Assembly: GCA_964439625.1 (NCBI GenBank)
Contig: CAYTPI010000001.1
Span: 80,944-144,943, forward strand
Direction of reading: 5' to 3'
Length of the DNA stretch: 64,000 nt
Source of the DNA: an uncultured Anaerolineae bacterium
GTDB taxonomy: Bacteria; Chloroflexota; Anaerolineae; Aggregatilineales; UBA3940
In this document: positions 1-64,000 of the stretch, in pieces
How positions within the stretch are numbered: the stretch's first letter is position 1
How the letters are laid out: every line of letters begins with the position of its first letter
The notes under the pieces: generated by a model
What the model saw: the letters and a program-made list of their open reading frames with translations, nothing else
What the model was told of the DNA's origin: nothing
The model's database searches: none
Position numbers and translations under genes: made by a program

Positions 1-1004
1 GCGGCTGACGTGTGGCGCTTCAGTGCGATGAGCCAACCAAACAAACCGATCAACGCAATGGGGCTCAGCAAGAACAACCCTTGATTTGGGTCATCAGGCA
101 CGAACCACAACAGCGCCTGTAATCCATACAATAGGGGTGTTGTAAACGTAGCTGAGAGGTTCTCGTTTTCGGGCCAGAGGATGGTATCTGCGTAGAAGCG
201 TGAGAATTCGAGCGGCCCGCCAAAGTTGACGGTATTGTAAACCAGCAAAAATGCGACTGGCACAAGCGCCGCACCGACCAGTACCGACCACCAGCGGATT
301 GTGCCCGTGTTGCGGGGTAAGCGAGCCAGCAAAAGATACAACCCCACAATCACGACGAAGGGCACATTTGTATACTCGACCAATGGCGCGAACCCCAGCA
401 CAAAGCCTAACAGTAAGGCATCCCGCAGACGCAGTGACTCTGTGCGAATGGCCCGCAATGCGCCGTAAAGAGCTACAGTCAGCACTAACGCAGAAGCCGC
501 GTGTGAGTATAGGACTGTGCCATACTTCCAGATGGTGGTACCGAGTGCTAGCGCCAGCGTCGCTAAAGCTGCCGCTCGGATTGATACGTCAAATACATGC
601 CGCAGCAGCAAATAGAAAAGCGTCATAGCCAGCGCAGCACTCAGCGCAGCACCCAGCACCGCATAGATCACTTGTGCGTGACCTGCGTCATGCTTTGATG
701 GCACGTCAACCAGTGGTATGGGGCCGATGTACCCAAGAGCGTACAGTGGCGCACTCAGTAAGGCCGTCCCCGGTGGCCTATCTGAATAGTACTGCCCGTC
801 TCGAGTCGCGTAGTCTTGATTTTCGGTAAAAGAAAGATAGGGGTCAATCCGGAAGGAGCGATCATCGACTAAGGCGCGTACCAAGGCATAGTGCGATCCA
901 TCATTGCTTGATGTAATCCCGGAGATAGTAGCAAAGTAGACTGATGACAGCACAATAAAAATGAGTACTGCGATGTGTTTATCCACCGAAAAGTGACGAT
1001 TCAT
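1..1004 (-). CDS. Polytopic membrane glycosyltransferase-like protein (GT-C, ArnT/PMT-like); 3' end lies beyond the window
   Basis: Absent from the ORF track because no stop falls in the window. Manual reverse translation from the ATG at 1004-1002 stays open to position 1: MNRHFSVDKHIAVLIFIVLSSVYFATISGITSSNDGSHYALVRALVDDRSFRIDPY... It has many hydrophobic spans. The N-terminal loop motif SxDGSHYAL..AL....F.ID is typical of GT39/PMT_2-type enzymes (from memory, not searched). Confidence 0.6.
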   Translation of the reverse strand, partial: MNRHFSVDKHIAVLIFIVLSSVYFATISGITSSNDGSHYALVRALVDDRSFRIDPYLSFTENQDYATRDGQYYSDRPPGTALLSAPLYALGYIGPIPLVDVPSKHDAGHAQVIYAVLGAALSAALAMTLFYLLLRHVFDVSIRAAALATLALALGTTIWKYGTVLYSHAASALVLTVALYGALRAIRTESLRLRDALLLGFVLGFAPLVEYTNVPFVVIVGLYLLLARLPRNTGTIRWWSVLVGAALVPVAFLLVYNTVNFGGPLEFSRFYADTILWPENENLSATFTTPLLYGLQALLWFVPDDPNQGLFLLSPIALIGLFGWLIALKRHTSA

Positions 1005-1090
1005 AGCGCGCAGTGTAGCAAAATTTCGAGTTAACTACTATTTTTATGTGCGTTACGAGCAACTGACCTTCTGAAGATATACGGTTCTTC

Positions 1091-2311
1091 ATGCGACCTC
1101 ATTTGCGTAGTCTGTTTTTTGGATTTGTTGTGCTGGCTTTGACTGGATGTACCGGAGGCAGCTTGGAACCGACTCCCAGACCAACTACCGAGGCTTACGC
1201 CTACAGCCTGACTCAAGAAGCCCTGCCGCGGCACTTACGGGACGCGCAGTTTGAGGCAGCCTCAACGCTTGAGGCAGAGGAAGGTTTGACTGTTGCTGAG
1301 TATATGGAGGTGCAGGCGCCAACGCCCACATATATACCGCTGCCCACCGAAGAGAACCTGCTGCCGCCCCTACTGCCGTACCCCAACCAACCTATGAGCG
1401 ATGGCTTGTTGCTGGCGCGCCTTGGGGTCGCCGAATGCCGCGGCATGGGGCCACGTCGTGATCAGTGCCACTTTTCGGTCATGTCTACGGTAATGACGCG
1501 CATCAAGTATCGGTTTGTTAGTGACGGCACAGTCTACGGCACGCTTGATTGGGGTGTTGATGGCACCCAGCCGCAGTTTGTGCCATGGGTCACGCGAGGC
1601 TGCAATGGGATTTCAGCCGCAGCCTGTAACGATAACGAACCAATCCAGTGGGCGGTGGATAACGCTTATGCCTTTTTGGCTGGGCAGACGATGCCGGGTA
1701 CCTGTAACGGTTACGTTTACTATAATTCGATTCCCGGCGGCGAAAATGAATGCTTGCTGACGGGGAGCGGTCAGTTTGTAGAGTTCTTCCAACAGTATGA
1801 CGACTCGGTGCCGGGGCCGCGTACCGTTCCGCCGACATTCACACCAGCCCCCACACCGACGGCTACGCCCCGGGTTGGGGCTCAATTCACTGAAGGCATC
1901 TTACTGACGGATTTGGGCATTGCCCAATGTCGTGAGTTCCGCGGAGACATCCGTGATCTATGCCACCTCTCCCTGATCTCGCTGGTGTACGCTCGGATAG
2001 CAGCCGAATACAAAAGTGATGGCACCCTCTACGGCACGCTAGCTCATAATATTGGTATTGGCACACCCGCTTTCGACCCGTGGATCACCTATAGCTGTGA
2101 CCCCGTTTACACGGAAACCTGCCTTGACAATGTCGATACCGAATGGGCGCTCGAAAACGCCTATGCCTATCTCTCTAACCAACCGTTGGACGGGGCCTGT
2201 ACCGACTTCCTCGAATACACACGCGTGCCAGATCAGAACAATAGTTGTATTTTGCAGCAGGGCGGCCTGTACATTGGCTTCCATACCCCGCTCGAATCGC
2301 AAGTAGACTGA
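1091..2311 (+). CDS. Secreted lipoprotein with two tandem SleB/Hydrolase_2-like cell-wall hydrolase domains
   Basis: Lipobox LALTGC follows a basic N-terminus. Two homologous ~130-aa modules (aa ~105-235 and ~268-395) are joined by a PT-rich linker (PPTFTPAPTPTATP). Each module has LL(A/T)(R/D)LG(V/I)A(E/Q)CR, SDGT(V/L)YGTL and six spaced Cys. Confidence 0.7.
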   Translation: MRPHLRSLFFGFVVLALTGCTGGSLEPTPRPTTEAYAYSLTQEALPRHLRDAQFEAASTLEAEEGLTVAEYMEVQAPTPTYIPLPTEENLLPPLLPYPNQPMSDGLLLARLGVAECRGMGPRRDQCHFSVMSTVMTRIKYRFVSDGTVYGTLDWGVDGTQPQFVPWVTRGCNGISAAACNDNEPIQWAVDNAYAFLAGQTMPGTCNGYVYYNSIPGGENECLLTGSGQFVEFFQQYDDSVPGPRTVPPTFTPAPTPTATPRVGAQFTEGILLTDLGIAQCREFRGDIRDLCHLSLISLVYARIAAEYKSDGTLYGTLAHNIGIGTPAFDPWITYSCDPVYTETCLDNVDTEWALENAYAYLSNQPLDGACTDFLEYTRVPDQNNSCILQQGGLYIGFHTPLESQVD

Positions 2312-2377
2312 GATAACTACTGCTACCCTCTCTAGGGTACACTCTACGCTAGATTAACTTTATTAGGGGATATACCT

Positions 2378-3574
2378 TTGCAAACCGAGTCGGATAACCG
2401 TCTCAATTACATTCGCTTGGTCTCTTACTATCTTGGATTTTTGGGGCTGGGCGCGACTCTGGTTGCGATTGGCCCAACCCTGCCCGATCTGGCAGAGCAA
2501 ACGGGTGTGACGCTAGCCGCTGCGGGTTTTCTGTTTACCATTCGCTCGGTTGGCTCGGTGATCGGTGCCAGCAATGCCAGTTGGATCTATAAAAAACTGC
2601 GCGCTCACCATATGATCGCGATTGCTCTGTCGATTCTAGCGATCACCATCGCCCTGACTCCTTTGATCCCTAGTTTTTGGTTGTTGTGCGTTGTGTTGTT
2701 GATCATGGGGTTTGGCTCTGACCTGATGCAAGTTGGTGGAACCAGTTCCATTATGCGGATGTTTAGGGGCAAGGTTGGTCCTTACATGAACGCACAAGGG
2801 GTGGCCTTTGGCATTGGTATGTTGATTGCGCCCGTGCTCGTGTTAGAACTGCTGCTGCGAACTGGAGAACTGCGTTACGGCTATTGGGTGTTGGCTCTGT
2901 TGTTCGTCCCAACGATCATCGCTGTGCTGCGCCTGCCAGACCCACCCATGACTTCAGCCGAGGCGACAATCAAAGGGACGCGTGAGGGCTACCGTATGGT
3001 TATTTCGGCGGCGATCTTTCTGTCGTTAGTGGTTGGCATCGAAGTGACCGTTGCTGGTTGGGTAGCGACATATGCAACCACGCTTGGCTTAATGCCCCGG
3101 TCGGCAGCCGGCCTACTGACGTCTGCGTTTCTCGGCATGATTATGGTAGGTCGCTTTTTGGCTATCCCAGTCAGCGGCGTGCTTAATTTACGTGCTCTCT
3201 TATCTATCTTGCTGTTGGGGTGTATTGGAAGTGTTGCTATCCTGATTTGGATACCTGGGAATACGACGCTTTGGGGGGCGATTATGCTGTTTGGTACAGT
3301 ATTTGGCCCGCTCTTTCCGACGATGCTCGGCTACGTTGAGCAGCGAGTGCCCGTCACAGGAAGCATGAACAGCATCTACTTTATTGGTGGCGCTACTGGC
3401 GCGATGATCTATCCTTGGGTGGCAGGCCAACTGTTTGTGAATGTTGCACCGACAACCTTATTCCGGATGGTCTTGGTGATGATATTGGCAGCCGTCGTCA
3501 TCTTTGGGGTGTTGTTGTACCCCAAACGTGATGCACACATTGACCCACTGTCGGCTTCTGTATCCGCTAAATAA
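2378..3574 (+). CDS. MFS-type transporter
   Basis: 398 aa with about 12 hydrophobic spans in a 6+6 layout and a central loop. TTG start at 2378. Confidence 0.75.
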   Translation: MQTESDNRLNYIRLVSYYLGFLGLGATLVAIGPTLPDLAEQTGVTLAAAGFLFTIRSVGSVIGASNASWIYKKLRAHHMIAIALSILAITIALTPLIPSFWLLCVVLLIMGFGSDLMQVGGTSSIMRMFRGKVGPYMNAQGVAFGIGMLIAPVLVLELLLRTGELRYGYWVLALLFVPTIIAVLRLPDPPMTSAEATIKGTREGYRMVISAAIFLSLVVGIEVTVAGWVATYATTLGLMPRSAAGLLTSAFLGMIMVGRFLAIPVSGVLNLRALLSILLLGCIGSVAILIWIPGNTTLWGAIMLFGTVFGPLFPTMLGYVEQRVPVTGSMNSIYFIGGATGAMIYPWVAGQLFVNVAPTTLFRMVLVMILAAVVIFGVLLYPKRDAHIDPLSASVSAK

Positions 3575-4726
3575 TTATATCAGCGTCGCCATATAGATAA
3601 TAAATGCGAGCAGCGCTATCAGCATGATCGTCAACAGCAGTGGTATGAGTATGCTGCGCGTTTCTTCTTGAGGTTGCACCGCTGACGTCGGCTGTGATGC
3701 ATAAGTTCGCGCTCTTGGCTGCGCTGTTGGGGCAGGTGTAGCCGCCTCCTGCTCGACTTGTTCAATAGGGCGGTCAGGGGCAAAGTTATCCATCGGCTGG
3801 CCCTCCATGTCATATTGAGGGGTTAATTCTCCGGGTCGACGCGGCGGCGGGTTGTTGCCGTTTAATGTTTCCGTTGACGAATCTTCATATGGGATTGGTT
3901 CAATAACAGAGTGCCCGGCAGCGTGTGCCATCATCCGGGCAATGGCTGACGCCGTCGCTGGGCGTGCTTCAGGGTCAAAATGGAGAGCTTGGAAGAGTGC
4001 CACGATGACACCAGGCGGTAGGTCGGGGCGGTACTTGCGGATATCAACCTCATACCTGCCTTGCTTATACGCCTTCTGGAGATCATCCAGCGTTTCAGCT
4101 TCACATGGCAAACGCTGCGATAGCGCCTCGAACAGCAGCACGCCAAATGAAAAAATATCGCTGGCAGGGGTAACTTCGCTGCCAAAGGCGACTTCTGGGG
4201 CTACATAGGGATACGCCCCGAATGTATAGCCGCCTGCACCGCCAGCAAGCCCAAAATCTGCGAGATAAGCGTGTCCGTAAGCGTCAAAGAGAACATTGTC
4301 GGGCTTCAGATCACGATGCACGATACCTTGTTTGTGCGCGTAATCAAGGGCTTGCGCAATTGGCGGAGCGAAACTAAGCGTGCGCTTTAATGATATTAAA
4401 TAGCTGGGGTTATATATATGGTCAGATAAGGTGCCGCCCGTCACGTAACCCATGGCAATGAACGGCTGCTGGTTGTGACTGCCCACCTCATAGATCGGCA
4501 AAATATGCGGGTGTTGTAAACGAGCCGTCGCTAATGCCTCCTGCTCGAAGCGTCGGCGGGCATCCGCCGTATGGCTGTAGTTAGCGTTGATTACTTTGAC
4601 GGCAACGACACGGTCAAGGTCGGCTTGATAGGCTTCATAGACGGTACCCATACCACCTGTGCCGACTTCGCGAATAAGTTGATAGCGGCCTATCCAGCCA
4701 AGATTGTAATCGGTTGTTTGCTTCAC
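3575..4726 (-). CDS. Hanks-type Ser/Thr protein kinase, C-terminally tail-anchored
   Basis: Motifs GTGGMGTVY, VAVK, HRDLKPDN, DFG and APE. A Pro/Gln-rich linker leads to a single TM helix at the extreme C-terminus (ILIPLLLTIMLIALLAFIIYMATLI-stop). Confidence 0.9.
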   Translation of the reverse strand: MKQTTDYNLGWIGRYQLIREVGTGGMGTVYEAYQADLDRVVAVKVINANYSHTADARRRFEQEALATARLQHPHILPIYEVGSHNQQPFIAMGYVTGGTLSDHIYNPSYLISLKRTLSFAPPIAQALDYAHKQGIVHRDLKPDNVLFDAYGHAYLADFGLAGGAGGYTFGAYPYVAPEVAFGSEVTPASDIFSFGVLLFEALSQRLPCEAETLDDLQKAYKQGRYEVDIRKYRPDLPPGVIVALFQALHFDPEARPATASAIARMMAHAAGHSVIEPIPYEDSSTETLNGNNPPPRRPGELTPQYDMEGQPMDNFAPDRPIEQVEQEAATPAPTAQPRARTYASQPTSAVQPQEETRSILIPLLLTIMLIALLAFIIYMATLI

Positions 4727-4885
4727 GCTATGTTATTCAAAAAAGAATCGTCAGACTAGAGTGTACAAAGCGTTTGCGAGTACTGCCGTATGGCGCGTTC
4801 GATTTCCGTTTGTCAAATGTACATTAACCCTTTTGACAACCATATAACCCTCCGTTAACATACATTCAAGCGTTTAAAGCGCATT

Positions 4886-5012
4886 GAGTGCTGCTGAAGG
4901 AGTCGGGTCCTACGCGGCGTATACCGATGAACCTGGTCAGGTCCGAGAGGAAGCAGCCATAAGACGGACCATACGGGTGCCGTAGGGTTGCCTGGCTCCC
5001 TCAGCAGCACTC
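4886..5012 (+). ncRNA. ffs: Signal recognition particle RNA (small bacterial 4.5S type)
   Basis: Conserved domain-IV core cctGGTCAGGTCCGAGAGGAAGCAGCCataag (E. coli 4.5S has GGUCAGGUCCGGAAGGAAGCAGCC). The terminal helix is closed by perfect pairing of GAGTGCTGCTGA (4886-4897) with TCAGCAGCACTC (5001-5012), followed by a T-run (5013-5020). Confidence 0.9.
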
Positions 5013-5084
5013 TATTTTTCTGTAGCTGAGGGCAACACCCACTACGCCCTACCTATCTTTATGCTCAACGGTTAGATTGTATTC

Positions 5085-6653
5085 ATGACCCGTCGTGATC
5101 GTTCACGCATGCCGCTCCCAGGTGAGCATCCAATTCATGTTTACGGACACAAAAAAGCACGCCGCAAAGTAAAACCCAAGTATGGGTTTATTCGTAATTT
5201 CGGCCCGCCACTGCTCTTTGTTGCTGGTATTGTTTTGTTGGCATGGTTCTGGATGACGCTGCGAATTCCTGTCACATTGGTGGTGAATGGTCAGCCGGTA
5301 GATGTACGGACGCACCGACGGACGGTGTCTGGCGCGCTGCTGGCTGCTGGCTATGACCCAACACAGGTCGTCTTTAGTGACCCTGACTTAACCCAGGCCA
5401 TCAACCGAAATATGGTTATTACTGCAGCGATTGTGCGTCCGGTGATCGTTTATGCCGATGGTGAACGTATCACTGTGACGACGCAGGCTACCGACCCGGC
5501 GGCGATTGTGGCAGAGGCTGGCTTAGCCTTCGGCTTGGGTGACCAAATAACTGTTTCCCGTTACGCGGCACCAACTGCCGCGGAGATAGACGCAAACCCC
5601 GAGTTGGGGTCAATTCCAGCAGTGCCGCGCGAGATCACTATTGAACGTGGGCGCACATTGATTGTCAGTGAGACCCTACCAGATGGTACGATGAATCGCG
5701 TCAGCCTTACAACAGGAGCCAGTACCCTTGGGCCAGCGTTGCTGGATGCAGGTTATGAACTGTTTGCTGCGGATGAAGTCAACGTGCCGTTGGATGCGCC
5801 GGTCGTCCCCGGTATGGAAGTCACTATCGAGCGGTCGCTCCCTGTGACGATCATAGCGGACGGCTTGACCATGCAGCATCACACGCAGGAGACAATCGTC
5901 GCAGATATCTTAGCAGAAAATGGCCTTGCCCCCCTCACAGACGATTACACCATCCCCCAAATGCAAACCACAGTGGCACCTGGTGAAGTGATTCAATTGG
6001 TGCGCGTCACCTATGAACTAATCGAGCAGCGAGAGCCAATTCCCTTTGATGTGCGCTACATCCCTGACCCGGAAATGAACCTAGACCAACTGGTGGAAGT
6101 TCGGCCGGGTGGAGCTGGTACGCGCGTCGTTCAAACACGTGTACGTTATGAGGATGGGCAAGTGGTGGCGCGTCTGCCGGCTGGCTCGTGGGTCGAAGCG
6201 TATCCACAGGCGCAGGTCATCGCGTATGGGACAAATATCGTGCTGCGTACTCAGACAACGGTTGATGGTCAGATAACTTATTGGCGTAAACTGCGAATGC
6301 TGGCAACATCTTACAGTCCACTGACGGCTGGCGAGAAGCAGCCGGGCGATCCGTTTTTTGGCCTCTCGGCGACTGGGGCGGAAGTTGTTAGGGGGATTGT
6401 TGCTACCGATCCACGGGTCGTGCCGCTTGGCACCAGTGTGTACGTGCCGAACTACGGTACGGGCCTCGCGCTCGACATCGGTGGGGCCGTTAAGGGGATG
6501 CGGATCGATCTAGGGTATGACGATGCCAACCTCGTATTGTGGAACAACTGGACGGATGTTTACCTGACGCCGCCCGTGCCGCCCCCTGATCAAATCGTCT
6601 GGGTGCTGCCTGAGATCGCAGAGATTGATGGCATACCAGCAGACAGGCCATAA
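5085..6653 (+). CDS. YabE/Rpf-like cell-wall protein: TM anchor, DUF348 repeats, G5 domain and 3D (RlpA-like) domain
   Basis: N-terminal TM span. Repeated VNGQPVDVRTH / ADGERITVTT-type DUF348 units. G5-like EPIPFDVRYIPDPEMNLDQLVEVRPGGAGTRVVQTRVRYEDGQVV. C-terminal 3D motif ATSYSP...TATGAEVVRGIVATDPRVVPLGTSVYVPNYG...DIGGAVKGMRIDL. Confidence 0.85.
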   Translation: MTRRDRSRMPLPGEHPIHVYGHKKARRKVKPKYGFIRNFGPPLLFVAGIVLLAWFWMTLRIPVTLVVNGQPVDVRTHRRTVSGALLAAGYDPTQVVFSDPDLTQAINRNMVITAAIVRPVIVYADGERITVTTQATDPAAIVAEAGLAFGLGDQITVSRYAAPTAAEIDANPELGSIPAVPREITIERGRTLIVSETLPDGTMNRVSLTTGASTLGPALLDAGYELFAADEVNVPLDAPVVPGMEVTIERSLPVTIIADGLTMQHHTQETIVADILAENGLAPLTDDYTIPQMQTTVAPGEVIQLVRVTYELIEQREPIPFDVRYIPDPEMNLDQLVEVRPGGAGTRVVQTRVRYEDGQVVARLPAGSWVEAYPQAQVIAYGTNIVLRTQTTVDGQITYWRKLRMLATSYSPLTAGEKQPGDPFFGLSATGAEVVRGIVATDPRVVPLGTSVYVPNYGTGLALDIGGAVKGMRIDLGYDDANLVLWNNWTDVYLTPPVPPPDQIVWVLPEIAEIDGIPADRP

Positions 6654-6676
6654 ATACCAGACATATAAAAAGCTAA

Positions 6677-6704
6677 AAAGTCCTGCTTCTACAAGCAGGA
6701 CTTT
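6677..6704. terminator. Bidirectional stem-loop between convergent genes
   Basis: aaagtcctgctt-ctac-aagcaggacttt forms a 12-bp perfect stem with A-run/T-run flanks. It lies between the stops at 6653 (+) and 6728 (-). Confidence 0.7.
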
Positions 6705-6727
6705 AATGTAAGTTGCGAAACCATTAT

Positions 6728-8026
6728 TTAATCTTTAGCAATGATATCCTCAGCAGCGGCTGCCAGTTCGTCACTGTCTTCGATTGCATCATTAACGGTT
6801 TGCCTGTTGTCCGCCAGACGGTTTTCTACCTCATTTACGATCAATGCTGCGGAGTTGTCGCTTTCACTACGGGTAGAGAGCCATACTAACTGCTCATCAG
6901 ATGAGACGTCGTCAAGGCTCAGCGCAATTTGACGATCTTCCGTGTTAATTTCGATGATGCGCACGGGCAGCTCATCACCCTTGCGCACTACATCGCTGGG
7001 GTGGCTTGGATTGTAGCTTGCCATTCGGCTCACATGCAGCAGACCAACAATGCCATTTGGCAGCATCGCAAAGGCCCCGAAGTCAACGACGTTGGTGACG
7101 TTCACTGTAATGATGTCACCGACATTATATTCCTCGTTGACATTCTGCCATGGGTCAGGCAGCACGGCCTTACGACTGAGGCTAATACGTTCCTTCTCAA
7201 CGTCAACTTCTTCGATGCGCACCTTGACTTTTTCCCCAACTTTCAGGATGTCACTGGGTGCCTCTACAAACTGCCAATCCAACTCAGACACATGAATCAA
7301 GCCGTCAACACCGCCAATGTCAACGAAGGCACCGTAAGGCATCAAACTGACTACCGTTCCTTCGATTACGTCGCCGACGTTCAAGTCTTCCATGCGTTGG
7401 GCCCGCGCCTGTTGCTGTGCGGCCCGCTCAGATAAAACCAGCCGGTTGCGCTGGCGGTTAATGTCGATGACTTTCAATTGAAGTTTATTTTCGACCATGT
7501 CAGATTTAGCGTCAGCCATTTCATCACGGCTTTGCCCGCGTGGAACCTCTAACAGATGTGAGTTCGGGACAAACCCACGGATTCGACCGAAGCTCACCAG
7601 AACGCCACCCTTATTCGTGCCGACCACCTGTGCTGAGACGGTCTCACCCGACTCTAACAGTTGCTCAGCCCGCTCCCAGTCTTTTTCCTCTAACGCCCGG
7701 TTGATTGAAACAATCAACTGACCATTCGAATTGCGCGGCTGTAAGACATAGACTTTAATCTCTTGACCCTTCACTAGGCTGTCAACCAGCTCTTCGTCAA
7801 GTCTGTCAAGGTCAGTCCTTGGTACGAACGCATCTCGTTTCGCACCAACATCAACCATAATATCCGTCTCGGTTTTCTCGAGAATGATTCCGTCTAGAAT
7901 CTGACCACGCTCTGGGTCATCATAATCGTAAGCGTCCAGTAATTCAGCGAAGCTTAGATCGTCATTATCATCATTACTCTGGGATTTCATAGTCGCGCTG
8001 TAATCCATATCAGTTGTCAAGGTCAA
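6728..8026 (-). CDS. rpsA: 30S ribosomal protein S1 (four S1 domains, acidic N- and C-terminal extensions)
   Basis: Four repeated S1/OB modules (GQILDGIILEKTETDIMVDVG..., GETVSAQVVGTNKGGVLVSFG..RGFVP, VGDVIEGTVVSLMPYGAFVDIGGVDGLIHVSEL, VGDIITVNVTNVVDFGAFAML). TTG start sits 9 nt after a GGGAG RBS; ATG at 8008 is an alternative start. Confidence 0.9.
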   Translation of the reverse strand: MTLTTDMDYSATMKSQSNDDNDDLSFAELLDAYDYDDPERGQILDGIILEKTETDIMVDVGAKRDAFVPRTDLDRLDEELVDSLVKGQEIKVYVLQPRNSNGQLIVSINRALEEKDWERAEQLLESGETVSAQVVGTNKGGVLVSFGRIRGFVPNSHLLEVPRGQSRDEMADAKSDMVENKLQLKVIDINRQRNRLVLSERAAQQQARAQRMEDLNVGDVIEGTVVSLMPYGAFVDIGGVDGLIHVSELDWQFVEAPSDILKVGEKVKVRIEEVDVEKERISLSRKAVLPDPWQNVNEEYNVGDIITVNVTNVVDFGAFAMLPNGIVGLLHVSRMASYNPSHPSDVVRKGDELPVRIIEINTEDRQIALSLDDVSSDEQLVWLSTRSESDNSAALIVNEVENRLADNRQTVNDAIEDSDELAAAAEDIIAKD

Positions 8027-8429
8027 CTGTACTATCTCCCTTCAAAAAAACTAAAATAAAGCACCCTGCCGCGTTTTGACGAGTTCACGGTAACTGTGCG
8101 CCTCCTGTATTAAGTTAGACGGGTGCAGCCTGAACTAACTTACAGAAATGTATCAGGCGAAAGCCTGATTATACACGCCTCCTATAAACATAAAAGCCAC
8201 TGCGCAATGGAACGAGCAACACATGTGGCACACTCGGGCTAACATCACCCGGTAAAATACTCAATTGGATAAACCAATTTACGCTTGTCAAGTATGACGA
8301 TGTTCCATTGTTCGGTCAATTATTTCTCAGAAGACCATTTGGTTTATTTTATCTTTGCTAATCTAGTTAGACAAGCATTCTATGATATATTCATTGATAG
8401 TTTACCCACAGTTTGTATGAAGGGTATTA

Positions 8430-8503
8430 AATAGCATGCTGATCAGCATGCTATTGAGAAAAATCTAATGTAATTGTGAACCCCAGTCGCTCTTAGAGCG
8501 ACT
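8430..8503 (-). terminator. Two stem-loops downstream of the 8515-8958 CDS
   Basis: Hairpin agtcgctc-tta-gagcgact (8485-8503) and a 26-nt perfect palindrome aatagcatgctg/cagcatgctatt (8430-8455). On the minus strand the palindrome is followed by TTTAAT. Confidence 0.4.
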
Positions 8504-8514
8504 AGATTAAAAAT

Positions 8515-8958
8515 TTACATTGATGGCGAAGCGACTGAGGACATGCTATCACCAGTGTATTCAGCGTCACCATAGCCAGCAAGTAGGTAAGGAATTGAGC
8601 AGTTGCTTAAGGCACCCAAGATAGCGTAGAGCGTGCTGGATTCGGGTTTGCCATACACTTCGGCTGTTGCTTGACCGATTAGGAAACCAAACACCAAATT
8701 GAGGGGTGAGATCAACATAAGTAGACCATACCAGCCCGGTTTCTTGGCAACTTCTGCCATCACCCAGTAGTTATAAACTGGGATAATTGCCTTCCAACCT
8801 GGTTCGCCCGCTTTCTCAAAAGCTTGCCAGATGCCGTAAATGACTGCAACAGTAATTGCCAAACCGATGATGAAGCTGCAAAGGCCACCGATGATTGCCG
8901 CAAAAGTGCCGCCGCTTCCGTCGCCCTGTTGCAACAAAACTGCCAATGGAATATCCAC
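8515..8958 (-). CDS. Small membrane protein, DUF5684-like
   Basis: 147 aa with 3-4 TM spans. The motif KAGEPGWKAIIPVYNYWVMAEVAKKPGWYGLLMLI resembles the DUF5684 signature (KAG.PGW.alIPiYN...l....grpgWW), from memory. Confidence 0.6.
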   Translation of the reverse strand: MDIPLAVLLQQGDGSGGTFAAIIGGLCSFIIGLAITVAVIYGIWQAFEKAGEPGWKAIIPVYNYWVMAEVAKKPGWYGLLMLISPLNLVFGFLIGQATAEVYGKPESSTLYAILGALSNCSIPYLLAGYGDAEYTGDSMSSVASPSM

Positions 8959-9177
8959 TTCTTAACTCCTATAAGGTTGAGGATCAAAAGATACAAAGCA
9001 TGATCATTATAGACACTCTTGCACATTGTGCCACTGCTCCCTCATATATTACTATAGTTCCAGCTCAAGACCTTGTTAAATGTAGTTTGCCAGTTGCTTG
9101 TTCGGTCGGCACCATGTTGGTTGATTAGGCGCTATAATAGTCACGGAGCATAGTCAACCACAGGGATAGAGACTGAG

Positions 9178-10548
9178 ATGATGGGTTTTCCCCCCGAAGG
9201 GTTCGTCCAAGTTGAATCTAAAGTAGCCGGAGTTATCGTCTACAAACCAAAGCAAGACGGAGAGGCCGAGGCACGCGAGGTGGTCAATTTTGCTTGCCCG
9301 AACTGCCTTGCAAAGACGGCTTACTCAGCAAAAGACGGCGGCCTTAAGTGTACAAATTGCGGCTACTATGAACCGCCATCACAACCAGCCGTAGGTAAAT
9401 CAGCCGAGCAGTTTGAATTTAAGGCTGATATGTACGAACAAGCTGCCCATGGCTGGGGTGAAGTCCGTGAAGAAATCGAATGCCAAAATTGTTATGCGGT
9501 CTTTTCCCTGCCGGAAGGGCAGCTTACCAGCGAGTGTCCGTTTTGCGCCTCACGCAAGGTGATCCAATATAAGGCCTCACAAGACTCATTACGTCCGCGC
9601 TTTCTCATTCCATTTACGAAAACCCCTGACGACATTGCCCCATTAGTCACAGATTGGTTGGGCAAGAGCTGGATGGTGCCAGCGACCCTACGCCGCAAGG
9701 CCCGCCTGCAAGAATTTACTGGGATATATCTGCCCTTCTGGACGTTCGATGCTGACACGACTGGCTCATGGAAAGCATTGGTCGGCATTAAAAAGACTCG
9801 CCGATACTATTCGGATGGTCAATGGCGGGCGCAAAGCTACATCGATTGGCAGTGGCGTAATGGTGGCGTTTACCGGTTGTTTGACGATTTTATTGTCAGC
9901 GGAACGCGCCATGTAACCCACGGCATTCTGAAAGGGATGTCTAACTTTGACATGACAAAACTGGCTGCCTACGATCCGTCTTACTTAGCTGGATGGCAGG
10001 CACAGGCCTACGAAATTCCACTCGATGAAGCTTGGCAGAATGGACGCGAACTGATGCGCGAGGAAGTCCGCGAAGATGCCAAGGCGGATGCCCTGAGCGG
10101 TGAGGGCCAGCATGTTAAGAACATGTCCGTCTCGCTGAACTATGCCAATGAGAGTTGGCGCTATATCCTACTGCCGGTTTACTTGTCCGCCTTCAACTAT
10201 CAAGGTGAAACCTATCAGTTTGTGGCAAATGGTCAGACTGGTGCCGTGGCAGGCTCACGCCCTGTCGATTGGTTTAAGGTCTATCTGGCTGTGGCCCTCT
10301 GGCTGATACCAGGCTTATTTCTCTCGATGGTAGCGTTCATTCTGACGATCATTTTTGGCCCCTTCGGAATGATTGCAGGTGGGCTAGCGTTGGCAGCGTT
10401 TACTGGCGGCATTGCCTTCGCACGTCAAATTGTCACAAAAGCCCGTAAGGTCGCCCGTCCAGATGGCTTGGATGGGGTCTATATTGGGGGCATCGTTCCA
10501 TGGCGACTGGACTCACCGAGTCAAACTGACAAGCCGCAGCCTGAGTAA
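9178..10548 (+). CDS. Double zinc-ribbon membrane protein of unknown function (paralog A)
   Basis: Two Cys4 ribbons (CPNC..17..CTNC and CQNC..16..CPFC), a central domain with YLPFWTFD, then WRYILLPVYLSAFNY and VANGQTGAVAGSRP, and 2-3 C-terminal TM helices. Confidence 0.8.
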   Translation: MMGFPPEGFVQVESKVAGVIVYKPKQDGEAEAREVVNFACPNCLAKTAYSAKDGGLKCTNCGYYEPPSQPAVGKSAEQFEFKADMYEQAAHGWGEVREEIECQNCYAVFSLPEGQLTSECPFCASRKVIQYKASQDSLRPRFLIPFTKTPDDIAPLVTDWLGKSWMVPATLRRKARLQEFTGIYLPFWTFDADTTGSWKALVGIKKTRRYYSDGQWRAQSYIDWQWRNGGVYRLFDDFIVSGTRHVTHGILKGMSNFDMTKLAAYDPSYLAGWQAQAYEIPLDEAWQNGRELMREEVREDAKADALSGEGQHVKNMSVSLNYANESWRYILLPVYLSAFNYQGETYQFVANGQTGAVAGSRPVDWFKVYLAVALWLIPGLFLSMVAFILTIIFGPFGMIAGGLALAAFTGGIAFARQIVTKARKVARPDGLDGVYIGGIVPWRLDSPSQTDKPQPE

Positions 10549-10568
10549 GCTGATAGAAGGAGCATCGC

Positions 10569-11747
10569 ATGCAGCAAGACACAACAGCACCTACGATGGA
10601 AAGTCAAGTCGATTGGAAAAACCTTTGGGGTCTCGAACTTGAGCAAGCAAACTGCTCACTCTGTGACGCCTCCTACCTGCTGCCTGAGGCGATGGCTCGC
10701 TTCGGGCAGGAACCCTGCCCGAACTGCTCGCGCGCCTTTTTGGAAGTCGCAGAAAAGACCGTCGCCCAGCCGGACTTTGCGCGTGCTCCTGAGCTTGTCG
10801 TGGAGTTCTTGGTTGAGCCAGCCCAAGCCGTTGACTTGATGATGAGGTTTGTCAAGCAAATTAAGCAGCCTCCGCCTGATATCACCAAGCAAAATCTAGC
10901 AGATCGCCTTCGGCGTGTTTATCTACCAGTTTGGTTGGTAGATGCTACTGTGCAAGCGCAATGGGGTATGGATGTTGGCTTTGACTATGATGTTGTGAGC
11001 CATCAGGAGCGCCATGTTGACGGTAAGTGGGTATCACAAGAGGTAAAGAAAAACCGGGTCGAATGGGAGCCACGTGTCGGGTTAATGGAACGTCGTTACG
11101 ATAACATCCACGCGGCTGCCTTAGACGGGTATTTTAACCTGGAGAAACAGGTCAAAGCGTTTGACGAAAAAACCGCGGTACCCTATCAAGCTGACCAATT
11201 AAGTCAGGCTTATATCCTTCTACCTGATCGCGCGACCGACGATGCTTGGAATGATGCCGAGGTAGGTATGCTACAGCGTGGCAAGGCTGATGCGCTCGCT
11301 GCCGTCGAAGCCCACCATAACCGCGACTTTAAATGGTCACCTCAGTACAGTGATAAAAACTGGACGCTGTTATTAGTACCGCTCTATACATCTTACTATC
11401 TCGATGATGACCGGATGCCGCATGTGCTGTTCGTCAATGGGCAGCGGGGGGGCATCAATGGGGCCTTGAAGGCTTCAGAAAAGCAAGCGCGCCGCTTTGT
11501 CATCCCTACTACGATTGTAGCGTTTGTCGTCGTTGCCTTATCATTGATTGTCGGTGCCGTTGGTATCCTGAGCGGGCTGCTTCCAGTCGCCTTAATCAGT
11601 GTCCTTGGGGTTTTATTTGCAATAATGCTTGTTGTGCTGGCGTTTGCCCCAGTGGCTTCAGCGACTATGTTCAATCGCAAATACGATCAGTTGCGCGTTT
11701 TCTTCAAGCCGTACCGCCCTGAGCTAAATAAAACGCTGGGTAAATAG
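10569..11747 (+). CDS. Zinc-ribbon membrane protein of unknown function (paralog B)
   Basis: GAAGGAG RBS. One Cys4 ribbon (CSLC..20..CPNC). Same downstream motifs as paralog A (YLPVWLVD, WTLLLVPLYTSYYLD, FVNGQRGGINGALK). C-terminal TM helices. Confidence 0.8.
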   Translation: MQQDTTAPTMESQVDWKNLWGLELEQANCSLCDASYLLPEAMARFGQEPCPNCSRAFLEVAEKTVAQPDFARAPELVVEFLVEPAQAVDLMMRFVKQIKQPPPDITKQNLADRLRRVYLPVWLVDATVQAQWGMDVGFDYDVVSHQERHVDGKWVSQEVKKNRVEWEPRVGLMERRYDNIHAAALDGYFNLEKQVKAFDEKTAVPYQADQLSQAYILLPDRATDDAWNDAEVGMLQRGKADALAAVEAHHNRDFKWSPQYSDKNWTLLLVPLYTSYYLDDDRMPHVLFVNGQRGGINGALKASEKQARRFVIPTTIVAFVVVALSLIVGAVGILSGLLPVALISVLGVLFAIMLVVLAFAPVASATMFNRKYDQLRVFFKPYRPELNKTLGK

Positions 11748-11766
11748 ATCGTAGCTAGGGGTTAGG

Positions 11767-14700
11767 TTAGGGGTCGATGGTCGTTTGAGGTGTGCTAAAG
11801 AATGGCCCACTGCCGCCACCGCTTTTGTTCGTGTAGACGGGTATAGTAAGTGTAAAAATACTGCCGCCTTCTTCTGCATCACGCACCCAGATGCGCCCAC
11901 CATGCGCCTCAATAGCTAACTGGCAGAATGCCAGCCCGATGCCCGTACTATAGCGGCGTCCTTGCCGCCCGGGTACTTGCTTGAAGCGATCAAAGATGCT
12001 CTTCTTGAATTCGTCTGGAATGCCGGGACCTTGGTCGTGTACTTCGACTTGCAGCACCTCTGTCCCTGCTTCTTCTAGCTCTGTACGAAAGGCTTTCAAC
12101 GCGACAAGAGTGCCCGGTTCTGTATACTTGAGCGCGTTATCAACGATGTTCAGGATCACACGTTCGATCATGCTTGGATCAACGCGTGTCTCAGGTAAGT
12201 TCTTTTCAACCTCTGCTGTTAGCACGACGTCGAGTTCTTGGGCGATGGGCCGCATCTCCCCGATGACCGCGTCAATTGTCGAGGTGATATCGATAATTGA
12301 CGCATCTACAGAAATATTACCATCACTCAAGCGAGATACATCGAGCAGGTCATTGATTAGGTTCAACAACTTTTTGATGGCTCGCGAACTTGTCTGCACA
12401 GACTGGAAAATAATGGCATTATCTGGCTCAGCATGGCGCTCGATTAACGACATGCTGGTCATAACCGCCGTCAACGGGCCGCGTAGGTCGTGTACCATCA
12501 TACTGGTTAGGTCTTCGCGTGCCTGTTCTAGTTCGTGTTGTTCGGTAACGTCGCGGAAGATCAGCAATAGGCCAATGAAGTTGCCATTGGTATCTCGCAC
12601 TGGAGTCACTGTCCGCTCTACAAATCTCTGCCGCTTGTTGATGGTCACACGAGTGACATATAGGTCGGTTTGGGCGGGCATATTGGGGTTGCGAATGCAG
12701 CGGCCCAACAGCGTTTTTAATTCACCTTCTTTATAGCCCAGGCCTTCGCCTAGTGCAGTTAATGGGTCTTGGGCGAATTGCTCTGGGCTGCGCTCCATGA
12801 AATCGTCGCGGGCGAAATCCCAAAAGTCGTGCATGCGCGAATTTGTCATCACAATACGTGAACGTCCATCGATCATCAGTAACCCATCGAGGCTAGAGTC
12901 CAAAATCGCATGGAGACGGTCGCGCACGAGCTGCGAGTGGAAGAATAATTGCGCATTGCGAATAGCAATCGACGCTTGAACTGCTAATTGACTGACAAAC
13001 TTAACATCATCATCGTTAAAAGTCTGTTCGTGGGGGCTTTCAAGGATGATGGCTCCGATCACAGTCGTCTCTTGGAAGATTGGGATGCCCAACTGCGATA
13101 AGGGTTCCCCTGCGTCTATTATCTGTTGGTTGATCACTGTTTCGCCTTGCTCAACGACAATATTGGTTGACTCTTCCTGCGCAACGTGATGCGGCATCCG
13201 ACGTGACACAGTTGGATCGAACCCACGCCAGGCCACCAAGTTTAGGGCACCGCCAATACCAAGCTGCTCAGATTCGTGAAGATCACCTGCGAGCAGCAAA
13301 ATCCCAGATGCAGCACTCGTAGCCTCTACTGCCGAGTCGATGAGGAGGTCAAACACCTGTTCCAAGTCGAGTGTCGAGCTTAAGCGCCTTCCAATCTCGC
13401 TGACACTGACAATTTGTTCTGCCTGACGGCTTACCTGCTCATCAACGCGTTCATAGAGACGAGCATTTTCAATTGCCAATGCTGATTGGTTGGCGAAGGT
13501 GCCTAGCATCCGTAGTTCAGTCTGTCCAAAGCGGTGAATATGCTTGTAGTAGATAGCAATGATGCCAACGATCTTTATGGGGCTGGTCAGGGGTAGGTAG
13601 GCATATGACGTGAAGTCTTCTTGCTCAGCCAGTAGGCGTACTGCTTGAAATACCTGTGTGTTGGGGTCATGAACGTTCTCGATTGTAATGATTTCGCCCT
13701 CTGCCAGTAGCCGCTCGATTTCTTCCGGTTGTAAGGGCAGGTTAATTGCCTGAGACCGGACTGTATAACCAGGCGAAAACTTCTCGGCATGAGCCAACTC
13801 TAGCTTGATACTGTCGTCGCTTGTCTCGTTGAGGAGATAAATCGCTGCTTTATCGCAATTGGCAAATTGTACAATACCTTCCGCAATCAGATTAAGAACA
13901 CGCTCCGGGTCGAGCGAAGCGCTCAGTGAGATATTAAGTAGGTTGAGACGCTCCAAACGTTCCGCATGCCCGGCTGACTCCTCATAAAGCATGGCATTTT
14001 CAAGCGCGACGCCTGTCTGTGAAGCAATGGCACTAAAGATATCAAAGTCGCTTTGCGTAAACTTCTCCTCAGGCGTTCCGGCTTTTCGCCACGTCAACAT
14101 ACAACCCAACGTCCGCCCCGAAGCGCTGATCGGAACACCCATCCAACTTCCGACACCTTCTGGGAGTTTATGTGCCTCGTTGACGAGCAAGGGCGTCTCT
14201 TTTTCTAAGAGCGTCTGCGTCAGCGGGTCAGACGGAGGATGTGTCCAGCCATTACCCTGACGGGTACCATCGAGCATCTCAAGTGCGGTTTGCCAAGTCT
14301 TATCTTGCGGACGCTGCATAATAATGCGCAAATTACGGGTGCCCAGCAACTGTTCAGACTGAATGTAGACATTATCAACGAGGCTTCCAAGGTCGAGCGT
14401 GCTGCGTAATGCGCGGTGCATTGTGCTAAAAGACTGTAGTTGATGCACTTGGTTAACGAGTGAGCGATGCGTCTTTTCAATTTGGCTGGCCATAAAGGCA
14501 ATCGCAGCCACAATTGCGCAAAAGACCCACAGGGCGGCACTGCCTAACTGCCAGAAGGTGAGAGCACCAAGTGGAGCAAGAATCATTGGTAAAATTTGTA
14601 TCGCAAGGATGGTTTGTCGATGCTCAAATGCAAGCCGCAGCGCAGGTAGCTTGCGACTAACCAAGTCGAGAATGAGTAGTCCGTCGTACACAATCAGGAA

Positions 14701-15183
14701 GATGAGGATTGCGATACTGACTTGTGCAGCCGTTTGCACGCTCGGGACACCATCAAGCGGAACTACCCCCCCAAGTGCCATAAATGTGACGGAGGCAGCA
14801 ACCAAGGCCAGAATGTTTTTTGACAGTAGCCAAACCTCATCTAGTAGGCGCGTGCTAACCGGCTGCGTTGCCTGTTGGTTGTGGTGGAGAATGAGATGCA
14901 GAATACCACCGGCAATTAGGCCGACTGTGAGGGCGATGTAAGCCGTGCTTTCACCCAGCGAGAAGTAACATAATAGCGATGCTACCGGCAGCAGGGTCAA
15001 GTCTTGAAAATCAAACTTGAGGCTGGTATTTCGAATAACAGCAACCATAATGATAAGTGGTGCGGTAATCAAAATTGCGCCGAACAAGGCACTAAGAGAA
15101 GGCGGAGCCTGAATCATCAATACAATGATACTGGCTAACCCGGCAACAAGTCTGATGGTGATGTTAGCCACTAAGTTCTTCAT
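11767..15183 (-). CDS. Sensor histidine kinase: polytopic N-terminal membrane module, 3 GAF, PAS, HisKA, HATPase_c
   Basis: About 8 TM spans in the first ~235 aa. Three GAF-like blocks, each ending in (A/S)(L/I)A(L/I)(E/R)NA(M/R/Q)L(Y/F). PAS (LDGLLMIDGRSRIVMTNSR). H-box VHDLRGPL. N/G boxes IVDNALKYT, DQGPGIP, GIGLAFC. Confidence 0.9.
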   Translation of the reverse strand: MKNLVANITIRLVAGLASIIVLMIQAPPSLSALFGAILITAPLIIMVAVIRNTSLKFDFQDLTLLPVASLLCYFSLGESTAYIALTVGLIAGGILHLILHHNQQATQPVSTRLLDEVWLLSKNILALVAASVTFMALGGVVPLDGVPSVQTAAQVSIAILIFLIVYDGLLILDLVSRKLPALRLAFEHRQTILAIQILPMILAPLGALTFWQLGSAALWVFCAIVAAIAFMASQIEKTHRSLVNQVHQLQSFSTMHRALRSTLDLGSLVDNVYIQSEQLLGTRNLRIIMQRPQDKTWQTALEMLDGTRQGNGWTHPPSDPLTQTLLEKETPLLVNEAHKLPEGVGSWMGVPISASGRTLGCMLTWRKAGTPEEKFTQSDFDIFSAIASQTGVALENAMLYEESAGHAERLERLNLLNISLSASLDPERVLNLIAEGIVQFANCDKAAIYLLNETSDDSIKLELAHAEKFSPGYTVRSQAINLPLQPEEIERLLAEGEIITIENVHDPNTQVFQAVRLLAEQEDFTSYAYLPLTSPIKIVGIIAIYYKHIHRFGQTELRMLGTFANQSALAIENARLYERVDEQVSRQAEQIVSVSEIGRRLSSTLDLEQVFDLLIDSAVEATSAASGILLLAGDLHESEQLGIGGALNLVAWRGFDPTVSRRMPHHVAQEESTNIVVEQGETVINQQIIDAGEPLSQLGIPIFQETTVIGAIILESPHEQTFNDDDVKFVSQLAVQASIAIRNAQLFFHSQLVRDRLHAILDSSLDGLLMIDGRSRIVMTNSRMHDFWDFARDDFMERSPEQFAQDPLTALGEGLGYKEGELKTLLGRCIRNPNMPAQTDLYVTRVTINKRQRFVERTVTPVRDTNGNFIGLLLIFRDVTEQHELEQAREDLTSMMVHDLRGPLTAVMTSMSLIERHAEPDNAIIFQSVQTSSRAIKKLLNLINDLLDVSRLSDGNISVDASIIDITSTIDAVIGEMRPIAQELDVVLTAEVEKNLPETRVDPSMIERVILNIVDNALKYTEPGTLVALKAFRTELEEAGTEVLQVEVHDQGPGIPDEFKKSIFDRFKQVPGRQGRRYSTGIGLAFCQLAIEAHGGRIWVRDAEEGGSIFTLTIPVYTNKSGGGSGPFFSTPQTTIDP

Positions 15184-15222
15184 AGAATAAGTTTACCTTA
15201 AACCTGCCTTGTTTGGCCCATA

Positions 15223-18200
15223 TTAATCGGTAGGGGCAGGCTGTTCTGGAGAAAGCGGCAGTGTAAAATGGAAGGCAGCACCCCCTTGTGCCCCTTCATC
15301 TACCCAGATGCGCCCACCATGCGCTTCAATGGCTAGTCGGCAAAACGTCAGCCCAAGGCCGCTGCCTTTACTCCCACGGAAACGCTGGGAGCGCTCGTTC
15401 TGCGTGAAGCGTTCAAATATCTTCTCGCGCATCTCTTTTTCGACGCCACGCCCCGTATCTTCTACGAGCACGCGGAGATGTGTATCAAGTTCATCGACTC
15501 GGATGAAAAGCGTGCCATCTTCTGGCGTGTGTCGGATTGCGTTATCGACCAAATTATGAAAGACGCGCTCTATTGTTTGCTGGTCAATATCGACCAGAGG
15601 CAGCCCGTCTGGAATATGATTAACGACAGAAATCCGTGCTTGTTCAAACCTAGAATTCAGACTTTCTAACATTTTCAAGGCGACCACTTTGATGTCTTGT
15701 AGTTCAAGGTCTAACTGCATTTCGCCTGCTTCTAGCTTGTTAATATCAAGGATAGCCTCGATTAACTGAAGCAAGGAGTCAGAACTTGACAATGCGATGC
15801 TGAGTGCTGTCTTAATTGTATCGATGTCACGCGCTTCGCTGTCAGCTTCTTCGAGCGCGAAATAAATGCTTGAGATAACGCCGCTAAGCGGAGCGCGTAA
15901 ATCGTGAACAATCATCTCAGACATTTCTTTCTGATATTGGTCAAGCACTACCTGTTGAGTCTCGTCTCGGATGACAAACAGTCGCCCAAGAACTTGATCG
16001 TCTTCATTGGTTACAGGGGATGATATTTCCTGAAGGGCTCGGAACGTCGGTTTATGCAGTTCGTATGAGCGGCGGGTGATTAGATTAGGGTTCTCACGCG
16101 CTGTCTGCTCGATATCACGAATGTGGTTAATAGCAAGAACCCCGGTATCTGTTTGAGTGGGTGGCATTTGTTCGAAAATCTGGGCAAATGTTTCACCAAT
16201 GAAATTATTTAAGTGGACGTTGAGTAGGTACTCTGCGCGTGAGTTTGCTAGAATGACCCGTCCTGATTTATCTAACATGATGATTCCATCATTGATGCTG
16301 TGGAGAATAGCTTGCAGTCTGTCACGGCCAGCACGTGTCTGTTCTGCGAGCTGCTCGTTGCCAATGGCAACCGCTGCTTGGGCCGCCAGCAGATCAAGAA
16401 AGCGGATGGCATCCTCTGTGATGGTCGTTTCAGGGCCGAAGGTAGCCACAAAAATACCGACAAGTTCTTCGCCTCGGCGCAACGGTAAACAAACTGCGCC
16501 ATTGACGTTCTGTTTTTCGAGCAGCGACGTGAAGTCTTCGAACAGATGGTTATCTTGGATGTTTGAGGCAATGATCGGTTGTTCGTTGTCAGCAAAGTGA
16601 TCTGTAAGTGCCTGTGCCGCCGGAAAATAATTTTGCATGTCTACTTCGCCCGTTTCCAATAAGTTGACCCCAGTTGTCATTCCTCCTGAAATTTCGTGTT
16701 TCAGGAAGATGTAGACGTTGGCTGCATTGACACGCTGCCGAGCTTCTTGGATGATCAAACGCAGAGTCTGTCGTAGATTGCCAGAATTAAGCAGTTGTAC
16801 GCCAAGGTCCCGTAGTGCGTTGAACTCATTAGCCCTTTGTTGGACAGTCTCAAACAAATGGGCATTTTGGATGGCAATCGCAGCATGCTCTGCGAGATGG
16901 TTCAGAAAGCGGGCGTGGCTTTGATCGAAAGCCCCGACCCGTTTCGACTCAACGTTAATTACCCCCAGCTTTTTGTTGTTAAGTAGAATTGGCGTGGCAA
17001 GTTCTGCCATTACCCCCGGCCTTACCGAGATAACACGTGGGTCATTTCGGATATCGTCAACAATCAGAGTGTGCCCACTGGTCAGCGCGTGTCCGGATAA
17101 GCCTTGCTCTGCAGGCCACTTGTTTAAGCCGGGTGTGCTGCTCTCGCTTAAGCTAGCCACGACTTGCAGTGTATTGTTTCGTTCGTTGAACATGATCAGC
17201 TCGCATATATCCGAATTGGTGGCCTCAGCGGCAGCCACAACCACTTCTTGCAGCACTTCATCAATGTTTAATTGGCTGGCCATACGTTGGGCGATTTGCC
17301 CGAGGGCTTCAAGCTCATTCATCCGGCTGGTCAAGGCTACATCAATTGACTCGAATAGACGTGCGTTTTGTAAGGCGACGGCTGCTTGGTTTAATAGAAG
17401 CTGTGCCTGCTTGAGTTGGCTTTCTGCGTAGCGTTTATTAAGGTTGCTGCTTCCGACGAAGACAACGCCAAGCTTGAATTGGTGCACTACTATTGGGAGC
17501 AGCATCGCAGCTTGGAGATTATGATCCCGTAGGAATTGTTCTTCAGTCGCTGACAGCTTATCTGTCGCTCGGATCGTCGTCAGGCGGGTAACGGTAAGCG
17601 CATGCGCAATATGTGGCATTTGATTAATAGAGAGCAAGTCGTCGGTGTTTGGTACGTCAATGTATCGGGTGATGCCGCCTTCGTCAGTAACAATGATGGC
17701 TGTGTATAGAGTCGAGTCATCCTCATCTAATAGGAGCGCACCACAAACTTCAGCATCGAGTGCTTCAATGATGCTGGTCACGGTGGCATCCAAAACGCTG
17801 CGCAGTGAGAGGGACGTGGTCAGCCGGGTGCTTGCCGCATAGAGTGCCTCTAGTTGCCTTTTTCGTTGACGTTCTGTTTCAAATAGATGGGCGTTCTTCA
17901 CTGCAACGGCCATTTGGCTTGCCATCGTTTCCGCCAGTTGAATCATATGGTCACTAAAACGGTAGCGGTGTGTATAATATGCCGACAAGACACCGATGAC
18001 TTGGCCTTCTAGATTGAGTGGCACATCGATTACCGCCCGAATATATTGATCAAGCTCCTTGATTTGCTTGGACTCAGACCGTTCGACGTCTTCAATAATG
18101 TGCGGTTTACCGCTCGTGATTGCTGTCATCCGTGCACTCGTGATCGGGATATTGACAGACTTAGCTTGATATCTCTTTGTTAAGCCGATGCTCCCCGCGA

Positions 18201-19671
18201 GGTTGACCACTTCGCGAGCCTCGTCGACCAAAAAGACGGCTGCTTTTTGTGCATGAAATAAATTGACGACAATACGGCACACAGAGTTGGTCATTTGTTC
18301 CAAGTTGAGGCTGGCGCCGACTAACGTTGACACCTCCGCAACAGACTTAAGTTCGACAGCTCGCTGGTTAGCCTCTTCTAGCAGTTGTGTTTTTGCCAGC
18401 GCTTGTGCTATTCGCCTCGAAATCAACTGAATTGCTTCAATATGTTGGTAATTGTACAGGTACCCTGGCTCATGGTTGCGAATACTCAACACGCCAATGA
18501 CTTTGTTTGCAGCCACCAACGGAACAGCCAGCAGACTGTACCATGCGTTTAGTCCCATGTCTGTTGCCCGATCAGGCTGAAAACCCAAACTTCTGGCAGC
18601 ACCAACAGCGTCGCGGTTTAGGATTAACGGCTTCTTACTGCGCAGCACATGCTCGTTGAATCCGTGTGTCGCAGGGCGTTCACTGAGTGCGAGGGCCTGG
18701 CCATCACGGTAGACCAATGGAAATGAGAATGTCTCATTGGCCTCGTCATATATTGCAATCTGAAAGTCTGTTGCTGCCACAATGCGGTCTGTTGCTTGAT
18801 GCGCGGCTTTTGCTGCGCTGATAATCGTTGTGGCTTCTAGTAAATTTTTGTCAAGCGAGGATGTGACATCCAGCAGATGCTGCTGATATGCCTGTCGCCT
18901 TTGCTGGCGGAAGAAAAAAGATACAGCGATTACTATCACCGCCGTCGTAATGATGGTCGGCAGCAGGCTAGGCTGCATCTCGGTGAAGCTCGCAGCAATA
19001 AACAGACCCATCGTACTAAAATTAATCGAATTAGCGACAAATGACGGCCAATTCGAGCGAATATACTGCTCCACATTGCGGACACTCAGCGAGAGCCAGA
19101 AGACATAAAAAACACTGAATACCGCCATGAACACCATTAGGGCAGCAATAATCAGCCCTAGTGAAGTCTGTGCGAGATACATGACAGGGATAAGCCCATG
19201 AATGACATTGGGAAATATTTGGGCGACGAGTACCAGCGTCAAAGGTACGAGAGTGGCATGTGCAGTTACTTCGACGGCTTGTTTAAAGTTATTCTGCCAA
19301 GAAAGGCCGATAAAGCGTCCAATGCCCAACCGAATGGGAACAGCTACTCCTGCGGCAAGTAAGGCTAAGATCATGGCTGCTTGGTAGCCAAGAGAGAAGG
19401 CAATCGCAATTTGCAGCATTGTGTAGCCGCCAACATAAATACCATTTGGTAGCCGCACCACAATGATCAAAGCTGTTGTCAAAGCGATTGCGAAGAAGAC
19501 ATTGCCCGGCTCGGTAACATCAAGCTGGAAAGTTGATACCATCCCCACCGTTAAAACTAGCAGAGTAAGCACAAATAGGACGACAATCAAGTAGTGTTGT
19601 GTCGTCAATGGACGTTCATCGCGCCAATATAAAGTTGACTCGTTAAGCCTCTGCTTCAGCTTGCGTTTCAT
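15223..19671 (-). CDS. Sensor histidine kinase: polytopic N-terminal membrane module, 5 GAF, PAS, HisKA, HATPase_c
   Basis: About 8 TM spans in the first ~255 aa. Five GAF-like blocks, each closing with ...A(V/I)A(V/L/I)(K/Q)NA(H/R)LFE. PAS (INDGIIMLDKSGRVILANSR). H-box VHDLRAPL. LVDNAIRHT, DTGRGV, GLGLTFC. The start overlaps the upstream GTPase gene by 29 nt. Confidence 0.9.
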   Translation of the reverse strand: MKRKLKQRLNESTLYWRDERPLTTQHYLIVVLFVLTLLVLTVGMVSTFQLDVTEPGNVFFAIALTTALIIVVRLPNGIYVGGYTMLQIAIAFSLGYQAAMILALLAAGVAVPIRLGIGRFIGLSWQNNFKQAVEVTAHATLVPLTLVLVAQIFPNVIHGLIPVMYLAQTSLGLIIAALMVFMAVFSVFYVFWLSLSVRNVEQYIRSNWPSFVANSINFSTMGLFIAASFTEMQPSLLPTIITTAVIVIAVSFFFRQQRRQAYQQHLLDVTSSLDKNLLEATTIISAAKAAHQATDRIVAATDFQIAIYDEANETFSFPLVYRDGQALALSERPATHGFNEHVLRSKKPLILNRDAVGAARSLGFQPDRATDMGLNAWYSLLAVPLVAANKVIGVLSIRNHEPGYLYNYQHIEAIQLISRRIAQALAKTQLLEEANQRAVELKSVAEVSTLVGASLNLEQMTNSVCRIVVNLFHAQKAAVFLVDEAREVVNLAGSIGLTKRYQAKSVNIPITSARMTAITSGKPHIIEDVERSESKQIKELDQYIRAVIDVPLNLEGQVIGVLSAYYTHRYRFSDHMIQLAETMASQMAVAVKNAHLFETERQRKRQLEALYAASTRLTTSLSLRSVLDATVTSIIEALDAEVCGALLLDEDDSTLYTAIIVTDEGGITRYIDVPNTDDLLSINQMPHIAHALTVTRLTTIRATDKLSATEEQFLRDHNLQAAMLLPIVVHQFKLGVVFVGSSNLNKRYAESQLKQAQLLLNQAAVALQNARLFESIDVALTSRMNELEALGQIAQRMASQLNIDEVLQEVVVAAAEATNSDICELIMFNERNNTLQVVASLSESSTPGLNKWPAEQGLSGHALTSGHTLIVDDIRNDPRVISVRPGVMAELATPILLNNKKLGVINVESKRVGAFDQSHARFLNHLAEHAAIAIQNAHLFETVQQRANEFNALRDLGVQLLNSGNLRQTLRLIIQEARQRVNAANVYIFLKHEISGGMTTGVNLLETGEVDMQNYFPAAQALTDHFADNEQPIIASNIQDNHLFEDFTSLLEKQNVNGAVCLPLRRGEELVGIFVATFGPETTITEDAIRFLDLLAAQAAVAIGNEQLAEQTRAGRDRLQAILHSINDGIIMLDKSGRVILANSRAEYLLNVHLNNFIGETFAQIFEQMPPTQTDTGVLAINHIRDIEQTARENPNLITRRSYELHKPTFRALQEISSPVTNEDDQVLGRLFVIRDETQQVVLDQYQKEMSEMIVHDLRAPLSGVISSIYFALEEADSEARDIDTIKTALSIALSSSDSLLQLIEAILDINKLEAGEMQLDLELQDIKVVALKMLESLNSRFEQARISVVNHIPDGLPLVDIDQQTIERVFHNLVDNAIRHTPEDGTLFIRVDELDTHLRVLVEDTGRGVEKEMREKIFERFTQNERSQRFRGSKGSGLGLTFCRLAIEAHGGRIWVDEGAQGGAAFHFTLPLSPEQPAPTD

Positions 19672-20692
19672 GTTTCTGAAGGTGCTGCTCCACCGTTTTC
19701 TTGCGCTTCCAGCGAATGTTCTTGTACATTCGCCGCAAATCCTTGCCCTTTAATTTCTGACCCGTCTCAAAGAAGACGACGCCTACCCGACCAAGAGCGG
19801 TGGTTCCGGTCAAGCCGACAATGCTGGCCACGACCCAGCCTGCCACGGGAATAAACTTAGCTAATTCTTGTGCTGCATACCGGATTGCCACACCGCCCGC
19901 GGTTGCCCCGAGCAGTTCCCGTGCGCGCTTAGCGTTCATATCTGCCCCGTAAATGATCGATAACCGCAGGAGCATCCGTACTTGTACACCGATCAAAAGG
20001 GGGATCGCTAGGCCCGGTATTGGTTCGAAACTGACGATGGCTGCGATAATCGAGGACTCGCGGATCACGCGGCGGGACGAATACTTCCGATAATTAGGCA
20101 GTGCTCGACCAATGGCAACTGCCATCTTAGAATTCGAGTCGATGATGGCGGGTAGCAGTTTCTTCCCAACATTGGTGCCCTTCTTGGCTGAGATTGGGAT
20201 CACAGGGATTTGCAGCTTGCGCTCAATATCTCGAACGACCCGCTCGCGCTCTTTGCCCAACAGATCAATTTTGTTGAGTACGACTATTACGGGTACGCCA
20301 TGCAGCTTGATACGCTGCAATAGTTCTTGGTCAGACTGGCGTACACCTGCCGACGCGTCTAATACCAAGACAACACTATCTGCTTGACTCAACGCTGACC
20401 GCGCAATAGCAGCATTATCACGACCGGCAACTTCTTCAAACCCTGGTGTATCGACCAAAAGGAAGGGGCCAAATTCTTCTGTAAGAAGGTCTGTTGTTGT
20501 GCCTGGGACGGGAGAAACATCAGATAGTTTCTCGCCTTTTAAGCGATTGAATAACGTTGATTTTCCAGAATTAACTGGCCCGACAATGGCAAGTTTAGCG
20601 CGTGCTTCTCCAGAGACAGTTGCTTCAATTTCCGAATAATCAAGTGATTGTAGTAAGTGCCGTGCATCTTTCAGACGACTTGGTAGGCTCAT
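19643..20692 (-). CDS. P-loop GTPase (Era/EngA-like G domain) with C-terminal DUF697-like hydrophobic domain
   Basis: G1 GPVNSGKST, G3 DTPGF, G4 NKID. The C-terminal part (IPGLAIPLLIGVQVRMLLRLSIIYG...FIPVAGWVVASIVGLTGTTALG) resembles DUF697. Start chosen at the ATG at 20692, preceded by GGGGAG; the track ORF extends to 20797. Confidence 0.8.
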   Translation of the reverse strand: MSLPSRLKDARHLLQSLDYSEIEATVSGEARAKLAIVGPVNSGKSTLFNRLKGEKLSDVSPVPGTTTDLLTEEFGPFLLVDTPGFEEVAGRDNAAIARSALSQADSVVLVLDASAGVRQSDQELLQRIKLHGVPVIVVLNKIDLLGKERERVVRDIERKLQIPVIPISAKKGTNVGKKLLPAIIDSNSKMAVAIGRALPNYRKYSSRRVIRESSIIAAIVSFEPIPGLAIPLLIGVQVRMLLRLSIIYGADMNAKRARELLGATAGGVAIRYAAQELAKFIPVAGWVVASIVGLTGTTALGRVGVVFFETGQKLKGKDLRRMYKNIRWKRKKTVEQHLQKHETQAEAEA

Positions 20693-20903
20693 TTTGCTCC
20701 CCGCAATCTTGCCTTGGTCAACTATAGCGTTATGGTTTGCCACGCGCCAGCCGCTGCTCTGCGTGCCACCAAAGACTTGTGGTAGATGAAACAGCAACGG
20801 GTAACATATAACGCAATTATCGTAAGCGTGTGCAGCCAGTTTGTCATTACAAGCTGACTTTCAAGCGTTCTCTCAGATTCTAATTATAAAGGATACCCCG
20901 AAA

Positions 20904-21329
20904 ATGGATACACATGAAGTCACCGTTGCCCTTCAGGAAGGCATGCATTTTACATCGGAACAAGATGATCAGCAGACAATAAACATAGATGCCAAAGCAG
21001 ACTTTGGTGGGATGGGCAAAGGCGCACGACCACAGAAGTTGATGTTGGTGAGCCTCGGCAGCTGTACTGGTATTGATGTTATTTCAATCCTGAACAAGAA
21101 ACGCCAAGATGTCACGGCTTTTGCGATTGACGTCAGTGGTGACCGCGCCGAAAACCACCCGAGAATCTATACGGAAATTCGGGTACACTACCGAGTGACA
21201 GGGTACAACATTGACCCAAAGGCTGTTGAGCGTGCCATTGAGCTCTCCATCAACAAATACTGCCCAGTGGCAAATTTGCTAGCGGCTGCTGTGCCCATCA
21301 TTACAAGCTACGAGATAACTAACGCTTAA
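20904..21329 (+). CDS. OsmC/Ohr family protein
   Basis: About 141 aa from the ATG at 20904 (AAGGA RBS). OsmC-like pattern with two Cys (LGSCTGIDV ... NKYCPVANLL). Confidence 0.75.
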   Translation: MDTHEVTVALQEGMHFTSEQDDQQTINIDAKADFGGMGKGARPQKLMLVSLGSCTGIDVISILNKKRQDVTAFAIDVSGDRAENHPRIYTEIRVHYRVTGYNIDPKAVERAIELSINKYCPVANLLAAAVPIITSYEITNA

Positions 21330-22420
21330 CGCGCCAGTTCAGTCGCTAAGGCAAAGCCAGCGTCTCCAGCGATAGAGTCGTCGACGTCATCAATTGAATT
21401 TCGCAGTACGATCACCGTAGCGTCGCTGTCGATCAAGTACCAGAACTCGCTCGAGAAGCCTGCCGTCGCGCCCGTGTGGCCCCAGGCTTCTCCCCATTGA
21501 TTATTAACTAATTCAACACCCAAGCCATACTCGGAGGCTTCACCCGGGCCGGCTGGTTCAAAGAGAGTTTCCAGTGACTCCTCACTGATGATCACCCCAG
21601 CCTCTAAGGCCCGCATGAAGCGGTCGAGGTCGGCTGCCGTTGAGATTAAACCGCCGTCCGCCATGCCGGTGCCGTCGTTATACCCAGTGACGTCCTGCCC
21701 ATACTCGTAACTGTCTACTAATGGGCCTGTCTGATAGTGCTCCAAGTAGCTGTCGTTCATGCCCGCTGGGCTAAGCACCCGCTCCTCGAAAAGGGCACCC
21801 AATGGCTGACCAGTGACTTGTTCAGCGACGAGCTGTGCCAAAATGTAATTAGTGTTGCTGTAACTCCAACCATCACCAGGGGCAAAGTTGGCTGGCTCCC
21901 CAACGGCAAAGTCCAGTACTTCAAGCGGACGCCAAAGATAAGTCGGGTTATCCTCATAGGCGTCCCAGAAAGACTCGTTTTCGAGATAGTCAAAGACGCC
22001 GCTGGTCATTTGTAGCATTTCACGGAGGGTAGCGTCATCTGCGTTTTCAATCCCCGCATAGACGTCAAGCGGGAGGTAATCTGCTGCGGGATCATCAAGG
22101 TTGAAGAATCCATCCTCTTCCAAGCTGAGCATTAATACACCCATGAATGTCTTGGTCATGCTGCCGATGCGGAATGAATCTGCGGACTGTATAGGAGTCT
22201 CTGCATCAATGTTGGCGAAGCCTGCGGTAGTGATCTCCTGTGGACCATCGCCAACGCGGACGGCTATCAAAACGGCGCTGTTGTCGGCCTCTTCGGAAAT
22301 AATTTGGGCGGCCTCCTCGATGGTGTATTCGCTGCTAGCGCCCTCAGCTAACGAGCCACAGGCTAAGGTACTGCCTATGATCATTAAGAGGGAAATCAAT
22401 AACTGTTTGTTTGGAAACAC
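21326..22420 (-). CDS. Serine hydrolase, beta-lactamase / DD-peptidase family (lipoprotein)
   Basis: Lipobox TLACGS. SxxK (GSMTKTF), YxN (YSNTNY) and a KTG-like HTG (GHTGATAGF). Confidence 0.85.
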   Translation of the reverse strand: MFPNKQLLISLLMIIGSTLACGSLAEGASSEYTIEEAAQIISEEADNSAVLIAVRVGDGPQEITTAGFANIDAETPIQSADSFRIGSMTKTFMGVLMLSLEEDGFFNLDDPAADYLPLDVYAGIENADDATLREMLQMTSGVFDYLENESFWDAYEDNPTYLWRPLEVLDFAVGEPANFAPGDGWSYSNTNYILAQLVAEQVTGQPLGALFEERVLSPAGMNDSYLEHYQTGPLVDSYEYGQDVTGYNDGTGMADGGLISTAADLDRFMRALEAGVIISEESLETLFEPAGPGEASEYGLGVELVNNQWGEAWGHTGATAGFSSEFWYLIDSDATVIVLRNSIDDVDDSIAGDAGFALATELAR

Positions 22421-22508
22421 AGAATAATACTCCTCAATGGAGATAGTTGACGTTATTTACTACCGTATGAATGGCAACATGTTACTGTACGCTCTTAGAG
22501 CCAAAAGG

Positions 22509-23258
22509 TTACGTTAGTGGTGCGTCAAGTATAATGTTAAAGTGCTCTCGGAGCAGTTCGTCGCGTTCACTACTCGTGATGCTGCGTTCTGTTTTTTGAC
22601 CAGCTATTGTCTCAATGAGCTTATCGTTACTGATCGTGATGCGACCTGTGCGGGCTGCCAGGGAACAAACAAGTTTCTGTGTAAATATCGACTCACGTGA
22701 GGTCTGATGATACTGGCAGCCGGCGGCAAAGTCAGCGACTTGCCGCGATGTGAAGTCAAAAAAGAAGGCGCGTTTCCAACTCGTGCCATCTTGCTCGAAG
22801 TAGCGGCCCTGCTGCCCGTCCTGCTCGACCTGGTAGACCTTGTGGCCCTGCCTTTGCGGGGTAGGGTCGTCCACAAGGAGCGGTTCAATGAAACTGTCGC
22901 CAAAGCCAACGTCAGCCAGCCAGCGTTCCTCTAGCTGAACAAGCAGCGTCATGTGGTCGTAGCGAATGCTGTCTTCTGCTGGGAGCGCTTCGAGTACATC
23001 CACCTGAAATCCTAACTGGCGCAGCACGGCTGCGAACAAACTGTTCTGCTCGTAGCAAAACCCGCCGCGCTTAGCATTGACGATTTTCTCATATATGTCG
23101 TCAAGTGCAATTGAAATGGGTCGTCCGAGATGAATGTCGAGGTTTTCAAAGGGCACGCTGAACATGTGTGCTCGGTGCAAAGCGCGCAGCGTCTCTATTG
23201 TTGGCTCAGCAGGGCCGTCATAGTTGATGCGCTTAAAGTATTCGTCAAGGTTAATCAT
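22509..23258 (-). CDS. Arylamine N-acetyltransferase (NAT) family
   Basis: FENLDIHLGRPISI, catalytic Cys context GGFCYEQN, His (YDHMTLLV) and Asp (WLADVGFGD). The ATG at 23258 overlaps the upstream stop as ATGA. Confidence 0.85.
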   Translation of the reverse strand: MINLDEYFKRINYDGPAEPTIETLRALHRAHMFSVPFENLDIHLGRPISIALDDIYEKIVNAKRGGFCYEQNSLFAAVLRQLGFQVDVLEALPAEDSIRYDHMTLLVQLEERWLADVGFGDSFIEPLLVDDPTPQRQGHKVYQVEQDGQQGRYFEQDGTSWKRAFFFDFTSRQVADFAAGCQYHQTSRESIFTQKLVCSLAARTGRITISNDKLIETIAGQKTERSITSSERDELLREHFNIILDAPLT

Positions 23259-25372
23259 GAAACTTTTGCCTCCTTGAGGGCTGCCGCCATCGTATTGCAC
23301 GCGCTGTGATTGGTTTCTCGGGATAGTGCTGTTTCTATCATTACTCTCCAGCCAGCGATGTTGCGCTGATGGAGTGTTTCGACTGCAACCTTGCGGAGTT
23401 CCGCATGGGGTGCCGTCAGATATTGGGTGAACAAGTCGTTATCTTGCGGCTCCTTATACAGGGCAATAGCGTGGAGAGCCGCCACGCGCACCTCCCAATG
23501 GAAGTCTGTTAACGCGTCAAATAGCAGTGGGCGGCTGCTCTCCGCGCGGATTTTGCCGAGGGCTAAAACAACTTCTGCTCGTACAAACGAACTGCTATCG
23601 TGTGCAGCGGCCTCAAGCTGAGGCACGGCTCGCTCTTCTTTGAGTTCGCCCAGCGTCGCTGCTATTTCTCTTCGTACCCATTGATCATCGAACATGTCCA
23701 ACTGCTGCATCAACTGTTCGGCGGAGTCTGGGTGCCGAAGTTGGGCCAAGGCGAGTGTCAATGTTTGCGTATAGTCATAGCGCATCTCCTGATCAAACAA
23801 AGATAGGAAGTACTGACAGCAACCCTCTGCACTGATGTCTGCTAAAGTTTCAATGATGCGATCAATCAGAACCCGCTGTTCTTCTGATTCTATGGTCGCT
23901 GTCATGATCACCGATTGCAGCATATTTTCTAAAAGCGGGCCTGCCCGTTTTACTTGGAGGGTACCTAGTGCCTCTAGCGCGCATTCACGTAGGTATAAAC
24001 CGGCGCTTTCGTTCAAGGTAAGGTCAACGAGGTATTGTACAAAAGCCTCCCTTTGCTGTTCGGTCGTATCGTTCTGAGGTTGCGATTGCTCCAAGAGCAG
24101 CCGGGCCGTTGCTGTGATTGCACTGGCCTTTGCCGCTTGGCGTTCTGGTAGATCGTCCATTGCAATCTCAATGAGTGTGCTTAGGTCGTCGTCATCGCTG
24201 TGCTTGCCTAGCGCTTGAATTGCGGCATGTAACAGCAGGCGCGAGTCGTTATCCGCTGCTGTTGCGTAGCTGCTGTTGAGGATAGCTCGAATCTTTTGCT
24301 GTGTGCGCGCATCAATGCGCGACAGCGCGCTAACTGCCCCTACTGCCGCTTGCCTGACTACCAACGACGGATCGTCAAGATAAGGTTGGAGATGGTCAAG
24401 GGTGTGTGTGCTTTGCCATTGATCCGTCAAGAAGCGAATGCTGTCTTTCAGAAAATGGGGGATGAACCAATCGTCCTCGCCCATCAGCAGGTCGATCAGT
24501 GGAATGATTGCTTCTTCACTGCCGATCTGCTTTAGTGTTTCGATTACAATCTCGCGGACGTAGTTATCCCAAACATCAAACATTCCCAGTAGGGTTTGCT
24601 CAACCTGGTATAGATGCTCCTTTGGGGTGATGTGCCGTAGCGCTTCTGCCGAGATACGCAGTTCATAAGTCTCGACGTAATCACCAGCGGTAAACGTCAT
24701 CAGATGATCAAACAGACCAGGCCAACCCAAACGCCATAGTGACTGCATTGACCTAGCGCGCACATTCTGGCGCTGCGAATGTAAGCCTTCGGTGACGAGC
24801 GCTTCAAGCGCCTCTATGGACTTTGCCTTGTACAAGGCATCGGCGGCTTCCGCCTGTGGCAGATCATCGTCCAGCAATGTATTGATTAGGGCCTGCTCAG
24901 CGGTGCGTGTGTTCAGTAGGGCTAGCGCATCGATGATGTACGTCGCTTGACGAGGCTGCCCACGAGCGAGGACAAGCTGCTCTGCCAGCAGATGACTGGC
25001 AGCCCCAGCATTAATTGTCCGCAAGGCCATAGCAGCTGCACTCCGTAAGTCGCGCTGAAAGTCTTCAACGATGGTTTGCATCAAAGCTGCCAATGCTGCC
25101 TCGGCATGGAGCTTGCCCAGCATATTTGCGGCGCGCAGACGGATGTGGTCGGGTTGGTTGACATCACCCAATAAGGCGATCAACTGGTGCGTGGCCCGTT
25201 CGTCACCCAGCTCAGCTAGGGTAAAGCTGGCCCGCACTCGGATAGCTTCTTTAGGATGGGTGAGTTGTTCAACAAGGTGCCGCACTGCCGCATTACCTCC
25301 CAATTGAACGGACTCTTCTCCCTGTTGATGATGGATGCTTGGTTCGTCCCTGCTGATCTGTTCTGCTGTCAA
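23255..25372 (-). CDS. HEAT-repeat (PBS-lyase HEAT-like) protein
   Basis: 705 aa of repeated ~30-aa units such as VR..AA.ALG.LGD..A...L...L.D. TTG start. Confidence 0.75.
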   Translation of the reverse strand: MTAEQISRDEPSIHHQQGEESVQLGGNAAVRHLVEQLTHPKEAIRVRASFTLAELGDERATHQLIALLGDVNQPDHIRLRAANMLGKLHAEAALAALMQTIVEDFQRDLRSAAAMALRTINAGAASHLLAEQLVLARGQPRQATYIIDALALLNTRTAEQALINTLLDDDLPQAEAADALYKAKSIEALEALVTEGLHSQRQNVRARSMQSLWRLGWPGLFDHLMTFTAGDYVETYELRISAEALRHITPKEHLYQVEQTLLGMFDVWDNYVREIVIETLKQIGSEEAIIPLIDLLMGEDDWFIPHFLKDSIRFLTDQWQSTHTLDHLQPYLDDPSLVVRQAAVGAVSALSRIDARTQQKIRAILNSSYATAADNDSRLLLHAAIQALGKHSDDDDLSTLIEIAMDDLPERQAAKASAITATARLLLEQSQPQNDTTEQQREAFVQYLVDLTLNESAGLYLRECALEALGTLQVKRAGPLLENMLQSVIMTATIESEEQRVLIDRIIETLADISAEGCCQYFLSLFDQEMRYDYTQTLTLALAQLRHPDSAEQLMQQLDMFDDQWVRREIAATLGELKEERAVPQLEAAAHDSSSFVRAEVVLALGKIRAESSRPLLFDALTDFHWEVRVAALHAIALYKEPQDNDLFTQYLTAPHAELRKVAVETLHQRNIAGWRVMIETALSRETNHSACNTMAAALKEAKVS

Positions 25373-25482
25373 ACCGTGCCCTCAAAATGAATGTTTAAAG
25401 TGATGGAACCAATTGGAACTGACAGTCGTCTTTAGAGTAACAGAAATTGAAAAGATACCCTATAGACATGATGAGGTGAAAC

Positions 25483-27012
25483 ATGACCATGACCAACCGG
25501 AAACTATTCTTTCTTTTAGCGACATTGTTACTGCTGCTGGCGCTATCAGCCTGTAGAAGCCGTGATGAACTCACTGCTACCGAGCCGATACCACAGTCAA
25601 ATGGCGAAGTGGCAGTTGAGGAAATGGAATTTGAGGAAACCGTCGAAGAAAAAGCATTAACTGAAGAGGAATTTGAGGCTGACCCAGAGAGTGACAGTCC
25701 TGCGCCATCGACAGCGGATGAGGCTTACACCTATGAGGAGAGCAATGATTTCGCAGATGATGCGGGTGCCGCTGTGCCACCAACGCCTGAGGCTGAGCGT
25801 TCGACCGAGGGCGATTTTGCATTTGAAGAAGCAGACTCTGCTGAGCTGGAAAGCTTGCCAGATGAGTTTTATGAAACGCCGTCCGTAGAGGGTTTTGGCG
25901 GTGGTGCCGCCGAGTCTGACTTTGCGGATGTACCTGATGTTGAGTTCGTCCAACCGTTGCAAGCGGGTGAGATCAATGACAATGAGTTGTTCGGGGAATA
26001 CTTGCGCTACCGTCGTGAATTTGAACAAAGCGGTTGGGAGCAGTACACACTAGAGGTAGACGTTAGCGAACGCCATGTAATTAACGTTGAGACCCCCGGT
26101 GGACTTCCGGTGCTAGGGGCTGAGGTCTTGGTGGCTAACGGTCAAGAATTCATTACCTCATTCATAACACCTGCGACGGGCACGGTCTACTTCCACCCAC
26201 ATGCCTTCCCTGGCGGACGGGTGGAACAATCCTATGATGTGATTATTTCTAAGGGCCAGGCCGAAACAGTGTTTCGTTTGCAGTCTGGTCAGTCAGACGA
26301 ATACTTCATTGAACTGGATACTCGTCCAGCCCAGCAGCAAGTTCAATTGGATGTCTTGTTCTTGCTCGACGCAACTGGCAGCATGGGCGACGAGATCGAT
26401 CAGTTGAAGGACAACATCCTGAGTGTCTCGGCACAGATCGAAGCGCTGCCCGCTGACCCAGATGTGCGCTTCGGCATGGTGGCTTACCGTGACCGTGGTG
26501 ATGAATACGTCACCCGTAACTATGGCTTCACAGGCAATGTAGAGGCCTTCCAATCAGCGTTGCGTAACGTTGAAGCCTCCGGTGGCGGCGACACGCCTGA
26601 AGCCCTTAACGAGGGTCTCCATGAGGCGATCAGTGATGTGGCTTGGCGCAGGGGTGAAACGATCAAGTTGATCTTCCTTGTTTCTGATGCTCCACCACAT
26701 CTGGACTATGCTCAAGATTATTCCTACGCGCAAGAGATGCAGTTTGCCGCCGAGCAGGGGATCAAGATTCATGCGATTGCCTCTAGCGGCTTGGAGGGTG
26801 AAGGCCCACACGGCGAATATATATACCGTCAGTTGGCGCAGTACACAGGCGGCAACTTTATCTTCCTGACATACGATAGTACGCCGCGCAGCACAGATCA
26901 GGAGCCGGGGCGCGACGTCAGCGTGCCGGAACAAAACTACAGCGTCGAAGACCTTGACGACTTGGTTGTCCGCCTGATCGTCGAAGAGTTGGAAGCGCTT
27001 GCTATTCAATAG
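25483..27012 (+). CDS. Lipoprotein with acidic low-complexity linker, Ig/CarboxypepD_reg-like module and vWA domain
   Basis: Lipobox LALSAC. About 130 aa rich in E/D. vWA MIDAS DVLFLLDATGSMGDE ... GGGDTPEA ... FLVSDAPPH. Confidence 0.8.
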   Translation: MTMTNRKLFFLLATLLLLLALSACRSRDELTATEPIPQSNGEVAVEEMEFEETVEEKALTEEEFEADPESDSPAPSTADEAYTYEESNDFADDAGAAVPPTPEAERSTEGDFAFEEADSAELESLPDEFYETPSVEGFGGGAAESDFADVPDVEFVQPLQAGEINDNELFGEYLRYRREFEQSGWEQYTLEVDVSERHVINVETPGGLPVLGAEVLVANGQEFITSFITPATGTVYFHPHAFPGGRVEQSYDVIISKGQAETVFRLQSGQSDEYFIELDTRPAQQQVQLDVLFLLDATGSMGDEIDQLKDNILSVSAQIEALPADPDVRFGMVAYRDRGDEYVTRNYGFTGNVEAFQSALRNVEASGGGDTPEALNEGLHEAISDVAWRRGETIKLIFLVSDAPPHLDYAQDYSYAQEMQFAAEQGIKIHAIASSGLEGEGPHGEYIYRQLAQYTGGNFIFLTYDSTPRSTDQEPGRDVSVPEQNYSVEDLDDLVVRLIVEELEALAIQ

Positions 27013-27037
27013 TTTGACAGGAAGCATTGCAAATAAA

Positions 27038-27061
27038 ACGAGCCAGCAACTGCTGGCTCGT
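27038..27061. terminator. Stem-loop between convergent genes
   Basis: acgagccagc-aac-tgctggctcgt forms a 10-11 bp stem, preceded by an A-rich tract and followed by gcctggtttctg. Confidence 0.6.
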
Positions 27062-27080
27062 GCCTGGTTTCTGTGTGAAG

Positions 27081-27344
27081 TTAGGCGCTTCTACGTGAAC
27101 GCTTGCGGTTTACGTGGCCGCTGCGACGCCCTCTAGCGTGATCGTAGCGTGTGGCGATTGCTTCTGCCCAAAAGTGGCTTAGGCCAAATTCTTCCGCTAG
27201 GTAGAAGACCACATCATAATGTAAGTGGCCCGGTTCAATCCAGCGATCAATGGTGGCATACCACCGTTCCCAACTTCTTCCTGTTTTTTTGGTTACATCG
27301 GCGTCACTAACTGCCGAATAGCCAGGCACAACGGCCTGTTGCAT
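27081..27344 (-). CDS. Small conserved hypothetical protein with basic C-terminal tail
   Basis: The ATG at 27344 sits 5 nt after AAGGAG. The motif KKTGRSWERWYATIDRW...FWAEAIATRYDHARGRR recalls a widespread small family I cannot name with confidence. Confidence 0.55.
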   Translation of the reverse strand: MQQAVVPGYSAVSDADVTKKTGRSWERWYATIDRWIEPGHLHYDVVFYLAEEFGLSHFWAEAIATRYDHARGRRSGHVNRKRSRRSA

Positions 27345-27506
27345 AGATTCTCCTTTAAGGTCACAGCTAACTAATTTTGCGTATTGGAGCAGAAGTTTAG
27401 CAGGTTTCATGCGGAAATCAAGCTCTGTTTAAAAGATGTATGTAAGATCAGCACATATTTTAGAACGCATGTTCTGAAGTTGTAACCCATAGACCGCAGA
27501 GGTCCC

Positions 27507-28358
27507 TTAAATTTCCGATAACAGAATAAGACGATTACCAGAAGGGTCAGTTAAAGCAATGGCACCATTTTCCTCGTAAGTGATTTCCTCATGCTGTACA
27601 ACTCGCTCCGCTATCGTACTGATTGTGTCGTCATCAAGAATGACTTCAACTGACTCAAGGCCGAGGCTGTTGGGGTTAGCTGGTGGTGTGCCGAGAGAAT
27701 GCCATGTATTCAGGCCAAAATGATGATGGTAACCGCCAACGGAAACAAACAATGCGCTATCACCGAAAGCTGTCATCACGTTAAGGCCTAACTGATTGAT
27801 GTAATACTCATGGGTGGCATTCAGGTTAGATACCTGTAGGTGCGCGTGCCCCATATCGGTTTGGGCTGGCAGCCCCTGCCACAAATTGGCATGCACGCCT
27901 GCCAGGATGTCACCCAAATCCAACGGATCGACTGCCATACGTAAGCCGCCGTCCGGCTGCATAGGCCAGACGGCGGTTGGCTTATCCCAATAGATTTCAA
28001 TGCCATTACCTTCTGAGTCACTAAGGTAAAGCGCTTCACTGACGAGATGATCACTTGCGCCTTGGAAATTTGGGTTGCCCGCATTGATGTAGTGCTGGAG
28101 CCATGCGCCTAGGTCTTGCCGAGTGGGAACGCGCAACGCAAGGTGATATAAGCCCGGTGCCCGATTGGCACGCCGTCCATCTGGTGTGTGGCGCAGCTTG
28201 ACCAATGCCCGTTGATCTGTGCCTAAACTGACTCGATCCCCTTCGCTAGACAGAACGTGTAACCCAATAATTTCTTCATAAAATGCCGAAACACGCTTAA
28301 TGTCTTTTACGCGCAGTGTAATTGCACCAATAATGGATGGATGTTCAAGCTGGTTCAA
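27507..28358 (-). CDS. VOC-superfamily protein (two glyoxalase/extradiol-dioxygenase-like modules)
   Basis: 283 aa with two beta-alpha-beta-beta-beta modules (ITLRVKDIKRVSAFYEEIIGLHVL; HAHLQVSNLNATHEYYINQLGLNV). Conserved His/Glu positions are plausible. Confidence 0.75.
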   Translation of the reverse strand: MNQLEHPSIIGAITLRVKDIKRVSAFYEEIIGLHVLSSEGDRVSLGTDQRALVKLRHTPDGRRANRAPGLYHLALRVPTRQDLGAWLQHYINAGNPNFQGASDHLVSEALYLSDSEGNGIEIYWDKPTAVWPMQPDGGLRMAVDPLDLGDILAGVHANLWQGLPAQTDMGHAHLQVSNLNATHEYYINQLGLNVMTAFGDSALFVSVGGYHHHFGLNTWHSLGTPPANPNSLGLESVEVILDDDTISTIAERVVQHEEITYEENGAIALTDPSGNRLILLSEI

Positions 28359-28472
28359 TTTACTTCCCTTAGAGAATCAATACCGACCACACTAAATACG
28401 TTGTGTGGCCTGGGTACGTCAATAGCTTCGAAGTCGTTTTGAATGAAATTATTTTAAGAATTTGAAACTGAG

Positions 28473-28559
28473 CGGGGAGGACAGGATTCGAACCTGCGGT
28501 ACCCTTGCGGGCACAACTGCTTAGCAGGCAGCCCCAATCGTCCACTCTGGCACCTCCCC
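28473..28559 (-). tRNA. tRNA-Ser (anticodon GCT), class II, CCA not encoded
   Basis: Reverse complement GGGGAGGTGCCAGAGTGGACGATTGGGGCTGCCTGCTAAGCAGTTGTGCCCGCAAGGGTACCGCAGGTTCGAATCCTGTCCTCCCCG. Anticodon loop is CTGCTAA. It has a long variable arm and the T-loop GGTTCGAATCC. Confidence 0.9.
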
Positions 28560-28581
28560 AGTTAAAAACAGTATGCGGTTG

Positions 28582-28672
<91 letters not shown>

Positions 28673-28703
28673 GGTTGCCAATTTGTATTTGACACGGACA
28701 AGT

Positions 28704-28732
28704 ATTTTATCATGTTGGGTTTTCCCAGGCAA
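28704..28732 (-). promoter_or_regulatory. Candidate sigma-70 promoter for the tRNA-Ser pair
   Basis: On the minus strand: TTGCCT, a 17-nt spacer, then TGaTAAAAT (extended -10). The -10 ends about 30 nt upstream of the tRNA 5' end at 28672. Confidence 0.45.
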
Positions 28733-28805
28733 GAGTGCGCAGTTCGAGTTCTGGAGTTCGGAGTGTCTTTAGCGTCAGGTGCGTCGCTGATAATTTGGGT
28801 TACAG

Positions 28806-28837
28806 CAAAACAAAAAAAGCCGGGCAACCACCCGGCC
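28806..28837 (-). terminator. Rho-independent terminator after the receiver gene 28845-29249
   Basis: On the minus strand: GCCGGG-TGGTTG-CCCGGC followed by TTTTTTTGTTTTG. Confidence 0.75.
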
Positions 28838-28844
28838 TATTCTG

Positions 28845-29249
28845 TTACTGCCACTCCCAGATGGGCTCCCCATTGAGGATTTTTTCAATCTGCTCCGGGA
28901 AGCGGTCGGGGTCAAGCGGCTTACCGATGAAGCCATCAAAGCCACCATTAATTGCTTTCTGCATATACTGCTCGCTAGCATTTGCCGTTACCGCAACAAT
29001 CTTGGTGCCTTTGTAGGCTTCATTATCCCGCAGACTTTTGTGAACCTCAAAGCCATTTTCATAAGGCAGTTGAATGTCGAGCAGAATTAAATCGATGGGA
29101 GTGAACTGGTCAGCCTCTTGGGCTGCTTTGTAGCCACTGCTGATCCACTCACAATATTCGATGCCAAGTGATGTTAATAGACGCAAAATAAGATTGAAGT
29201 TATTGACGTTATCCTCAACCACGAGCACCCGTGCATCTTTTGGATTCAT
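28845..29249 (-). CDS. Stand-alone response-regulator receiver (CheY-like)
   Basis: VLVVEDNVNN, DLILLDIQLP, VAVTANA, GKPLD. No output domain. Confidence 0.9.
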   Translation of the reverse strand: MNPKDARVLVVEDNVNNFNLILRLLTSLGIEYCEWISSGYKAAQEADQFTPIDLILLDIQLPYENGFEVHKSLRDNEAYKGTKIVAVTANASEQYMQKAINGGFDGFIGKPLDPDRFPEQIEKILNGEPIWEWQ

Positions 29250-29305
29250 ATGATTCTATCCTTTGTTGGTTGCTGTTTTCAAAAGTGTCAGAGCTACGTC
29301 GTTGG

Positions 29306-30196
29306 CTAGACAGCAGCCCCACGCTCAGAGAACAGCCGGGCGTTATCAATTGCAATCGCGACTTGATCCGCCATCATTTGGATGGTCTGAATGTCATCCT
29401 CAGTAAAGGCATTGACGCTCGTGCTTTGGACGTCTAACGCACCAATGACGTCACCACGTACACGCAGAGGTAGAGCCATCTCGGCGCGTGTTTTCGGTAG
29501 GTAGGGGTTATCAAAGCGGATTGCTTCTTCACCGACATCTAACGCGATGCGCGGTGCGTTGTTTGCCGTTACCCAGCCCACCATTGATTGGCTGCCAACG
29601 CCGAGCTTATGTCCAATCTCTAGCAACTGCTTACCGCCTTCACCAGTTGCTGCGCGGAGAATAGCCCACTCGCCGGCATTATCGATCAGAAAGATAGCGG
29701 CATAGTAGAAGCCGAAGTGCTCGCGGATCAAATTGACACAGCGTTCGATCAACTCTTGGTAGTCCAAGATTTGTGTTGCTGCTCGAGCAACCTCTGATGA
29801 GGCCAACAGTTGCATGCTGCGCTGCTGCAATTCCTTAAGCAGTCGCATCTCGTCACTGAGATTCTTAATTGAGTAAACAACGCCTGCAACTTTCTTCTCT
29901 TTCATTAAGGGGCCGGCCCGTAGTTCGACCGGGATGTTGCGTCCGCGCTTTGTAAGCAAGTCTCGAACGAAGGTATCCGTCTTTTTCCCTTTTTTGACCG
30001 TTGCGAGAATTTCTTTGATTGTTTCTTCGAATGCATCCGAGGCAAAGCCTGTCATTTTCAGCCCACTAGCATCCTCGCGAGAATATTCCAGTAAGTCAAG
30101 GACATCATCGTTTATCTCTGAAATGTTGCCGTCAAGATCAGTTACGATGACACCTTGGGGAATGCTGTTGATCAATTGGCGAACGTCAAGATCCAC
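29306..30196 (-). CDS. PAS-GAF signalling protein without output domain
   Basis: GTG start 7 nt after GGGAG. PAS (IPQGVIVTDLDGNISEIND) and GAF (FYYAAIFLIDNAGEWAILRAATGEGG...ALPLRVRGDVIGALDVQS...AIAIDNARLF). Confidence 0.85.
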   Translation of the reverse strand: MDLDVRQLINSIPQGVIVTDLDGNISEINDDVLDLLEYSREDASGLKMTGFASDAFEETIKEILATVKKGKKTDTFVRDLLTKRGRNIPVELRAGPLMKEKKVAGVVYSIKNLSDEMRLLKELQQRSMQLLASSEVARAATQILDYQELIERCVNLIREHFGFYYAAIFLIDNAGEWAILRAATGEGGKQLLEIGHKLGVGSQSMVGWVTANNAPRIALDVGEEAIRFDNPYLPKTRAEMALPLRVRGDVIGALDVQSTSVNAFTEDDIQTIQMMADQVAIAIDNARLFSERGAAV

Positions 30197-30547
30197 TCTT
30201 CTACTCCCTCGTATGGTCTGGTTTTGTAGTTGGGTTAAGGTTAATTTGCTGTCATATCTATCTGACTGCGCCCGTATAGTGAGTATAGCACGCTAGAGAA
30301 ACACGATAGAAACAATTTAGCTACAATTTAGTCTTAATTGCAAGGCAGACTGTAATGACATCCTAATCTTATTTGTGTAATGAACGTTTATACTATGTAT
30401 GGGTGGGAAAACAATGCCGGGAAGCACCGTTTGCCTCACTAAATAACGTGATCATGCAGCACGTATCCAATGTGTCACTTACGCTTGACATGTATTGTGC
30501 TAGCTGGATGCGAATTGACCTATCTGTTCTAAATTGTGGAGTAAGAG

Positions 30548-31711
30548 ATGTCTGATATAAAAAGTGATGCATCACATATGATTTTACTCGTCGATGATGA
30601 TCCAGCAATTCTTGAAGGCGTCGCCGACTTGCTGCGTCTGTATAACTATAACGTCATAACGGCAATTGACGGCAGCGATGCACTATCACAAATGCAGCTT
30701 ACTAAGCCAGACATCATCGTCTCTGATATTATGATGCCAGACATGGACGGCTACGAGTTTTTTGAAACGGTACGGGCAAATGCTTCATGGACAACAATTC
30801 CGTTTATCTTCTTAACCGCCCGTGGTCAAGCAAAAGATATTCGTCTAGGTAATATGCTGGGTGCAGATGCTTACTTAACTAAGCCTTTCGATCCGGAAGA
30901 CTTAATTGTGCTGGTAAAATCACGCTTGCAGCGTGTTCATGACATACACGAGGCAACACAGCATGATATCGACCGCATGAAGAATCAGCTAATCACAATC
31001 TTCAGCCATGAACTCCGCACGCCGTTGACATATATCTATGGCTACGTCAACTTATTGCAAGAGCAGCACACCGAACTTGAAGCGAACACTGTTGAGGACA
31101 TGCTGACGGGCGTTCAACGTGGTGCCGAGCGGCTGGTGAACCTCGTTGAGGACCTGATGCTGCTTGTGCGCATCGATAGTGGGATCGTCGAGATGGAAAT
31201 CAATATGCGCCAAGACGCCATAAACCTGCATGAACTGGTACAGCTTATATTGAGTGAATTTAAGCATGAAATTGCTAAACAGCGGCTTGAGGTCGAGATG
31301 GACATTGACCCTGCCATCGAAATCTATGGGATGGAATTACACCTGCGCGATGCGCTAAAGCGCGTGATTGATAATGCACTTAAATTCAGCCATCGTGGCG
31401 AAGGGCTTGTAACAGTGCGTGGGTACGCTCAAGGCGATCAGATCGTGATTGAAGTCATTGACCGTGGGATTGGCATCGCCGCGGGCAAACTTGATCAAAT
31501 CTTCGAACGCTTTAAGCAGCTTGACCGTGACCTTATGGAACAGCAAGGTATCGGGCTTGGCTTGAGTATTGCTGACACGATCATTACGTTGCACCATGGG
31601 CAGCTCTCTATCGAGAGCGAAGTTGGAGTCGGGACGACCTGCCGAATTTCTCTCCCCAATAGTGGCAGTGTTTTTAGTACGAACGGTATGGTAGAAATCA
31701 TCGACGCTTAA
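30548..31711 (+). CDS. Hybrid receiver-histidine kinase (REC-HisKA-HATPase_c)
   Basis: REC (LLVDDDPAILE, DIIVSDIMMPDMDG, LTARG, TKPFD). H-box FSHELRTPL. IDNALKFS, DRGIGI, GIGLGLSIA. Confidence 0.9.
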   Translation: MSDIKSDASHMILLVDDDPAILEGVADLLRLYNYNVITAIDGSDALSQMQLTKPDIIVSDIMMPDMDGYEFFETVRANASWTTIPFIFLTARGQAKDIRLGNMLGADAYLTKPFDPEDLIVLVKSRLQRVHDIHEATQHDIDRMKNQLITIFSHELRTPLTYIYGYVNLLQEQHTELEANTVEDMLTGVQRGAERLVNLVEDLMLLVRIDSGIVEMEINMRQDAINLHELVQLILSEFKHEIAKQRLEVEMDIDPAIEIYGMELHLRDALKRVIDNALKFSHRGEGLVTVRGYAQGDQIVIEVIDRGIGIAAGKLDQIFERFKQLDRDLMEQQGIGLGLSIADTIITLHHGQLSIESEVGVGTTCRISLPNSGSVFSTNGMVEIIDA

Positions 31712-31723
31712 ATTGATGCTCCA

Positions 31724-31751
31724 AGAGCCAGCCTCGACACAGGCTGGCTCT
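31724..31751. terminator. Bidirectional stem-loop between convergent genes
   Basis: agagccagcct-cgacac-aggctggctct forms an 11-bp perfect stem. Confidence 0.65.
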
Positions 31752-31756
31752 TTAGA

Positions 31757-32608
31757 TTATCTTCCGTTCAGCGTCAACTGCATTTCAATGCGCCGAAATG
31801 ACTCAACGTAGCCATGTTCAAAATAATGGTCGAGGAACGGGGCATCAGTTGGTACGTTCTCAGCGATTGTATCTAAAGCTGGGAACTGCATATGCAGCAG
31901 CGACAACAGTCGAGCGGCTGGAGCAGTAGCTGCTGTACCCTGTGGGCTCAGCATGACGCGCTTTAGCTGTAATTTACTTTTTAGGTAAGTGACCCAGCCA
32001 TATTCACCGGTGCCATCATCATTGATCTTTAACATCTCGACGCTGCCCGCATTACGCACCGACTCAAGCTGATTCGTCCAGGCGGCACGCCATGGACGCG
32101 TTTTTAGGCAGCTCAATGTGCTTACTTCATCCAGCCATTCGGCACAGGGTTCAACCAATGCAGAGAATGGCTGTGCAGGGCGAGGCGGGCGGCGGAGGAT
32201 TAATAACTCGCGCTGTTCAATAAAGCCTAAACTCTCAAACAGACGGTACGCTGGTTCGTTGCCGGTAATCACCTCCAGGAAGACATACTGAAGACGCCGT
32301 TCGATAGAACGCTCGATCATGTAATTCATCATATGGCGCCCAATGCCATTGCGCCTACTGCCAGGGATGACACCTAATCTCGTAATCCAGGAGCGGTTTT
32401 CCCTAACGCCCAACATACTGAGTCCAAGCATGTTGTGGTTCTCGTCTAGTGCAACAACTGAGTCTTCCAATGAAATATCGTAGGTATCAACGTAGGCTTG
32501 CAGACGCTTTGGCGACATTGGCATTGGTACAATGTAGTCGATGCGTGTCTGATTATATGCGTCTGTTAGCTCTTCAATTGAATACTGCGAGGCCGGTACG
32601 AGGTACAC
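31757..32608 (-). CDS. GNAT-family N-acetyltransferase
   Basis: Motif A: WITRLGVIPGSRRNGIGRHMMNYMIE...AYRLFESLGF. Confidence 0.8.
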   Translation of the reverse strand: MYLVPASQYSIEELTDAYNQTRIDYIVPMPMSPKRLQAYVDTYDISLEDSVVALDENHNMLGLSMLGVRENRSWITRLGVIPGSRRNGIGRHMMNYMIERSIERRLQYVFLEVITGNEPAYRLFESLGFIEQRELLILRRPPRPAQPFSALVEPCAEWLDEVSTLSCLKTRPWRAAWTNQLESVRNAGSVEMLKINDDGTGEYGWVTYLKSKLQLKRVMLSPQGTAATAPAARLLSLLHMQFPALDTIAENVPTDAPFLDHYFEHGYVESFRRIEMQLTLNGR

Positions 32609-32714
32609 GGTAAGTTTGCTCCGGGCTTTAGTTACTATATTCTGCGAAATACACCATCAGGTATGAGGTGGCATCTCGACAATTCTATTATGCTGGTAAA
32701 GCCCCGCAACGTAA

Positions 32715-33146
32715 TCAGTTGGTTATAGGTTTGATATGATCTTTTATCTGATCGTGGAATACGCGCGTATTGATTGGCTTAGAAATGTAGCCTTCACACT
32801 CATATGCATCTATCATTTTCTTTGCAGTTTCAGATGGCCATGCCGTAACGACAATAATCGGAGTATTGGGCAGGGCCTCTGGTTGTTTGAGCCATCCTGC
32901 GACTGTCTGACCGTCAACATCTGGTAGACCTAGGTCTAACAATATCAGATTTGGGTTTTGCGCCAACGCCATTTCCAAGCCAGACTCGCCATCTTCTGCG
33001 TGAAATAATTGATAATTGTGACGTTGTAATACGCGTAGCATCAAACGAGCGTTCTTGGGGTTATCCTCAATAATCAGAATCTTGGCGGCTGTGTTTTCAG
33101 TTGATTGATTGGCACTTGTTTCAGTTTCCACAGTCACACTCCCCAC
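32715..33146 (-). CDS. Stand-alone response-regulator receiver
   Basis: ILIIEDNPKN, NLILLDLGLPDVDG, VVTAW, SKPIN. Confidence 0.9.
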   Translation of the reverse strand: MGSVTVETETSANQSTENTAAKILIIEDNPKNARLMLRVLQRHNYQLFHAEDGESGLEMALAQNPNLILLDLGLPDVDGQTVAGWLKQPEALPNTPIIVVTAWPSETAKKMIDAYECEGYISKPINTRVFHDQIKDHIKPITN

Positions 33147-33241
33147 CTACAATGAATTGCACATCAGTTGTTAGTTCGTTAAGCAAAAGTTTATCGCTAA
33201 GGATATAACCGACCTGTTCCTTTTGCCACTAACTGTTGTAG

Positions 33242-33784
33242 TTATTGCTCCTGCTGGCCTTTTGAACGCTTAACAACTTTGCTCTCGACTTTTGCTTTGG
33301 ATTTTTTGTTTTCGTTTTTTGCTTTCGCGGCAGCTACTTTAGATTTACTCTCATCAGTCGTAGTCTTTTTCTTTGAATCTGTTTCTTCCGCAGGTATGCT
33401 AGCCTTCGTTTGAGCCGCTGGTAAAAACGTCTTCAAGGCTTCTCGAAGTTCATCACGGCTAATGGGCTTCCGCAGATAGCCGTCACAGCCTGCGGCAAGA
33501 AAGCGCTCGCGGTCGCCAACCATCGCGTTCGCCGTCAGTGCCACAATGGGGACTTCCTGCATAGCGGGGTTTTCTTTGAGCCGTTTAGTCACCTCAATGC
33601 CTGTGATATCAGGCAGGTTGATATCCATCAAGATGAGGTCAGGGGCAAGCTCCGGCGCCATTTTGAGTGCTGTTTCGCCGTCCTCAGCTTGGTGAACATC
33701 GTAGCCTCTCTTCTCAAGCTGCAGCATCCGGTTGACGAGTCGGAAGTTCTGGAAATTGTCTTCGACGTACAGGATGGTAGTCAT
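33242..33784 (-). CDS. Response-regulator receiver with Lys-rich disordered C-terminal tail
   Basis: ILYVEDNFQN, DLILMDINLPDITG, ALTANA, RKPIS, then about 55 aa of K/E/S/A-rich tail (KKKTTTDESKSKVAAAKAKNENKKSKAK...). Confidence 0.9.
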   Translation of the reverse strand: MTTILYVEDNFQNFRLVNRMLQLEKRGYDVHQAEDGETALKMAPELAPDLILMDINLPDITGIEVTKRLKENPAMQEVPIVALTANAMVGDRERFLAAGCDGYLRKPISRDELREALKTFLPAAQTKASIPAEETDSKKKTTTDESKSKVAAAKAKNENKKSKAKVESKVVKRSKGQQEQ

Positions 33785-33793
33785 ATAATCTCC

Positions 33794-34252
33794 CTAAATG
33801 ACTGTACTTGGGTTGGTGTTGCCTGTATCGTTTTGTGCAGATGTATCGGGTGTACTTGTGCTGGCTTCTTGCTGGCCTGCTTCGCGGTGACTGCCTTGCT
33901 GAATGAACTGCTCAATTTGCCCGGCGAATGCGCGCGTATCAATCGGCTTGGTAATGTAGCCATCACAACCATATGTCATGGCCCGTCGCTGTGTGGCGGT
34001 GTCAGTGCTGCCAGTCACAGCAACGACGGGGATATCACCTGGGATGCGGTTCAACAGAGCCGCAATGGTGTGACCACCAATATCAGGTAAACCGAGGTCA
34101 AGTAAAACAAGGTCCACGGTTTCCTCACTGGCAATCTTAAGCCCCGCTAGCCCCTCCGACGCATGCTTAACTTCATGCCCATTACGAGACAACACACGCC
34201 TGACGATATTTGCACTGTGTGGGTCATCTTCAATTACTAGTATCTTCGCCAT
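33794..34252 (-). CDS. Stand-alone response-regulator receiver with short Q/S/T-rich tail
   Basis: ILVIEDDPHS, DLVLLDLGLPDIGG, AVTGS, TKPID. Confidence 0.9.
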   Translation of the reverse strand: MAKILVIEDDPHSANIVRRVLSRNGHEVKHASEGLAGLKIASEETVDLVLLDLGLPDIGGHTIAALLNRIPGDIPVVAVTGSTDTATQRRAMTYGCDGYITKPIDTRAFAGQIEQFIQQGSHREAGQQEASTSTPDTSAQNDTGNTNPSTVI

Positions 34253-34263
34253 GTGTTTGCTCC

Positions 34264-36387
34264 TCAGTTGGCCTTGTCGAACATACTCATAATTTCTTTC
34301 TGAAGCATGGTTCGTTCAATGGCCCCCTTTGTCAGGGTTTTATCGACTCGGGTTTCCAGAATTTTGCGCTCTTTGCGTGTTAGGTCTTTTGCCGTCAGTA
34401 AGATGACGGGCGTCTCCTGAGCAATCGAATGTTCTCGCAGGTGTTCGAGTAGCTCAATGCCTGTCATATCAGGCAGCATTAAATCTAAGATGATTAAATC
34501 TGGTGCCATTTGTTCCAAGAACTCAATCGCTTGTTCACCAGTATGCGCTTCGTAGACTTCACACTGCCGCTGATCTTTCAGTGTTCGCTTAAGTAAGCGT
34601 CCGTCTAGTGGGTTGTCTTCAACTAAGAGGAGCTTGAACTGTGATTGCTCAAACTCGCTAGCCGCTGGTGCTTTAGTAGGGATAGTAGTTCCTTCTGGGT
34701 GCTTATTGTTGTCGCTGCTGGGTAGCAGTCGTGGTTCATCACCTAGGGTCGTGACAATATGATTGACAAGATCGTGCGTATTGTAGTTACCCTTGACCCA
34801 TAACGACACGGTTTTGCGCTCTAAGTCATTTTGTTCCGTTTGGCTTAGAGTCTTGCCAGAGACGACAATAACGGGTATTTCAGCGGTGAGTTCATCGGCC
34901 TTGAGGGTATCTATCAAGTCAAAGCCATTGACGTTAGGCATCATTAAATCAACGATGACCAGATCAGGCTGGCGGTATCGCACAAGGTCAAGACCTGTAT
35001 CAGGGTCGTTAGCTTCAAATATGCGATACGACTTATGCCGTTGTAACAAGCGTTTAATTAAGCGGCTGTCTTGCGGTGAGTCATCGATGACAACAATGCT
35101 GGTAATGCGTTCATCGAGGAACTCAAGCGCTGCTCCTAAGCCCTCTTCGGGAAGGACGCCCCATTGATCCGCCAGTTCACTTTTGACGGCAATATCAACA
35201 ACTTGCTGGTCACTGAGAATAAACTTCTCAACAGGCATCGTGTGCCCAGACGCGTTAATGACAACTTTGTGCTCAGGTGCTACCAGCCCTTGTGCGACCA
35301 TCTTGGCAAAACCTGCAAAGGCCACAGCAGTTGCTGGCTCAACAGAAATCCCTTCTAACCGGGCAAGACGTCGCATCCAAGTGAACGCCTCATCATCAGA
35401 GACCGATACCATCGTGCCGCCCATTTGCTTCGTTGCTCGGTACAAATAGGTATAACCAAACCCCGGCGCGCCGGTCGACAAAACTGTAATCGCGGTTCTC
35501 GGTTCTATGGGCTCGGCTTCTTCTTGGTCTTGCTCGAATGCGCGTACCATTGGGGCGCATCCATCAACCTGAATAATGCCAAGCCGTGGCAGGCTGTCTA
35601 CCATGCCAATCTGCTTGAGCTCTGTGAAGCCTTTCCACACACCGATTGGGCCTAAGCCACCGCTTACGGCCTGTATGAACCAATCCGGGGTGTGCCAGTT
35701 AAGCTGTTCAGCAATTTCAAAAGCCATGGTCTTCATGCTTTCTTTGCTCGCAATTGCCTTAGCGCCGCGTTCGTAGTGAATGCCGTGGCGTTTGGCAAAG
35801 CTGGCTGCAACCACCTTGGTCTGATCGTATGTGCCCGTCACTTTGATCACGTCAGCGCCATACAACGAGATTTCCCGCATTTTTTCACCAGGAACCTGAC
35901 TGGTTAGAAATACCCACAGCTTAATTCCGGCACGGGCACAATAGGCAGCATAGGCAGTTGCGGCGTTCCCTGTCGAGGCGATCACGGCATCTTTGACCCC
36001 AGAGGCAACTAAAGCGGATACAGCAAGTGATGCTTGCCTATCTTTGAAGGAACTGGTCGGGCCGCGGCGCTCATCCTTGATGTAAATATGCTTATGGTTT
36101 AAATAGTCGCCAAGACGTGTTGCCTGAAACAGTGGTGTAGCCCCCTCTACCATGGTAACGCGATGCACATCATTGACGGGTAGCAAATGCTTGTAACGCC
36201 AGAGACCATCGGCATTATTCCCGAGGCCATCAGGCCAAAGCTTGCTGACAGCCTCATAGTCGTACCGGGCATCTACCCATGGTGAGCCGCACGATGTGCA
36301 GGCTACCACATCAAGTGTTGCGGGCATCATATGGTCACATGCTAGACATGCGACCTGTTTGAATGTACTGCTGACTGAAGGTGTCAA
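34264..36387 (-). CDS. Threonine-synthase-like PLP enzyme fused to two C-terminal receiver domains
   Basis: N-terminal Cys4 ribbon (CLAC...CTSC). PLP-Lys motif PTSSFKDRQA (Lys codon 36043-36045). ASTGNAATAYAAY and AVSGGLGP, colinear with ThrC. REC1 (VVIDDSPQD, DLVIVDLMMPNVNG, VVSGK) and REC2 (LLVEDNPLD, DLIILDLMLPDMTG, LLTAK). TTG start. Confidence 0.85.
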   Translation of the reverse strand: MTPSVSSTFKQVACLACDHMMPATLDVVACTSCGSPWVDARYDYEAVSKLWPDGLGNNADGLWRYKHLLPVNDVHRVTMVEGATPLFQATRLGDYLNHKHIYIKDERRGPTSSFKDRQASLAVSALVASGVKDAVIASTGNAATAYAAYCARAGIKLWVFLTSQVPGEKMREISLYGADVIKVTGTYDQTKVVAASFAKRHGIHYERGAKAIASKESMKTMAFEIAEQLNWHTPDWFIQAVSGGLGPIGVWKGFTELKQIGMVDSLPRLGIIQVDGCAPMVRAFEQDQEEAEPIEPRTAITVLSTGAPGFGYTYLYRATKQMGGTMVSVSDDEAFTWMRRLARLEGISVEPATAVAFAGFAKMVAQGLVAPEHKVVINASGHTMPVEKFILSDQQVVDIAVKSELADQWGVLPEEGLGAALEFLDERITSIVVIDDSPQDSRLIKRLLQRHKSYRIFEANDPDTGLDLVRYRQPDLVIVDLMMPNVNGFDLIDTLKADELTAEIPVIVVSGKTLSQTEQNDLERKTVSLWVKGNYNTHDLVNHIVTTLGDEPRLLPSSDNNKHPEGTTIPTKAPAASEFEQSQFKLLLVEDNPLDGRLLKRTLKDQRQCEVYEAHTGEQAIEFLEQMAPDLIILDLMLPDMTGIELLEHLREHSIAQETPVILLTAKDLTRKERKILETRVDKTLTKGAIERTMLQKEIMSMFDKAN

Positions 36388-36504
36388 CTTGCTTACCTGA
36401 AGTTAATGGAAAACATACTTATTAGAACCTCGTCATCACTGTAGCACGCGAGGCTAAGGTCACACAACTGTATTGAGGGTATTGTATCTGCCCTGTAATG
36501 ACTT

Positions 36505-36549
36505 TTGAACAAAGAAGCACCATCTTCAGATTGCTGCTGATGGTGCTTC
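36505..36549 (-). terminator. Stem-loop downstream of the 2486-aa kinase gene
   Basis: gaagcaccatc (36514-36524) pairs with gatggtgcttc (36539-36549), an 11-bp stem. On the minus strand it is followed by TTTGTTCAAAAG. Confidence 0.5.
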
Positions 36550-36592
36550 AGTTTGGATACTACTCGTTATTAAGGCAAACTAACCTGCTGAT

Positions 36593-39500
36593 TTAGTCGC
36601 CTGTGAATTCATCGACTTCTTCACCAGAGCGGTGCCCATTACCATTACTGCTGCTTGCGTGGCCGTTTCGGCTAACATTACCACCTATCGAGTCTTCATC
36701 CGGTAGGTCTTCACTTGTGGGTTCTAATGGCAATGACAGTATAAACACACTACCCGTACCTGGTTCACTGCTTTCTAGCCAGACATCGCCACCATGGAGA
36801 CGGGCCAACTGCCGGGTAATTGCCAACCCAAGCCCAGTGCCGCCTGCTTTGCGGGTTGCAGACCCGTCTGCCTGACGGAATTGGTCGAAGATGAAACTGT
36901 GCTGCTCATACGGGATGCCAATACCAGTATCTTGAACTTCGACATGTAACCAGCGATTGTTGACGGTCATCACACCAACCCGGACGTAGCCTTTTTCGGT
37001 GAACTTAATGGCGTTACTGAGCAAGTTCCAAATGACCTGCCGGATGCGAACAGCATCCGCACTGACGACGGGTAGGTCTTCCTCAATTTCGATCCGCAGC
37101 TCAACGCTAGGCTTGTCCCGTAGTTGGACGCGTAACATGTCAACAATCTGTGGCAGAGTGTTGGTCAAGTCAACTTGGCTGCGATTAAGCTCCATGCGGC
37201 CTGCCTCGATCTTCGCGAGATCAAGAACGTCATTGATAATGGCGAGCAAATGGTGCCCGCTAGAGTGAATAGCCTTGATGTCGTCGAGCGCCATCTCATC
37301 GAGTTCTTCTTTCATCTCATCGATCAGCAGTTCGGAGTAGCCGATGATCGAGTTGAGCGGTGTTCTTAACTCATGGCTCATGTTCGCTAGGAACTCAGAC
37401 TTCAACTGGTCGACTTCGCGCAGCTTGTCCATAGTCTTCAACTGCTCTTGATAGAGTTCTGCGTTCGAGATAGCAATGGCTAACTGGCTCGCCAGAATGG
37501 AGAGTGTCCGGATTTCGTCATTGTTGAACTGCTCGGCCCTGTCTTGCTGCACGTCGAGAACACCGACCACATCGTCACCGACTGCCAGTGGAATGGCAGC
37601 CTCTGATATTGTGTCGGGTAATAGTGGGTTCGGTAAGTGGAACGGGTCGGTGCGGACGTCGTTCACAACGACGGGCTCCAGTGTTCTGGCGGAGCGAGCA
37701 ACCAGGCTTCGGCCTGCATCCATCGGAATGCTGTGCTCGCGACGTTTCATTTCGCTGCCTGCATGGCCTAAACCCGCACGTACTGTCAGGACGCCCTGCT
37801 CACGGTTCATCAAGTAGATGTGGCAATAGTAGTAGTCAAAGGCTTGTGCAACCCGGGTGACGGTGTTGTCCAGCAACTCCTCGATATCCAGGGTGGCAGT
37901 TAACTGACGCGCCAACTCGTAAGCTGTTTCTTGCCGGCGTTCAATGCGCCGCTCTTCAGTGATGTCTCTGGAGATACCCAGAATGTAAACAACTTTGCCT
38001 GCGTTATCCATAACGGGTATTTTTCGTGTTTCTAGAACCCGCTGCTCGCCGTTGGCAAACTCAACCAAGTCGTTCGCGTTGTAGACGATCTGTCCTTTCT
38101 CCAAGACTTTTAGATCATCGGCGCGGTAGCCAGGTGTGCCACCAATTTCTCCGGTGATGTAGGCCTCGTCCGACAAGTCCTCGTCGCGCTTGCCAATAAT
38201 TTCCTCTGGTGAGAGGGCAAAGGCCTCGGTAGTCATTTTTTCATTTGCTAACACGAAGCGTAGGTCACGGTCTTTCAAGAAAATCCAGTCAACGGAGGCA
38301 TCGATCACTGAGCGGATTAGGCGCTCTGACTCAGCGGTGTTGACTAAGGCATCGCGGACGCGGTTGAGCAGCAACTGGTTACTAACGGTTATGGATGCCT
38401 GCTCAGCAACTGACCGGTAGAAGCGTTCCGTCTGTTCACTGATTGCACCGGGTTCTGTGCCCGTTAGAGAAATCCAACCGAGCCAGCGGCGGCTGCTGTC
38501 TCGCAACAGCAAGCTCATCATGCTGCGGGCGGTGCTCATCTGCGGAACGGTCTCACGCGTGATGTCATCAATGCGCTGATCTTTGTCAAGATCCGCTGCA
38601 TAGAATAGGCCGTCAACTGCATTGTCTCTTAGCGACAGGAGCAGATCATGGTCGATGCCCTCCGAGGACTGAGTGACCTGAGCCTGCTTATCAGTCATAG
38701 AGTAAGCGGACATATGTTGATATGTGCTAATTGACTGACCGATGGTTATAGGTTCATCAAATAGGTATAGGTCTAGCCGGTCAAGATGAGCAGGTGGCGT
38801 AGTGCTGACAATTGCTTGCAGCAGTTGGTCGAAGGAACCGGCTGCAGCAATGCTGCTAGAAGCCTCATACAGGCTTTCTGTCAGTCTCAGGCTTGCTTCT
38901 GTCTCACTGAACAACTCTGCGTTCGACAGCGCAACAGCAAGCTGGCTGGACACAATCTCTAGCGTGTTGATTTCCGCTTCGTCAAAAGCGAATGGCGTGT
39001 CTTGCTGAATGTCAAGGACACCCAAGACGCGTTTACCAAGCGAGATTGGTATCGCGACTTCTGCTTGCGTTTGCGGGAGCAGCGGGTTCGGTAAATGACC
39101 AGGGTCAGTGGTGACATCATCGACCGCGATGGATTGATTGTCTCGAGCGGCGGCTGCTACAAAGCTTCGGGCGGCATTTAATGGAATGGCGTGCCCACGA
39201 TTTTTGAGTTGCTGGCCTGCTTGGCCTAGACCTTCTGCTAGGAAGAGGACGTTCTCTTCTTCATCTAGAAGGTAGATATGCGCATGGTAGTAGTTGAATG
39301 TATCTGCCAATTGGCTAACCGTAATCGACAGTAGTTCTTGCGGGTCAAGCACAGTGCTCAGACTGCGGGCCAGTTCACGACCAAGCGTCTCACGCTCCGT
39401 CTGGCGGATACGGTCGGTCACGTCATATTGCAGACCGACGAAGTAAGTCAGGTCACCCTCACGGTTGACAATCGGTGAGATGTTCAACTCGTTGTAGAAG

Positions 39501-42500
39501 AGCGTGCCGTCTTTACGGTAGTTTCTCAACAAGACGGTTGTCTTGCGGCCTTCCTCCAGCGCTGACCGTAGTTCGTCAAGGGCTTCTTGGTCGCGATCAT
39601 CGCTCTGAAGGAAACGACAGTTGTTGCCGACAGCCTCGTCAAAGCTGTAGCCGGTGATGGTCGTAAAGGCCTCGTTGACGTAAGTCAGGGGCATGTCTGG
39701 CTGACGGGCATCTACAATTGAGACACCAACCAGACTACTTTCAACCGCTGCTTGCTGCAACTGGAGCTCTTCGATCAGGCGCGTGTTCTCAAGGGCCGAG
39801 CTCAACTGCGTGGTGATAATTTCGAGAAGCTGGATTTCCTCGTTGGTGAAGTAGTCTTTCTGGTCGTGCTGAACGTCAAGCACACCAATAATGCGTCCAC
39901 CGGCATCCATCGGAATAGCTGCCTCTGACTTCGTGCGTGGGAGCAGAGGGTTCGGTAGGTGCCCAGGGTTTTGCCGCACGTCGTTCACAATCACTGGCTC
40001 GCCAGTACGCGCGGCTTCAGCCACAAGACTGCGTTGGGCCCCCAGCGGGATAGTGTGGCGGCGTGCCTTCATCGATGCACCCGCTTCACCGAGGCCTTCG
40101 ACAACAACCAAGGCCTGATCGCCTTCATTAAGCAGATAGATATGCGCATGGTAGAAGCCGAAACCGCGGTCTAGCTGCTCAATGGTGCGTTCTAACAGGC
40201 GCTCTTGGTTGAAGATAGAACTCAATTCTTGCGCCAATTCATAGGCTGTAGTTTGGCGCACCTGCCGCAGTGCGCTTTCGGTCACATCGGAAATACTGGC
40301 GATGATGTTGTCACTATCTTGGACTTGGGAGAAACTGGCATTGAAGTAGCGTTTACCAATTGGCAAGTCGAGCGTGTAGCGCATCGACTGCACCGCACCA
40401 GTTTCACGGGTAACGTCGAGCAGTTCTTCAAACGCTTCACCAGTCTGCCCTGGTAATACTTGAATAGGTGTTTTGCCAATCAGGTTGGCACGCTCCTCTA
40501 CCAGCAGTTCATCTGATGAGGCGTAAACCTGTAAGTGGCGGTTGTCGCAGTCGAACACGGTGAGTATGTTTGGAATGGAACTCACGACGATGTCTAACTC
40601 AGCCAACGCCTGCTGTGCATTTTCGAGCGCCTGCTGCGCTTCAAAGGTTGTTGAAATTTGAGTCCCTAATTGACCATAGAAACGCTGATCAGCACGGGTA
40701 AATATTTGTGGGTCGGGGAAGTTCACTGTGATAAGCCCGAGCCAACGTCCACCAATCGCCAGCGGCAAAAGAACGAGGCCGCGAACGTCAAGGAGCGTGT
40801 AGGTTGCTTTTTGATCTTCAGTCAGTCGTTCGGATGCTTTAATGTCGTCGATCAAGCGGGCCTGTGTTGGGTCTTCCAGCCAGACGTCGGCAAATGGAAT
40901 TTCCGCAATTTCAAATACAGCACCCTGTGGCATTGCGATGCCTTCATCGGTAGCGGCTGAGGCTGAGACGCGCGCCGTTTCCGGTACACCATCAGCATTG
41001 AGATCAAAGGTAAACAACGAAACCGAGGCCGCACCGCGTTCAAAGCTGCGCTCTGCGATGGCTTGCAGCACTTCGCTGCTGGTTGGCGCTTCAATAATGG
41101 TACGCGAGGTTTCAAACAGCAGTTCTGATTCGCTCAATGCCAGCGACGTTTGGCGCAGCAGACGCTGGTTGTCTAACACGTTGGCAAACTGTGGGGCCAA
41201 CAAGTCAAGCATCTGATACTCGTCGTCTTGCAGCTCAACTTTGTCCGACCAGACCAACGTTACTAGGCCAACCCAGCGCCGCCCGAGCGGTACCAGTGGC
41301 ACCAGCGTCACAGCGGTGATGCCTGTCTTGATCAAGGTGTCACGCAGTTCGTCGTTCAAGCGGTCATCTGAGACGATGTCCGGTATGGACTGAATAACGT
41401 TCAAGTTACCGAAAATCAACTCCAAGAGTTGAAAATTATCTAGTTCGTACATCGTACCGATAGGGGCATCATCGTGCACCACATCGGTGTTGTTGGTGCG
41501 GGCCGCCAGTTCAAACATGACTGGGTTGCCAGCCTCATCGTTGATCACAAGGTGAAGTGTCGCCGTGCCGGGGTTCGAATTCAGAATGGGCTCGACGAAG
41601 GTTTCCAGTAATTGCTGTGGATTATCAAGCTCGTTGAGGCGGCGACCAATCTGGTAGAGCGTCTCAACTTGGAATAGGGCTTCTTCTGTCTGGCGAAGCA
41701 GTTGTGCGCCGGTAATGGTGTACGCAATCGAGATAGCAGCGGTTTGCATCAACTCAATTTCGGACTCTTCCCAAAGGCGTTCCTCTTCGGTTTCGTCTAT
41801 ACCGATGACGCCGAACAATGTATTCTCAACCATAATCGGAATGAGCAAGATAGACTGTGCGCCCATTTCATGCATCAGGTTGCGCTCGTGCTTGTGTGGT
41901 TCCGTGGTAACCGAGCTGAGAACCGTTTTGCCCTGCTGAAGTTCGTTGTACCAGTTAGGCATGGCGTCTTCGAGTACCATATTCCGTAGGCTTGGGTTTT
42001 CGCTGTACTTTGTCTTTCTTGGGGATGCCCAATCATAGAGAATTCCATCATTGCCAAGGTCATCATCCAGCGGTGTTATGTGCCGGACAAGGAAGACATG
42101 GCACGCACGAGAGACTTCGCCAAGAATACGAATGGAGTCATTCAACCCATCGATGCCGAGGTTTAACAGGTTGGTAGCAACTCGAGCTACTGCCGCTGAG
42201 AAGCGGTTCTGGCGAGCTAGGTTGTCTAGTGCGTTGCGGGTTTGTTCTTGTGCTTCTTGCAGACTCTGGAAGGTGCGCGCGTTTTGCACCGCCACAGATA
42301 CCTGACCTGCCAATGTGTTCATCACCAAAATGGTTTCTGGTTTGAAGTAATCTACCCGTTCCGATTGCAAGTCAAGAACGCCAAGTACCTCGTCTTCTGC
42401 GAGTAGCGGCAGGGCTAACTCTGATCGTGTCTCGGGGAGCAGGGGGTTCGGTAAGTGTCCTACTTCCTTACTGACATCAGCAATAACGATTGCTTGCTTG

Positions 42501-44053
42501 CCGCGTGCAGCGCGTGCCACTAAGGAGCGCTCGGCCTGAGCAGAAATTGCATGGCCTTGCTGCTTCATGAAGCGGCCTGCTGTTCCTGCACCGGCTTCCA
42601 TCTTGAGCATATCTGTCGATGGATCTAATAGGTAGACATGAGCATGATAGAGACCAAAGCTTTCTTTCGTTAACTCAGCGACTTGAGGCAGCACTTCTTC
42701 CAGTGACAGACTGCGGGATATCTGCTGCGAGACTTCCGCGGCAATCTCTAGATCGCGGGTGCGTTCTGCAACCCGATCTTCGAGCGTGGTAATGGTCTCT
42801 TCAAGCTGTTCTGCCATCGTATTGAAGGCATTGCCCAACTCACCGAACTCGTCTTGGCGGTTGACTTCTACTCGCGTGCCGAGGCCACCCTCACTAGAAA
42901 TTCGCTGCGCACCTTCGCGAAGCTGTTCGAGTGGTTGCGTGAAGGTCAGTGTAAGCTGCCGTGCAACGACCAGCGCGAGGGCAACCACGACACCAAGGGT
43001 TGCCAACAACAGCGTAGTTGAGCGGCGTACGGGTGTTAAAATAAATTCTGTCCGTGCGAGGCCAATCACATGCCAGTTGACGAACGCCAAACTCTCAGAG
43101 TCGCTCAAGGAAATCGGTTCAATGAAGGCGGCTGCTTCGGCCCCATCTTGACTCGCAACAATGTTGAACTGAGCATCAAAAAAGCCCATACCGAGTGCAT
43201 CCGCAGAAAGCTGGTTAGCAATTAACCCAGGGACTGCGCGAAGTTGCTCGTTTGGTTCATAGGGTTGCCCGGCTTGGAATAGAATATCTCCGATGGAATT
43301 GACAAGCAGGTATTCGCCAGCCGGTGAATTAACCAGTTGCACTGTCAAACCCTCGATGTTGTACAGGCTGTGCATGACAGCGACTGTGCCGGAGCGGTCA
43401 ACTTCAATTGGCGTTGCGATTGTGACAACAGCATTGCCTGTGCGTTCATTGGTCCGGACTTCTGGATCGATGTAAAATTGTTCGGCTTCACCCTCAATGG
43501 CTGACTGCCACCAAGCAGTATCATTATAGAGGTAAGGGACATCCCGCTCGGTTGATGCAATTAATGCACCGAACTGGTCTACAATAATCATCTCTTCATG
43601 GAACGGGACGTCGGTGGTGACATCCTGTAATCCCCTTGCGCTGTCGCCTGACAGCACCCCCAGTCGGATCGCAGCCGTATCGTTAGTATTGTTCCAACGG
43701 GCTTCAGCCTCTGCAATGCGCTCGCTGCGAATCGTTTCATCTTCCGGATAGTTTGATAGCCGAGCGACAATATCACGCTGAATAATTTCGCTCGCACTGA
43801 AAATGTTCATGAAATCAACTTGATCTTCAATGGCGGCTGTGATTTCCCCTGCGGCAGCACGTGTGCTTTCTTCAAGGTCGGCGTTGGCTTGCTGCACTGT
43901 GTCCGCCCGCGTGCGGAAGATCGCCAGTAAGGCGATGACAATTAGCGGAATAGTTGCAACAAGGAGGATAGATAGCAGAAGGCGTCTTCCGACGGAGCTT
44001 CTGTTTTGTGGGGCATTTTGTGATTCCGAGGGCATTGAGTCCATGGTTGCCAC
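36593..44053 (-). CDS. Giant sensor histidine kinase (2486 aa): TM, Cache-like sensor, TM, HAMP, ~8 GAF, 3 PAS (one LOV), HisKA, HATPase_c
   Basis: TM1 (LLLSILLVATIPLIVIALLAIF), about 300 aa extracytoplasmic, TM2, HAMP (FTQPLEQL...GELGNAFNTMAEQL). GAF blocks, four of them carrying GHLPNPLLP. H-box MSHELRTPL (His codon ~37373-37375). LLSNAIKFT, DTGIGIP, GTGLGLAI. The ATG at 44044, 6 nt after AAGGTG, is an alternative start. Confidence 0.9.
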   Translation of the reverse strand: MATMDSMPSESQNAPQNRSSVGRRLLLSILLVATIPLIVIALLAIFRTRADTVQQANADLEESTRAAAGEITAAIEDQVDFMNIFSASEIIQRDIVARLSNYPEDETIRSERIAEAEARWNNTNDTAAIRLGVLSGDSARGLQDVTTDVPFHEEMIIVDQFGALIASTERDVPYLYNDTAWWQSAIEGEAEQFYIDPEVRTNERTGNAVVTIATPIEVDRSGTVAVMHSLYNIEGLTVQLVNSPAGEYLLVNSIGDILFQAGQPYEPNEQLRAVPGLIANQLSADALGMGFFDAQFNIVASQDGAEAAAFIEPISLSDSESLAFVNWHVIGLARTEFILTPVRRSTTLLLATLGVVVALALVVARQLTLTFTQPLEQLREGAQRISSEGGLGTRVEVNRQDEFGELGNAFNTMAEQLEETITTLEDRVAERTRDLEIAAEVSQQISRSLSLEEVLPQVAELTKESFGLYHAHVYLLDPSTDMLKMEAGAGTAGRFMKQQGHAISAQAERSLVARAARGKQAIVIADVSKEVGHLPNPLLPETRSELALPLLAEDEVLGVLDLQSERVDYFKPETILVMNTLAGQVSVAVQNARTFQSLQEAQEQTRNALDNLARQNRFSAAVARVATNLLNLGIDGLNDSIRILGEVSRACHVFLVRHITPLDDDLGNDGILYDWASPRKTKYSENPSLRNMVLEDAMPNWYNELQQGKTVLSSVTTEPHKHERNLMHEMGAQSILLIPIMVENTLFGVIGIDETEEERLWEESEIELMQTAAISIAYTITGAQLLRQTEEALFQVETLYQIGRRLNELDNPQQLLETFVEPILNSNPGTATLHLVINDEAGNPVMFELAARTNNTDVVHDDAPIGTMYELDNFQLLELIFGNLNVIQSIPDIVSDDRLNDELRDTLIKTGITAVTLVPLVPLGRRWVGLVTLVWSDKVELQDDEYQMLDLLAPQFANVLDNQRLLRQTSLALSESELLFETSRTIIEAPTSSEVLQAIAERSFERGAASVSLFTFDLNADGVPETARVSASAATDEGIAMPQGAVFEIAEIPFADVWLEDPTQARLIDDIKASERLTEDQKATYTLLDVRGLVLLPLAIGGRWLGLITVNFPDPQIFTRADQRFYGQLGTQISTTFEAQQALENAQQALAELDIVVSSIPNILTVFDCDNRHLQVYASSDELLVEERANLIGKTPIQVLPGQTGEAFEELLDVTRETGAVQSMRYTLDLPIGKRYFNASFSQVQDSDNIIASISDVTESALRQVRQTTAYELAQELSSIFNQERLLERTIEQLDRGFGFYHAHIYLLNEGDQALVVVEGLGEAGASMKARRHTIPLGAQRSLVAEAARTGEPVIVNDVRQNPGHLPNPLLPRTKSEAAIPMDAGGRIIGVLDVQHDQKDYFTNEEIQLLEIITTQLSSALENTRLIEELQLQQAAVESSLVGVSIVDARQPDMPLTYVNEAFTTITGYSFDEAVGNNCRFLQSDDRDQEALDELRSALEEGRKTTVLLRNYRKDGTLFYNELNISPIVNREGDLTYFVGLQYDVTDRIRQTERETLGRELARSLSTVLDPQELLSITVSQLADTFNYYHAHIYLLDEEENVLFLAEGLGQAGQQLKNRGHAIPLNAARSFVAAAARDNQSIAVDDVTTDPGHLPNPLLPQTQAEVAIPISLGKRVLGVLDIQQDTPFAFDEAEINTLEIVSSQLAVALSNAELFSETEASLRLTESLYEASSSIAAAGSFDQLLQAIVSTTPPAHLDRLDLYLFDEPITIGQSISTYQHMSAYSMTDKQAQVTQSSEGIDHDLLLSLRDNAVDGLFYAADLDKDQRIDDITRETVPQMSTARSMMSLLLRDSSRRWLGWISLTGTEPGAISEQTERFYRSVAEQASITVSNQLLLNRVRDALVNTAESERLIRSVIDASVDWIFLKDRDLRFVLANEKMTTEAFALSPEEIIGKRDEDLSDEAYITGEIGGTPGYRADDLKVLEKGQIVYNANDLVEFANGEQRVLETRKIPVMDNAGKVVYILGISRDITEERRIERRQETAYELARQLTATLDIEELLDNTVTRVAQAFDYYYCHIYLMNREQGVLTVRAGLGHAGSEMKRREHSIPMDAGRSLVARSARTLEPVVVNDVRTDPFHLPNPLLPDTISEAAIPLAVGDDVVGVLDVQQDRAEQFNNDEIRTLSILASQLAIAISNAELYQEQLKTMDKLREVDQLKSEFLANMSHELRTPLNSIIGYSELLIDEMKEELDEMALDDIKAIHSSGHHLLAIINDVLDLAKIEAGRMELNRSQVDLTNTLPQIVDMLRVQLRDKPSVELRIEIEEDLPVVSADAVRIRQVIWNLLSNAIKFTEKGYVRVGVMTVNNRWLHVEVQDTGIGIPYEQHSFIFDQFRQADGSATRKAGGTGLGLAITRQLARLHGGDVWLESSEPGTGSVFILSLPLEPTSEDLPDEDSIGGNVSRNGHASSSNGNGHRSGEEVDEFTGD
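39409..39736 (-). other. LOV (light-oxygen-voltage, flavin-binding PAS) domain inside the giant kinase
   Basis: VSIVDARQPDMPLTYVNEAFTTITGYSFDEAVGNNCRFLQSDDRDQEALDELRSALEEGRKTTVLLRNYRKDGTLFYNELNISPIVNREGDLTYFVGLQYDVTDR. The adduct-forming Cys lies in NCRFLQ (codon 39617-39619). The flavin-contact N (RNY), N...N (YNELN) and Q (GLQ) are all present. Confidence 0.8.
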
Positions 44054-44388
44054 CTTAACTACTGTGAACTAGATGAATATACATATATAGGTATCGGCGC
44101 TGACAGAAGACACTGGGTAGCATACGTCTGTCTGTTATGTGAACGAACATTGTTCTACGATTAGCGCTGTTAATAACTTATAGCGTATCGGCTGGGGTTT
44201 GACTGTCAAGCTGGTTGTACACCGATACTACCTATCAAAACAAGTTTACCGGAAAATTGCACAGACAATTTGATAATCGCATAACAATGATCAAACAACC
44301 ACTGTTTGTTGCTACAGTATGGCACAGAATCAAGATAACGGCGTTAGCTGAAACAATAATTTAACAAGAAACATTTTTAAGGCTAACG

Positions 44389-44397
44389 TGGCATAAT
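44389..44397 (+). promoter_or_regulatory. Possible extended -10 element upstream of 44431
   Basis: TGgCATAAT lies about 34 nt upstream of the GTG start. No convincing -35. Confidence 0.3.
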
Positions 44398-44430
44398 CCA
44401 GCAGGGATCACTTTCGGAGAGGAATCAAGT

Positions 44431-44760
44431 GTGAAAAATCTACGGATATCAACACTGGTAACGATTGTTCTACTTATTGTCGGCTTCATCTTAGCGATTC
44501 TTGCCTTCGCCCAGGCCAGCAACTCTGAGATATCACCACTTTTCATCCTCATTGTGATGCTAGTATCGGCCTTATTTTTTGCAGCGGCGGCAGTCGTTGC
44601 CCTTCGGCGGAAATCTATCGTGCAGCGTGTGGTTGGCTTAGCCGCGGTGGTCGCGGCAGTCTACATGATCGCATTCGGCATTTTTAGTTACAGTATGTTG
44701 CGCATCGAGGTTCCTGAAGAATTTCTAGAAAGCCAGCGCACTCCGGAATTACCACAATAG
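44431..44760 (+). CDS. Small membrane protein (3 TM), unknown function
   Basis: GTG start after GGAGAGG. Three hydrophobic helices and an acidic C-terminus. Confidence 0.6.
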   Translation: MKNLRISTLVTIVLLIVGFILAILAFAQASNSEISPLFILIVMLVSALFFAAAAVVALRRKSIVQRVVGLAAVVAAVYMIAFGIFSYSMLRIEVPEEFLESQRTPELPQ

Positions 44761-44762
44761 CG

Positions 44763-45419
44763 TCAGTCTTTCGTCTGCTTAAACTGCTGTAACTGATGAT
44801 GCGTGTAACGCCCCACAGGTGCAGTTTGCAGATGACTTACTAGGTCAGTGGGGCTTACCAACCGCCGACCATCAGATTGGTGAACTGATGTTATGTTTGA
44901 GCGGCGAGCGTGTGCCAGTGCCGCTTCAACTTGGTCATGCAAGATGAGCGATATAATCTCAGGTTGACGCTGCTTAATCCCAAAGAAACAATAATGACCA
45001 GCCCTATTTGCATAGATCAAGAGGTTAATTGTAGGTTCTTCCAATCGCTCTGCGGCATGCTGTAGAGTTTGGCGAGTGAGCCCTGTAATATGTTGATGTA
45101 ACACAATGACGGCCCGCTGAGTTTGCTCAAAATGCTCCCGGATTGCATTTTCTACCTGTTCAGCCGATGTTACGCCATCGTATTCTCCTAGTTCGAAACC
45201 CGGTGCTAACTCCAAAAAATATGACCGCTCTGACCCAGTAGGAAATCCAACCACCACCGTGTAAGCGCACTGACGAAGGACCTCGGTAATATCCATCAGC
45301 AACGCATTCGCAAGGTGAGCACGGTCTTGTGCTTGCATAGACCCTGCTAGGGCAGGCAATGAATTCCCGACAATAGGCCGGTCAGCGTACAACAAAATAA
45401 TAGGGTCAGCTTGTATCAT
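44763..45419 (-). CDS. DUF2064-like protein, divergent paralog of 51418-52083 with degenerate motifs
   Basis: Colinear with the 221-aa DUF2064 protein: IILLYADRPIVGNSLPAL vs IIIFAKQPIPGKTKTRL; YFLELAPGFEL vs YFAAIAPGFHL; VIVLHQHITGL vs VMVADGDSPTL; NRAGHYCFFG vs EDGGYYGLAM. Confidence 0.6.
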   Translation of the reverse strand: MIQADPIILLYADRPIVGNSLPALAGSMQAQDRAHLANALLMDITEVLRQCAYTVVVGFPTGSERSYFLELAPGFELGEYDGVTSAEQVENAIREHFEQTQRAVIVLHQHITGLTRQTLQHAAERLEEPTINLLIYANRAGHYCFFGIKQRQPEIISLILHDQVEAALAHARRSNITSVHQSDGRRLVSPTDLVSHLQTAPVGRYTHHQLQQFKQTKD

Positions 45420-45466
45420 TGTCTATCACTATATTGTTATATTGTTGCCAGAAAGAGGTTGAAACG

Positions 45467-46108
45467 ATGCCAGTTCAGGGTGCAGTTGTGCATTTTATGG
45501 GCACAGCCAAAGGCGATGTCGAACGCTTGGTAACATGGTACAATGCGCCCATCACATATGACCTTTCGCAGGTTCCGGATGAGTCTTGGAATAACGACAG
45601 CAAGCAAGGTTTGATCGGCACAGATGAAACAACCCTCTTATTCCAAACTGCCTCTGACTTGCTCTTACGCTACCAATATTATCCTGAAAGCGTGTTGCAG
45701 GTAACTTCTGATTTTGGCTTTAATGATCGCACTATGGTGCCAGAAGACCGGATGCTTCTCCGGGTTCATGTACTTCAGTTGGCGAATAGGCATCTTGTTG
45801 ATGCACTGGTTGTTAACCGCGTCGTTAAGGTCATCCGGGAGGCACGTCGTACCGAAATCGCATATGTAACAACCTCACGCCATAGTGAGGTCGGGGTTTG
45901 GCGTGGTGCCGTCCACTGGCGCGAGAATGCATCCGTCTGGATCACAGTCGAAGCGTACTCGAAGACAGCGCCATATGTTTTATGGCCAGTCACAATAATC
46001 GTTCGGCTGCTGCAAAGACGAGCCTGGCAGTTGGGGATGACCCATTTTATTGAGCAGGCTCGCATCACTGCCGGGCTACCGATAGTTGATCTTACCTGTT
46101 CAGAATGA
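45467..46108 (+). CDS. Hypothetical protein, DUF1990-like
   Basis: The ATG at 45467 follows GAAAGAGG. The core EIAYVTTSRHSEVGVWRGAVHWRENASVWITVEAYSKTA resembles the DUF1990 pattern (gfaYgTl.gHpe.GeE.F.v......V...i.afSrp), from memory. Confidence 0.5.
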   Translation: MPVQGAVVHFMGTAKGDVERLVTWYNAPITYDLSQVPDESWNNDSKQGLIGTDETTLLFQTASDLLLRYQYYPESVLQVTSDFGFNDRTMVPEDRMLLRVHVLQLANRHLVDALVVNRVVKVIREARRTEIAYVTTSRHSEVGVWRGAVHWRENASVWITVEAYSKTAPYVLWPVTIIVRLLQRRAWQLGMTHFIEQARITAGLPIVDLTCSE

Positions 46109-46973
46109 CCGTTTCATTCGCTCCTGTAATGTCTTCACTGAGTGCCCAAAGGTTTCGTTGTAATGTCTCGTCAGTAGCAATTTCCGGTAGGTGCGCCGCC
46201 GTCTGCCCCTGATAGTAGAGGTGACTGGCTCCTTCGCTGGACAATAACCCTGTGATCGCTTCGGCAGCATCCTGAGGGTCTGTGCCTTTAGTTGCGTTCC
46301 GAAAGCGTTTCAACACACCATACCAACCTGTATCTAACCCTAGTTCTGTGTTAAGTACCCCAGGGTTGACAGCGCTCACAGCAACTGCTGTTGAGGCTAA
46401 ACGTTTGGCTAGTTCTGTTGTAAACAGCAGGTTAAATAGTTTCGTTTGGGCATAGGCCTTATAACCATTGTAAGACCGAGATGTGAAGTGTAAATCGCCT
46501 AGGTCTGGATTTGCGTCAACAGCGGCATCACAGGTGATGTTAATGATGTGGGCAGCACGGCCCGTGCGCAGCGCGTCTAACAGGCGCATGGTCAGCAGAA
46601 AGGGGCCAAGATGATTGATGGTAACGGTCAATTCGAGACCGGTTTCTGACTCAGTTCGAACAGGAAACATCGCCGCCGCATTGTTAACGAGCACATCCAG
46701 CCGTTCAAAATGCGTTTTGAAATGCTTGGTCATAATGCGAATTTCATCAAACGATGCTAGGTCGCAGACAAAGAAATCGACATTAGGGTTTTCTGACGCT
46801 CGTCTAATTTCTTTGGCGGTCTGAGTGCAGCGCTCCATGTTACGTCCTACAAGAATGACGCGAACACCCACTTTCGCCAATCTCAGTGCGATTGCCTTGC
46901 CAAACCCTGCCGTTGCCCCGGTGACCATACAGACGTTGTTGCGAATTGGCTTGATATTTGCTGTCAGCATCAT
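46092..46973 (-). CDS. Short-chain dehydrogenase/reductase (SDR)
   Basis: TGATAGFGKAIA (TGxxxGxG), NNAA, and the catalytic YxxxK (YKAYAQTKL). Confidence 0.9.
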   Translation of the reverse strand: MMLTANIKPIRNNVCMVTGATAGFGKAIALRLAKVGVRVILVGRNMERCTQTAKEIRRASENPNVDFFVCDLASFDEIRIMTKHFKTHFERLDVLVNNAAAMFPVRTESETGLELTVTINHLGPFLLTMRLLDALRTGRAAHIINITCDAAVDANPDLGDLHFTSRSYNGYKAYAQTKLFNLLFTTELAKRLASTAVAVSAVNPGVLNTELGLDTGWYGVLKRFRNATKGTDPQDAAEAITGLLSSEGASHLYYQGQTAAHLPEIATDETLQRNLWALSEDITGANETVILNR

Positions 46974-47307
46974 GCTCTATATCTGCTTAACCTGATGTGC
47001 TTCGCTATTGAAAAGGTATCGTTTTTCCCGTTAAGGTAGCAAGCACTCGCTAATTACAACCGTGAACGTATCATGGGGGGCCTGGGTTTTCAAAGCTGCG
47101 AAGAAATGATAGTACGAAGATTTATTCTCGTGCCGTAACATGTAAAACTTCTTGGTTGATCTCAGTCTACGGTTACGGAACTATCAGTTTGAGAATTGAG
47201 CTGTTATACTGTTAATGAAATTCAAAACCTGATTGCGTAGCTAGCCGTATATGCAATTAGTGGACACGCACAGATACAAAGATTGTCAATTAAACAGGAG
47301 AATAACT

Positions 47308-47547
47308 GTGGCTATTCAAGAGAAAAAGCTTGAACGTCTGCCCGATGAGGGTGTGATCAGTGGCGTATCAGCCGGTGTTGCTGAATACGTCGGTATTGAT
47401 ACGACTTTGGTACGCATTATTTTCGTTGTTGCGTCCCTCTTTGCTGGGTTCCCAATTATAGTTTACATTGCGTTGTGGATTTTTCTGCCCGTCCGAGAAG
47501 GCACTGCAGGGGTTTCGCCACCAATGCCCTCTGATGGTGACATGTAA
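47308..47547 (+). CDS. PspC-domain small membrane protein
   Basis: GTG at 47308 follows ACAGGAG. LERLPDEGVISGVSAGVAEYVGIDTTLVRIIFVVASLFAGFPIIVYIALWIFLP. Confidence 0.8.
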   Translation: MAIQEKKLERLPDEGVISGVSAGVAEYVGIDTTLVRIIFVVASLFAGFPIIVYIALWIFLPVREGTAGVSPPMPSDGDM

Positions 47548-47605
47548 CTAACCTTTCTTCCGTGTGCAGGGGGCGTAAATTTTTCGATGTGGCTTCCTGC
47601 ATCGG

Positions 47606-47635
47606 TTGACCTGACCTTGAAACCCCTGCTATGAT
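47606..47635 (+). promoter_or_regulatory. Candidate sigma-70 promoter for 47685-48848
   Basis: TTGACC (47606-47611), an 18-nt spacer, then TATGAT (47630-47635). It lies about 50 nt upstream of the ATG. Confidence 0.45.
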
Positions 47636-47684
47636 GTGTTGCGCGCTAAGGCACATTCGCTCCATTTGACAGAAATGACCTGCT

Positions 47685-48848
47685 ATGGCCTCTATCTCCG
47701 TTCGTCCTGTTGAGACACCAGACGAGCTCGATGCGTTCCTCAAGATGCCGTATCACATTTATAAAGGTGACCCAACTTGGGTCGCCCCACCGTGGCGCGA
47801 TCATCAGCATTACTTTGACCCGGCCCATAATCCTGAGCTGGTGGATGTCGACCAGCAGCTGTTCGTCGCGTGGAATGGTGACCAGGCTGTTGGCACGATT
47901 ATTGCTCATGTGCACCACGCTTATAACAAAGCTCAGGAGGCTACAGTAGGTTGGTTCGGTCAGTTTGAGTTAGTCAATGATCCCGAAGTAGGGCATGCCT
48001 TGTTAGAGGCCGCAGAGACTTGGGTTCGTGCGCAAGGCATGACCAAATTGATGGGGCCAGCCACGTACAGTACAAACTCTGAGATTGGCTTGTTGATCGA
48101 CGGGTATGATGCACAGCATGTCTTCATGACGACCTATGCCAAGGACTACTATCGGCAGTTCATCGAAAATTATGGTGGTTTTGAGAAAGCGATGGATATC
48201 TGGAGCTGGTTGTTTAACGTTCAGACCCAGCCCTTTCACGAACGCAAGCGCAAGATAGCCCAACGGGTGCGTCAGCGCAGGAAGCTCCACGTGTACCATC
48301 CAAACATGCGTGACTGGGACAAAGAAACAGATCGCATTCGTGAGATTTACCATGCGGCTTGGTCAGAAAACTGGGGCTTCGTCCCCTTCTCCGATGCCAT
48401 GTACGCTCAGTTTGTTGCCGAAATGAAGCAGATAGTTGACCCAGATATTGTGGTGATGGTCGAGAGTGAACACGGCAAACCAATAGCTTTTGGTGCCCCG
48501 ATCCCAAATATTTACCAAGCAGTTAAGGCTGCCAATATGAAGCCAGACGAACCACACCTATGGCAGATGCTTAAGCTGCTGTGGCAGTGGAAGGTCCGAC
48601 GGGTGGTCAAGTCGGCGCGCATTTTCTTGATGGGGGTCGTTCCGGAATACCGGGTCAGTGGCGTTGATTTGATCTTGCTAGAGTCAATGTATGATGCTTC
48701 TAAGCGCGAGGGTTACGACCAGATTGAGCTAAGTTGGGTTCTAGAAACCAACGATCTGATGAACGGCCCAATTCAGACGTTTGGGTCCAAGAGGTACAAA
48801 ACGCATCGCATCTATGAAAAGGCATTGTCTGTGCCAGAGTCTGGGTAG
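47685..48848 (+). CDS. GNAT-fold N-acyltransferase-like protein (~390-aa family)
   Basis: The N-terminal pattern IRPVETPDELDAFLKMPYHIYKGDPTWVAPPW...HNPEL...VGTIIAHV...GWFGQFE..NDPEVGHALLEAAETWVRAQGMTKLMGP matches a conserved family usually annotated N-acetyltransferase (from memory). Confidence 0.6.
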   Translation: MASISVRPVETPDELDAFLKMPYHIYKGDPTWVAPPWRDHQHYFDPAHNPELVDVDQQLFVAWNGDQAVGTIIAHVHHAYNKAQEATVGWFGQFELVNDPEVGHALLEAAETWVRAQGMTKLMGPATYSTNSEIGLLIDGYDAQHVFMTTYAKDYYRQFIENYGGFEKAMDIWSWLFNVQTQPFHERKRKIAQRVRQRRKLHVYHPNMRDWDKETDRIREIYHAAWSENWGFVPFSDAMYAQFVAEMKQIVDPDIVVMVESEHGKPIAFGAPIPNIYQAVKAANMKPDEPHLWQMLKLLWQWKVRRVVKSARIFLMGVVPEYRVSGVDLILLESMYDASKREGYDQIELSWVLETNDLMNGPIQTFGSKRYKTHRIYEKALSVPESG

Positions 48849-50200
48849 GGTATGCGAATCAATTGGTCAATTTTGTTGAATTTTGCCCGATGATAGAGAC
48901 GACCATCAGGCCATTGAATATTGACATATTCAATCTTGTCAATTTCACCTAGGCCAAAATGGGCTACGGGTTCCATCTGGCAGAGGTAACCACTGCCGGA
49001 GTCTATCGCTCGGATTTGGGTGCGTCCTCCAGCAGACAACCGCACAATAGCTCCCCGAGCCGGGGCCCCAAATTGTGTCATTGGCATGATTCGTAAATAG
49101 TGATTGTCGTTTTCTGGGCCAATATAGCGCGACAGAGGCTGCATCCCGGACTCTCCGTGCGAGATAATCAGTTCAAGGCGACCATCACCGTCAAAATCAC
49201 CGACTGCTGCGCCTGTCCCCAGCCCATCTGGCTCTGCGGCGCTGCCAATCGGCACTTCGAACCAATCCCCTCGCCGGCGCGCGAAAAGGCGGTTGGCCTC
49301 ACCGATGTTGTTAAAAAATACCTCTTGATAGCCATCATTATCAAAGTCTGCCGCGATCACATTGCGGATGCGTGAAGGTTGTTGCATCTCCGGTGGGGCT
49401 TCATCAACGAAACGCTCCCCTGCCCTGACAAATAATCGGTGAGGTCCTTCCCAATTGCCGTAGACAAGGTCAAGATGTTCATCATCGTTGGCATCTAACA
49501 CAGCGATTCCCCGTCCGTTTTGATTGGGGTCATCGAGGTTATAGGCCGCGGCAACTTCTTGAAATGTGCCGTCACCTCGGTTCCGAAAGAGAAAGTTAGC
49601 CCCTAGTTCATTAATTGCGAAGATGTCCATCCGGTTGCTAACCAACGGTAAAGATACAACCCCGCGCCCTCCTGTAACTAGATCGACCCCGGCTTCACTG
49701 GCGACGTCTACCATGCGTCCGTCTGGGTCTAGTTCGTACAGACGGATTGGGCCGCCGAAGTTCGCCACATATAAGCCGTAGATGCCACTACCTTTGCGGT
49801 CGACAGCAATCACTGAACGGCCTGCTGTTAGGTTCATCACGTCGAAGTTCATCCGAAGCGCAAACAGATCAGCCCAGGCGTCGCCGTCATGGTCGTAGAG
49901 CCGGTCGCCGTATTGTTTTGGGCCACCGAAGGTATCGCTGTTGAGGATGTATATCTCTTCGATACCGTCGCCATCAATGTCGGCTGCCGCAATGCTGATC
50001 GCTTTACGGTTTGGGTCTCGTAGTAAATCGGGTGTGATGTCGTGGAAACTACCGTTAATCCATTTAAGCGCTTGGTTGGGGAAGCCAAAACCTGCGACGA
50101 GCAGCTCAAAGTCGCCGTCGTTGTCGATGTCAGTCACGGCGATGCCGTAGCTCAATTGGGCAGGGTTATCGATTATTTGCTGGCTGTGGTCAGTAAACAT
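48812..50200 (-). CDS. FG-GAP/VCBS-repeat protein with ASPIC/UnbV-like C-terminus (CRTAC1 family)
   Basis: Repeated D.D.DGD.(E/D)(L/I) beta-propeller calcium-binding motifs (TDIDNDGDFELLV, ADIDGDGIEEIYI, ADFDNDGYQEVFF, GDFDGDGRLELII). C-terminal GSGYLCQMEPVAHFGLG. No signal peptide seen. Confidence 0.8.
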   Translation of the reverse strand: MFTDHSQQIIDNPAQLSYGIAVTDIDNDGDFELLVAGFGFPNQALKWINGSFHDITPDLLRDPNRKAISIAAADIDGDGIEEIYILNSDTFGGPKQYGDRLYDHDGDAWADLFALRMNFDVMNLTAGRSVIAVDRKGSGIYGLYVANFGGPIRLYELDPDGRMVDVASEAGVDLVTGGRGVVSLPLVSNRMDIFAINELGANFLFRNRGDGTFQEVAAAYNLDDPNQNGRGIAVLDANDDEHLDLVYGNWEGPHRLFVRAGERFVDEAPPEMQQPSRIRNVIAADFDNDGYQEVFFNNIGEANRLFARRRGDWFEVPIGSAAEPDGLGTGAAVGDFDGDGRLELIISHGESGMQPLSRYIGPENDNHYLRIMPMTQFGAPARGAIVRLSAGGRTQIRAIDSGSGYLCQMEPVAHFGLGEIDKIEYVNIQWPDGRLYHRAKFNKIDQLIRIPYPDSGTDNAFS

Positions 50201-50375
50201 GCCGACGAATGCTTTTCATATTGTGGTGCACTGCATATTGAGTAGACAGGAATGCAGCCTCTAATTGAGTATACATCGTTAGGTTTATACTGAGTAGAGT
50301 ACGCCTAGACGTGGTACACTCACTCGGTAAACCTCTAACATCATAGCGTTGGATAGCCAGAAAGTATAGGTACGT

Positions 50376-51398
50376 ATGTCAAACTTAAGTCGGCGCGGTC
50401 TATTAAAATCAGTGATGCAAGGGGCCCCGCTCGCTGGTGCGCAGTTTATCGGCGTCCGCCTCCAAGACCCAAACCCAATTATGGCGAATGGGCCGATCAC
50501 GCATTGGAATGCTGCGCCAAAGGGCCGTGTACTTCTCAATCTTTTGACGGAGTATAAAGAACCTAGCTGGCGTGCCCCCGCAACAGGGACGACCTATCTC
50601 TACGATGACGTGGTTGACATTGTCGGTGTGGTCGCAGGCGAAGGCCTCTACACGACCAACCATACTTGGTTGGAGACGGATAGTGGTTATATTTATTCAT
50701 CATGGGTGCAGCCGGTCGAAGATATTCGCACCAACCCCGTAGAGTCAATTGGGTTAGGGGGGGCGTGGACAGAAGTCACCGTGCCGATGACGCGCACATA
50801 CGCCCAACCTGAAGATAGCAGCCCTCGGCAGCGCTTGTACTACAGCAATGTCCAACGGGTGATTGGGCAAGAGAACGGCTTTTATTACGTCGAAGAAATC
50901 TACGGTATGCAATATTGGGTCAAAGCTAATGAGGTGCGCGTGATCCCGCCCTCCGAATTAGCACCGATCTCCGCAGATGTGCCTGCGGCAGAAAAGCGCT
51001 TTGAGATCAGCCTGCTCGATCAGCGGGCCTACGCCTACGAAGGGGGTCAGATTGTGCGCGACATTCAAGTGGCTACGGGCACGCTGGAGACCCCAACGCC
51101 GATTGGCGAATGGCAGGTAATCATCAAGCGCATCGGGCAGCGTATGACCGGCGGCGCGTCAGACACATTTTACAACCTGCCCGGTATTCCGTATGTTAGC
51201 TATATTAATCGCATGTGGATTGCGACCCATGGTTGCTATTGGCACAACGATTATGGTCGTTTACACAGCGCTGGCTGCGTCAACATGTTGCCTGCTGATG
51301 CTAAATGGGTGTTCCGTTGGACGACACCACATGCCAATTACTTTAGCCTGAGCACTGACGCAGGCGAAGAAGGCACGCCCGTCAGCGTCCGGATTTAA
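50376..51398 (+). CDS. L,D-transpeptidase (YkuD) with Tat-type signal and SH3-like N-domain
   Basis: Twin-arginine SRRGLLKS. Catalytic motif HGCYWHNDYGRLHSAGCVNM (HG...S.GC). Confidence 0.85.
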   Translation: MSNLSRRGLLKSVMQGAPLAGAQFIGVRLQDPNPIMANGPITHWNAAPKGRVLLNLLTEYKEPSWRAPATGTTYLYDDVVDIVGVVAGEGLYTTNHTWLETDSGYIYSSWVQPVEDIRTNPVESIGLGGAWTEVTVPMTRTYAQPEDSSPRQRLYYSNVQRVIGQENGFYYVEEIYGMQYWVKANEVRVIPPSELAPISADVPAAEKRFEISLLDQRAYAYEGGQIVRDIQVATGTLETPTPIGEWQVIIKRIGQRMTGGASDTFYNLPGIPYVSYINRMWIATHGCYWHNDYGRLHSAGCVNMLPADAKWVFRWTTPHANYFSLSTDAGEEGTPVSVRI

Positions 51399-51417
51399 GC
51401 GTGTCTTTCACGACTGC

Positions 51418-52083
51418 CTAGCGAATCAAATCTGGGTACTTCTCGATTAGCGTGCTGAGGTAGTGCGCTGTTGGTGTGACGCGCCCTTCTAGATCATCGT
51501 ATAGCCGGGTAAGGTCATTGGGTAAATCGACGTCGTACCATTCGTTCTCATACCACGATAGGTTTAACCCCATTTCCTCGGCAATAGCAGCGGTGTCGCC
51601 TGCGACGTTGGGCGTGCTGAACGTGATATTGAAGAGGTCAATGTACGGCTTGTTCATGGCAAGGCCGTAGTAGCCACCGTCTTCTGCGGGTCCAATGACG
51701 ACATCTGCCTCGTTCAGCAGCTCAAACATCTCGTTCAGGAAATCCGGTGGCAGCGTTGGGCTGTCGCCATCTGCGACCATCACACCACTATAGCCTTGGT
51801 CAAAGCCCCATAATGTCGCATCGCTTAAGCGTGCTCGTAGGTTTGACCCTACCTGTTCGATCAGGTGGAAGCCTGGGGCAATCGCGGCAAAATAATCGTG
51901 GCCTGCTGCCGGGTAGTATGCTATTGCTACATCCGCGTTAACCTTTGCCAGACTGGCGATTTTGTCCAGCAGAAACGCGTGGTACAGATGTGCTGCTTCT
52001 TCCCTAGTCAAGAGAGGAGTAAGGCGCGTTTTTGTTTTGCCGGGGATGGGCTGTTTCGCAAAGATGATGATCAGGTCTGCCAC
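51418..52083 (-). CDS. DUF2064 / TIGR04282-type nucleotidyl- or glycosyl-transferase-like protein
   Basis: IIIFAKQPIPGKTKTRL, ADGDSPTL and PAEDGGYYGL motifs. It sits immediately downstream of the GT2 gene (12-nt gap). Confidence 0.75.
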   Translation of the reverse strand: MADLIIIFAKQPIPGKTKTRLTPLLTREEAAHLYHAFLLDKIASLAKVNADVAIAYYPAAGHDYFAAIAPGFHLIEQVGSNLRARLSDATLWGFDQGYSGVMVADGDSPTLPPDFLNEMFELLNEADVVIGPAEDGGYYGLAMNKPYIDLFNITFSTPNVAGDTAAIAEEMGLNLSWYENEWYDVDLPNDLTRLYDDLEGRVTPTAHYLSTLIEKYPDLIR

Positions 52084-52095
52084 AATGTCTCTCCA

Positions 52096-52806
52096 CTAGA
52101 TTTTGTCTTGCCGTATAAGGCGTTTGTATGTAGTCAATAAAGTCTGCTGGCTGAAGCCAAGCATATACATTATGTAGATCACGTAGAATATGATACACAA
52201 GCGGACGACCCCATTTTCAAGAAACTTGCGCGCCGACGTTGTGACTATTGTGGGTTGCAGCGAAAAATTGACTTGCTTTCGCAGCCGTTTCACAATATCG
52301 GCGTCTTCCATGACGATGCACGTTTCGTCAAAGCCGCTGACGCGCTCAAAAGCTACCCGGGTGACGAACAAACTCTGATCACCGAGGCGAATGTGTTTGA
52401 CATTGTTGACCAATGTAGCAGTGATGCGCAGCAGCGGGTGGGGGTGGTCAAAGCGAATTGTGAAGCTGCCCGCTTCAGCGCCATTCGCCACAGCGGCTTG
52501 AATGTCTGAAATGACTGTCTTTGGGGGGAATGTATCGGCGTGCAAGAAATAAAGGACATCGCTGTGTGCTGCTCGCGCACCCATGTTCATTTGGATGGCG
52601 CGCCCCTTGGGTGATGCCACCACAGTAACACCGCAGGCTGCCGCTCTCTCAGGCGTGCCGTCTGTGCTGCCACCATCGACCACAAGTATTTCCGCGTCAA
52701 CGGTTGCCTGTAGGAACCCAAGTAATTGCTCGATACCTTGGGCTTCATTGAGGGTTGGTACAATAATGCTGACGGTTGTCGCTTTCGTCTCTAACATGTT
52801 CGCCAT
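52096..52806 (-). CDS. Family-2 glycosyltransferase (TIGR04283-like)
   Basis: VSIIVPTLNEAQGI, ILVVDGGSTDGT, FLHADT, GDQSLFV, MEDADI and TSARKF. The classic partner of DUF2064 genes (from memory). Confidence 0.8.
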   Translation of the reverse strand: MANMLETKATTVSIIVPTLNEAQGIEQLLGFLQATVDAEILVVDGGSTDGTPERAAACGVTVVASPKGRAIQMNMGARAAHSDVLYFLHADTFPPKTVISDIQAAVANGAEAGSFTIRFDHPHPLLRITATLVNNVKHIRLGDQSLFVTRVAFERVSGFDETCIVMEDADIVKRLRKQVNFSLQPTIVTTSARKFLENGVVRLCIIFYVIYIMYMLGFSQQTLLTTYKRLIRQDKI

Positions 52807-52884
52807 AATACAAATTTGGATTGGTTACCGCCATCATGACCATATCATCCTCCAGATATATTACAAATTTGGTACAACAAACTC

Positions 52885-53691
52885 ATGCGAATGACTATGC
52901 TTGGCCCCCTTAAGCGCCTGCTGCACTATGGCGATGGCTACCGCAACCCAATCGTTAAAATGCGCGTGCGGGGCCATAAGTTGCTGCTGCGCCATACATT
53001 GTTTGCAGCGATCTTATTGTCAGCGCTGCAAGCTACCTGCTTGATGAACATCATCGTAGTGCGCCCAGAACTGCTCAGTGTCGTGCTAAATATGGCGGTT
53101 TCTGGTTTTTTGCTGGTTGTCGTAATTCCCGTAATCGTTTCGCTAGCGGCTTTCGGGCAGACGCAGCGTTTCACCGAATCGGATATGTTCGAATTACTGC
53201 AATTATCCAATTTGCCGACGCGTCAGATTGTACGCGGTGTTGGGTTTACTATCTTGCATTGGACGCGAGACCTATTAATTGTTCCAGTATCAATTTTGCC
53301 GTTACTGGCGGTCGGCAACATGGTAGGGCTGTTTAACTTTAGCCTGCTCGCAGGGCTTAACAGTTACAATGCCCCTTTACTGACGGCAGCAACAATCGAA
53401 GAGGTGCTGACATATGGTTACATCACCGTAATTTGGGGGGTAGGCATGTGGGGCATCTACATCGGCGGCTTGTGGTATGGGGTTGGCTTGGGTTTTCGCC
53501 TAGATAAAGTTTCCAGCGGCTTGGCTCTGATCACGTCTACCTTCCTGAGCCTCTATCTAGCATTTATTGCGTCGGTGCTACTGCTGCCAAACACGCTTGT
53601 CGTAACAATTGTCTTTTGTGTGGTTGGCTGGGGGCTGGCGGTTGTCGGTTTTGTATTTTGTAGCCGCTCATTAGAGCAAGCCAACGCATAA
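52885..53691 (+). CDS. Polytopic membrane protein, ABC-2-permease-like (triad member 1)
   Basis: 268 aa with about 6 TM spans. N-terminal YRNPIVKMRVRG and the motif ELLQLSNLPTRQIVRGVGF. Confidence 0.65.
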   Translation: MRMTMLGPLKRLLHYGDGYRNPIVKMRVRGHKLLLRHTLFAAILLSALQATCLMNIIVVRPELLSVVLNMAVSGFLLVVVIPVIVSLAAFGQTQRFTESDMFELLQLSNLPTRQIVRGVGFTILHWTRDLLIVPVSILPLLAVGNMVGLFNFSLLAGLNSYNAPLLTAATIEEVLTYGYITVIWGVGMWGIYIGGLWYGVGLGFRLDKVSSGLALITSTFLSLYLAFIASVLLLPNTLVVTIVFCVVGWGLAVVGFVFCSRSLEQANA

Positions 53692-53706
53692 GGAAGGGGC
53701 TGCATT

Positions 53707-54489
53707 ATGAATTGGAACAAGCCGCAAGATAACCCTCTGATCAAGGCTATGGTTGGGAAAAATGCTGACCAAATCTCCAATGAGCTGCGTCACACTGCCA
53801 TTGCGTTTGCCATCATCTTGTGTCTATTGACTGTTTTAGTGTCGGCAATTGTTATCATCGGTAATGATCTTGCGCTGCTCACTGAGGGTGGTACTGGCCT
53901 ACCGTCCGCACCGGAAGTTGCTCTCTACATTGTTGGTGTTACCGTGATAGTTGCTTTGATCATCGGCGCTGGGCTTGGTGGCTTTTACCCGGTCGTGCTG
54001 GGGGTTGTCTCAGTGCTGTTCATGCGGCGGCAAATTGAACAATTAGACTGGTATACACTGATTAAGCTCACCGGCATCAGTGACAGGGTGCGTATTAACT
54101 CATTGGTGTTTGCGGCTTTCTACCAGGTGCGCGTGCTGAACGCGTTTTTTCTTGCCTTGCCACTAGCTGCCGCCCTGACTCGTCTAATCCTGCTGGATTA
54201 TATCGTCTTTAGCCCGTCACCTGTCCTTGCTGTTAGCCTGCATACGCTGGCCTATGTCCTATCGCTTCTTGGGCTGTATGTGCTTGTTTTGTTGATCGCA
54301 ACTGCCAGCGCGCTTTCTTTTGATGATGCTGTTACCCCAGTTTTGACGACTCTGGCAGGTAGCCTCGTGGCGACATTAGCTGTACAAATCGGAATTTTCG
54401 CTGTGTCGCGCCCGTTCGCGTTCGTTTGGATGCTGCTACCCTATGGGTTAGTCTATGTGGTCTATGGTTTTATCGTCCGTATAAGCTGA
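53707..54489 (+). CDS. Polytopic membrane protein, ABC-2-permease-like (triad member 2)
   Basis: 260 aa with about 6 TM spans. AAGGAAGGGG RBS. N-terminal DNPLIKAMVGKN and the motif TLIKLTGISDRVRINSLVF. Confidence 0.65.
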   Translation: MNWNKPQDNPLIKAMVGKNADQISNELRHTAIAFAIILCLLTVLVSAIVIIGNDLALLTEGGTGLPSAPEVALYIVGVTVIVALIIGAGLGGFYPVVLGVVSVLFMRRQIEQLDWYTLIKLTGISDRVRINSLVFAAFYQVRVLNAFFLALPLAAALTRLILLDYIVFSPSPVLAVSLHTLAYVLSLLGLYVLVLLIATASALSFDDAVTPVLTTLAGSLVATLAVQIGIFAVSRPFAFVWMLLPYGLVYVVYGFIVRIS

Positions 54490-54548
54490 TTGTTGCCCAT
54501 TGCCCCTTCGCGTTACAGTTAAGGTAAAAGGATGAGATTCTACTCAAA

Positions 54549-55349
54549 ATGAGAGCCGCAACATCTGCACAACCGCGCTTTAAAGTCATTCGGCCCGTTC
54601 GCGAGCACTTTATGAAAGGGGCTTCTTGGGGGCAGGTGCTGGTCGCGGTTGTCGTATGGGCGGTTTTGCTCTCTTTGAGTGTGTTTGTTTCTGTAATCAT
54701 TGCGCTGGTGTGGCCTAACCGCTTGAACTGGCCGCCTGTATTTCTGCCGGTAATGGGTCTTATTCTGGTTGCGCATCTATCTGGACCACTAATTGGTGGG
54801 GGCTTCACGGCTTTGTTTGTTCGTAGCGCTGTTGACCCTGAGACTCTCAACCTGCTGCAACTGACTGACGTGCGTCCGACGTCTATTGTATGGGGCAGTT
54901 TCGTTGGGGCTATCTATAAACTGCGCTTCGTGCCCGCTATCTTATGGAGTGTGAGTATGGCGCCTTTTTTGGTGCTCTGGCTCAGCACTTTTCGCAATCT
55001 AACGCTGCTGATAAATGCTCTTTTTTTCGCCGTCCCCCTGGCTTCACTGATGCTCTTTTCGTTCATCGTGCTGTGGGTTGGGCCTTTTATTGCTTCGGTT
55101 GCGGTTGGGGTTGGTATCGGACTGCGAACGCGTGGCAGTGTGACGGAGTTCGGTGCTGTAGTTTCGCTGATATTTCTGTTTGTGGCTTGGGTCGGCATTT
55201 TAGCTACCACGCTTTTCTGGTGGTTGCTGTTGTTGTTCCCCCAGGTATGTATTGCCGCTATCCTCGGTTACTTCTTGCTCGCTGGGATCTTTCTAGTCGT
55301 GGCGGAACAGTGGGTCTTTCTGAACGGGCCGCTTCAACCACCAGCCTGA
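54549..55349 (+). CDS. Polytopic membrane protein, ABC-2-permease-like (triad member 3)
   Basis: 266 aa with about 6 TM spans. Motif NLLQLTDVRPTSIVWGSFV, with the same topology as the two upstream genes. Confidence 0.65.
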   Translation: MRAATSAQPRFKVIRPVREHFMKGASWGQVLVAVVVWAVLLSLSVFVSVIIALVWPNRLNWPPVFLPVMGLILVAHLSGPLIGGGFTALFVRSAVDPETLNLLQLTDVRPTSIVWGSFVGAIYKLRFVPAILWSVSMAPFLVLWLSTFRNLTLLINALFFAVPLASLMLFSFIVLWVGPFIASVAVGVGIGLRTRGSVTEFGAVVSLIFLFVAWVGILATTLFWWLLLLFPQVCIAAILGYFLLAGIFLVVAEQWVFLNGPLQPPA

Positions 55350-55553
55350 AGCACATCCTGTTCTGGGCGCAAAATGCTTTCCAAGAGTGTGTCGTGCTAG
55401 GGCAAACGCATCGAACGCATCAGCCGGATGTTAGTAAAAAACCCCGCCCGCTGATTTATTGTACGCCTTCAGCGTCTTAATATCGCTACTACACTATCTA
55501 GTAGCGAGCAGTGCCTAGTAGAGGCAAGCTCCAAAGCGGCAATAGGGTGATTA

Positions 55554-55562
55554 TGCTATACT
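55554..55562 (+). promoter_or_regulatory. Possible extended -10 element upstream of the STAND NTPase gene
   Basis: TGcTATACT lies about 40 nt upstream of the ATG at 55603. No convincing -35. It is preceded by the hairpin cgctacta-cactatc-tagtagcg. Confidence 0.3.
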
Positions 55563-55602
55563 GACCGCATCAATTTGCGCTTGTTTCGGAAAATGCATCT
55601 CA

Positions 55603-57741
55603 ATGGTCGAACATAATAACCATACTGCGAATCATGTCACTAAAGATACCGAGGAGATCGTGACGGCTGTGGCCCTTAAACCAGCCGAGCGCCTTTCTGA
55701 TGGGGCATTTACCGTTCCTGACCTGCCGATGCACTACGTCGAACGAGCAGAGCAGACTGAAGCGCGCCGACTGTTGTTAAGTCAACAGCGCCAAGGGGCT
55801 ACCTTGACGCCAATCCTTATAACAGGCGTGGCTGGCGCGGGTAAGACGACTTTGGCAACCGCACTTGCGCATGACCCTGAAATTCAGGATGCATACCCGC
55901 ATGGAGTCCTCTGGACGACACTCGGTGAGGGTGTCGATATCCAGATCGCCCAGTCAAGCTGGGGCAAGATGCTGGGTAAGGACCTGAGCTACCTGCCAGA
56001 TGCCGCCAGCCGTGCCAGTGCCCTGCGGGATGCATTGAAATCGAAGCGCTATCTATTGGTGATCGATGGGGTCACCAGTGTAGAGCAAGTGCGCCTGCTG
56101 AGTGTGGGTGGGGCCAATAGTGCCCGCTTAGTCATCTCTGACGATGCCAGCGAAGAATTGCAAGCACTGCGGGCCCATCGCATTAACATCGACCAAATGC
56201 GCGAACCTGAAGCGCTTGAGCTGCTCACTCGCTGGGCTGGGATGCTCTCCGATGTGTACCTGCCAACCGTCAAGGAAATTATAAAGCGACTCGGTGGCCT
56301 CCCCTTGACCATCGCTCTGGTCGGCGGGCAAGCGCGTCAAGGGATCACTTGGCTGCGCCTACTGGAGGTTTTACGCGATGACCAAGGCGGCATTGCTAAT
56401 CTTAATGCGCAGTCCGAGGCGGTGCGGACGAATGCGCTGGGGTTGGTAGTTAACCTTGTCCTATCGCGCTTTGGTGGGCAGGAGGTTCGGCGTGCGTCAC
56501 TCTTGGGCGCTTTCGCTGCTGGGGCTAATGCACCGTTTTCGGTGGGGGCGGCTGCTGCCTGTTGGGGCATGCGCTACGACGAAGCGCGCCAAACGCTGCA
56601 ACTGCTTTTTGAGAATGCCATTATCCAGCGCCTCCCAGATGACCTCTACGTCCTTCATCCGGCCTTGTCACAGCATTTACGCAAAGCTGCGATTGATAGC
56701 CACCTGGTGCAAGCACAGAAGCGCATTCAAAGCTATTACACCAACTTGGTTGACCGTCGGTTGGAAGCTGCCAAGCAAATCGATGCTCAGATCAGCCAGA
56801 TCATGGTGGTCTTTGAGCGTATCGCCAGCGAGAATCCCAATCAAGCGAGTCTATTCGCCGACTCATTGATCGATTATTTTGAGCAAAAAGGCTTGTGGGG
56901 CAGCCTGGTGCAACTGGCTGACAGCATCGTCGATAAGGCCCATGCTGAGGGCAATGTCATGCTGGAGCATCACTTCCTGAACGACTCGGGTTATGCCTAC
57001 ACCATGCTCGGTGACCTGATACAGGCTAGGGTACGCTTTAATCGTTCACTGGAGGTGAGTAAAGCCCTCGGCGATCCGGTCGGTGAGGCCAACGCACTCA
57101 ACAACCTTGGCGCTATTGCCGAACGCAACAGTGATTATGCAACGGCTGAAACCTACTACCAGACCAGCAAGGCCATCCGCGAGCGCATTGGTGATAAGGA
57201 AGAGATTGCCGAGACGTTGAACAACATCGCTGGGGTGCAGTACCAGCAAAGCCGCTACTTTGACGCCCTAAGTACCTTTGAGCGCGTGTTGGATATTTTC
57301 GAGACGCTGGGGGAACGTCAGCGCCAAGCGCAGGCGTTGCTGAATTTCGGTGCTGTCCATGAGCAGATTGGCAACGACAGTGATGCGCTTGCAGCATACC
57401 AGCGCAGCCTCGCGATCTATGCCAATATCGGTGACGACAGCGGGCGCTCACAAGCTCTGAATAACATCGGCATTGTCTACTTCAACATAGGAGATACACA
57501 GCGCGCACTCGATCATTTTCAGCGCAGCCTGATCTTAAAAGAAAAATTGAGCGACCGGCACGGGCAAGCCCTGACGCTTAATAACATCGCTTTGCTCTAC
57601 GAGATGCGCGGTACCATGACGGCTGCCCTCGAACAGTATGAGCAGGCTTACAAGCTGCTCGAGTCCCTGGATGACCCCCGCGCAAAGGTTGTTGGCGAGA
57701 ACATCAACGTCTTGCGCAAAAAGATGAACATCCTCAGCTAG
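55603..57741 (+). CDS. STAND NTPase: NB-ARC-like P-loop domain plus C-terminal TPR array
   Basis: Walker A GVAGAGKTTLA, Walker B YLLVIDGV, then RLVISDD. At least 7 TPR units of the type A...NNLG.(V/I)Y...G....AL..(Y/F)..(S/A)L.I. Only about 70 aa lie N-terminal to the P-loop, so no effector domain. Confidence 0.85.
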   Translation: MVEHNNHTANHVTKDTEEIVTAVALKPAERLSDGAFTVPDLPMHYVERAEQTEARRLLLSQQRQGATLTPILITGVAGAGKTTLATALAHDPEIQDAYPHGVLWTTLGEGVDIQIAQSSWGKMLGKDLSYLPDAASRASALRDALKSKRYLLVIDGVTSVEQVRLLSVGGANSARLVISDDASEELQALRAHRINIDQMREPEALELLTRWAGMLSDVYLPTVKEIIKRLGGLPLTIALVGGQARQGITWLRLLEVLRDDQGGIANLNAQSEAVRTNALGLVVNLVLSRFGGQEVRRASLLGAFAAGANAPFSVGAAAACWGMRYDEARQTLQLLFENAIIQRLPDDLYVLHPALSQHLRKAAIDSHLVQAQKRIQSYYTNLVDRRLEAAKQIDAQISQIMVVFERIASENPNQASLFADSLIDYFEQKGLWGSLVQLADSIVDKAHAEGNVMLEHHFLNDSGYAYTMLGDLIQARVRFNRSLEVSKALGDPVGEANALNNLGAIAERNSDYATAETYYQTSKAIRERIGDKEEIAETLNNIAGVQYQQSRYFDALSTFERVLDIFETLGERQRQAQALLNFGAVHEQIGNDSDALAAYQRSLAIYANIGDDSGRSQALNNIGIVYFNIGDTQRALDHFQRSLILKEKLSDRHGQALTLNNIALLYEMRGTMTAALEQYEQAYKLLESLDDPRAKVVGENINVLRKKMNILS

Positions 57742-57766
57742 GCGCGTCACCTCGCGTTCAGTGCGG

Positions 57767-58657
57767 TCAACATAACTCGATGTGGCTTTCGAGCCGGGCC
57801 AACTCTCTTTCGAGTTTGTGGCGCTTCTGAGCGTACTCGTCTTTAAGACGCTTATTGGTCAGCAGTGGGGAGGCGTCATCAATGTGGCGCAGTTCCTTTT
57901 TCATGTCAGGAATTGACTCTGAGACCGAGAAATACTCCTGGAAGCTGCTTAAGCGCTGCAATACCTCAAAAGCATGATCAGAGAGCTCGTCGATTGCGCT
58001 CTGCAACAGATCTAACTCTCGTCGAACTTTGTTAGGGACTGATATCACCGACGATTGCCATAGACGGGCTCAGGCTTTGTACTGAGTTGGTGTCAGCACC
58101 GTCAGAAAGAACGACGATTGCCCCGATATGGTCTGGATCGCCACTTTCTTGGAGAACATTGTAACCAAACGCCACGCCATCATATAAGCACGTGCCGAAA
58201 CATTCGATCACCCTGGATACACGCTGGCTAAGCTCTGCACGTTTTGGCCCGAGTTCAGTTAATTCGCTCAGCGTGATCAACTCTTCGTTGAACAACACGA
58301 CGGATAGCCTATCGCGGTCATCGAGAAGCTCAATGAACTGTAACAGACCGCGGTACGCGCTGCCGATATCCTTGCGCCGCTCATATTGCCTGAGATATTC
58401 ATCACAACAACGAGGTCAACAGGCTTTTTAACGTCTTCCCAAAGCTCCCAAGCCTCAAACAGTACGTCTGCTTCTGGCACTTCTAGCACGGTTTGCGGCT
58501 GCGCGGGGTCAATGCCATGTGCTGCGTTCAGCTCACGTAGTGGCGCATATGCAATTGAACGAATAGAGGGAAGCACTAATGCTGTAACAAAAACGCCGAG
58601 CATCAGCAACGTGTAGAGAATGAGCAGGGTAAGGTTGAGGCGAAATCTGCCGGACAT
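57767..58657 (-). pseudogene. Membrane-anchored vWA-domain gene broken by a frameshift (three overlapping ORF fragments)
   Basis: ORF 58277-58657 encodes a TM anchor plus the vWA start VDLVVVMNISGNMSGA, then turns into nonsense. The adjacent frame continues as KDIGSAYRGLLQFIELLDDRDRLSVVLFNEELITLSEL...GTCLYDG...AIVVLSDGADTNS (ORF 58032-58298). The shift lies near 58371-58376. A third fragment (57767-58048) is a coiled-coil tail in yet another frame. Confidence 0.6.
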
Positions 58658-58802
58658 ACATTTCCCGCTTATAGACTATTGACAGTTGTCGGCGAGGCTA
58701 ATAACGCAGCTTCAATTTATGTTATACAAAGTACCCTTACTATAGCTAACTGGCATAACGGATTGATAAGCTTCGTGATTAAACGCACTTCAAAATTAGG
58801 AG

Positions 58803-60497
58803 GTGCTACCCCTGTTGCGCCGAATTCTGGCTCGTTTTACCATCGGAGTAATGAATCTTTTGCTTCCACAGCGGGGTCGGGTACGAGAAATGAGTTATGT
58901 AATGATCGGCGCGTTGGTGTTGTTTGCCGCAAATGTCTTCCTGGCATTGGTCTCTATCTTGATCCGGCGGACGCGCACGACCACACGCAAGCTAGCGCAA
59001 CCCGCCCAGGTGATCGTCGGCAGCCCAGTGTTAGTGAACAGGCAAGCAGACGCTCCACCCCAGAAGAATGCCTCAGCACAGACTCAAGCCAGCCGCCCCA
59101 CATTGCAATCTATTACAGTTCCGTTCTCCGAACCCTCAATTAATGCGTCAGAGAGTGCAGCCGCAAAAGGTGCCCTGATCACGGCTGCCTTGCAGCCTAC
59201 AGACTTTCGCTCATTGGGTTTACCGCCCATGGCCCAAGGGGTAACGACCTATGTATTTGGTGATGATCTGTTTGATGAGTCTTTTTCGATCACCGATGCC
59301 TCTGGTGATCTACTAGCAGAGATGGGCGTCGCCGTGTCCGAAGGTGTTGATTGGGAAGATGGTAAGAACATCGTTGCCTTTGAACTATGGTTATTTGATG
59401 CCAAAAGTGGTGAAACCAATGCTCAAATCTTGCTGACCCCCGCTGGCTTTGAGACGGCCGCTATTCGCCGCCGCTTCGAGAAACAAGGCCACGTCAATGC
59501 GGCTACCAACGACCTCTGGCTGACGCTGCAATCGAAAAATATTACCGTGCGTGCACGTGTCGTTAACGTCAAAATACGACCTGACACGGATGTGCCGGAC
59601 ATTATCTTTGAACGCTTGATCATTGAAATGGCAGCGTGGCCCAACGACGGTAGTGCCCCGGTGATTGGTCTTGAAGATATGCCTGATACGGAACCAGTTG
59701 CCCTCGAGCCTGATATTGAAACACCGCCCACCAAACTAGTAGCAGCCGGGCCACACATCTATCAGCAGAAGATTGAAGCCAGTTACACCGTAGAATATGC
59801 CTCGCGAGTTTATCTTGGTCAGCCATTTACGGTTGTTGTGCAATTTGGTACACCTGACTCTCAACGTAAGGCACACGCAACCATCAAGCGGCGGAGTGGG
59901 TCGAATGAGAAAGATGTTGGTGTTGAGCAAGTAACGTTTACCCATGAGACGTATCAAGAGCCAACCATACTGCCTCAGTTTGAGCCTGAAGTGCAGATAA
60001 ACGTGCGTGGCAGCGAGTTCGAATTCCAAATCCCGATTCAACAGCGCAGCTTCAAATTGAGAAATGGATTGGGCACTCGCCTTGAGTTTGACGTCAAACC
60101 GTTGGATACTGGCTCGCTGCTGCTATTGGTCGAGACGGTCTACTTGGGGCAGAAATATGTACCGGAACGTGAACTCGGCACGACCATCATGAAGAACCCG
60201 GAGACAGGCGAAGTTGAGAGTATGAGCACACGTAAGGCACCCAGCGGTTACTATTCTGATCCGCAAACAGTCGCTCGTGAGACACTCAACGTGCGCGTCC
60301 AAACCATTTTGGGCTTTCAGCCGGGGGCGCTGAACTTCCTGACGTGGTTTCTTGGCCTGCTAAATGTATTGATATACGTCTTGATAGGTGCGTTCAGCTT
60401 GACAGCACTGGACGGAGCCAACGCAATAATCGCGATTACCGCCTCAACTGCCGCTACCGTACCGCTGCTGACTGCAACGATTGTCAGTCAGCGTTGA
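58803..60497 (+). CDS. Orphan membrane protein, unknown function
   Basis: 564 aa with an N-terminal TM (YVMIGALVLFAANVFLALVSILI), a Q/P/A-rich linker, two soluble beta-rich regions split by a Pro-rich spacer, and two C-terminal TM helices. The start is uncertain: GTG at 58803 abuts AGGAGG, and in-frame TTG 58815 or ATG 58851 are alternatives. Confidence 0.6.
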   Translation: MLPLLRRILARFTIGVMNLLLPQRGRVREMSYVMIGALVLFAANVFLALVSILIRRTRTTTRKLAQPAQVIVGSPVLVNRQADAPPQKNASAQTQASRPTLQSITVPFSEPSINASESAAAKGALITAALQPTDFRSLGLPPMAQGVTTYVFGDDLFDESFSITDASGDLLAEMGVAVSEGVDWEDGKNIVAFELWLFDAKSGETNAQILLTPAGFETAAIRRRFEKQGHVNAATNDLWLTLQSKNITVRARVVNVKIRPDTDVPDIIFERLIIEMAAWPNDGSAPVIGLEDMPDTEPVALEPDIETPPTKLVAAGPHIYQQKIEASYTVEYASRVYLGQPFTVVVQFGTPDSQRKAHATIKRRSGSNEKDVGVEQVTFTHETYQEPTILPQFEPEVQINVRGSEFEFQIPIQQRSFKLRNGLGTRLEFDVKPLDTGSLLLLVETVYLGQKYVPERELGTTIMKNPETGEVESMSTRKAPSGYYSDPQTVARETLNVRVQTILGFQPGALNFLTWFLGLLNVLIYVLIGAFSLTALDGANAIIAITASTAATVPLLTATIVSQR

Positions 60498-60503
60498 TGT
60501 TGC

Positions 60504-61118
60504 TTACTCATCAAGCCAGTCCGGCATAACGCGTCCCGCCGTCAGGTTTTGCAGCATTGGCTCGAAGCTGCCAATCTGGTCAACGGCAAAGCGCACCAGC
60601 AGCACGACGTTAACGCCGAACTGCTCATCAACAATCTCCCCTTGATGCTCTGCAATGAGCAGCTTAACTTGCTCATAGAGTGGGTAGGGTATGGTTAAGT
60701 CGCTAAGTTTTGTAGCGATGCGCTCGGTTAATTTCACTGCTTTAATCGCCTCTTTGGTCATCTGCGTGTAGGCACGGACAAGGCCACCGGTCCCCAACTT
60801 TTGACCACCAAAATAGCGCGTGACTACAACCGCAACATCACCGATATTTTCTCCTCGTAACACAGTCAATGCAGGACGCCCTGCCGTGCCTGCAGGTTCG
60901 CCGTCGTCGCTTGCTCCTTCGATGACACTGGAACCATAGCCCGCTCGGAACGCATGGACATTGTGCGTGGCGTCGGCGAACTCGTTTCGCATTTCATCAA
61001 TGAAGACCTTTGCTGCCTCAGCCGTAGGTGCAGCGTCAATCGTCGAGATGAAGCGCGAGCCGCCGATGACAAGCTCAAAACGCGCACGGCCCGCAGGGAT
61101 CGGGTAGCGGTCACTCAT
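60504..61118 (-). CDS. yigZ: YigZ / IMPACT-family protein (UPF0029)
   Basis: SRFISTIDAAPTAEAAKVFIDEMRNEFADATHNVHAFRAGY...DDGEPAGTAGRPAL...VVVTRYFGGQKLGTGGLVRAY. Confidence 0.85.
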   Translation of the reverse strand: MSDRYPIPAGRARFELVIGGSRFISTIDAAPTAEAAKVFIDEMRNEFADATHNVHAFRAGYGSSVIEGASDDGEPAGTAGRPALTVLRGENIGDVAVVVTRYFGGQKLGTGGLVRAYTQMTKEAIKAVKLTERIATKLSDLTIPYPLYEQVKLLIAEHQGEIVDEQFGVNVVLLVRFAVDQIGSFEPMLQNLTAGRVMPDWLDE

Positions 61119-62568
61119 TGTGTAGGGTTTTCTCGGCTTCGGATTTTGTCTCCCAGAGCCAATCCCTCACTGCCACGGTGGCGTGGCAGTCTTCCTCGTT
61201 ATAGTGCAGAATGCGGTTGATGTAGGTGCGGTCGCCGTTCTCCAGCCAATGGATGAAGTCCAGCACGGAGTCGCCGCCGGAGGTTGTTTCACTATCCCAA
61301 CTGAAGCCGAGCCAAGGTGCAACAGCTTTGAGCGAATAGCTTCGCAGTGGTAGCGCGATTGACTTCTTGATCGCCTTTTCGAGGTTCACCAATCGATCCA
61401 TTAGTCGCTCAGCACGTTCGGTGCCGCCATGGCGCTCGGTCAATTGCTTAATGGCTGTCTTCTCGTAAGCGCCATAGTGGTAGACGTGTGCGCCCTTATG
61501 GCCGAGGAATGCATCCAACCGCGCCAAAAAACTGAGCCACATGAGGCCTTCGTCGGCAGGTTTTTCTGCTAGGTCATATTCATAAACCCATGTGCCGTCT
61601 CGCTTGACGACGTAGCCCATCAGGTAATGAAACTGTTCATTGGGGATTGACTCGATATCATAAAAAACGTCATAGGGCGAGGGCGCAGGCAACTTGATCT
61701 TCTTAAAGATGATGGCTTCATCATTCGTGAGGGCCTGCGCATGACGCAATATCTTATCCGCGACTTTGTCCCCGACCCCTTTGATGTTCAGTAACTCCTC
61801 GCGCGGGATGTTGGTTACATCGCTAATGCGACCTCTGTTCTGCGTGTGAAGCATCTGCCAGACCGTGCGCCGCATACCCGGTAGCAGGGAGGCATCGTGA
61901 TTTTCCTCGGCGATTTGCGTACAAAAGCTTTGCCAACCGCACATTTTGCAAACCGACGAAATGAACGGCTTCCGTTCTTCACCAGCAGCTAATAGGCGCG
62001 TTTCCGCAAGGTAAGCATTAAACAGCGGGGCGTCAAACTTGACGATCTCTTCCGTAAACAAGCCGACCGCATCTTTCGCATCTTTGAGATACAAACTGCC
62101 GACTGGGCGTACTGTTTGAATTTGCTCCAATAGCCACGCATAGCACATCACTTGGAGGCGGTGGCCTTTCTTTGATTTTGACGCCAGTTTAATATCTACA
62201 GGCCGGTAAATATGCGTGCCAAGCGCTGACGCTACATCGTCCACACGGATTAGTAAGTCCGGCACACCGACTACATCATCGTGCAGCAGCACCCCCTGGT
62301 AGATGATCTTTGCCCCATTTTGCATGAGTTCGAGTGTTTGCTGCCAACCAGTTTCGAGGTCGCCGATGATGTAAGCTGGTTTTTCAACTTTTAGTGTCGC
62401 CACCACCCGATCCTCGAAGGCCTCACCTTCCGCCGCCAAGTACTTTTGATACTCTGATCGCTCATCGCGCAGGTTTTTGTCACGATTATGGTTCAGATAG
62501 ACCATGCGGTCGCACTCAGTGAGGGAATACAGATCAGTTGCTCGAATGGTGCGAGTAGGATTACTCAT
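61111..62568 (-). CDS. RecB-like nuclease, TM0106 family (PD-(D/E)xK plus Cys cluster, HhH, RNase-H-like C-domain)
   Basis: N-terminal Cas4/RecB-like core (DLYSLTECDRMVYL...GVPDLLIR...YRPVDIKLASK). Cys cluster CKMCGWQSFC. HhH (LLNIKGVGDKVADKIL). C-terminal DEDD-like FYDIES...H.YNEEDC. The ATG at 62568 follows GGGAGT; the track ORF extends to 62622. Confidence 0.75.
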   Translation of the reverse strand: MSNPTRTIRATDLYSLTECDRMVYLNHNRDKNLRDERSEYQKYLAAEGEAFEDRVVATLKVEKPAYIIGDLETGWQQTLELMQNGAKIIYQGVLLHDDVVGVPDLLIRVDDVASALGTHIYRPVDIKLASKSKKGHRLQVMCYAWLLEQIQTVRPVGSLYLKDAKDAVGLFTEEIVKFDAPLFNAYLAETRLLAAGEERKPFISSVCKMCGWQSFCTQIAEENHDASLLPGMRRTVWQMLHTQNRGRISDVTNIPREELLNIKGVGDKVADKILRHAQALTNDEAIIFKKIKLPAPSPYDVFYDIESIPNEQFHYLMGYVVKRDGTWVYEYDLAEKPADEGLMWLSFLARLDAFLGHKGAHVYHYGAYEKTAIKQLTERHGGTERAERLMDRLVNLEKAIKKSIALPLRSYSLKAVAPWLGFSWDSETTSGGDSVLDFIHWLENGDRTYINRILHYNEEDCHATVAVRDWLWETKSEAEKTLHNE

Positions 62569-62706
62569 ATATGCTTTGTTACTCCCTGTGACTGGTATCA
62601 TAGCTACGATGATCACCGTCATCCGCTGTTATGATTGGGCACCCTGTTCAACATACTTTTGATGGATTATGCTAAGCGTAACCATAGAATACTATAGGAT
62701 TTAAAC

Positions 62707-63696
62707 ATGTTGACGTTAAATTATCGAATACTGACTGTATTTCTGCTCGTAGCGGCAGCTGTTTTAGTCGGGTGTAACACGCCAGAATTGGCAACACAAA
62801 CGTTTGCAACGGCAGAATTACTCTCTACAGAGACCAGTATAGTCGAAACAGAAGGCCAACAAGAACCGAATTCAACACCATTGACAGATGCGCAACCAAC
62901 TACCGTTGTTGAGTCCACTGTGATGCCAACAGTAGCAGCTTTTGCTACCGTTGAAGTGGTGCCTACCGTCAATGAAGTAGCCGAGGTTGAGCCAGCGCAG
63001 CCGTCCGCGCTCCGAAATGGTTGTTCAACTGGCGTGCAGTACGAGGCTTTGCCGTTTAATGATCTTGACCTTTGGTCGGTGTATCAGTCCGGTGTTGATG
63101 CCGACTACAGCGGAATTATTGCGTTTTGGCAGGCTACTTATCCACAGCAGTTTGGAACAGCTTTTCCGGGGGTCTGCCATACCGTCGAGTACACGCCAGA
63201 AACTGTGCCCTTTCAAGAGAGCTGTGTTACACCAGATCGAGCCGCGAACAACGCTTTTTATTGTCCATCTGTTAATGCCGTCATGTGGGATGGCCCGACC
63301 TTCTACCATCAAATATATAGTGACCTCGGCCCTGCCTCACTGACGTTTATTACAGCCCATGAATTTGGGCATGCCGTACAATTTCTCAGTGGAACACTCC
63401 CCGCCACCTCAGTAAATACTGAGCTTCAGGCGGACTGCTATGCAGGGGCCTATCTAGGATACGCGGCTAATCAAGGGTTGCTTACGCAAGAAGATGCCCG
63501 CGATGTTATCTTGATCGTCGCCGCCGTCGGGCAATCACGCTTTGGCTCAACTTGGTTGACGCGCAGTCACGGCACGTCGCTTCAACGTGAATTAGCCACG
63601 CAGCGTGGTTTTACAGATGGCGTTGCTGGTTGCCAGATCGATTTTAGTGAACCGATAAGACCCTTAGAGGAAAGAAACGGGCCACTTCGCCAATAA
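62707..63696 (+). CDS. Neutral zinc metallopeptidase (YpfJ-like) lipoprotein
   Basis: Lipobox LVGCN. HExxH in TAHEFGHAVQF, with the downstream TELQADCYAGAYLG typical of the YpfJ/PF04228 family. Confidence 0.8.
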   Translation: MLTLNYRILTVFLLVAAAVLVGCNTPELATQTFATAELLSTETSIVETEGQQEPNSTPLTDAQPTTVVESTVMPTVAAFATVEVVPTVNEVAEVEPAQPSALRNGCSTGVQYEALPFNDLDLWSVYQSGVDADYSGIIAFWQATYPQQFGTAFPGVCHTVEYTPETVPFQESCVTPDRAANNAFYCPSVNAVMWDGPTFYHQIYSDLGPASLTFITAHEFGHAVQFLSGTLPATSVNTELQADCYAGAYLGYAANQGLLTQEDARDVILIVAAVGQSRFGSTWLTRSHGTSLQRELATQRGFTDGVAGCQIDFSEPIRPLEERNGPLRQ

Positions 63697-63742
63697 CCAG
63701 CCGTGACAATAACTTTCCATTTCAGTCGGAAGTACTTACAAT

Positions 63743-64000
63743 GTGGGCACTTCAAATATTCTGGAAAAAGGTGCGATTGTGGCAAGAGAAAGAGCAGAGT
63801 CATTGCGAATGGCCGTCAATGAGGCGCGCCACGCTGGAGATATAGAAGCCGAAGTTGATGCAGCATATCATCTATCGCTGTTTAGAATCGAATCGCGAGA
63901 TTGGCGTCTTTTGGAGTCACTAGTAGAGGAATTTATTGGCGTCAATCGTACAGATAAAGAACGCTTTTACGCAGCGCACTGGTTGATGGAAATTCAAGAA
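63743..64000 (+). CDS. Partial ORF running off the window end, unknown function
   Basis: The frame is open from 63713 to 64000, with a possible GTG start at 63743: ...EKGAIVARERAESLRMAVNEARHAGDIEAEVDAAYHLSLFRIESRDWRLLESLVEEFIG... Helical, with no recognisable motif. Confidence 0.3.
   Translation, partial: MGTSNILEKGAIVARERAESLRMAVNEARHAGDIEAEVDAAYHLSLFRIESRDWRLLESLVEEFIGVNRTDKERFYAAHWLMEIQE

Follow-up and report, generated by a model that had tools for sequence, protein, structure and literature searches.

A DUF697-type GTPase gene overlapping a tandem of multi-GAF histidine kinases in an Anaerolineae-type genome

Why a GTPase gene should run into the gene of a sensor histidine kinase is the question raised by three minus-strand genes lying back to back in an Anaerolineae-type (Chloroflexota) genome. 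ORF analysis of a 64,000-nt stretch of DNA (the window) placed a GTPase gene first (349 aa, 19643–20692; ORF, MMR_HSR1 match, start from homologue alignment, AF2 model), followed by the kinase genes HK1 (1482 aa, 15223–19671; ORF, Pfam, orthologues) and HK2 (1138 aa, 11767–15183; ORF, Pfam, hydropathy), and reproduced exactly the ORF limits of a first-pass annotation. The HK1 ATG (19671) sits 29 nt within the GTPase gene, giving a minus-strand overlap of 29 nt (19643–19671), and a 39-nt spacer (15184–15222, minus strand) separates HK1 from HK2. On the GTPase side lies a divergent OsmC gene (20841–21329, plus strand), and on the HK2 side a convergent ORF (10569–11747, plus strand) with no assigned identity. 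Together, the genes flanking the operon comprise OsmC, a beta-lactamase-fold protein, and two unknown ORFs.

The GTPase ATG start was backed by 27 aligned homologues starting MSLPTRL and by a GGGGAG motif 6–11 nt upstream. An alternative TTG start at 20797, which gives a longer ORF, found no support. In order, the protein consists of an N-terminal two-helix region, an Era/EngA-like G domain, a DUF697 C-domain, and a basic tail. The G domain (aa ~31–186, 20135–20602, minus strand) was delimited by invariant alignment columns and by PDB profile and fold matches. Its motifs are intact and invariant across the family alignment: G1 GPVNSGKST, G2 PGTT, G3 DTPGF, G4 NKID, and G5 SAK. The GTPase belongs to MMR_HSR1 (79.5 bits against a Pfam cut-off of 21.9), a family matched by 28 of 28 aligned family members. 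PDB profile and fold matches were to EngA/Der, Era, EngB, MnmE, and FeoB, with EngA, Era, and EngB the best. Like these proteins, it has the five G motifs, a hydrophobic residue following DTPG, and an Asn in the P-loop, the latter two being features like those of K+-activated GTPases. Unlike the Era/EngA group, it has no KH domain, second G domain, or transporter domain, and its C-terminal half is DUF697. Scores against the named equivalogs (Der, Era, MnmE, HydF, FeoB, and EngB) fell far below all NCBIfam cut-offs, with 101.7 against 306.7 required for Der and 86.5 against 237 for Era.

The DUF697-type domain (aa ~198–320, 19733–20101, minus strand) contains two hydrophobic helical hairpins (aa ~212–250 and ~274–309) according to hydropathy and the helices of the AF2 model (mean pLDDT 77 for the GTPase). 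The window's GTPase scored 22.7–24.6 bits against PF05128, below the Pfam cut-off of 27.7; across the family, DUF697 was matched by 28 of 28 aligned members at E ≤ 1e-3 (best E 3.4e-12), with relatives at 42.7 bits (locus L037) and 39.4 bits (L039). These profile scores indicate that DUF697 membership of the GTPase holds at the level of the family. No solved structure covering the domain was found in the PDB, and the domain is predicted to be a membrane anchor.

HK1 combines an unclassified polytopic membrane module (aa 1–~260, 18892–19671; hydropathy and AF2), a five-GAF array (aa ~285–1105, 16357–18819; five stretches each for Pfam GAF and GAF_2), and, within 15250–16320, PAS (1118–1236), HisKA (1247–1316), and HATPase_c (1363–1474) domains identified by Pfam and by boxes in the translation, all on the minus strand. 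HK2 has a membrane module (aa 1–~240), three GAF domains (~255–745), PAS (756–884), HisKA (888–954), and HATPase_c (1002–1116). Pfam therefore bore out the five and three GAF domains, single PAS, and transmitter that had been read at first pass. The membrane modules, annotated there as ~8-TM regions without sizeable loops, also stood up: hydropathy and AF2 helices, from which helix counts were taken, gave ~7–9 helices with short loops in about the first 255 (HK1) and 235 (HK2) residues. HisKA and HATPase_c, the domains expected of classical two-component kinases, were above cut-off in both proteins. The H-boxes are HDLRAPL in HK1 and HDLRGPL in HK2, and the N and G boxes of HK1 are readable in translation. 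Orthologues of HK1 include proteins of 1482 aa (P0122, 63% identity) and 1485 aa (P0123, 59%). In their standard GAF arrays, PAS, H-box HisKA, and HATPase_c, HK1 and HK2 resemble the multi-GAF/PAS kinases of Chloroflexota and Cyanobacteria; they differ in an ~8-helix module outside the Pfam sensor families and in forming a conserved paralogue tandem. The proposed 5TMR/7TMR type was not borne out, with no match to MASE1-9, 5TMR-LYT, 7TMR-DISM, or 7TMR-HD in Pfam, and the modules of HK1, HK2, and their orthologues in locus L006 matched no Pfam family at E ≤ 10 beyond noise. A PDB fold search with the HK1 module gave no match, the query being a weak model (mean pLDDT 62 for its AF2 helices). The two modules are homologous to each other (hhalign 97.6%), and HK1 and HK2 are paralogous kinases.

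Conservation of the linkage in relatives had been named beforehand as a test of the arrangement. Counting only loci with downstream sequence, the clade to which the window's GTPase belongs had an HK1-like kinase after the GTPase in 17 of 17 loci (L001–L014, L086, L091/92, and L093), so this test did not refute the arrangement. GTPase identity to the window's protein across these loci was 57–70%. Wherever a start was callable in orthologous loci, the two genes overlapped by 4–29 nt, the sole spaced case being L010 with a gap of 35 nt. An HK2-like gene came next in L003, L005, L006, L014, L086, and L091, was missing from L008 and L009, and was shifted away by four genes in L093. The divergent OsmC gene was conserved in ~11 related loci and missing from L086 and L093. 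In this clade, the GTPase-HK1 junction has thus outlasted loss or displacement of HK2, loss of OsmC, and remodelling of the kinase N-terminus. Descent alone can nevertheless explain much of the 17/17 recurrence, because OsmC, an unrelated gene, is conserved there as well and because overlapping genes offer no neutral breakpoint.

Outside this clade, the GTPase and the kinase tandem are often found apart. In a genome collection with one genome per species, 431 of 500 pattern-matched stretches encoded a GTPase relative. Each of the 80 retained GTPase loci belongs to an assembly of its own, which leaves no room for a kinase-dedicated paralogue. Across Chloroflexota the family is widespread and single-copy, and its neighbours are mostly unrelated; in most clades they are non-kinase genes (OB-HD nuclease-like, DUF362, RecJ, PurH-like, and GH5). 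The OB-HD protein, of 331 aa and beside EngA, neighbours the GTPase in 15 loci, and some unrelated neighbours likewise have overlapping stop and start codons. HK1-HK2-like tandems occurred apart from the GTPase in L081–L084, with a Wzy_C gene or no GTPase upstream. Describing the GTPase as welded to the kinases, as the first-pass annotation did, was therefore too strong; the link is optional, not obligatory. The G domain, DUF697, and N-terminal helices were equally conserved in kinase-linked and unlinked GTPase clades. These findings, like the conservation of OsmC, favour co-expression only, in which the GTPase has a general, kinase-independent membrane role, its adjacency is kept by descent and by an overlap without neutral breakpoint, and the proteins have no interplay. 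We consider this a serious contender, although its probability falls short of even.

A second kinase-associated GTPase clade, not sister to the window's clade in an NJ tree, bears on this contender from both sides. Its partner is an orthologous soluble hybrid kinase (GAF-PAS-HisKA-HATPase-REC-REC) without membrane helices, found directly after the GTPase in L015, L016, L018, L031, and L035 and one gene further in L046; ~12 of the 19 loci of this clade had no kinase. A reciprocal search of metagenomes starting from the kinase found the GTPase directly upstream in 15 of 23 orthologous loci and missing at the other 8, the latter again in keeping with co-expression only. The adjacency thus recurred whether the search began from the GTPase or from the kinase. 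Against mere co-expression, two non-sister GTPase clades are tied to two different kinase orthologue groups, while kinases made up just ~1.4% of genes elsewhere in the examined loci. Further GTPase neighbours point the same way, namely a kinase with a membrane module of the HK1/HK2 family (L021) and, downstream of the GTPase in L077, a HAMP-cyclase, another signalling protein. The persistence of the junction through changes on either side of it in the window's clade also argues against co-expression only. A GTPase-to-kinase signalling link is plausible, if unproven. Our main reading, to which we give a probability of roughly 0.45, is a lineage-specific three-gene operon in which the GTPase would be a nucleotide-dependent accessory modulator or assembly factor acting on the cytoplasmic parts of the kinases.

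A contact between DUF697 and the polytopic modules of HK1 and HK2, which would localise or gate the kinases in the membrane, had been suggested at first pass. Both partners are predicted membrane proteins, and the L021 partner kinase bears the same module family. However, the membrane module is the least conserved part, with 15–19% identity among orthologues, whereas the GTPases of those genomes reach 57–63%. In L001 and L010, the linked kinases have no membrane module and begin at their GAF domains, yet the GTPases of these loci retain DUF697, and the second-clade partner kinases have no membrane helices at all. HK2-type modules are also rare, with 13 matches in a set of 1.84 billion representatives, in contrast to the widespread GTPase family. 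This docking is therefore disfavoured, and we regard it as improbable.

As first annotated, the trio has the look of a single operon, judging from the common strand, the 29-nt overlap, the 39-nt gap, and junctions free of promoter-like and terminator-like sites in a consensus scan that was itself no better than chance. The likely promoter region is the 148-nt divergent intergenic region common to OsmC and the GTPase gene (20693–20840, unstranded), marked out by the conserved OsmC gene and by a single minus-strand −35/−10-like site at 20847–20819, a consensus match only from a scan no better than chance. That HK1 was mis-called at its start, with kinases driven by internal promoters and genes that are merely neighbours, would suit the lack of a good SD motif within 10 nt of the HK1 ATG and the promoter-like hexamers inside the genes, though these are no commoner than in shuffled sequence, but it is highly improbable given that 19671 is the only ATG ahead of the first HK1 membrane helix, that P0122 and P0123 match HK1 in length, that in L086, L091, and L093 the gene-caller starts of HK1 orthologues fall 14–29 nt within the GTPase gene, and that both junctions are site-free. 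Co-expression is the sole well-supported part of the GTPase-kinase relation, and we infer co-transcription and translational coupling themselves.

No receiver gene lies in or beside the operon, which therefore has no adjacent regulator of the classical two-component kind. The claim that no cognate receiver is nearby was right only for the operon itself; in the wider window, six receiver-domain genes lie 8–16 kb upstream, at 28.8–36.4 kb. The nearest single-domain receivers are at 28845–29249 and 32715–34252. Two Response_reg proteins outside the operon were the best window matches to receivers beside the HK1-HK2-like pair of distant relatives and are candidate phospho-acceptors. The single-domain receiver at 28845–29249 (minus strand) was 56% identical to the receiver in L081 (140 aa) and 54% to that in L082, with no further matches among the loci. 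The receiver-domain protein at 33242–33784 (minus strand), the second candidate, shared 43–45% identity with the first of the receivers next to the pairs in L081 and L082, the next-best window receiver reaching 32–33%. These identities suggest that both are likely partners of HK1 and HK2.

Precedent for GTPase and kinase signalling operons exists in the conservon, an actinobacterial G protein system (PMC13621833, PMC13343842). It consists of the kinase CvnA, the Roadblock/MglB protein CvnB, the DUF742 protein CvnC, and the Ras-like GTPase CvnD (PMC13621833, PMC13343842, PMC8510531); our literature search turned up no other description of such a layout in bacteria. Like the conservon, the window's operon brings membrane sensor histidine kinases together with a small GTPase, a combination beyond the classical kinase/regulator pair. 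The GTPases differ: the window's is an Era/EngA-type TRAFAC protein with DUF697, whereas CvnD is Ras/MglA-like, and the Ras family match of the window's GTPase (E 0.0021) was below cut-off. The operon has three genes only, with no Roadblock/LC7 (CvnB) or DUF742 (CvnC) gene among them; its kinases, membrane kinases as in the conservon, have a multi-GAF-PAS architecture unlike CvnA; its phylum is Chloroflexota; and the GTPase comes first in the gene order. A second comparison is YcjX-YcjF of Proteobacteria, a P-loop NTPase and a DUF697 membrane protein that are heat-shock- and Psp-linked, with a loose, lineage-dependent tie to the neighbouring stress-signalling psp operon (PMC3041696). The combination of P-loop NTPase and DUF697 is shared, although two genes there correspond to one polypeptide here, with an MMR_HSR1/Era-like NTPase domain. 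A Pfam scan found no YcjX-type (DUF463) match in the window's GTPase, and there are no psp genes near the operon. The loose psp tie resembles the facultative kinase link of the window's family.

In our preferred reading, the GTPase would be the one ordinary copy that this genome has of a widespread Chloroflexota family, a membrane-anchored TRAFAC protein of the Era/EngA kind with DUF697 fused. HK1-HK2 would be a tandem unit of greater age, also found apart from it, both kinases bearing fast-evolving, unclassified ~8-helix membrane modules. Joining of the GTPase gene to the 5' end of this tandem would have taken place in the lineage of the window; one transcript starting between OsmC and the GTPase gene would cover all three genes, with translation of HK1 coupled to GTPase termination. 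Gene structure and domain content of the operon are matters of observation, and we infer the GTPase-kinase protein contact and the direction of control. Depending on its nucleotide state, the GTPase may modulate the kinases as an accessory protein at the membrane or help to assemble them there, its target being their GAF-PAS-transmitter part rather than the membrane module, and the kinases would in turn phosphorylate orphan single-domain receivers encoded 8–13 kb off.

Three co-directional genes were recovered on the minus strand by ORF and Pfam analysis, at exactly the coordinates given in the first-pass annotation. The GTPase gene (20692..19643, 349 aa) was assigned its ATG start because 27 homologues all begin at this position (MSLPTRL...) and a GGGGAG motif lies 6–11 nt 5′ of it; an alternative TTG start at 20797 is readable. 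The ATG of the first sensor histidine kinase gene, HK1 (19671..15223, 1482 aa), is the only one ahead of the first membrane helix and lies 29 nt inside the GTPase gene. The second, HK2 (15183..11767, 1138 aa), follows after a 39-nt spacer. A divergent OsmC gene (20841–21329) and a convergent ORF of unknown function (10569–11747) bound the unit. A promoter and terminator consensus scan of the locus gave results no better than shuffled sequence. On the plus strand, 9178–11747 holds two adjoining ORFs of 456 and 392 aa with weak zinc-ribbon matches at most; of the related loci fetched, L069 and L073 alone contained homologues of these.

The GTPase matched the Pfam family MMR_HSR1 with 79.5 bits. 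The window protein scored 22.7 bits against DUF697, under the 27.7 cut-off, while 28/28 aligned family members matched DUF697 (best E 3.4e-12), and profile matching assigns the C-terminal half to DUF697 at family level. Hydropathy and AF2 helices place two hydrophobic helical hairpins in this half, and no solved structure covering it was found in the PDB. The G1–G5 motifs are invariant across the family (GPVNSGKST, PGTT, DTPG-F, NKID, SAK). The Era/EngA/MnmE/FeoB group of TRAFAC GTPases, several members of which are K+-activated and dimerisation-dependent, is recognised by a P-loop Asn together with a hydrophobic amino acid following DTPG, both present in the window protein. This placement by motifs agrees with the profile and fold searches, whose best matches were EngA/Der, Era, EngB, HydF, MnmE and FeoB, spanning only residues ~14–232. 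No NCBIfam equivalog came near its cut-off. Kinship with IRG-type GTPases was not accepted, the full-length similarity in PDB Foldseek being weak (rmsd above 10 Å at a TM-score of about 0.4). The literature was searched for functional studies of DUF697 and DUF697 GTPases, and none was found. In L037, a GTPase-DUF697 ORF (8447–10651, 734 aa) carries a ~390-aa C-terminal extension, possibly a real fusion or an assembly frameshift; checked as a potential GTPase-partner fusion, the extension contained no Pfam domain.

HK1 and HK2 contain five and three GAF domains, respectively, each with one PAS, HisKA and HATPase_c domain (Pfam) and with the H, N and G boxes retained. Each kinase opens with about 7–9 closely packed membrane helices, within ~255 residues in HK1 and ~235 in HK2 (hydropathy and AF2), and neither module matched a Pfam family. 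The AF2 model of the HK1 module was too weak for fold assignment (pLDDT 62), and its GPCR and transporter matches in PDB Foldseek were meaningless (E>0.2, TM-score about 0.15). A full-length HK1 homologue search returned mostly generic multi-GAF kinases, of which only those of similar length and coverage were taken further; module comparisons were made from locus-derived alignments with hhalign. The HK1 and HK2 modules proved homologous (97.6%, E 4.6e-12), which makes the two kinases paralogues. Few proteins carry the HK2-type module: at the single-sequence sensitivity of phmmer, 13 matched at E≤1e-3 in 1.84 billion representatives, always at the N-terminus. This N-terminal ~250 aa constitutes an unannotated, very fast-evolving family. 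The HK1-HK2 tandem is a conserved unit, the same gene order occurring in L003, L005, L006, L014, L086 and L091. A remoter HK1-like/HK2-like pair was found in L081 (a Phototrophicaceae MAG), L082 and L083/84. Its modules correspond in a roughly reciprocal manner between alignments (A2~A5 96.7% and A4~A6 98.3%, compared with 42% for A2~A6), with the caveat that the cross-pair A4~A5 also reached 96.3%. Upstream of the remote pair lies a Wzy_C gene, not a GTPase, in L081 and L082, whose genomes are GCA_054602375.1 and relatives, and nothing was found in the 443 nt of upstream sequence available in L083.

The linkage was examined in a GTPase scan limited to one genome per species, which yielded 431 relatives. 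The top 80 loci were analysed; each belongs to a different Chloroflexota assembly, which makes the gene single-copy at the ≥46% identity level. The window GTPase clusters with L001–L014 and L020 in an NJ tree. The adjacency and overlap that had been seen in the window alone recur across this clade. An HK1-like kinase adjoins the GTPase in 17/17 clade loci with downstream sequence, including three from protein look-ups (L086, whose GTPase is 70% identical, L091/92 and L093), a count that overstates selection because the unrelated divergent OsmC gene is also conserved in the clade and overlapping frames leave no neutral rearrangement breakpoint. The same two facts favour mere co-expression of the GTPase and kinases. 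Where starts could be called, the overlap is 4–29 nt, with the exception of a 35-nt gap in L010. The junction is kept although HK2 is absent (L008, L009) or displaced by a PadR/ABC insertion (L093), and although OsmC is absent (L086, L093).

Other GTPase clades have different neighbours. Non-kinase genes downstream include DUF362, PurH-like, RecJ, GH5 glycosidase, pyruvate-kinase C-like and solute-binding protein genes. A 331-aa OB-fold plus HD gene lies downstream in 15 loci, overlapping by 4 or 23 nt, near EngA and 2-hydroxyacid dehydrogenase. From its arrangement, this gene is a predicted second conserved, translationally coupled partner of the GTPase. This overlapping, YhaM-like gene was noted in L023–L026, L030, L033, L040, L058 and L078, and in L026 it (11025–12020) lies downstream of EngA/Der and the dehydrogenase. 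In L077, the gene 20 nt 3′ of the GTPase (8999–10600) encodes another membrane signalling partner, a class III adenylate/guanylate cyclase with a HAMP domain.

In the NJ tree, the sister group of a second kinase-linked clade is the OB-HD clade and not that of the window; linkage was seen in about 7/19 of its loci with downstream room. Its partner is a soluble hybrid kinase (unknown ~140-aa N-domain, GAF, PAS, HisKA, HATPase, REC, REC) directly 3′ of the GTPase in L015, L016, L018, L031 and L035, and separated from it by one gene in L046. These kinases are orthologous, with 55–67% mutual identity. Their first ~140 aa are conserved and helical (W..F..WL ... LP.Y ... WA.RE) and gave no convincing Pfam match. 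The partner in L021 is a three-GAF kinase with the membrane-module family of HK1 and HK2. A reciprocal metagenome scan with the N-terminal region of the hybrid kinase (≥46% identity, ≥900 nt upstream) gave 23 orthologous loci, with the GTPase directly upstream in 15/23 and not in 8/23. Elsewhere in the 80 GTPase loci, kinases account for about 12 of roughly 800 genes (1.4%).

These results show that GTPase and kinase genes are genuinely and recurrently adjacent, far more often than the background would give. Two GTPase clades and at least two groups of kinase orthologues are involved, a pattern that usually reflects functional association. The gene arrangements may reflect real coupling at the protein level, to which we assign a probability of about 0.45–0.5. 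That the genes are merely co-expressed is a serious possibility, although the two clades, the two or more kinase groups and the 1.4% background weigh against it. Both kinase groups also occur without the GTPase. The GTPase, moreover, is the only genome copy of a phylum-wide gene with the same sequence features in kinase-linked and unlinked clades, which argues for co-expression and means that it is not a dedicated kinase subunit. The support so far extends no further than co-expression.

If protein-level coupling exists, its site would probably differ from that first proposed. Docking of DUF697 on the kinase membrane modules is disfavoured because conservation within HK1 is lowest in the module (15–19% identity), which is wholly lost from the linked kinases of L001 and L010 and occurs nowhere in the second partner family, while DUF697 is kept everywhere. 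Among complete clade orthologues, identity is 26–38% in the HK1 GAF region and 44–48% in the PAS-transmitter core (43% and 54%, respectively, in L086), and GTPase identity to the window is 57–70% across clade loci. What the partner kinases all have in common is their cytoplasmic part, GAF-PAS-transmitter, on which the GTPase would act.

The absence of a cognate receiver was borne out for the operon, which encodes none, and not for the neighbourhood, where a signalling island lies at 28.8–44 kb. The kinase tandem of L081 and L082 is followed, 0.6–1.5 kb downstream, by two genes for single-domain receivers. Their closest counterparts in the window, by a clear margin, are the receivers at 28845–29249 (54–56% identical, with no other match among all loci) and 33242–33784 (43–45% identical). 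Both are candidate phospho-acceptors of HK1/HK2 by association only. The dense island (28845–44053) further contains a PAS-GAF protein (29306–30196), a plus-strand REC-HisKA-HATPase kinase (30548–31711), three single receivers at 32715–34252 (32715–33146, the 33242–33784 candidate and 33794–34252) and a 2486-aa dCache-HAMP-multi-GAF-PAS kinase (36593–44053). An unusual 707-aa enzyme-receiver protein (34264–36387, minus strand) fuses a pyridoxal-phosphate-dependent PALP domain to two C-terminal receivers. Two adjoining minus-strand tRNA-Ser genes (28472–28672; GCT and TGA anticodons) lie between a glyoxalase-fold gene and a receiver gene.

The actinobacterial conservon (AGPS; PMC13621833, PMC13343842, PMC8510531) is the only described bacterial layout found in which a small GTPase is paired with a sensor kinase. 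The three-gene unit is not a conservon, having no Ras/MglA-type GTPase, Roadblock gene or DUF742 gene; signalling logic alone would be common to the two. The nearest analogue of GTPase-DUF697 is YcjX-YcjF of Proteobacteria, but this is split in two (PMC3041696). The components of the unit (Era-like G domain, DUF697, multi-GAF kinases) are ordinary, and the novelty of the locus is conditional on the coupling being real. An undescribed Chloroflexota G-protein-coupled histidine-kinase module is a speculative and rather unlikely extension of this reading. In it, the membrane-anchored, Era-like DUF697 GTPase would read the GTP/GDP state or a membrane/energy cue and gate GAF-PAS kinases of several architectures via their cytoplasmic parts, as a conservon analogue built from unrelated parts.

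If only co-expression is involved, the locus is ordinary, an example of overlapping genes that keep their order although nothing links them functionally. Real coupling, by contrast, would take bacterial signalling by G protein plus kinase past the conservons of actinobacteria and into another class of GTPase, and a G-protein-coupled kinase module would be the first role assigned to DUF697. DUF697 GTPases are conserved phylum-wide, and the recurrent junction offers a testable entry point to their function, as well as a testable handle on the very many orphan multi-GAF kinases of unknown input carried by Chloroflexota.

Follow-up and report, generated by a model that had tools for sequence, protein, structure and literature searches.

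Gene content of the locus

Within the window, the whole 64-kb stretch of DNA that was analyzed, the region 28845-44053 forms an island of two-component genes and their neighbors (Table 1). The stand-alone receivers are named for their lengths in aa (152, 180, 143 and 134). All parts named for it in the initial annotation were recovered by Pfam at the coordinates listed, and the Pfam total was identical to the seven receiver domains and two kinases claimed. The acidic pair, the phospho-accepting Asp, the T/S residue and the Lys are present in 7/7 island receivers, and both island kinases contain the H-box SHELRTPL. Two more large multi-GAF kinases and a Ser/Thr kinase are encoded elsewhere in the window.

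Table 1: Features of the island and the evidence for their assignment.
Feature	Coordinates	Strand	Evidence
Sensor histidine kinase, 2486 aa	36593..44053	-	Pfam, whole protein and segments
LOV (blue-light PAS) domain of the kinase, GNNCRFLQ flavin-adduct cysteine motif, Cys1479	39389..39754	-	NCBIfam
Hairpin in the 205-bp gap between kinase and ThrC-like genes	36505..36549	-	fold -22.3 kcal/mol, z -3.0
ThrC-like PLP enzyme with two receivers (fusion), 707 aa	34264..36387	-	Pfam
REC152, stand-alone receiver, Asp52	33794..34252	-	Pfam E 4e-24
REC180, stand-alone receiver, Asp54	33242..33784	-	Pfam E 8e-29
REC143, stand-alone receiver, Asp71, VVTAWP motif	32715..33146	-	Pfam E 6e-21
Tandem-GNAT acetyltransferase, 283 aa	31757..32608	-	Pfam Acetyltransf_1 E 5e-13
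GC-rich 12-bp hairpin between the convergent GNAT and REC-HK genes	31724..31751	.	fold -28.5/-25.1 kcal/mol on the two strands, z -4.7/-5.3
REC-HisKA-HATPase kinase (REC-HK), 387 aa, Asp60, His154	30548..31711	+	Pfam
PAS-GAF protein without output domain, 296 aa	29306..30196	-	Pfam
REC134, stand-alone receiver downstream of PAS-GAF, Asp58	28845..29249	-	Pfam E 2e-21
Terminator-like hairpin followed by a T-run	28817..28838	-	fold -25.7 kcal/mol, z -5.5; passes terminator consensus scan

No Hpt, HTH, GGDEF, EAL or HD-GYP domain was detected in the island, neither with Pfam on whole proteins at E ≤ 0.01 nor in the protein tails and small ORFs at E ≤ 10, and no chemotaxis domains were found there. 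These scans bear out the view that the island, cryptic tails included, is free of Hpt and HTH domains. A DNA-binding regulator had been reported missing from the entire window, and indeed its scanned ORFs of at least 100 aa contained zero Pfam DNA-binding domains. The proposed lack of transcriptional output is true of this locus but not in general, as response regulators of the NarL or cyclase type occur inside or beside the module in some relatives. There the module can be wired to other outputs: a PAS kinase and a REC-GerE regulator lie inside the island in loci L005/L006, a REC-GerE regulator adjoins the fusion in Thermofonsia-type relatives, and a REC-adenylate/guanylate cyclase is part of the operon in four relatives checked.

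Terminators had been predicted at 28806-28837, 31724-31751 and 36505-36549. Stable hairpins were found at all three sites, but only the one at 28817-28838(-) satisfied the terminator consensus. This hairpin closes the island, with two tRNA-Ser genes just beyond. The hairpin between the GNAT and REC-HK genes resembles a bidirectional terminator, and the one downstream of the kinase gene may be a terminator or an attenuator. A promoter-like match (36509-36481) lies in the same gap. Since hairpin and promoter-like site both separate them, the kinase and ThrC-like genes may not be co-transcribed here.

The large sensor kinase

The 2486-aa kinase consists of a dCache domain (aa 52-265), a transmembrane segment, HAMP (369-419), a GAF/PAS array, LOV (1434-1555), HisKA (2218-2285, His2227) and HATPase_c (2333-2444). 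The array comprises about seven GAF and three PAS domains, one of the latter being the LOV domain, and the protein has about 14 sensor domains in all. The dCache_1 match (E 5e-9) scored under the gathering threshold. Pfam searches with the whole protein and with segments found neither a REC nor an Hpt domain. The LOV blue-light module, which was absent from the initial annotation, was matched by NCBIfam YtvA-family and LOV-kinase models at aa 1415-1560 (E 3e-43 and 1e-40). All but 3 of the 65 orthologous upstream kinases lack its cysteine motif; light is therefore a lineage-specific input and does not define the module.

The transmitter core shares a median identity of 51% with those kinases of relatives whose genes immediately precede the fusion, and 31% with other kinases; the three remaining kinases of the window scored 31-32% in the same comparison. 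Judged by these identities, the core is orthologous to the fusion-upstream kinases. Across relatives the HisKA/HATPase transmitter is conserved, and the sensor array varies freely.

Conservation in the Chloroflexota

More than 120 full-length homologues of the fusion were found. Species-representative genomes contain at least 572 fusion loci; among the 80 listed, all were from Chloroflexota except one titled 'bacterium'. Domain maps of 83 non-redundant related Chloroflexota loci were compared, using longest-ORF gene calls and domain classes assigned by phmmer with queries from the window. The orthologous kinase core lies directly upstream of the fusion in 63/75 loci. A stand-alone receiver lies downstream in 66/77 (a further five have a REC-HK), and a GNAT in 28/67. 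Unbiased clustering of the downstream ORFs gave REC in 76 loci and GNAT in 32, by far the families with the broadest distribution, followed by a PA14/SH3 protein as the next coding family (13 loci). Gene order was identical in loci whose fusion proteins are 58-80% identical, and the core was kept in relatives labelled Anaerolineales, Caldilineales, Ardenticatenales, Thermoflexales and Aggregatilineales. The fusion stands without adjacent kinase or stand-alone receiver in L001-3, L010-13 and L017. In view of the retained gene order and core, the clustering is not fortuitous. We found no description of the module in the literature.

Co-conservation of the genes was upheld, but a single 15-kb unit was not. 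By its conservation pattern the island is a composite. One part is a widely conserved core of kinase, fusion and REC180-type receiver, and a second a portable pair of REC143-type receiver and GNAT. REC152, REC-HK, PAS-GAF and REC134 make up the remaining parts, which are confined to close relatives.

Among the module's receiver types, that of REC180 is the one most widely conserved, and it is the best-matching type in 29/37 single-receiver loci. Its Lys-rich tail, pointed out in the initial annotation, is present here (aa 118-180) but is not conserved, even among relatives of 70-80% identity. REC152, in which the tail is a low-complexity S/T/Q sequence, is the best stand-alone receiver match in only 10 loci (four with three receivers, six with two) and takes the first position after the fusion in 10/10 of these; it is a lineage-specific addition. 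REC134, which shares the (A/V)(L/V)TANA β4 motif with REC180, is syntenic in L004, L005/6 and L008. REC-HK is likewise lineage-specific, with orthologues in these loci only, and by its domain order it is predicted to be a receiver-controlled kinase. PAS-GAF is conserved alongside the island in close relatives only.

REC143-type receivers and GNAT co-occur almost perfectly, with both in 27 loci, neither in 39, the receiver alone in none and GNAT alone in one (Fisher p 7e-18, a test that ignores phylogenetic non-independence). REC143 is thereby the obligate neighbor of the GNAT gene, its type being always paired with a tandem GNAT, and the pair is found without the ThrC fusion in L090. Because of this coupling the suggested role of the acetyltransferase as an enzymatic endpoint is plausible. 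Its N-terminal domain carries the acetyl-CoA motif RRNGIGR. The AF2 model (mean pLDDT 91.8) matched tandem GNATs in Foldseek, namely 3ddd, MAB_4324, VipF, a tandem GNAT of the clavulanate pathway, Eis and MshD.

The ThrC-like-REC-REC fusion

The fusion contains a Zn ribbon (aa 14-33), a PALP domain (77-381, with Lys115 in SFKDRQ) and the receivers REC1 (430-548, Asp480) and REC2 (585-700, Asp635). Pfam returned PALP with E 4e-65 and two Response_reg domains, and the AF2 model has a mean pLDDT of 85.6. Across 62 homologues (48-81% identity) there is no change at the catalytic Lys, in the STGN motif or the PLP loop, or at the Asp and Lys of either receiver. The Zn ribbon has four Cys residues, of which two are equally invariant and the remaining two are present in at least 90% of the sequences. 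In both receivers Gly or Ala replaces the usual Pro after the conserved Lys; consequently, their behavior may be atypical. Elsewhere, related ThrC-like enzymes with a Zn ribbon have different regulatory domains at their C-terminus, such as a LeuA allosteric domain or PadR.

The enzyme looks active and distinct from the housekeeping ThrC, and the idea of a PLP enzyme as enzymatic endpoint was judged plausible. We found no literature description of a ThrC-family fold-type II PLP enzyme as receiver output.

Proposed mechanism and alternative explanations

The earlier interpretation of the island as a branched phosphorelay or phosphate-sink network with enzymatic endpoints is partly supported. We propose, with a probability of about 50%, a two-component module whose outputs would be enzymes and not DNA-binding proteins. 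Such a module points to post-translational control, with enzymes and not genes as the targets of signalling. Phosphotransfer partners were assigned from adjacency, orthology and mirror-tree correlation. The kinase would phosphorylate the REC180-type receiver and both receivers of the fusion. Its link with the REC180-type receiver draws support from the DHp distance correlation and the REC-HisKA-HATPase variant loci described under the next model. Phosphorylation of REC1 and REC2 would act as an allosteric switch of the PLP enzyme, probably via its oligomeric state. This enzyme would be a ThrC paralogue, distinct from the housekeeping threonine synthase, and would probably act on a phospho-amino acid or a related substrate. 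The REC180-type receiver may compete for phosphate as a sink, or else connect the module to other kinase transmitters. Once phosphorylated, REC143 would bind and regulate GNAT, forming a split receiver-enzyme pair. REC152, REC-HK, PAS-GAF and REC134 may be branches restricted to certain lineages, adding a second kinase step that is gated by a receiver. Hpt, the defining part of a strict phosphorelay, is absent from the island in the E ≤ 10 scan, so that transfer from receiver to receiver would have to return via the DHp domain of a kinase.

An unlikely alternative is a genuine multi-step phosphorelay in which one link is hidden. Phosphate would pass from the kinase to REC180, acting like the detached receiver of a hybrid kinase, then to an unrecognized phosphotransferase and on to the receivers of the ThrC-like enzyme and/or a transcription factor encoded elsewhere. 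The missing link might be supplied by a divergent Hpt from another locus, or by REC-HK if its DHp acts like ChpT/Spo0B. The best NCBIfam matches of REC180 are indeed the receivers of the hybrid kinases BarA, ArcB and TorS, and a REC-HisKA-HATPase gene follows the fusion in five variant loci, its receiver being of the REC180 type in 4/4 kinases examined. Moreover, kinase DHp distances track the REC180-type receiver best (r 0.73; 0.54 when controlling for the ThrC domain), as closely as the kinase's own CA domain (0.69; 0.51) and more closely than REC1 and REC2 (0.58 each; 0.29 and 0.26), a mirror-tree correlation confounded by shared history and shared rates. The presence of REC-GerE regulators in or next to the module in L005/6, L001-3, L010 and L011 also fits such a relay. 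Against it, zero Hpt domains were found in the island proteins, tails and small ORFs even at E ≤ 10, and none among the widely shared neighbors in the 83 loci. REC-HK, restricted to close relatives, cannot be the general link, and it retains a complete HATPase_c domain.

It is quite improbable that the fusion is the threonine synthase of the organism, or one of two, with the receivers tuning threonine synthesis to environmental signals. The best Foldseek matches are bona fide threonine synthases of about 30% identity (Aquifex, M. tuberculosis and Thermus ThrC), with the CapA2 cysteate synthase at 24%. The conserved catalytic Lys and STGN motif would suit this function, and the nearest stand-alone relative of the domain (51% identity) has a housekeeping-like gene context. 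K/R215 lies one position off the alignment place of the phosphate-binding Arg. The scores for the NCBIfam threonine-synthase models PRK08197 and TIGR00260 are just under the equivalog cut-offs, but both cut-offs are nevertheless missed. Furthermore, the canonical motifs NSxNP and STGNT carry substitutions, the former at its N-S and the latter at its Thr, and SGGxGP stands in place of the GNAGN loop. A canonical ThrC with the motif NSxNPFRLEGQKT is encoded within 10 kb of the fusion in three related loci (L020, L025, L035), and neither hom nor thrB was seen as a neighbor in any locus examined.

More doubtful still is a reading in which the PLP domain is the input. It would bind an amino-acid-type metabolite and gate (de)phosphorylation of its own receivers, making the fusion a metabolite-controlled phosphate sink for the kinase. 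MocR/GabR regulators, which have PLP-fold sensor domains, provide an analogue. An N-terminal enzyme with C-terminal receivers is an unusual order for response regulators, ligand sensing is plausible for the related ThrC-like domains fused to PadR, and the closer tracking of DHp by the REC180-type receiver than by REC1 or REC2 would agree with a sink. The full catalytic apparatus, invariant across the 62 homologues, argues instead for retained catalysis, and the LeuA-type allosteric domain at the same position in other relatives fits a regulated enzyme.

That unrelated two-component genes simply piled up in a genome rich in them is very improbable and, for the core genes, already contradicted: the window is signalling-dense, and four of the island genes (REC152, REC-HK, PAS-GAF, REC134) are conserved in close relatives only, but gene order is identical at 58-80% fusion identity, core order persists in relatives labelled five orders, the kinase core is orthologous across loci and the coupling of REC143-type receiver and GNAT is almost perfect.

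Comparison with known systems

The CheB methylesterase, the PleD and WspR diguanylate cyclases and the HD-GYP protein RpfG are likewise receiver-enzyme fusions in which phosphorylation acts post-translationally. PleD, which is among the receiver matches of the window, also has two tandem receivers. In contrast to these proteins, the enzyme of the fusion is a ThrC-family fold-type II PLP enzyme, and its receivers are C-terminal, keeping the phospho-Asp but missing the Pro after the Lys. Caulobacter LovK-LovR combines a LOV histidine kinase with a single-domain receiver. The large kinase resembles LovK in having the canonical NCRFLQ LOV cysteine upstream of HisKA and stand-alone receivers as likely partners; here, however, LOV shares the 2486-aa protein with other sensor domains, about 14 in all.

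The 'four-component' system RedCDEF of Myxococcus xanthus brings together a kinase and a kinase-like protein with a dual-receiver protein and a single-domain receiver (PMC2755868). It resembles the island in combining several two-component proteins without Hpt or DNA-binding output (PMC2755868). Red has no fused enzyme or acetyltransferase, whereas the dual receiver of the island belongs to a PLP enzyme in a Chloroflexota module. In M. xanthus the single-domain receiver EpsW binds the enzyme EpsZ directly and thereby activates it (PMC12802240). This system may serve as a model for REC143-type receivers and GNAT, where a stand-alone receiver strictly co-occurs with a neighboring enzyme gene, and the EpsW NCBIfam model gave sub-threshold matches to receivers of the window. 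The target here is a tandem GNAT and not a phosphoglycosyl transferase, and the interaction is deduced from gene coupling.

The hybrid-kinase receivers of the ArcB, BarA and TorS phosphorelays (PMC9981736) are the best family matches of REC134 as well as REC180, and in variant loci a REC180-type or REC2-like receiver is physically fused to kinases. Unlike those systems, the large kinase of the island has no fused receiver and the island no Hpt; the FATGUY motif discussed in PMC9981736 was not evident. LvrB of Leptospira is a receiver-controlled histidine kinase (PMC13269768). Compared by architecture, it resembles REC-HK in having an N-terminal receiver to gate the kinase.

The fusion shares its fold and the SFKDR motif of the catalytic Lys with ThrC and cysteate synthase, but it differs in its altered substrate-site and PLP-loop motifs, the N-terminal Zn ribbon and the two C-terminal receivers. 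The island GNAT shares with MAB_4324, VipF, the clavulanate-pathway tandem GNAT, Eis and MshD the two-GNAT fold (TM 0.53-0.72, query-normalized) with the acetyl-CoA motif in one domain. It is only 10-16% identical to these tandem GNATs and, unlike them, strictly coupled to a receiver gene.

Gene content of the island

The ORF listing and the Pfam and NCBIfam scans bore out the gene inventory that the initial annotation had proposed for the island (28845-44053; see table). All seven receivers of the island contain the acidic pair, the phospho-Asp, the beta4 Thr/Ser and the beta5 Lys. Both kinases were matched by HisKA and HATPase_c in Pfam and possess the H-box SHELRTPL.

Genes of the island and further features of the window. 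Island genes were defined by ORF listing and Pfam/NCBIfam scans.
Feature	Length	Position	Strand	Phospho-Asp or H-box His
Sensor kinase	2486 aa	36593-44053	-	His2227
ThrC-like PLP enzyme with two C-terminal receivers (fusion; REC1, REC2)	707 aa	34264-36387	-	Asp480 (REC1), Asp635 (REC2)
Stand-alone receiver REC152	152 aa	33794-34252	-	Asp52
Stand-alone receiver REC180	180 aa	33242-33784	-	Asp54
Stand-alone receiver REC143	143 aa	32715-33146	-	Asp71
GNAT	283 aa	31757-32608	-
REC-HisKA-HATPase kinase (REC-HK)	387 aa	30548-31711	+, convergent with GNAT	Asp60, His154
PAS-GAF protein		29306-30196	-
Receiver REC134	134 aa	28845-29249	-	Asp58
Two tRNA-Ser genes (anticodons GCT, TGA)		28472-28672	-
Ser/Thr protein kinase		3575-4726	-
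SRP RNA		4901-5000
Multi-GAF/PAS HisKA kinase	1138 aa	11767-15183	-
Multi-GAF/PAS HisKA kinase	1482 aa	15223-19671	-
GTPase		19643-20797
Arylamine N-acetyltransferase		22509-23300
DUF2064/CofC-like		44763-45419	-
Weak second GNAT		47685-48848
DUF2064/CofC-like, adjoining a family-2 glycosyltransferase		51418-52806	-
Three consecutive ORFs, no Pfam match	about 260 aa each	52885-55349	+
NB-ARC/TPR (STAND-type) protein		55603-57741	+
ORF, no Pfam match	564 aa	58803-60497	+

Hpt, HTH, GGDEF, EAL and HD-GYP domains were found neither in the whole island proteins (Pfam, E<=0.01) nor in the tails, linkers and small ORFs of the island (Pfam, E<=10). A concealed Hpt or HTH domain in these parts or in the kinase segment aa 1710-1910 was dismissed, as the scans were empty; the cryptic DNA-binding or Hpt domain that would have contradicted the initial annotation was not detected at E<=10. 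The proposed lack of DNA-binding regulators also held for the whole 64 kb, where Pfam reported no DNA-binding domain in the scanned ORFs of 100 aa or longer, and CheA, CheW, MCPsignal, CheR and CheB were absent from all scanned ORFs of the window. A multi-step His-Asp-His-Asp phosphorelay requires a histidine phosphotransfer component between two receivers, either an Hpt domain or a Spo0B/ChpT-like protein; in the island no Hpt match was obtained. Stable hairpins were present at all three predicted terminators, of which only the one at 28817-28838 passed a consensus scan. Directly past this terminal hairpin the two tRNA-Ser genes mark the boundary of the island.

The NB-ARC/TPR protein and the Ser/Thr kinase make the window generally rich in signalling genes. 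The two large multi-GAF/PAS kinases lie in tandem next to the GTPase gene and share only about 32% identity with the island kinase in their transmitter cores.

Conservation of the gene cluster

Full-length homologues of the fusion protein number more than 120, at 47-81% identity. Those that are named belong to Anaerolineae, Aggregatilineales or Thermofonsia, and the source databases annotate the protein merely as "threonine synthase" or "pyridoxal-phosphate dependent enzyme". The contigs of homologues with 80%, 70% and 61% identity exhibited the same gene order as the island: kinase, fusion, three receivers, GNAT, REC-HK on the opposite strand, PAS-GAF protein and a further receiver. A scan of species-representative genomes revealed at least 572 relatives. 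The 80 loci listed all derive from Chloroflexota (labelled Anaerolineales, Caldilineales, Ardenticatenales, Thermoflexales or Aggregatilineales) except one titled just "bacterium".

Domain maps of the relatives' loci were prepared by phmmer with the window's own domains as queries, and 83 non-redundant loci were counted. A kinase was located immediately upstream of the fusion in 63 of the 75 loci with enough sequence. Immediately downstream, at least one stand-alone receiver was present in 66 of 77 loci and a REC-HK instead in 5 more. GNAT followed the receivers in 28 of 67 loci. In an unbiased all-against-all clustering of the downstream ORFs, receivers (76 loci) and GNAT (32 loci) were shared by far more loci than any other family; a PA14/SH3 protein (13 loci) was the coding family that came next. 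This PA14/SH3_3 protein of about 500-590 aa follows a single receiver in 13 loci without GNAT (e.g., L016:12858-14366). The transmitter core of the upstream kinases is orthologous, with a median identity of 51% to the window's kinase, compared to 31% for other kinases in the loci and 31-32% for three other kinases of the window. Thus, gene order and kinase core are both conserved in relatives and the clustering is not fortuitous, a doubt that had accompanied the initial annotation.

The absence of a transcriptional output holds for this locus and does not extend to all relatives. Loci L005 and L006 contain a PAS kinase and a REC-GerE regulator within the island, and in Thermofonsia-type relatives the fusion adjoins a REC-GerE gene and a HisKA_3 kinase. 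In four checked relatives a REC-adenylate/guanylate cyclase is inserted between kinase and fusion (L028:8899-9969, L048:6011-7126, L053:8709-9812 and L061:8915-9976), which is predicted to supply this operon with a cyclic-nucleotide output as well. Loci L055 and L068 have a REC gene of similar size at this position in the phmmer domain map.

The sensor kinase

Segment-wise Pfam mapping of the 2486-aa kinase revealed an N-terminal dCache domain followed by a transmembrane segment and HAMP, a sensor array of about seven GAF and three PAS domains, and a C-terminal HisKA and HATPase_c pair without receiver and without Hpt. The protein stops 42 aa past HATPase_c in a low-complexity tail and is therefore not a hybrid histidine kinase; HK-REC-REC hybrid kinases do occur in variant relatives. 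Among the orthologous upstream kinases the sensor arrays range from 415 to 3015 aa.

One PAS domain, overlooked by the initial annotation, carries the flavin-adduct Cys motif GNNCRFLQ (aa 1475-1482), and NCBIfam models for the YtvA family and for LOV kinases match aa 1415-1560. By its sequence this domain qualifies as a putative LOV photosensor. LOV was rejected as the defining input of the module, because the true Cys motif was found in just 3 of 65 upstream kinases; the phmmer "LOV" label otherwise matched generic PAS domains. LOV is a lineage-specific input.

Receiver types and composition of the island

Best-hit typing of the stand-alone receivers identified the REC180-type as the widely conserved one; in 29 out of 37 loci with a single receiver, that receiver matched this type best. 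The REC143-type usually occupies the second position. The REC152-type was the best match at the first position only, in four three-receiver and six two-receiver loci. Orthologues of the window's REC-HK were restricted to L004, L005/6 and L008, and the distribution of the PAS-GAF protein and REC134 mirrors this pattern. Receiver typing, these distributions and the coupling of REC143 to GNAT described below show that the island is composite. Sub-module A consists of the kinase, the ThrC-like-REC-REC fusion and the REC180-type receiver, sub-module B of the REC143-type receiver and the tandem GNAT, sub-module C of REC152, and sub-module D of REC-HK, the PAS-GAF protein and REC134.

The Lys-rich tail of REC180, to which the initial annotation had drawn attention, is not conserved. 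In orthologues at 70-80% identity the tail is acidic or rich in S/T, most of the rest are tailless and Pfam finds nothing in the tail, so that its reading as a cryptic DNA-binding module was discarded.

The ThrC-like enzyme

The ThrC-like domain begins with a four-Cys zinc ribbon and contains Lys115, in the motif SFKDRQ, as the PLP-binding catalytic lysine. Among 62 homologues Lys115, Ser138, Gly140 and Asn141 are invariant, Thr139 is found in at least 90%, and full or almost full conservation applies to the STGN loop as well as to the EPA and SGHT motifs at the C-terminus. The PLP lysine and the STGN loop expected of a threonine synthase are therefore both present. The AF2 model of the fusion was of high confidence (mean pLDDT 85.6), with flexible linkers. 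The best structural matches of the domain were threonine synthases (about 30% identity) and cysteate synthase (24%). Both NCBIfam threonine synthase equivalogs scored just below their cut-offs (TIGR00260, 166.2 versus 167.1; PRK08197, 285.9 versus 303).

We take the substrate-phosphate site of Thermus ThrC to consist of the Thr of STGNT, an N-S-x-N-P motif and an Arg. In the ThrC-like domain the Thr of STGNT is replaced by Ala142 and the N-S of NSxNP by x-Gly208, and the PLP loop reads SGGxGP in place of GNAGN. A proposed loss of the phosphate-binding Arg was withdrawn; a conserved K/R215 is located one position off the aligned Arg, beside an alignment gap, which leaves no basis for asserting that phosphate binding is lost.

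A canonical ThrC is encoded within 10 kb of the fusion in three related loci, which argues for the fusion being a paralogue of ThrC that has a separate role. Stand-alone members of the SGGxGP clade (P0245-P0254) turned up at 42-51% identity when representatives were searched exhaustively, one of them in a housekeeping-like gene context. In more remote Zn-ribbon ThrC-like enzymes (30-35% identity; P0289, P0291, P0312, P0331, P0343, P0346, P0372 and P0317) the fusion partner is a LeuA allosteric domain, a PadR HTH or, at the N-terminus, an inositol monophosphatase. The Zn-ribbon ThrC-like proteins look like a family of differently regulated enzymes. The recurrence of C-terminal regulatory additions in this family favours a role of the fusion receivers as regulators of the PLP enzyme. 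The receiver signature residues of REC1 and REC2 are invariant across the fusion family.

Both fusion receivers contain the motif S-x-W-x-K-(G/A) (aa 528-533 in REC1, aa 683-688 in REC2) and lack the usual Pro after the conserved Lys; all five other receivers of the island have K-P. In two ThrC-REC loci a second, stand-alone Zn-ribbon ThrC-like paralogue with the motifs TAGNAG, EPYRLEGKK and TGGGTG directly follows the module receiver (L076:4151-5312 and L077:11974-13188).

The REC143-GNAT pair

The REC143-type receiver and GNAT occurred together in 27 loci and were both missing from 39; the receiver alone was never found and GNAT alone only once, in a locus whose two receivers are fused in one ORF (Fisher p 7e-18, uncorrected for phylogeny). 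The pair also exists apart from any ThrC fusion in locus L090. Consequently, GNAT as a partner of the ThrC-like product was not supported, since it tracks the REC143-type receiver and not the fusion.

GNAT was matched by Pfam Acetyltransf_1 (E 5e-13). In the acetyl-CoA motif of its N-terminal domain R85 and G90 show no variation and R86 and G88 hardly any. The AF2 model (mean pLDDT 91.8) exhibited a tandem-GNAT fold, with MAB_4324, VipF, the clavulanate-pathway tandem GNAT, Eis and MshD as structural neighbours. The GNAT fold, the (R/Q)xxGx(G/A) motif and two domains per chain identify the protein as a tandem GNAT acetyltransferase.

Probable wiring of kinase and receivers

Co-evolution of kinase and receivers was followed by a mirror-tree test on the distances of the DHp (dimerisation and His-phosphotransfer) part of the transmitter in 40 loci, with a partial r controlling for the ThrC domain. 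The correlation with DHp was r 0.73 (partial r 0.54) for the REC180-type receiver, 0.69 (0.51) for the kinase's own catalytic CA domain, 0.58 (0.29) for REC1 and 0.58 (0.26) for REC2. These values are soft evidence, being confounded by the history and the rates that the domains have in common.

Five variant loci are rearranged to HK-REC-REC, then ThrC-REC1, then REC-HisKA-HATPase. In the four typed ones the downstream kinase carries a REC180-type receiver, and the final receiver of the hybrid kinase resembles the fusion receivers, REC2 or REC1. This joining of receiver and kinase in one gene is evidence that the REC180-type works with kinase transmitters. In NCBIfam, REC180 was matched best by the receivers of BarA, ArcB and TorS, which are hybrid kinases. 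The window's REC-HK was rejected as an orthologue of the variant-locus REC-HK, as the two differ in receiver type and have non-orthologous kinase cores. The mirror-tree values point to REC180 as the probable closest partner of the kinase. With Hpt absent, any transfer from receiver to receiver would need DHp as intermediary, and DHp may serve as phosphotransferase in its place.

Significance and comparison with known systems

Two-component systems are mostly seen as switches of transcription, chemotaxis or cyclic nucleotides. Here, the conserved endpoints appear to be a PLP amino-acid enzyme and an acetyltransferase. Full-text literature searches on ThrC/PLP-receiver fusions, receiver-GNAT pairs and Anaerolineae two-component systems yielded no description. 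We judge this to be a two-component system, widely conserved in Chloroflexota, whose enzymatic output and receiver-acetyltransferase pair are both undescribed. Sediments, wastewater and hot springs are rich in members of this phylum, whose physiology and filamentous lifestyle are poorly understood.

The mechanism is inferred from comparative genomics. To its most far-reaching version we assign a probability of about one in four. Anaerolineae and related Chloroflexota would share an unrecognised output class in which the kinase acts directly on a ThrC-family PLP enzyme and switches it; this enzyme would form or break down a particular metabolite derived from an amino acid, as opposed to threonine destined for proteins, and a coupled receiver would switch the tandem GNAT. 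Environmental signals, among them blue light in this lineage, would be converted to a small-molecule or acetylation signal without a transcription factor. If confirmed, this would constitute a new class of response-regulator output and link His-Asp phosphorylation to acetylation, with REC143-type/GNAT as the first acetyltransferase controlled by a phospho-receiver. The testable parts are one orthologous kinase core, three acceptor candidates that co-evolve with it to different degrees, a receiver-GNAT pair with near-perfect gene coupling and a ThrC paralogue.

The coupling of REC143 and GNAT fits the precedent of EpsW-EpsZ, where a single-domain receiver activates an enzyme by contact (PMC12802240). 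DHp-mediated transfer without Hpt in the island would resemble sink or Red-type systems (PMC2755868).

Follow-up and report, generated by a model that had tools for sequence, protein, structure and literature searches.

A threonine synthase-like PLP domain joined to two receiver domains in a conserved signalling operon of Anaerolineae

The window analysed here, a 64,000-nucleotide stretch of DNA from an uncultured Anaerolineae bacterium, encodes a protein in which a threonine synthase (ThrC)-like, fold-type II PLP domain is followed by two receiver (REC) domains. Judging from its sequence, this fusion would be a phosphorylation-controlled PLP enzyme that acts on an amino-acid-type substrate and catalyzes a reaction other than the conversion of O-phosphohomoserine to threonine, a proposal we hold with moderate confidence. 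It is the most likely reading of the data, and its main rival is that the PLP domain serves as a PLP-based ligand sensor.

Architecture of the fusion and its operon

The coordinates of the features are presented in Table 1. The 707-residue translation contains the motifs PTSSFKDRQA (with the PLP lysine, K115), ASTGNAATAYAAY, AVSGGLGP, DLVIVDLMMP (D480) and DLIILDLMLP (D635). In Pfam, the PALP match has 220.4 bits against a cut-off of 35, and Response_reg is matched twice (133.6 bits). Together with NCBIfam threonine synthase matches, this confirms what the first-pass annotation, a note made on this gene from its letters alone, had described: an N-terminal ThrC-like PLP domain with a Cys4 ribbon and the motifs quoted above, followed by two receivers with intact phospho-acceptors. 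The PLP lysine (36043-36045) is invariant in the family and aligns with K61 of T. thermophilus ThrC (1UIM), and the best PDB matches, by sequence and by fold, are the threonine synthases 2D1F, 2ZSJ and 1UIM. Given that canonical Anaerolineae ThrC has the same cysteines in the alignment, the Cys4 ribbon is ancestral and not specific to the fusion.

The AlphaFold2 model of the fusion has a mean pLDDT of 87, and all three domains are confident, the receivers being two (beta-alpha)5 domains. No confident interface between the receivers and the PLP domain is present in this model (pTM 0.68, long disordered linkers), which counts against a receiver-switched enzyme. Across the family, the first linker has a median length of 34 residues (range 28-50).

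The residue sets of receiver 1 (D435, D436, D480, S510 and K532) and receiver 2 (E590, D591, D635, T665 and K687, with E/D at 590 and T/S at 665 in the family) are well preserved, each position being kept in 113-118 of 118 homologues. Their beta-5 strands read [ILV]-W-x-K-G in receiver 1 and x-[WFL]-x-K-[GA] in receiver 2. Hence, in the 118-homologue alignment both fused receivers are without two features typical of allosteric response regulators, an aromatic switch residue on beta-5 and the Lys-Pro cis-peptide (K-P) motif, which likewise argues against an enzyme switch, whereas the three stand-alone receivers of the operon have the canonical DGY[IL]xKP.

The upstream gene encodes a very large kinase, whose LOV motif, GNNCRFLQ, is canonical (NCRFLQ at residues 1478-1483, approximately nt 39605-39622). 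The 205-nt gap to this 2486-aa kinase, and that the kinase contains LOV, were correctly reported in the first-pass annotation. Within the gap, a terminator-like hairpin (36549-36514) has an 11-bp stem followed by UUUGUU, with an RNA fold of -22.3 kcal/mol (z = -5.2), and the promoter consensus scan gives a promoter-like TTCAAA-17-TACAAT (36509-36481), a consensus match only. No riboswitch or leader RNA was found 5' of the fusion gene at Rfam gathering thresholds. The start codon of the fusion gene is TTG, and its Shine-Dalgarno sequence is poor.

On the other side of the fusion gene, the tight receiver operon proposed earlier, with its gaps of 11 and 9 nt, stands, except that the stand-alone receivers are three and not two. 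The GNAT-like protein that follows them has weak RimI/Naa-like matches, which are uninformative on its substrate. The convergent REC-HisKA-HATPase gene is also present in three related loci (L005, L037 and L077).

Table 1. Features of the fusion gene and its neighbourhood in the window.
Feature	Position	Strand	Description
REC-HisKA-HATPase protein, 387 aa	30548..31711	(+)	Convergent; Pfam
GNAT-like acetyltransferase, 283 aa	31757..32608	(-)	Pfam Acetyltransf_1, 49.8 bits; comes after the receivers
Stand-alone receiver C, 143 aa	32715..33146	(-)	95-nt gap; Response_reg, 75 bits
Stand-alone receiver B, 180 aa, Lys/Glu-rich tail	33242..33784	(-)	9-nt gap; Response_reg, 100 bits
Stand-alone receiver A, 152 aa	33794..34252	(-)	11 nt past the fusion gene; Response_reg, 85 bits; beta-5 DGYITKP (canonical)
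ThrC-like-REC-REC gene	34264..36387	(-)	707 aa, TTG start, stop codon included; ORF list and translation
Receiver 2, aa 584-705	34273..34638	(-)	Pfam Response_reg at 587-694; acceptor D635 at 34483-34485
Receiver 1, aa 429-548	34744..35103	(-)	Pfam Response_reg; acceptor D480 at 34948-34950
Linker 1, aa ~392-428	35104..35214	(-)	Predicted disordered; pLDDT <50 at residues 395-414
PALP (fold-type II PLP) domain, aa 77-381	35245..36159	(-)	PF00291, 220.4 bits
Cys4 zinc-ribbon (C14, C17, C30, C33)	36289..36348	(-)	N-terminal; cysteines kept in 111-118 of 118 homologues
Terminator-like hairpin, then promoter-like site	36481..36549	(-)	Between kinase and fusion gene; sequence, consensus matches only
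Sensor histidine kinase, 2486 aa	36593..44053	(-)	Pfam: dCache-HAMP-GAFx5-PAS (one LOV)-HisKA-HATPase; not hybrid

Distribution and neighbourhood of the family

The first-pass annotation had asked how rare this architecture is. It is widespread in the class Anaerolineae: the full-length PALP-REC-REC arrangement accounts for at least 120 protein clusters at 90% identity, and a paralogous PALP-REC family exists besides. All of the best 80 species-level genome loci are full length (80/80), and all belong to the Chloroflexota (80/80), the taxa with the full-length architecture being Anaerolineae, Aggregatilineales, Caldilineaceae and Thermoflexia within that phylum. More than 80 independent contigs, drawn from many studies, carry the fusion ORF without interruption (47-81% identity), and the homologues are colinear across linker 1, so the fusion does not stem from an assembly join near that linker. 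A 1695-aa version in one high-GC locus (L080) was dismissed as an ORF-calling artefact. Common as it is in the databases, the architecture appears to be uncharacterised, and no publication on it was found.

The neighbourhood is fixed as well, and consists of a GAF-rich kinase, the ThrC-like-REC-REC gene, one to three single-domain receivers and often a GNAT-like protein. In 56 of 70 related loci, a GAF-rich histidine kinase is encoded upstream in the same orientation; a stand-alone receiver lies downstream in 58 of 73, and homologues of the GNAT-like protein (cluster c3) lie downstream in 24 of 60. This GNAT-like partner is conserved in one sub-type of the system. Across 84 loci that were inspected, the fused gene is adjoined by signalling genes and not by hom or thrB.

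Light gating, which had been suggested on account of the LOV-containing kinase, is upheld for the window only insofar as the motif is there. The motif (GxNCRFLQ) is lineage-specific: of the 71 upstream kinases in related loci, only 2 have it, and light control is therefore ruled out as a property of the family.

The second, paralogous family combines PALP with one receiver (~548 aa) and occurs in the same organisms, and in the same genomes, as PALP-REC-REC. Its gene has a hybrid kinase upstream, and a REC-kinase (36 of 61 loci) and an EamA-family transporter (37 of 50 loci) come after it. The two families share a divergent ThrC-like clade (~55-60% identity in the PLP domain), a receiver sub-family and a giant GAF-rich kinase upstream, and differ in that PALP-REC has a single receiver and that its upstream kinase is a hybrid with two receivers. 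The sub-family of the fused receivers recurs as the last receiver of this hybrid kinase, with cross-scores of 105-133 bits against 43-70 for other receivers. The EamA transporter beside PALP-REC suggests that a small molecule is the substrate or the product; none of the 84 PALP-REC-REC loci has an EamA-like gene, nor does the window.

The PLP domain in comparison with threonine synthase

Canonical class I ThrC (T. thermophilus 1UIM/1V7C, M. tuberculosis 2D1F, A. aeolicus 2ZSJ) has the same fold as the fused domain, with target-normalised Foldseek TM values of 0.80-0.86 and 29-33% identity. In the fused clade as in the canonical one, conservation is 97-100% for the lysine of TxSFKDR, the ASTGN and GG loops, and the EPA and GH motifs. 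Although these features are shared, the PLP-phosphate loop is SGGxGP in the fusion and GGNxGN/GNAGN in canonical ThrC, and the fusion differs further in its two added receivers and in its signalling, instead of biosynthetic, context.

The pocket was compared between 113 fused proteins and 119 canonical Anaerolineae ThrC, in T. thermophilus numbering. In the latter, T88, N154, S155, R160 and N188 are 99-100% conserved; these five are the presumed ligands of the substrate or product phosphate in the T. thermophilus enzyme. In the fused clade, T88 is replaced by A/V, N154 by R/K, S155 by G (1.00) and R160 by P/A, and N188 is deleted. Further changes are N157 to K, N191 to P (1.00), G64 to Q (1.00) and G53 to R (1.00). 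The fused protein has R107, Q118 and P247 as new invariant residues. Given that the pocket states are fixed within each clade, fused or canonical, selection for a different but functional site is indicated. The likeness to threonine synthase noted in the first-pass annotation hence holds for the fold and the PLP motifs, but the site is not canonical.

Against TIGR00260 (threonine synthase; cut-off 167.1), the whole protein scores 166.2 bits and the domain alone 168.1; against PRK08197 (threonine synthase; cut-off 303), the scores are 285.9 and 288.1 bits; and scores against PRK05638 and the remaining ThrC equivalog models lie far under the cut-offs. Membership in PRK08197 was ruled out at 288 bits, its true members (for example P0154, 549 bits; FKARG, TGGGxG) forming a separate clade. 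Cysteate synthase was ruled out too, as the TIGR03844 score of 134-136 bits is well short of the 324.9-bit cut-off. In 100 of 100 neighbour-joining bootstraps, the fused clades come out as a single group, nested among unfused divergent ThrC-like proteins. For the closest unfused relatives (P0125 and P0298), no signalling or informative metabolic neighbours were seen; LptC/LptD on its contig places one of the two outside the Chloroflexota.

A separate canonical thrC, for which the first-pass annotation had proposed to look, is present in related genomes: genes with all canonical motifs were found in three of them (L033, L051 and L022). A canonical ThrC (P0462) also lies at ~2.30 Mb on the ENA contig ctg321994_10x_l (3,680,599 bp; sample ERZ25072999), the same record that carries a PALP-REC gene (L086) at ~3.03 Mb. 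The NCBI contig CBDCER010000003.1, which holds a PALP-REC-REC locus (L074), is likewise 3,680,599 bp long, and canonical thrC and both fused paralogues are taken to share this one 3.68-Mb contig. The context of canonical thrC is of the housekeeping type, with prephenate dehydratase and cytidylate kinase adjoining. Since canonical thrC coexists in related genomes and the pocket residues are replaced, the fused protein is not the housekeeping enzyme; on sequence comparison, its PLP domain is a divergent paralogue of threonine synthase and no replacement for it.

Possible roles of the fused protein

Among the outputs under receiver control are DNA binding, second-messenger enzymes, methylesterases and protein partners. 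In agreement with the earlier remark that a fold-type II PLP enzyme is not a characterised output class, no functional characterisation of such a domain as a receiver partner was found in the literature. The closest parallels are the CheB methylesterase, the PleD and WspR diguanylate cyclases, RpfG and REC-PP2C, which likewise join one or two receivers covalently to an enzyme and have a sensor kinase gene adjacent; PleD even has tandem receivers, as the fusion does, although its second receiver is not known to retain the acceptor Asp and both fusion receivers keep theirs. In these regulators, however, the receiver is N-terminal and the enzyme targets signalling molecules or proteins, whereas the fusion has C-terminal receivers and a fold-type II PLP partner. 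The fused receivers also differ from those of enzyme-output response regulators by the missing aromatic switch and K-P motif.

The order of the domains, with the PLP domain N-terminal and the receivers C-terminal, is the reverse of that in most enzyme-output response regulators and places the PLP domain in a typical input position, which speaks against the enzyme reading. PhyR and CheV have an N-terminal functional domain followed by a receiver, and this order is workable as a phosphorylation-controlled module. Their N-terminal domains, a sigma-factor mimic and a CheW-like adaptor, are nonetheless non-enzymes, unlike that of the fusion.

If the fusion is a phosphorylation-controlled PLP enzyme, the upstream kinase, which here has dCache, GAF, PAS and one LOV input, would phosphorylate D480 and/or D635. 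With the receivers on flexible linkers of ~34 residues, phosphorylation may alter their docking on the PLP domain, or dimerisation around it, and this change would turn the PLP-dependent reaction on or off. The single-domain receivers, acting as parallel outputs or phosphate sinks, would be competitors for this kinase. A more specific version, which is tentative and rather improbable, has the phosphorelay-gated enzyme making or destroying a dedicated amino-acid-derived small molecule, either a diffusible signal or a specialised metabolite, that the EamA transporter would export in the sister system and that the GNAT-like protein might N-acetylate here. If it holds, two-component phosphorylation in Anaerolineae would switch amino-acid chemistry directly, bypassing transcription, and in the lineage of the window blue light would act on the switch as well, through the LOV kinase.

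The main alternative, possible though on the unlikely side, is that the PLP domain is a ligand sensor, in which an amino acid or phospho-amino acid bound as external aldimine would tune the gain or loss of receiver phosphate. As a phosphate sink or hub gated by a metabolite, the protein would determine the share of the giant kinase's phosphate that is passed to the stand-alone receivers. GabR/MocR offers a precedent, as an enzyme-like PLP domain recruited as ligand sensor in a regulatory protein, although MocR domains are fold-type I and aminotransferase-like, have a DNA-binding partner and no receiver, and are not homologous to the domain studied here.

The input-like domain order fits a sensor, as do the extra receivers of the system. 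The loss of the aromatic switch and K-P motif from the fused receivers, with the stand-alone ones canonical, points the same way, given the reported link between loss or variability of the aromatic switch residue and phospho-shuttle receivers that lack allostery (PMC9981736), and the receiver sub-family shared with the last receiver of the sister hybrid kinase is consistent with phosphate traffic. Against this, the loci showed neither an Hpt domain nor any other partner for histidine phosphotransfer, and the receivers do not have the FATGUY motif that known shuttle or hub receivers carry, their beta-4 being IPVIVVSAK/IPVIVxTAK. Moreover, the PLP domain is conserved at least as strongly as canonical ThrC, for which catalysis is the simpler explanation although sensing would be compatible with it, and the EamA transporter of the sister system suggests metabolite flux.

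It is more doubtful that the fusion is a genuine threonine synthase isozyme tuned by phosphorylation, in the way that plant threonine synthase is allosterically activated by S-adenosylmethionine. All of the best family and structure matches are threonine synthases, the domain alone scores 168.1 bits against the TIGR00260 cut-off of 167.1, members carry the name "threonine synthase" in public annotation, and K215 (K in 88% of the family), one position off the lost R160, could bind an anion. Yet the replacement or deletion of all five conserved pocket residues, the scores that fall short of the cut-offs of PRK08197, PRK05638 and further ThrC equivalog models, the coexistence of a canonical thrC in housekeeping context and the signalling neighbours of the fused gene make this improbable. 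That the fusion stems from an error of assembly or annotation, or is a pseudo-enzyme in decay and without function, is hardly credible, since the sole weak point is the start codon with its poor Shine-Dalgarno sequence, while the ORF is colinear on more than 80 contigs, the PLP lysine, cofactor loops and both phospho-acceptor sites are (nearly) invariant and the three domains are confidently modelled.

For annotation, hundreds of database entries bear the name "threonine synthase" yet are highly unlikely to represent the housekeeping enzyme, which matters for the metabolic reconstruction of Anaerolineae MAGs. As covalent partner of receivers, a PLP amino-acid enzyme domain of fold-type II would be a new class, and would mean either direct post-translational phosphorelay control of amino-acid chemistry or a PLP-based metabolite input to a phosphorelay. 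The family is fixed across a poorly studied class of Chloroflexota, in two paralogous systems with conserved operons and very large multi-sensor kinases. The function is hence under selection, and probably central to signal integration in these filamentous bacteria.

Architecture and distribution of the fusion

The open reading frame proposed in the first-pass annotation exists on the minus strand, starts with TTG and encodes 707 aa, and its translation contains every motif quoted there. The predicted domains were recovered with Pfam, which places PALP at residues 77-381 (220 bits) together with two Response_reg domains (REC1 and REC2). The top NCBIfam models are threonine synthases, with every whole-protein score at or below its cut-off: 285.9 bits for PRK08197 (cut-off 303) and 166.2 bits for TIGR00260 (cut-off 167.1), while the cysteate synthase model yields 134 bits (cut-off 325). 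By sequence and by a fold search with the AlphaFold2 model alike, the closest solved structures belong to threonine synthases, from M. tuberculosis, A. aeolicus, T. thermophilus and B. subtilis. The model (mean pLDDT of 87) presents three confident domains, with disordered linkers (residues 395-414 and 550-578) between them. Coordinates are presented in the table.

Coordinates of the features discussed, in the window or in related loci
Feature	Sequence	Position	Strand	Remark
Fusion gene	window	34264-36387	minus	
Giant kinase gene	window	36593-44053	minus	
LOV photo-cysteine motif GNNCRFLQ	window	~39605-39622	minus	aa 1478-1483 of giant kinase
Hairpin and promoter-like site	window	36481-36549	minus	between kinase stop and fusion start
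Small SRP RNA	window	4901-5000	plus	
tRNA gene	window	28473-28559	minus	
tRNA gene	window	28585-28672	minus	
Canonical thrC	L033	21339-22562	minus	tblastn
Canonical thrC	L022	~13690-14487		tblastn
Canonical thrC	L051	~14248-14919		tblastn
PALP-REC gene	L085	10001-11683		
PALP-REC gene	L086	10001-11635		
PALP-REC gene	L087	10001-11662		
Cyclase-like gene	L041	8899-9969		

Among 5.8 billion proteins searched, at least 120 clusters (90% identity) have the full-length PALP and Response_reg architecture, those listed being 47-81% identical and 690-720 aa long. The named clusters belong to MAGs of Chloroflexota, Anaerolineae, Aggregatilineales or "Thermofonsia", their members being annotated as "threonine synthase" or as "pyridoxal-phosphate dependent enzyme". 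When one genome per GTDB species was scanned, the best 80 loci all covered residues ~3-705 and were Chloroflexota throughout, Caldilineaceae, Ardenticatenales and Thermoflexia among them. The recurrence of the same architecture in these clusters and loci rules out an artefact. The PLP lysine and the acceptor aspartates are invariant in an alignment of 118 members. The MAG DAOUGD01 (isolate R24_97) has one PALP-REC-REC gene on each of two contigs (L050 and L069); hence, duplication within one genome is possible for the family.

A second family of ~548 aa, PALP-REC (L085-L170), turned up with the nearest unfused relative as query, in the same taxa and genomes and in cases on the same contigs.

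The PLP domain and canonical threonine synthase

The active-site alignment comprised 119 canonical Anaerolineae ThrC, 113 PALP-REC-REC, 109 PALP-REC and nine unfused relatives. Canonical and fused proteins have the cofactor machinery in common (TxSFKDR, ASTGN, the Gly loop, EPA and GH). Other positions do not vary in canonical ThrC but are fixed to different states in the fused clades, which, in T. thermophilus numbering, have A/V at T88, R/K at N154, G at S155, K at N157, P/A at R160, P at N191, S at P185, Q at G64 and R at G53, with N188 deleted. T88, N154, S155, R160 and N188, which we take to bind the substrate or product phosphate and to steer the reaction towards threonine, are thus not kept. 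The distal pocket of the fused clades differs from that of canonical ThrC and is strongly constrained. Given this constraint, decay of the site is disfavoured, and the alignment speaks for a site that functions with another substrate or in another reaction.

In a rough NJ tree (100 bootstraps), PALP-REC-REC is monophyletic (100/100), its sister is PALP-REC plus a few unfused proteins (100/100), and this "SGGxGP" group as a whole lies apart from canonical ThrC and true PRK08197 proteins (92/100). The nearest unfused relatives, P0125 (L089) and P0298 (L090), are 51-65% identical to the fused PLP domain and have no two-component genes as neighbours. One of them shares its contig with LptC/LptD genes, which points to a diderm host and a possible horizontal transfer with receiver loss.

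With T. thermophilus ThrC as the tblastn query, three related loci (L033, L051 and L022) proved to hold canonical thrC (46-47% identity) at a distance of ~10 kb from the fusion, the products bearing NSINPFRLEGQKT and GGNLGN. Given that about 0.4 such loci would be estimated by chance, against three of 84 observed, this suggests a loose linkage in one sub-lineage. The L033 enzyme as query recovered canonical ThrC P0462, whose gene lies at ~2.30 Mb on ENA contig ctg321994_10x_l (3,680,599 bp), adjoining prephenate dehydratase and cytidylate kinase; a PALP-REC gene sits at ~3.03 Mb of this record, and PALP-REC-REC locus L074 is on NCBI CBDCER010000003.1, also of 3,680,599 bp. Likewise, the longest contig is 3,714,226 bp for both canonical ThrC P0476 and fusion P0057. 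A separate canonical thrC is therefore found in related genomes that hold PALP-REC-REC, and the fusion protein is very unlikely to be the housekeeping threonine synthase.

Receivers and gene neighbourhood

Of 118 aligned sequences, 113-118 retain the acidic pair, acceptor Asp, Thr/Ser and Lys of REC1 and REC2, and each of the two is therefore expected to accept phosphate. Neither has the aromatic switch residue of beta-5 or the Lys-Pro motif in this alignment, beta-5 reading [ILV]-W-x-K-G; the stand-alone receivers of the window operon have the canonical DGY[IL]xKP. The Trp two residues ahead of the catalytic Lys (W-x-K-G at residues 529-533 and 684-688) is conserved in 113/118 REC1 and 92/118 REC2, and is Leu in the PALP-REC receiver. 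Variability at the aromatic position has been tied to phospho-shuttle receivers without allosteric signalling (PMC9981736); REC1 and REC2 lack the FATGUY motif of that group. By profile scores, REC1, REC2, the PALP-REC receiver and the last hybrid-kinase receiver form one sub-family (105-133 bits), distant from the stand-alone, REC-kinase and first hybrid-kinase receivers (43-70 bits). Each system has two sub-family receivers, spread differently over polypeptides, which hints that they may work as a pair.

The intergenic gaps of 11, 9 and 205 nt were correct as annotated; the stand-alone receivers downstream number three rather than two, and beyond them come a GNAT-like gene and, in convergent orientation, a REC-HisKA-HATPase gene. 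Nearest relatives L005 and L037 repeat this entire arrangement. Right after the kinase stop lies a strong hairpin (11-bp perfect stem, -22.3 kcal/mol, z = -5.2) with UUUGUU behind it, and 3' of this the promoter-like site TTCAAA-17-TACAAT; both elements are consensus matches only. Given these elements, the fusion gene probably has its own promoter, which fits the claim that it heads a transcription unit. The SRP RNA and tRNA genes (Rfam gathering level) are unrelated to the fusion.

ORFs were called in 84 related loci and domains assigned with purpose-built profiles. A same-strand GAF-rich histidine kinase is upstream in 56 of the 70 PALP-REC-REC loci with sufficient flank; downstream are a stand-alone receiver (58/73), a homologue of the GNAT-like protein (24/60) and a ~590-aa secreted or membrane protein (20/60). 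Nine loci have a REC-adenylate/guanylate-cyclase-like gene between kinase and fusion; in L034, L041, L050, L071, L075, L077, L081 and L082 the inserted product has ~356 aa (receiver plus class III nucleotide-cyclase-like domain with FADIRGFT). Across 77 metagenome loci, PALP-REC has an upstream kinase in 47/59 (hybrid in 41 of them, the C-terminus bearing one or two receivers), a REC-kinase downstream in 36/61 and an EamA-family transporter in 37/50, the conserved order being hybrid GAF-kinase-REC-REC, PALP-REC, REC-HisKA-HATPase and transporter. ORF and domain calls found no EamA gene in the 84 PALP-REC-REC loci.

The 2486-aa kinase has the architecture dCache-HAMP-GAFx5-PAS-HisKA-HATPase, and the LOV assignment stands, given its canonical motif. 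The proposed light gating holds less widely: among 71 related upstream kinases, only this one and that of L005, its closest relative, have the motif. Hence, any light control would be a peculiarity of the window's lineage.

Readings of function

The most likely reading, to which we give about even credence, is a PLP enzyme under the control of phosphorylation. The giant kinase would act through one or both receivers, tethered to the PLP domain by flexible linkers, and control might consist of relieved inhibitory docking or altered dimerisation. The main rival, which we hold to be rather unlikely, makes the PLP domain a ligand sensor gating phosphate flow through the attached receivers; it is favoured by the input-like domain order, the atypical REC1 and REC2 and the operon's excess of receivers. 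A regulated bona fide threonine synthase is improbable, given the distal-pocket changes, the family scores at or below their cut-offs and the coexisting canonical enzyme.

A search of full-text literature, covering open-access papers, found no account of a PALP-receiver protein; hence, as a protein studied functionally, the architecture is apparently uncharacterised. It is widespread within one bacterial class and public databases list it under a probably misleading name. The novelty of the fusion is the class of partner domain in a receiver-controlled, or receiver-controlling, module.
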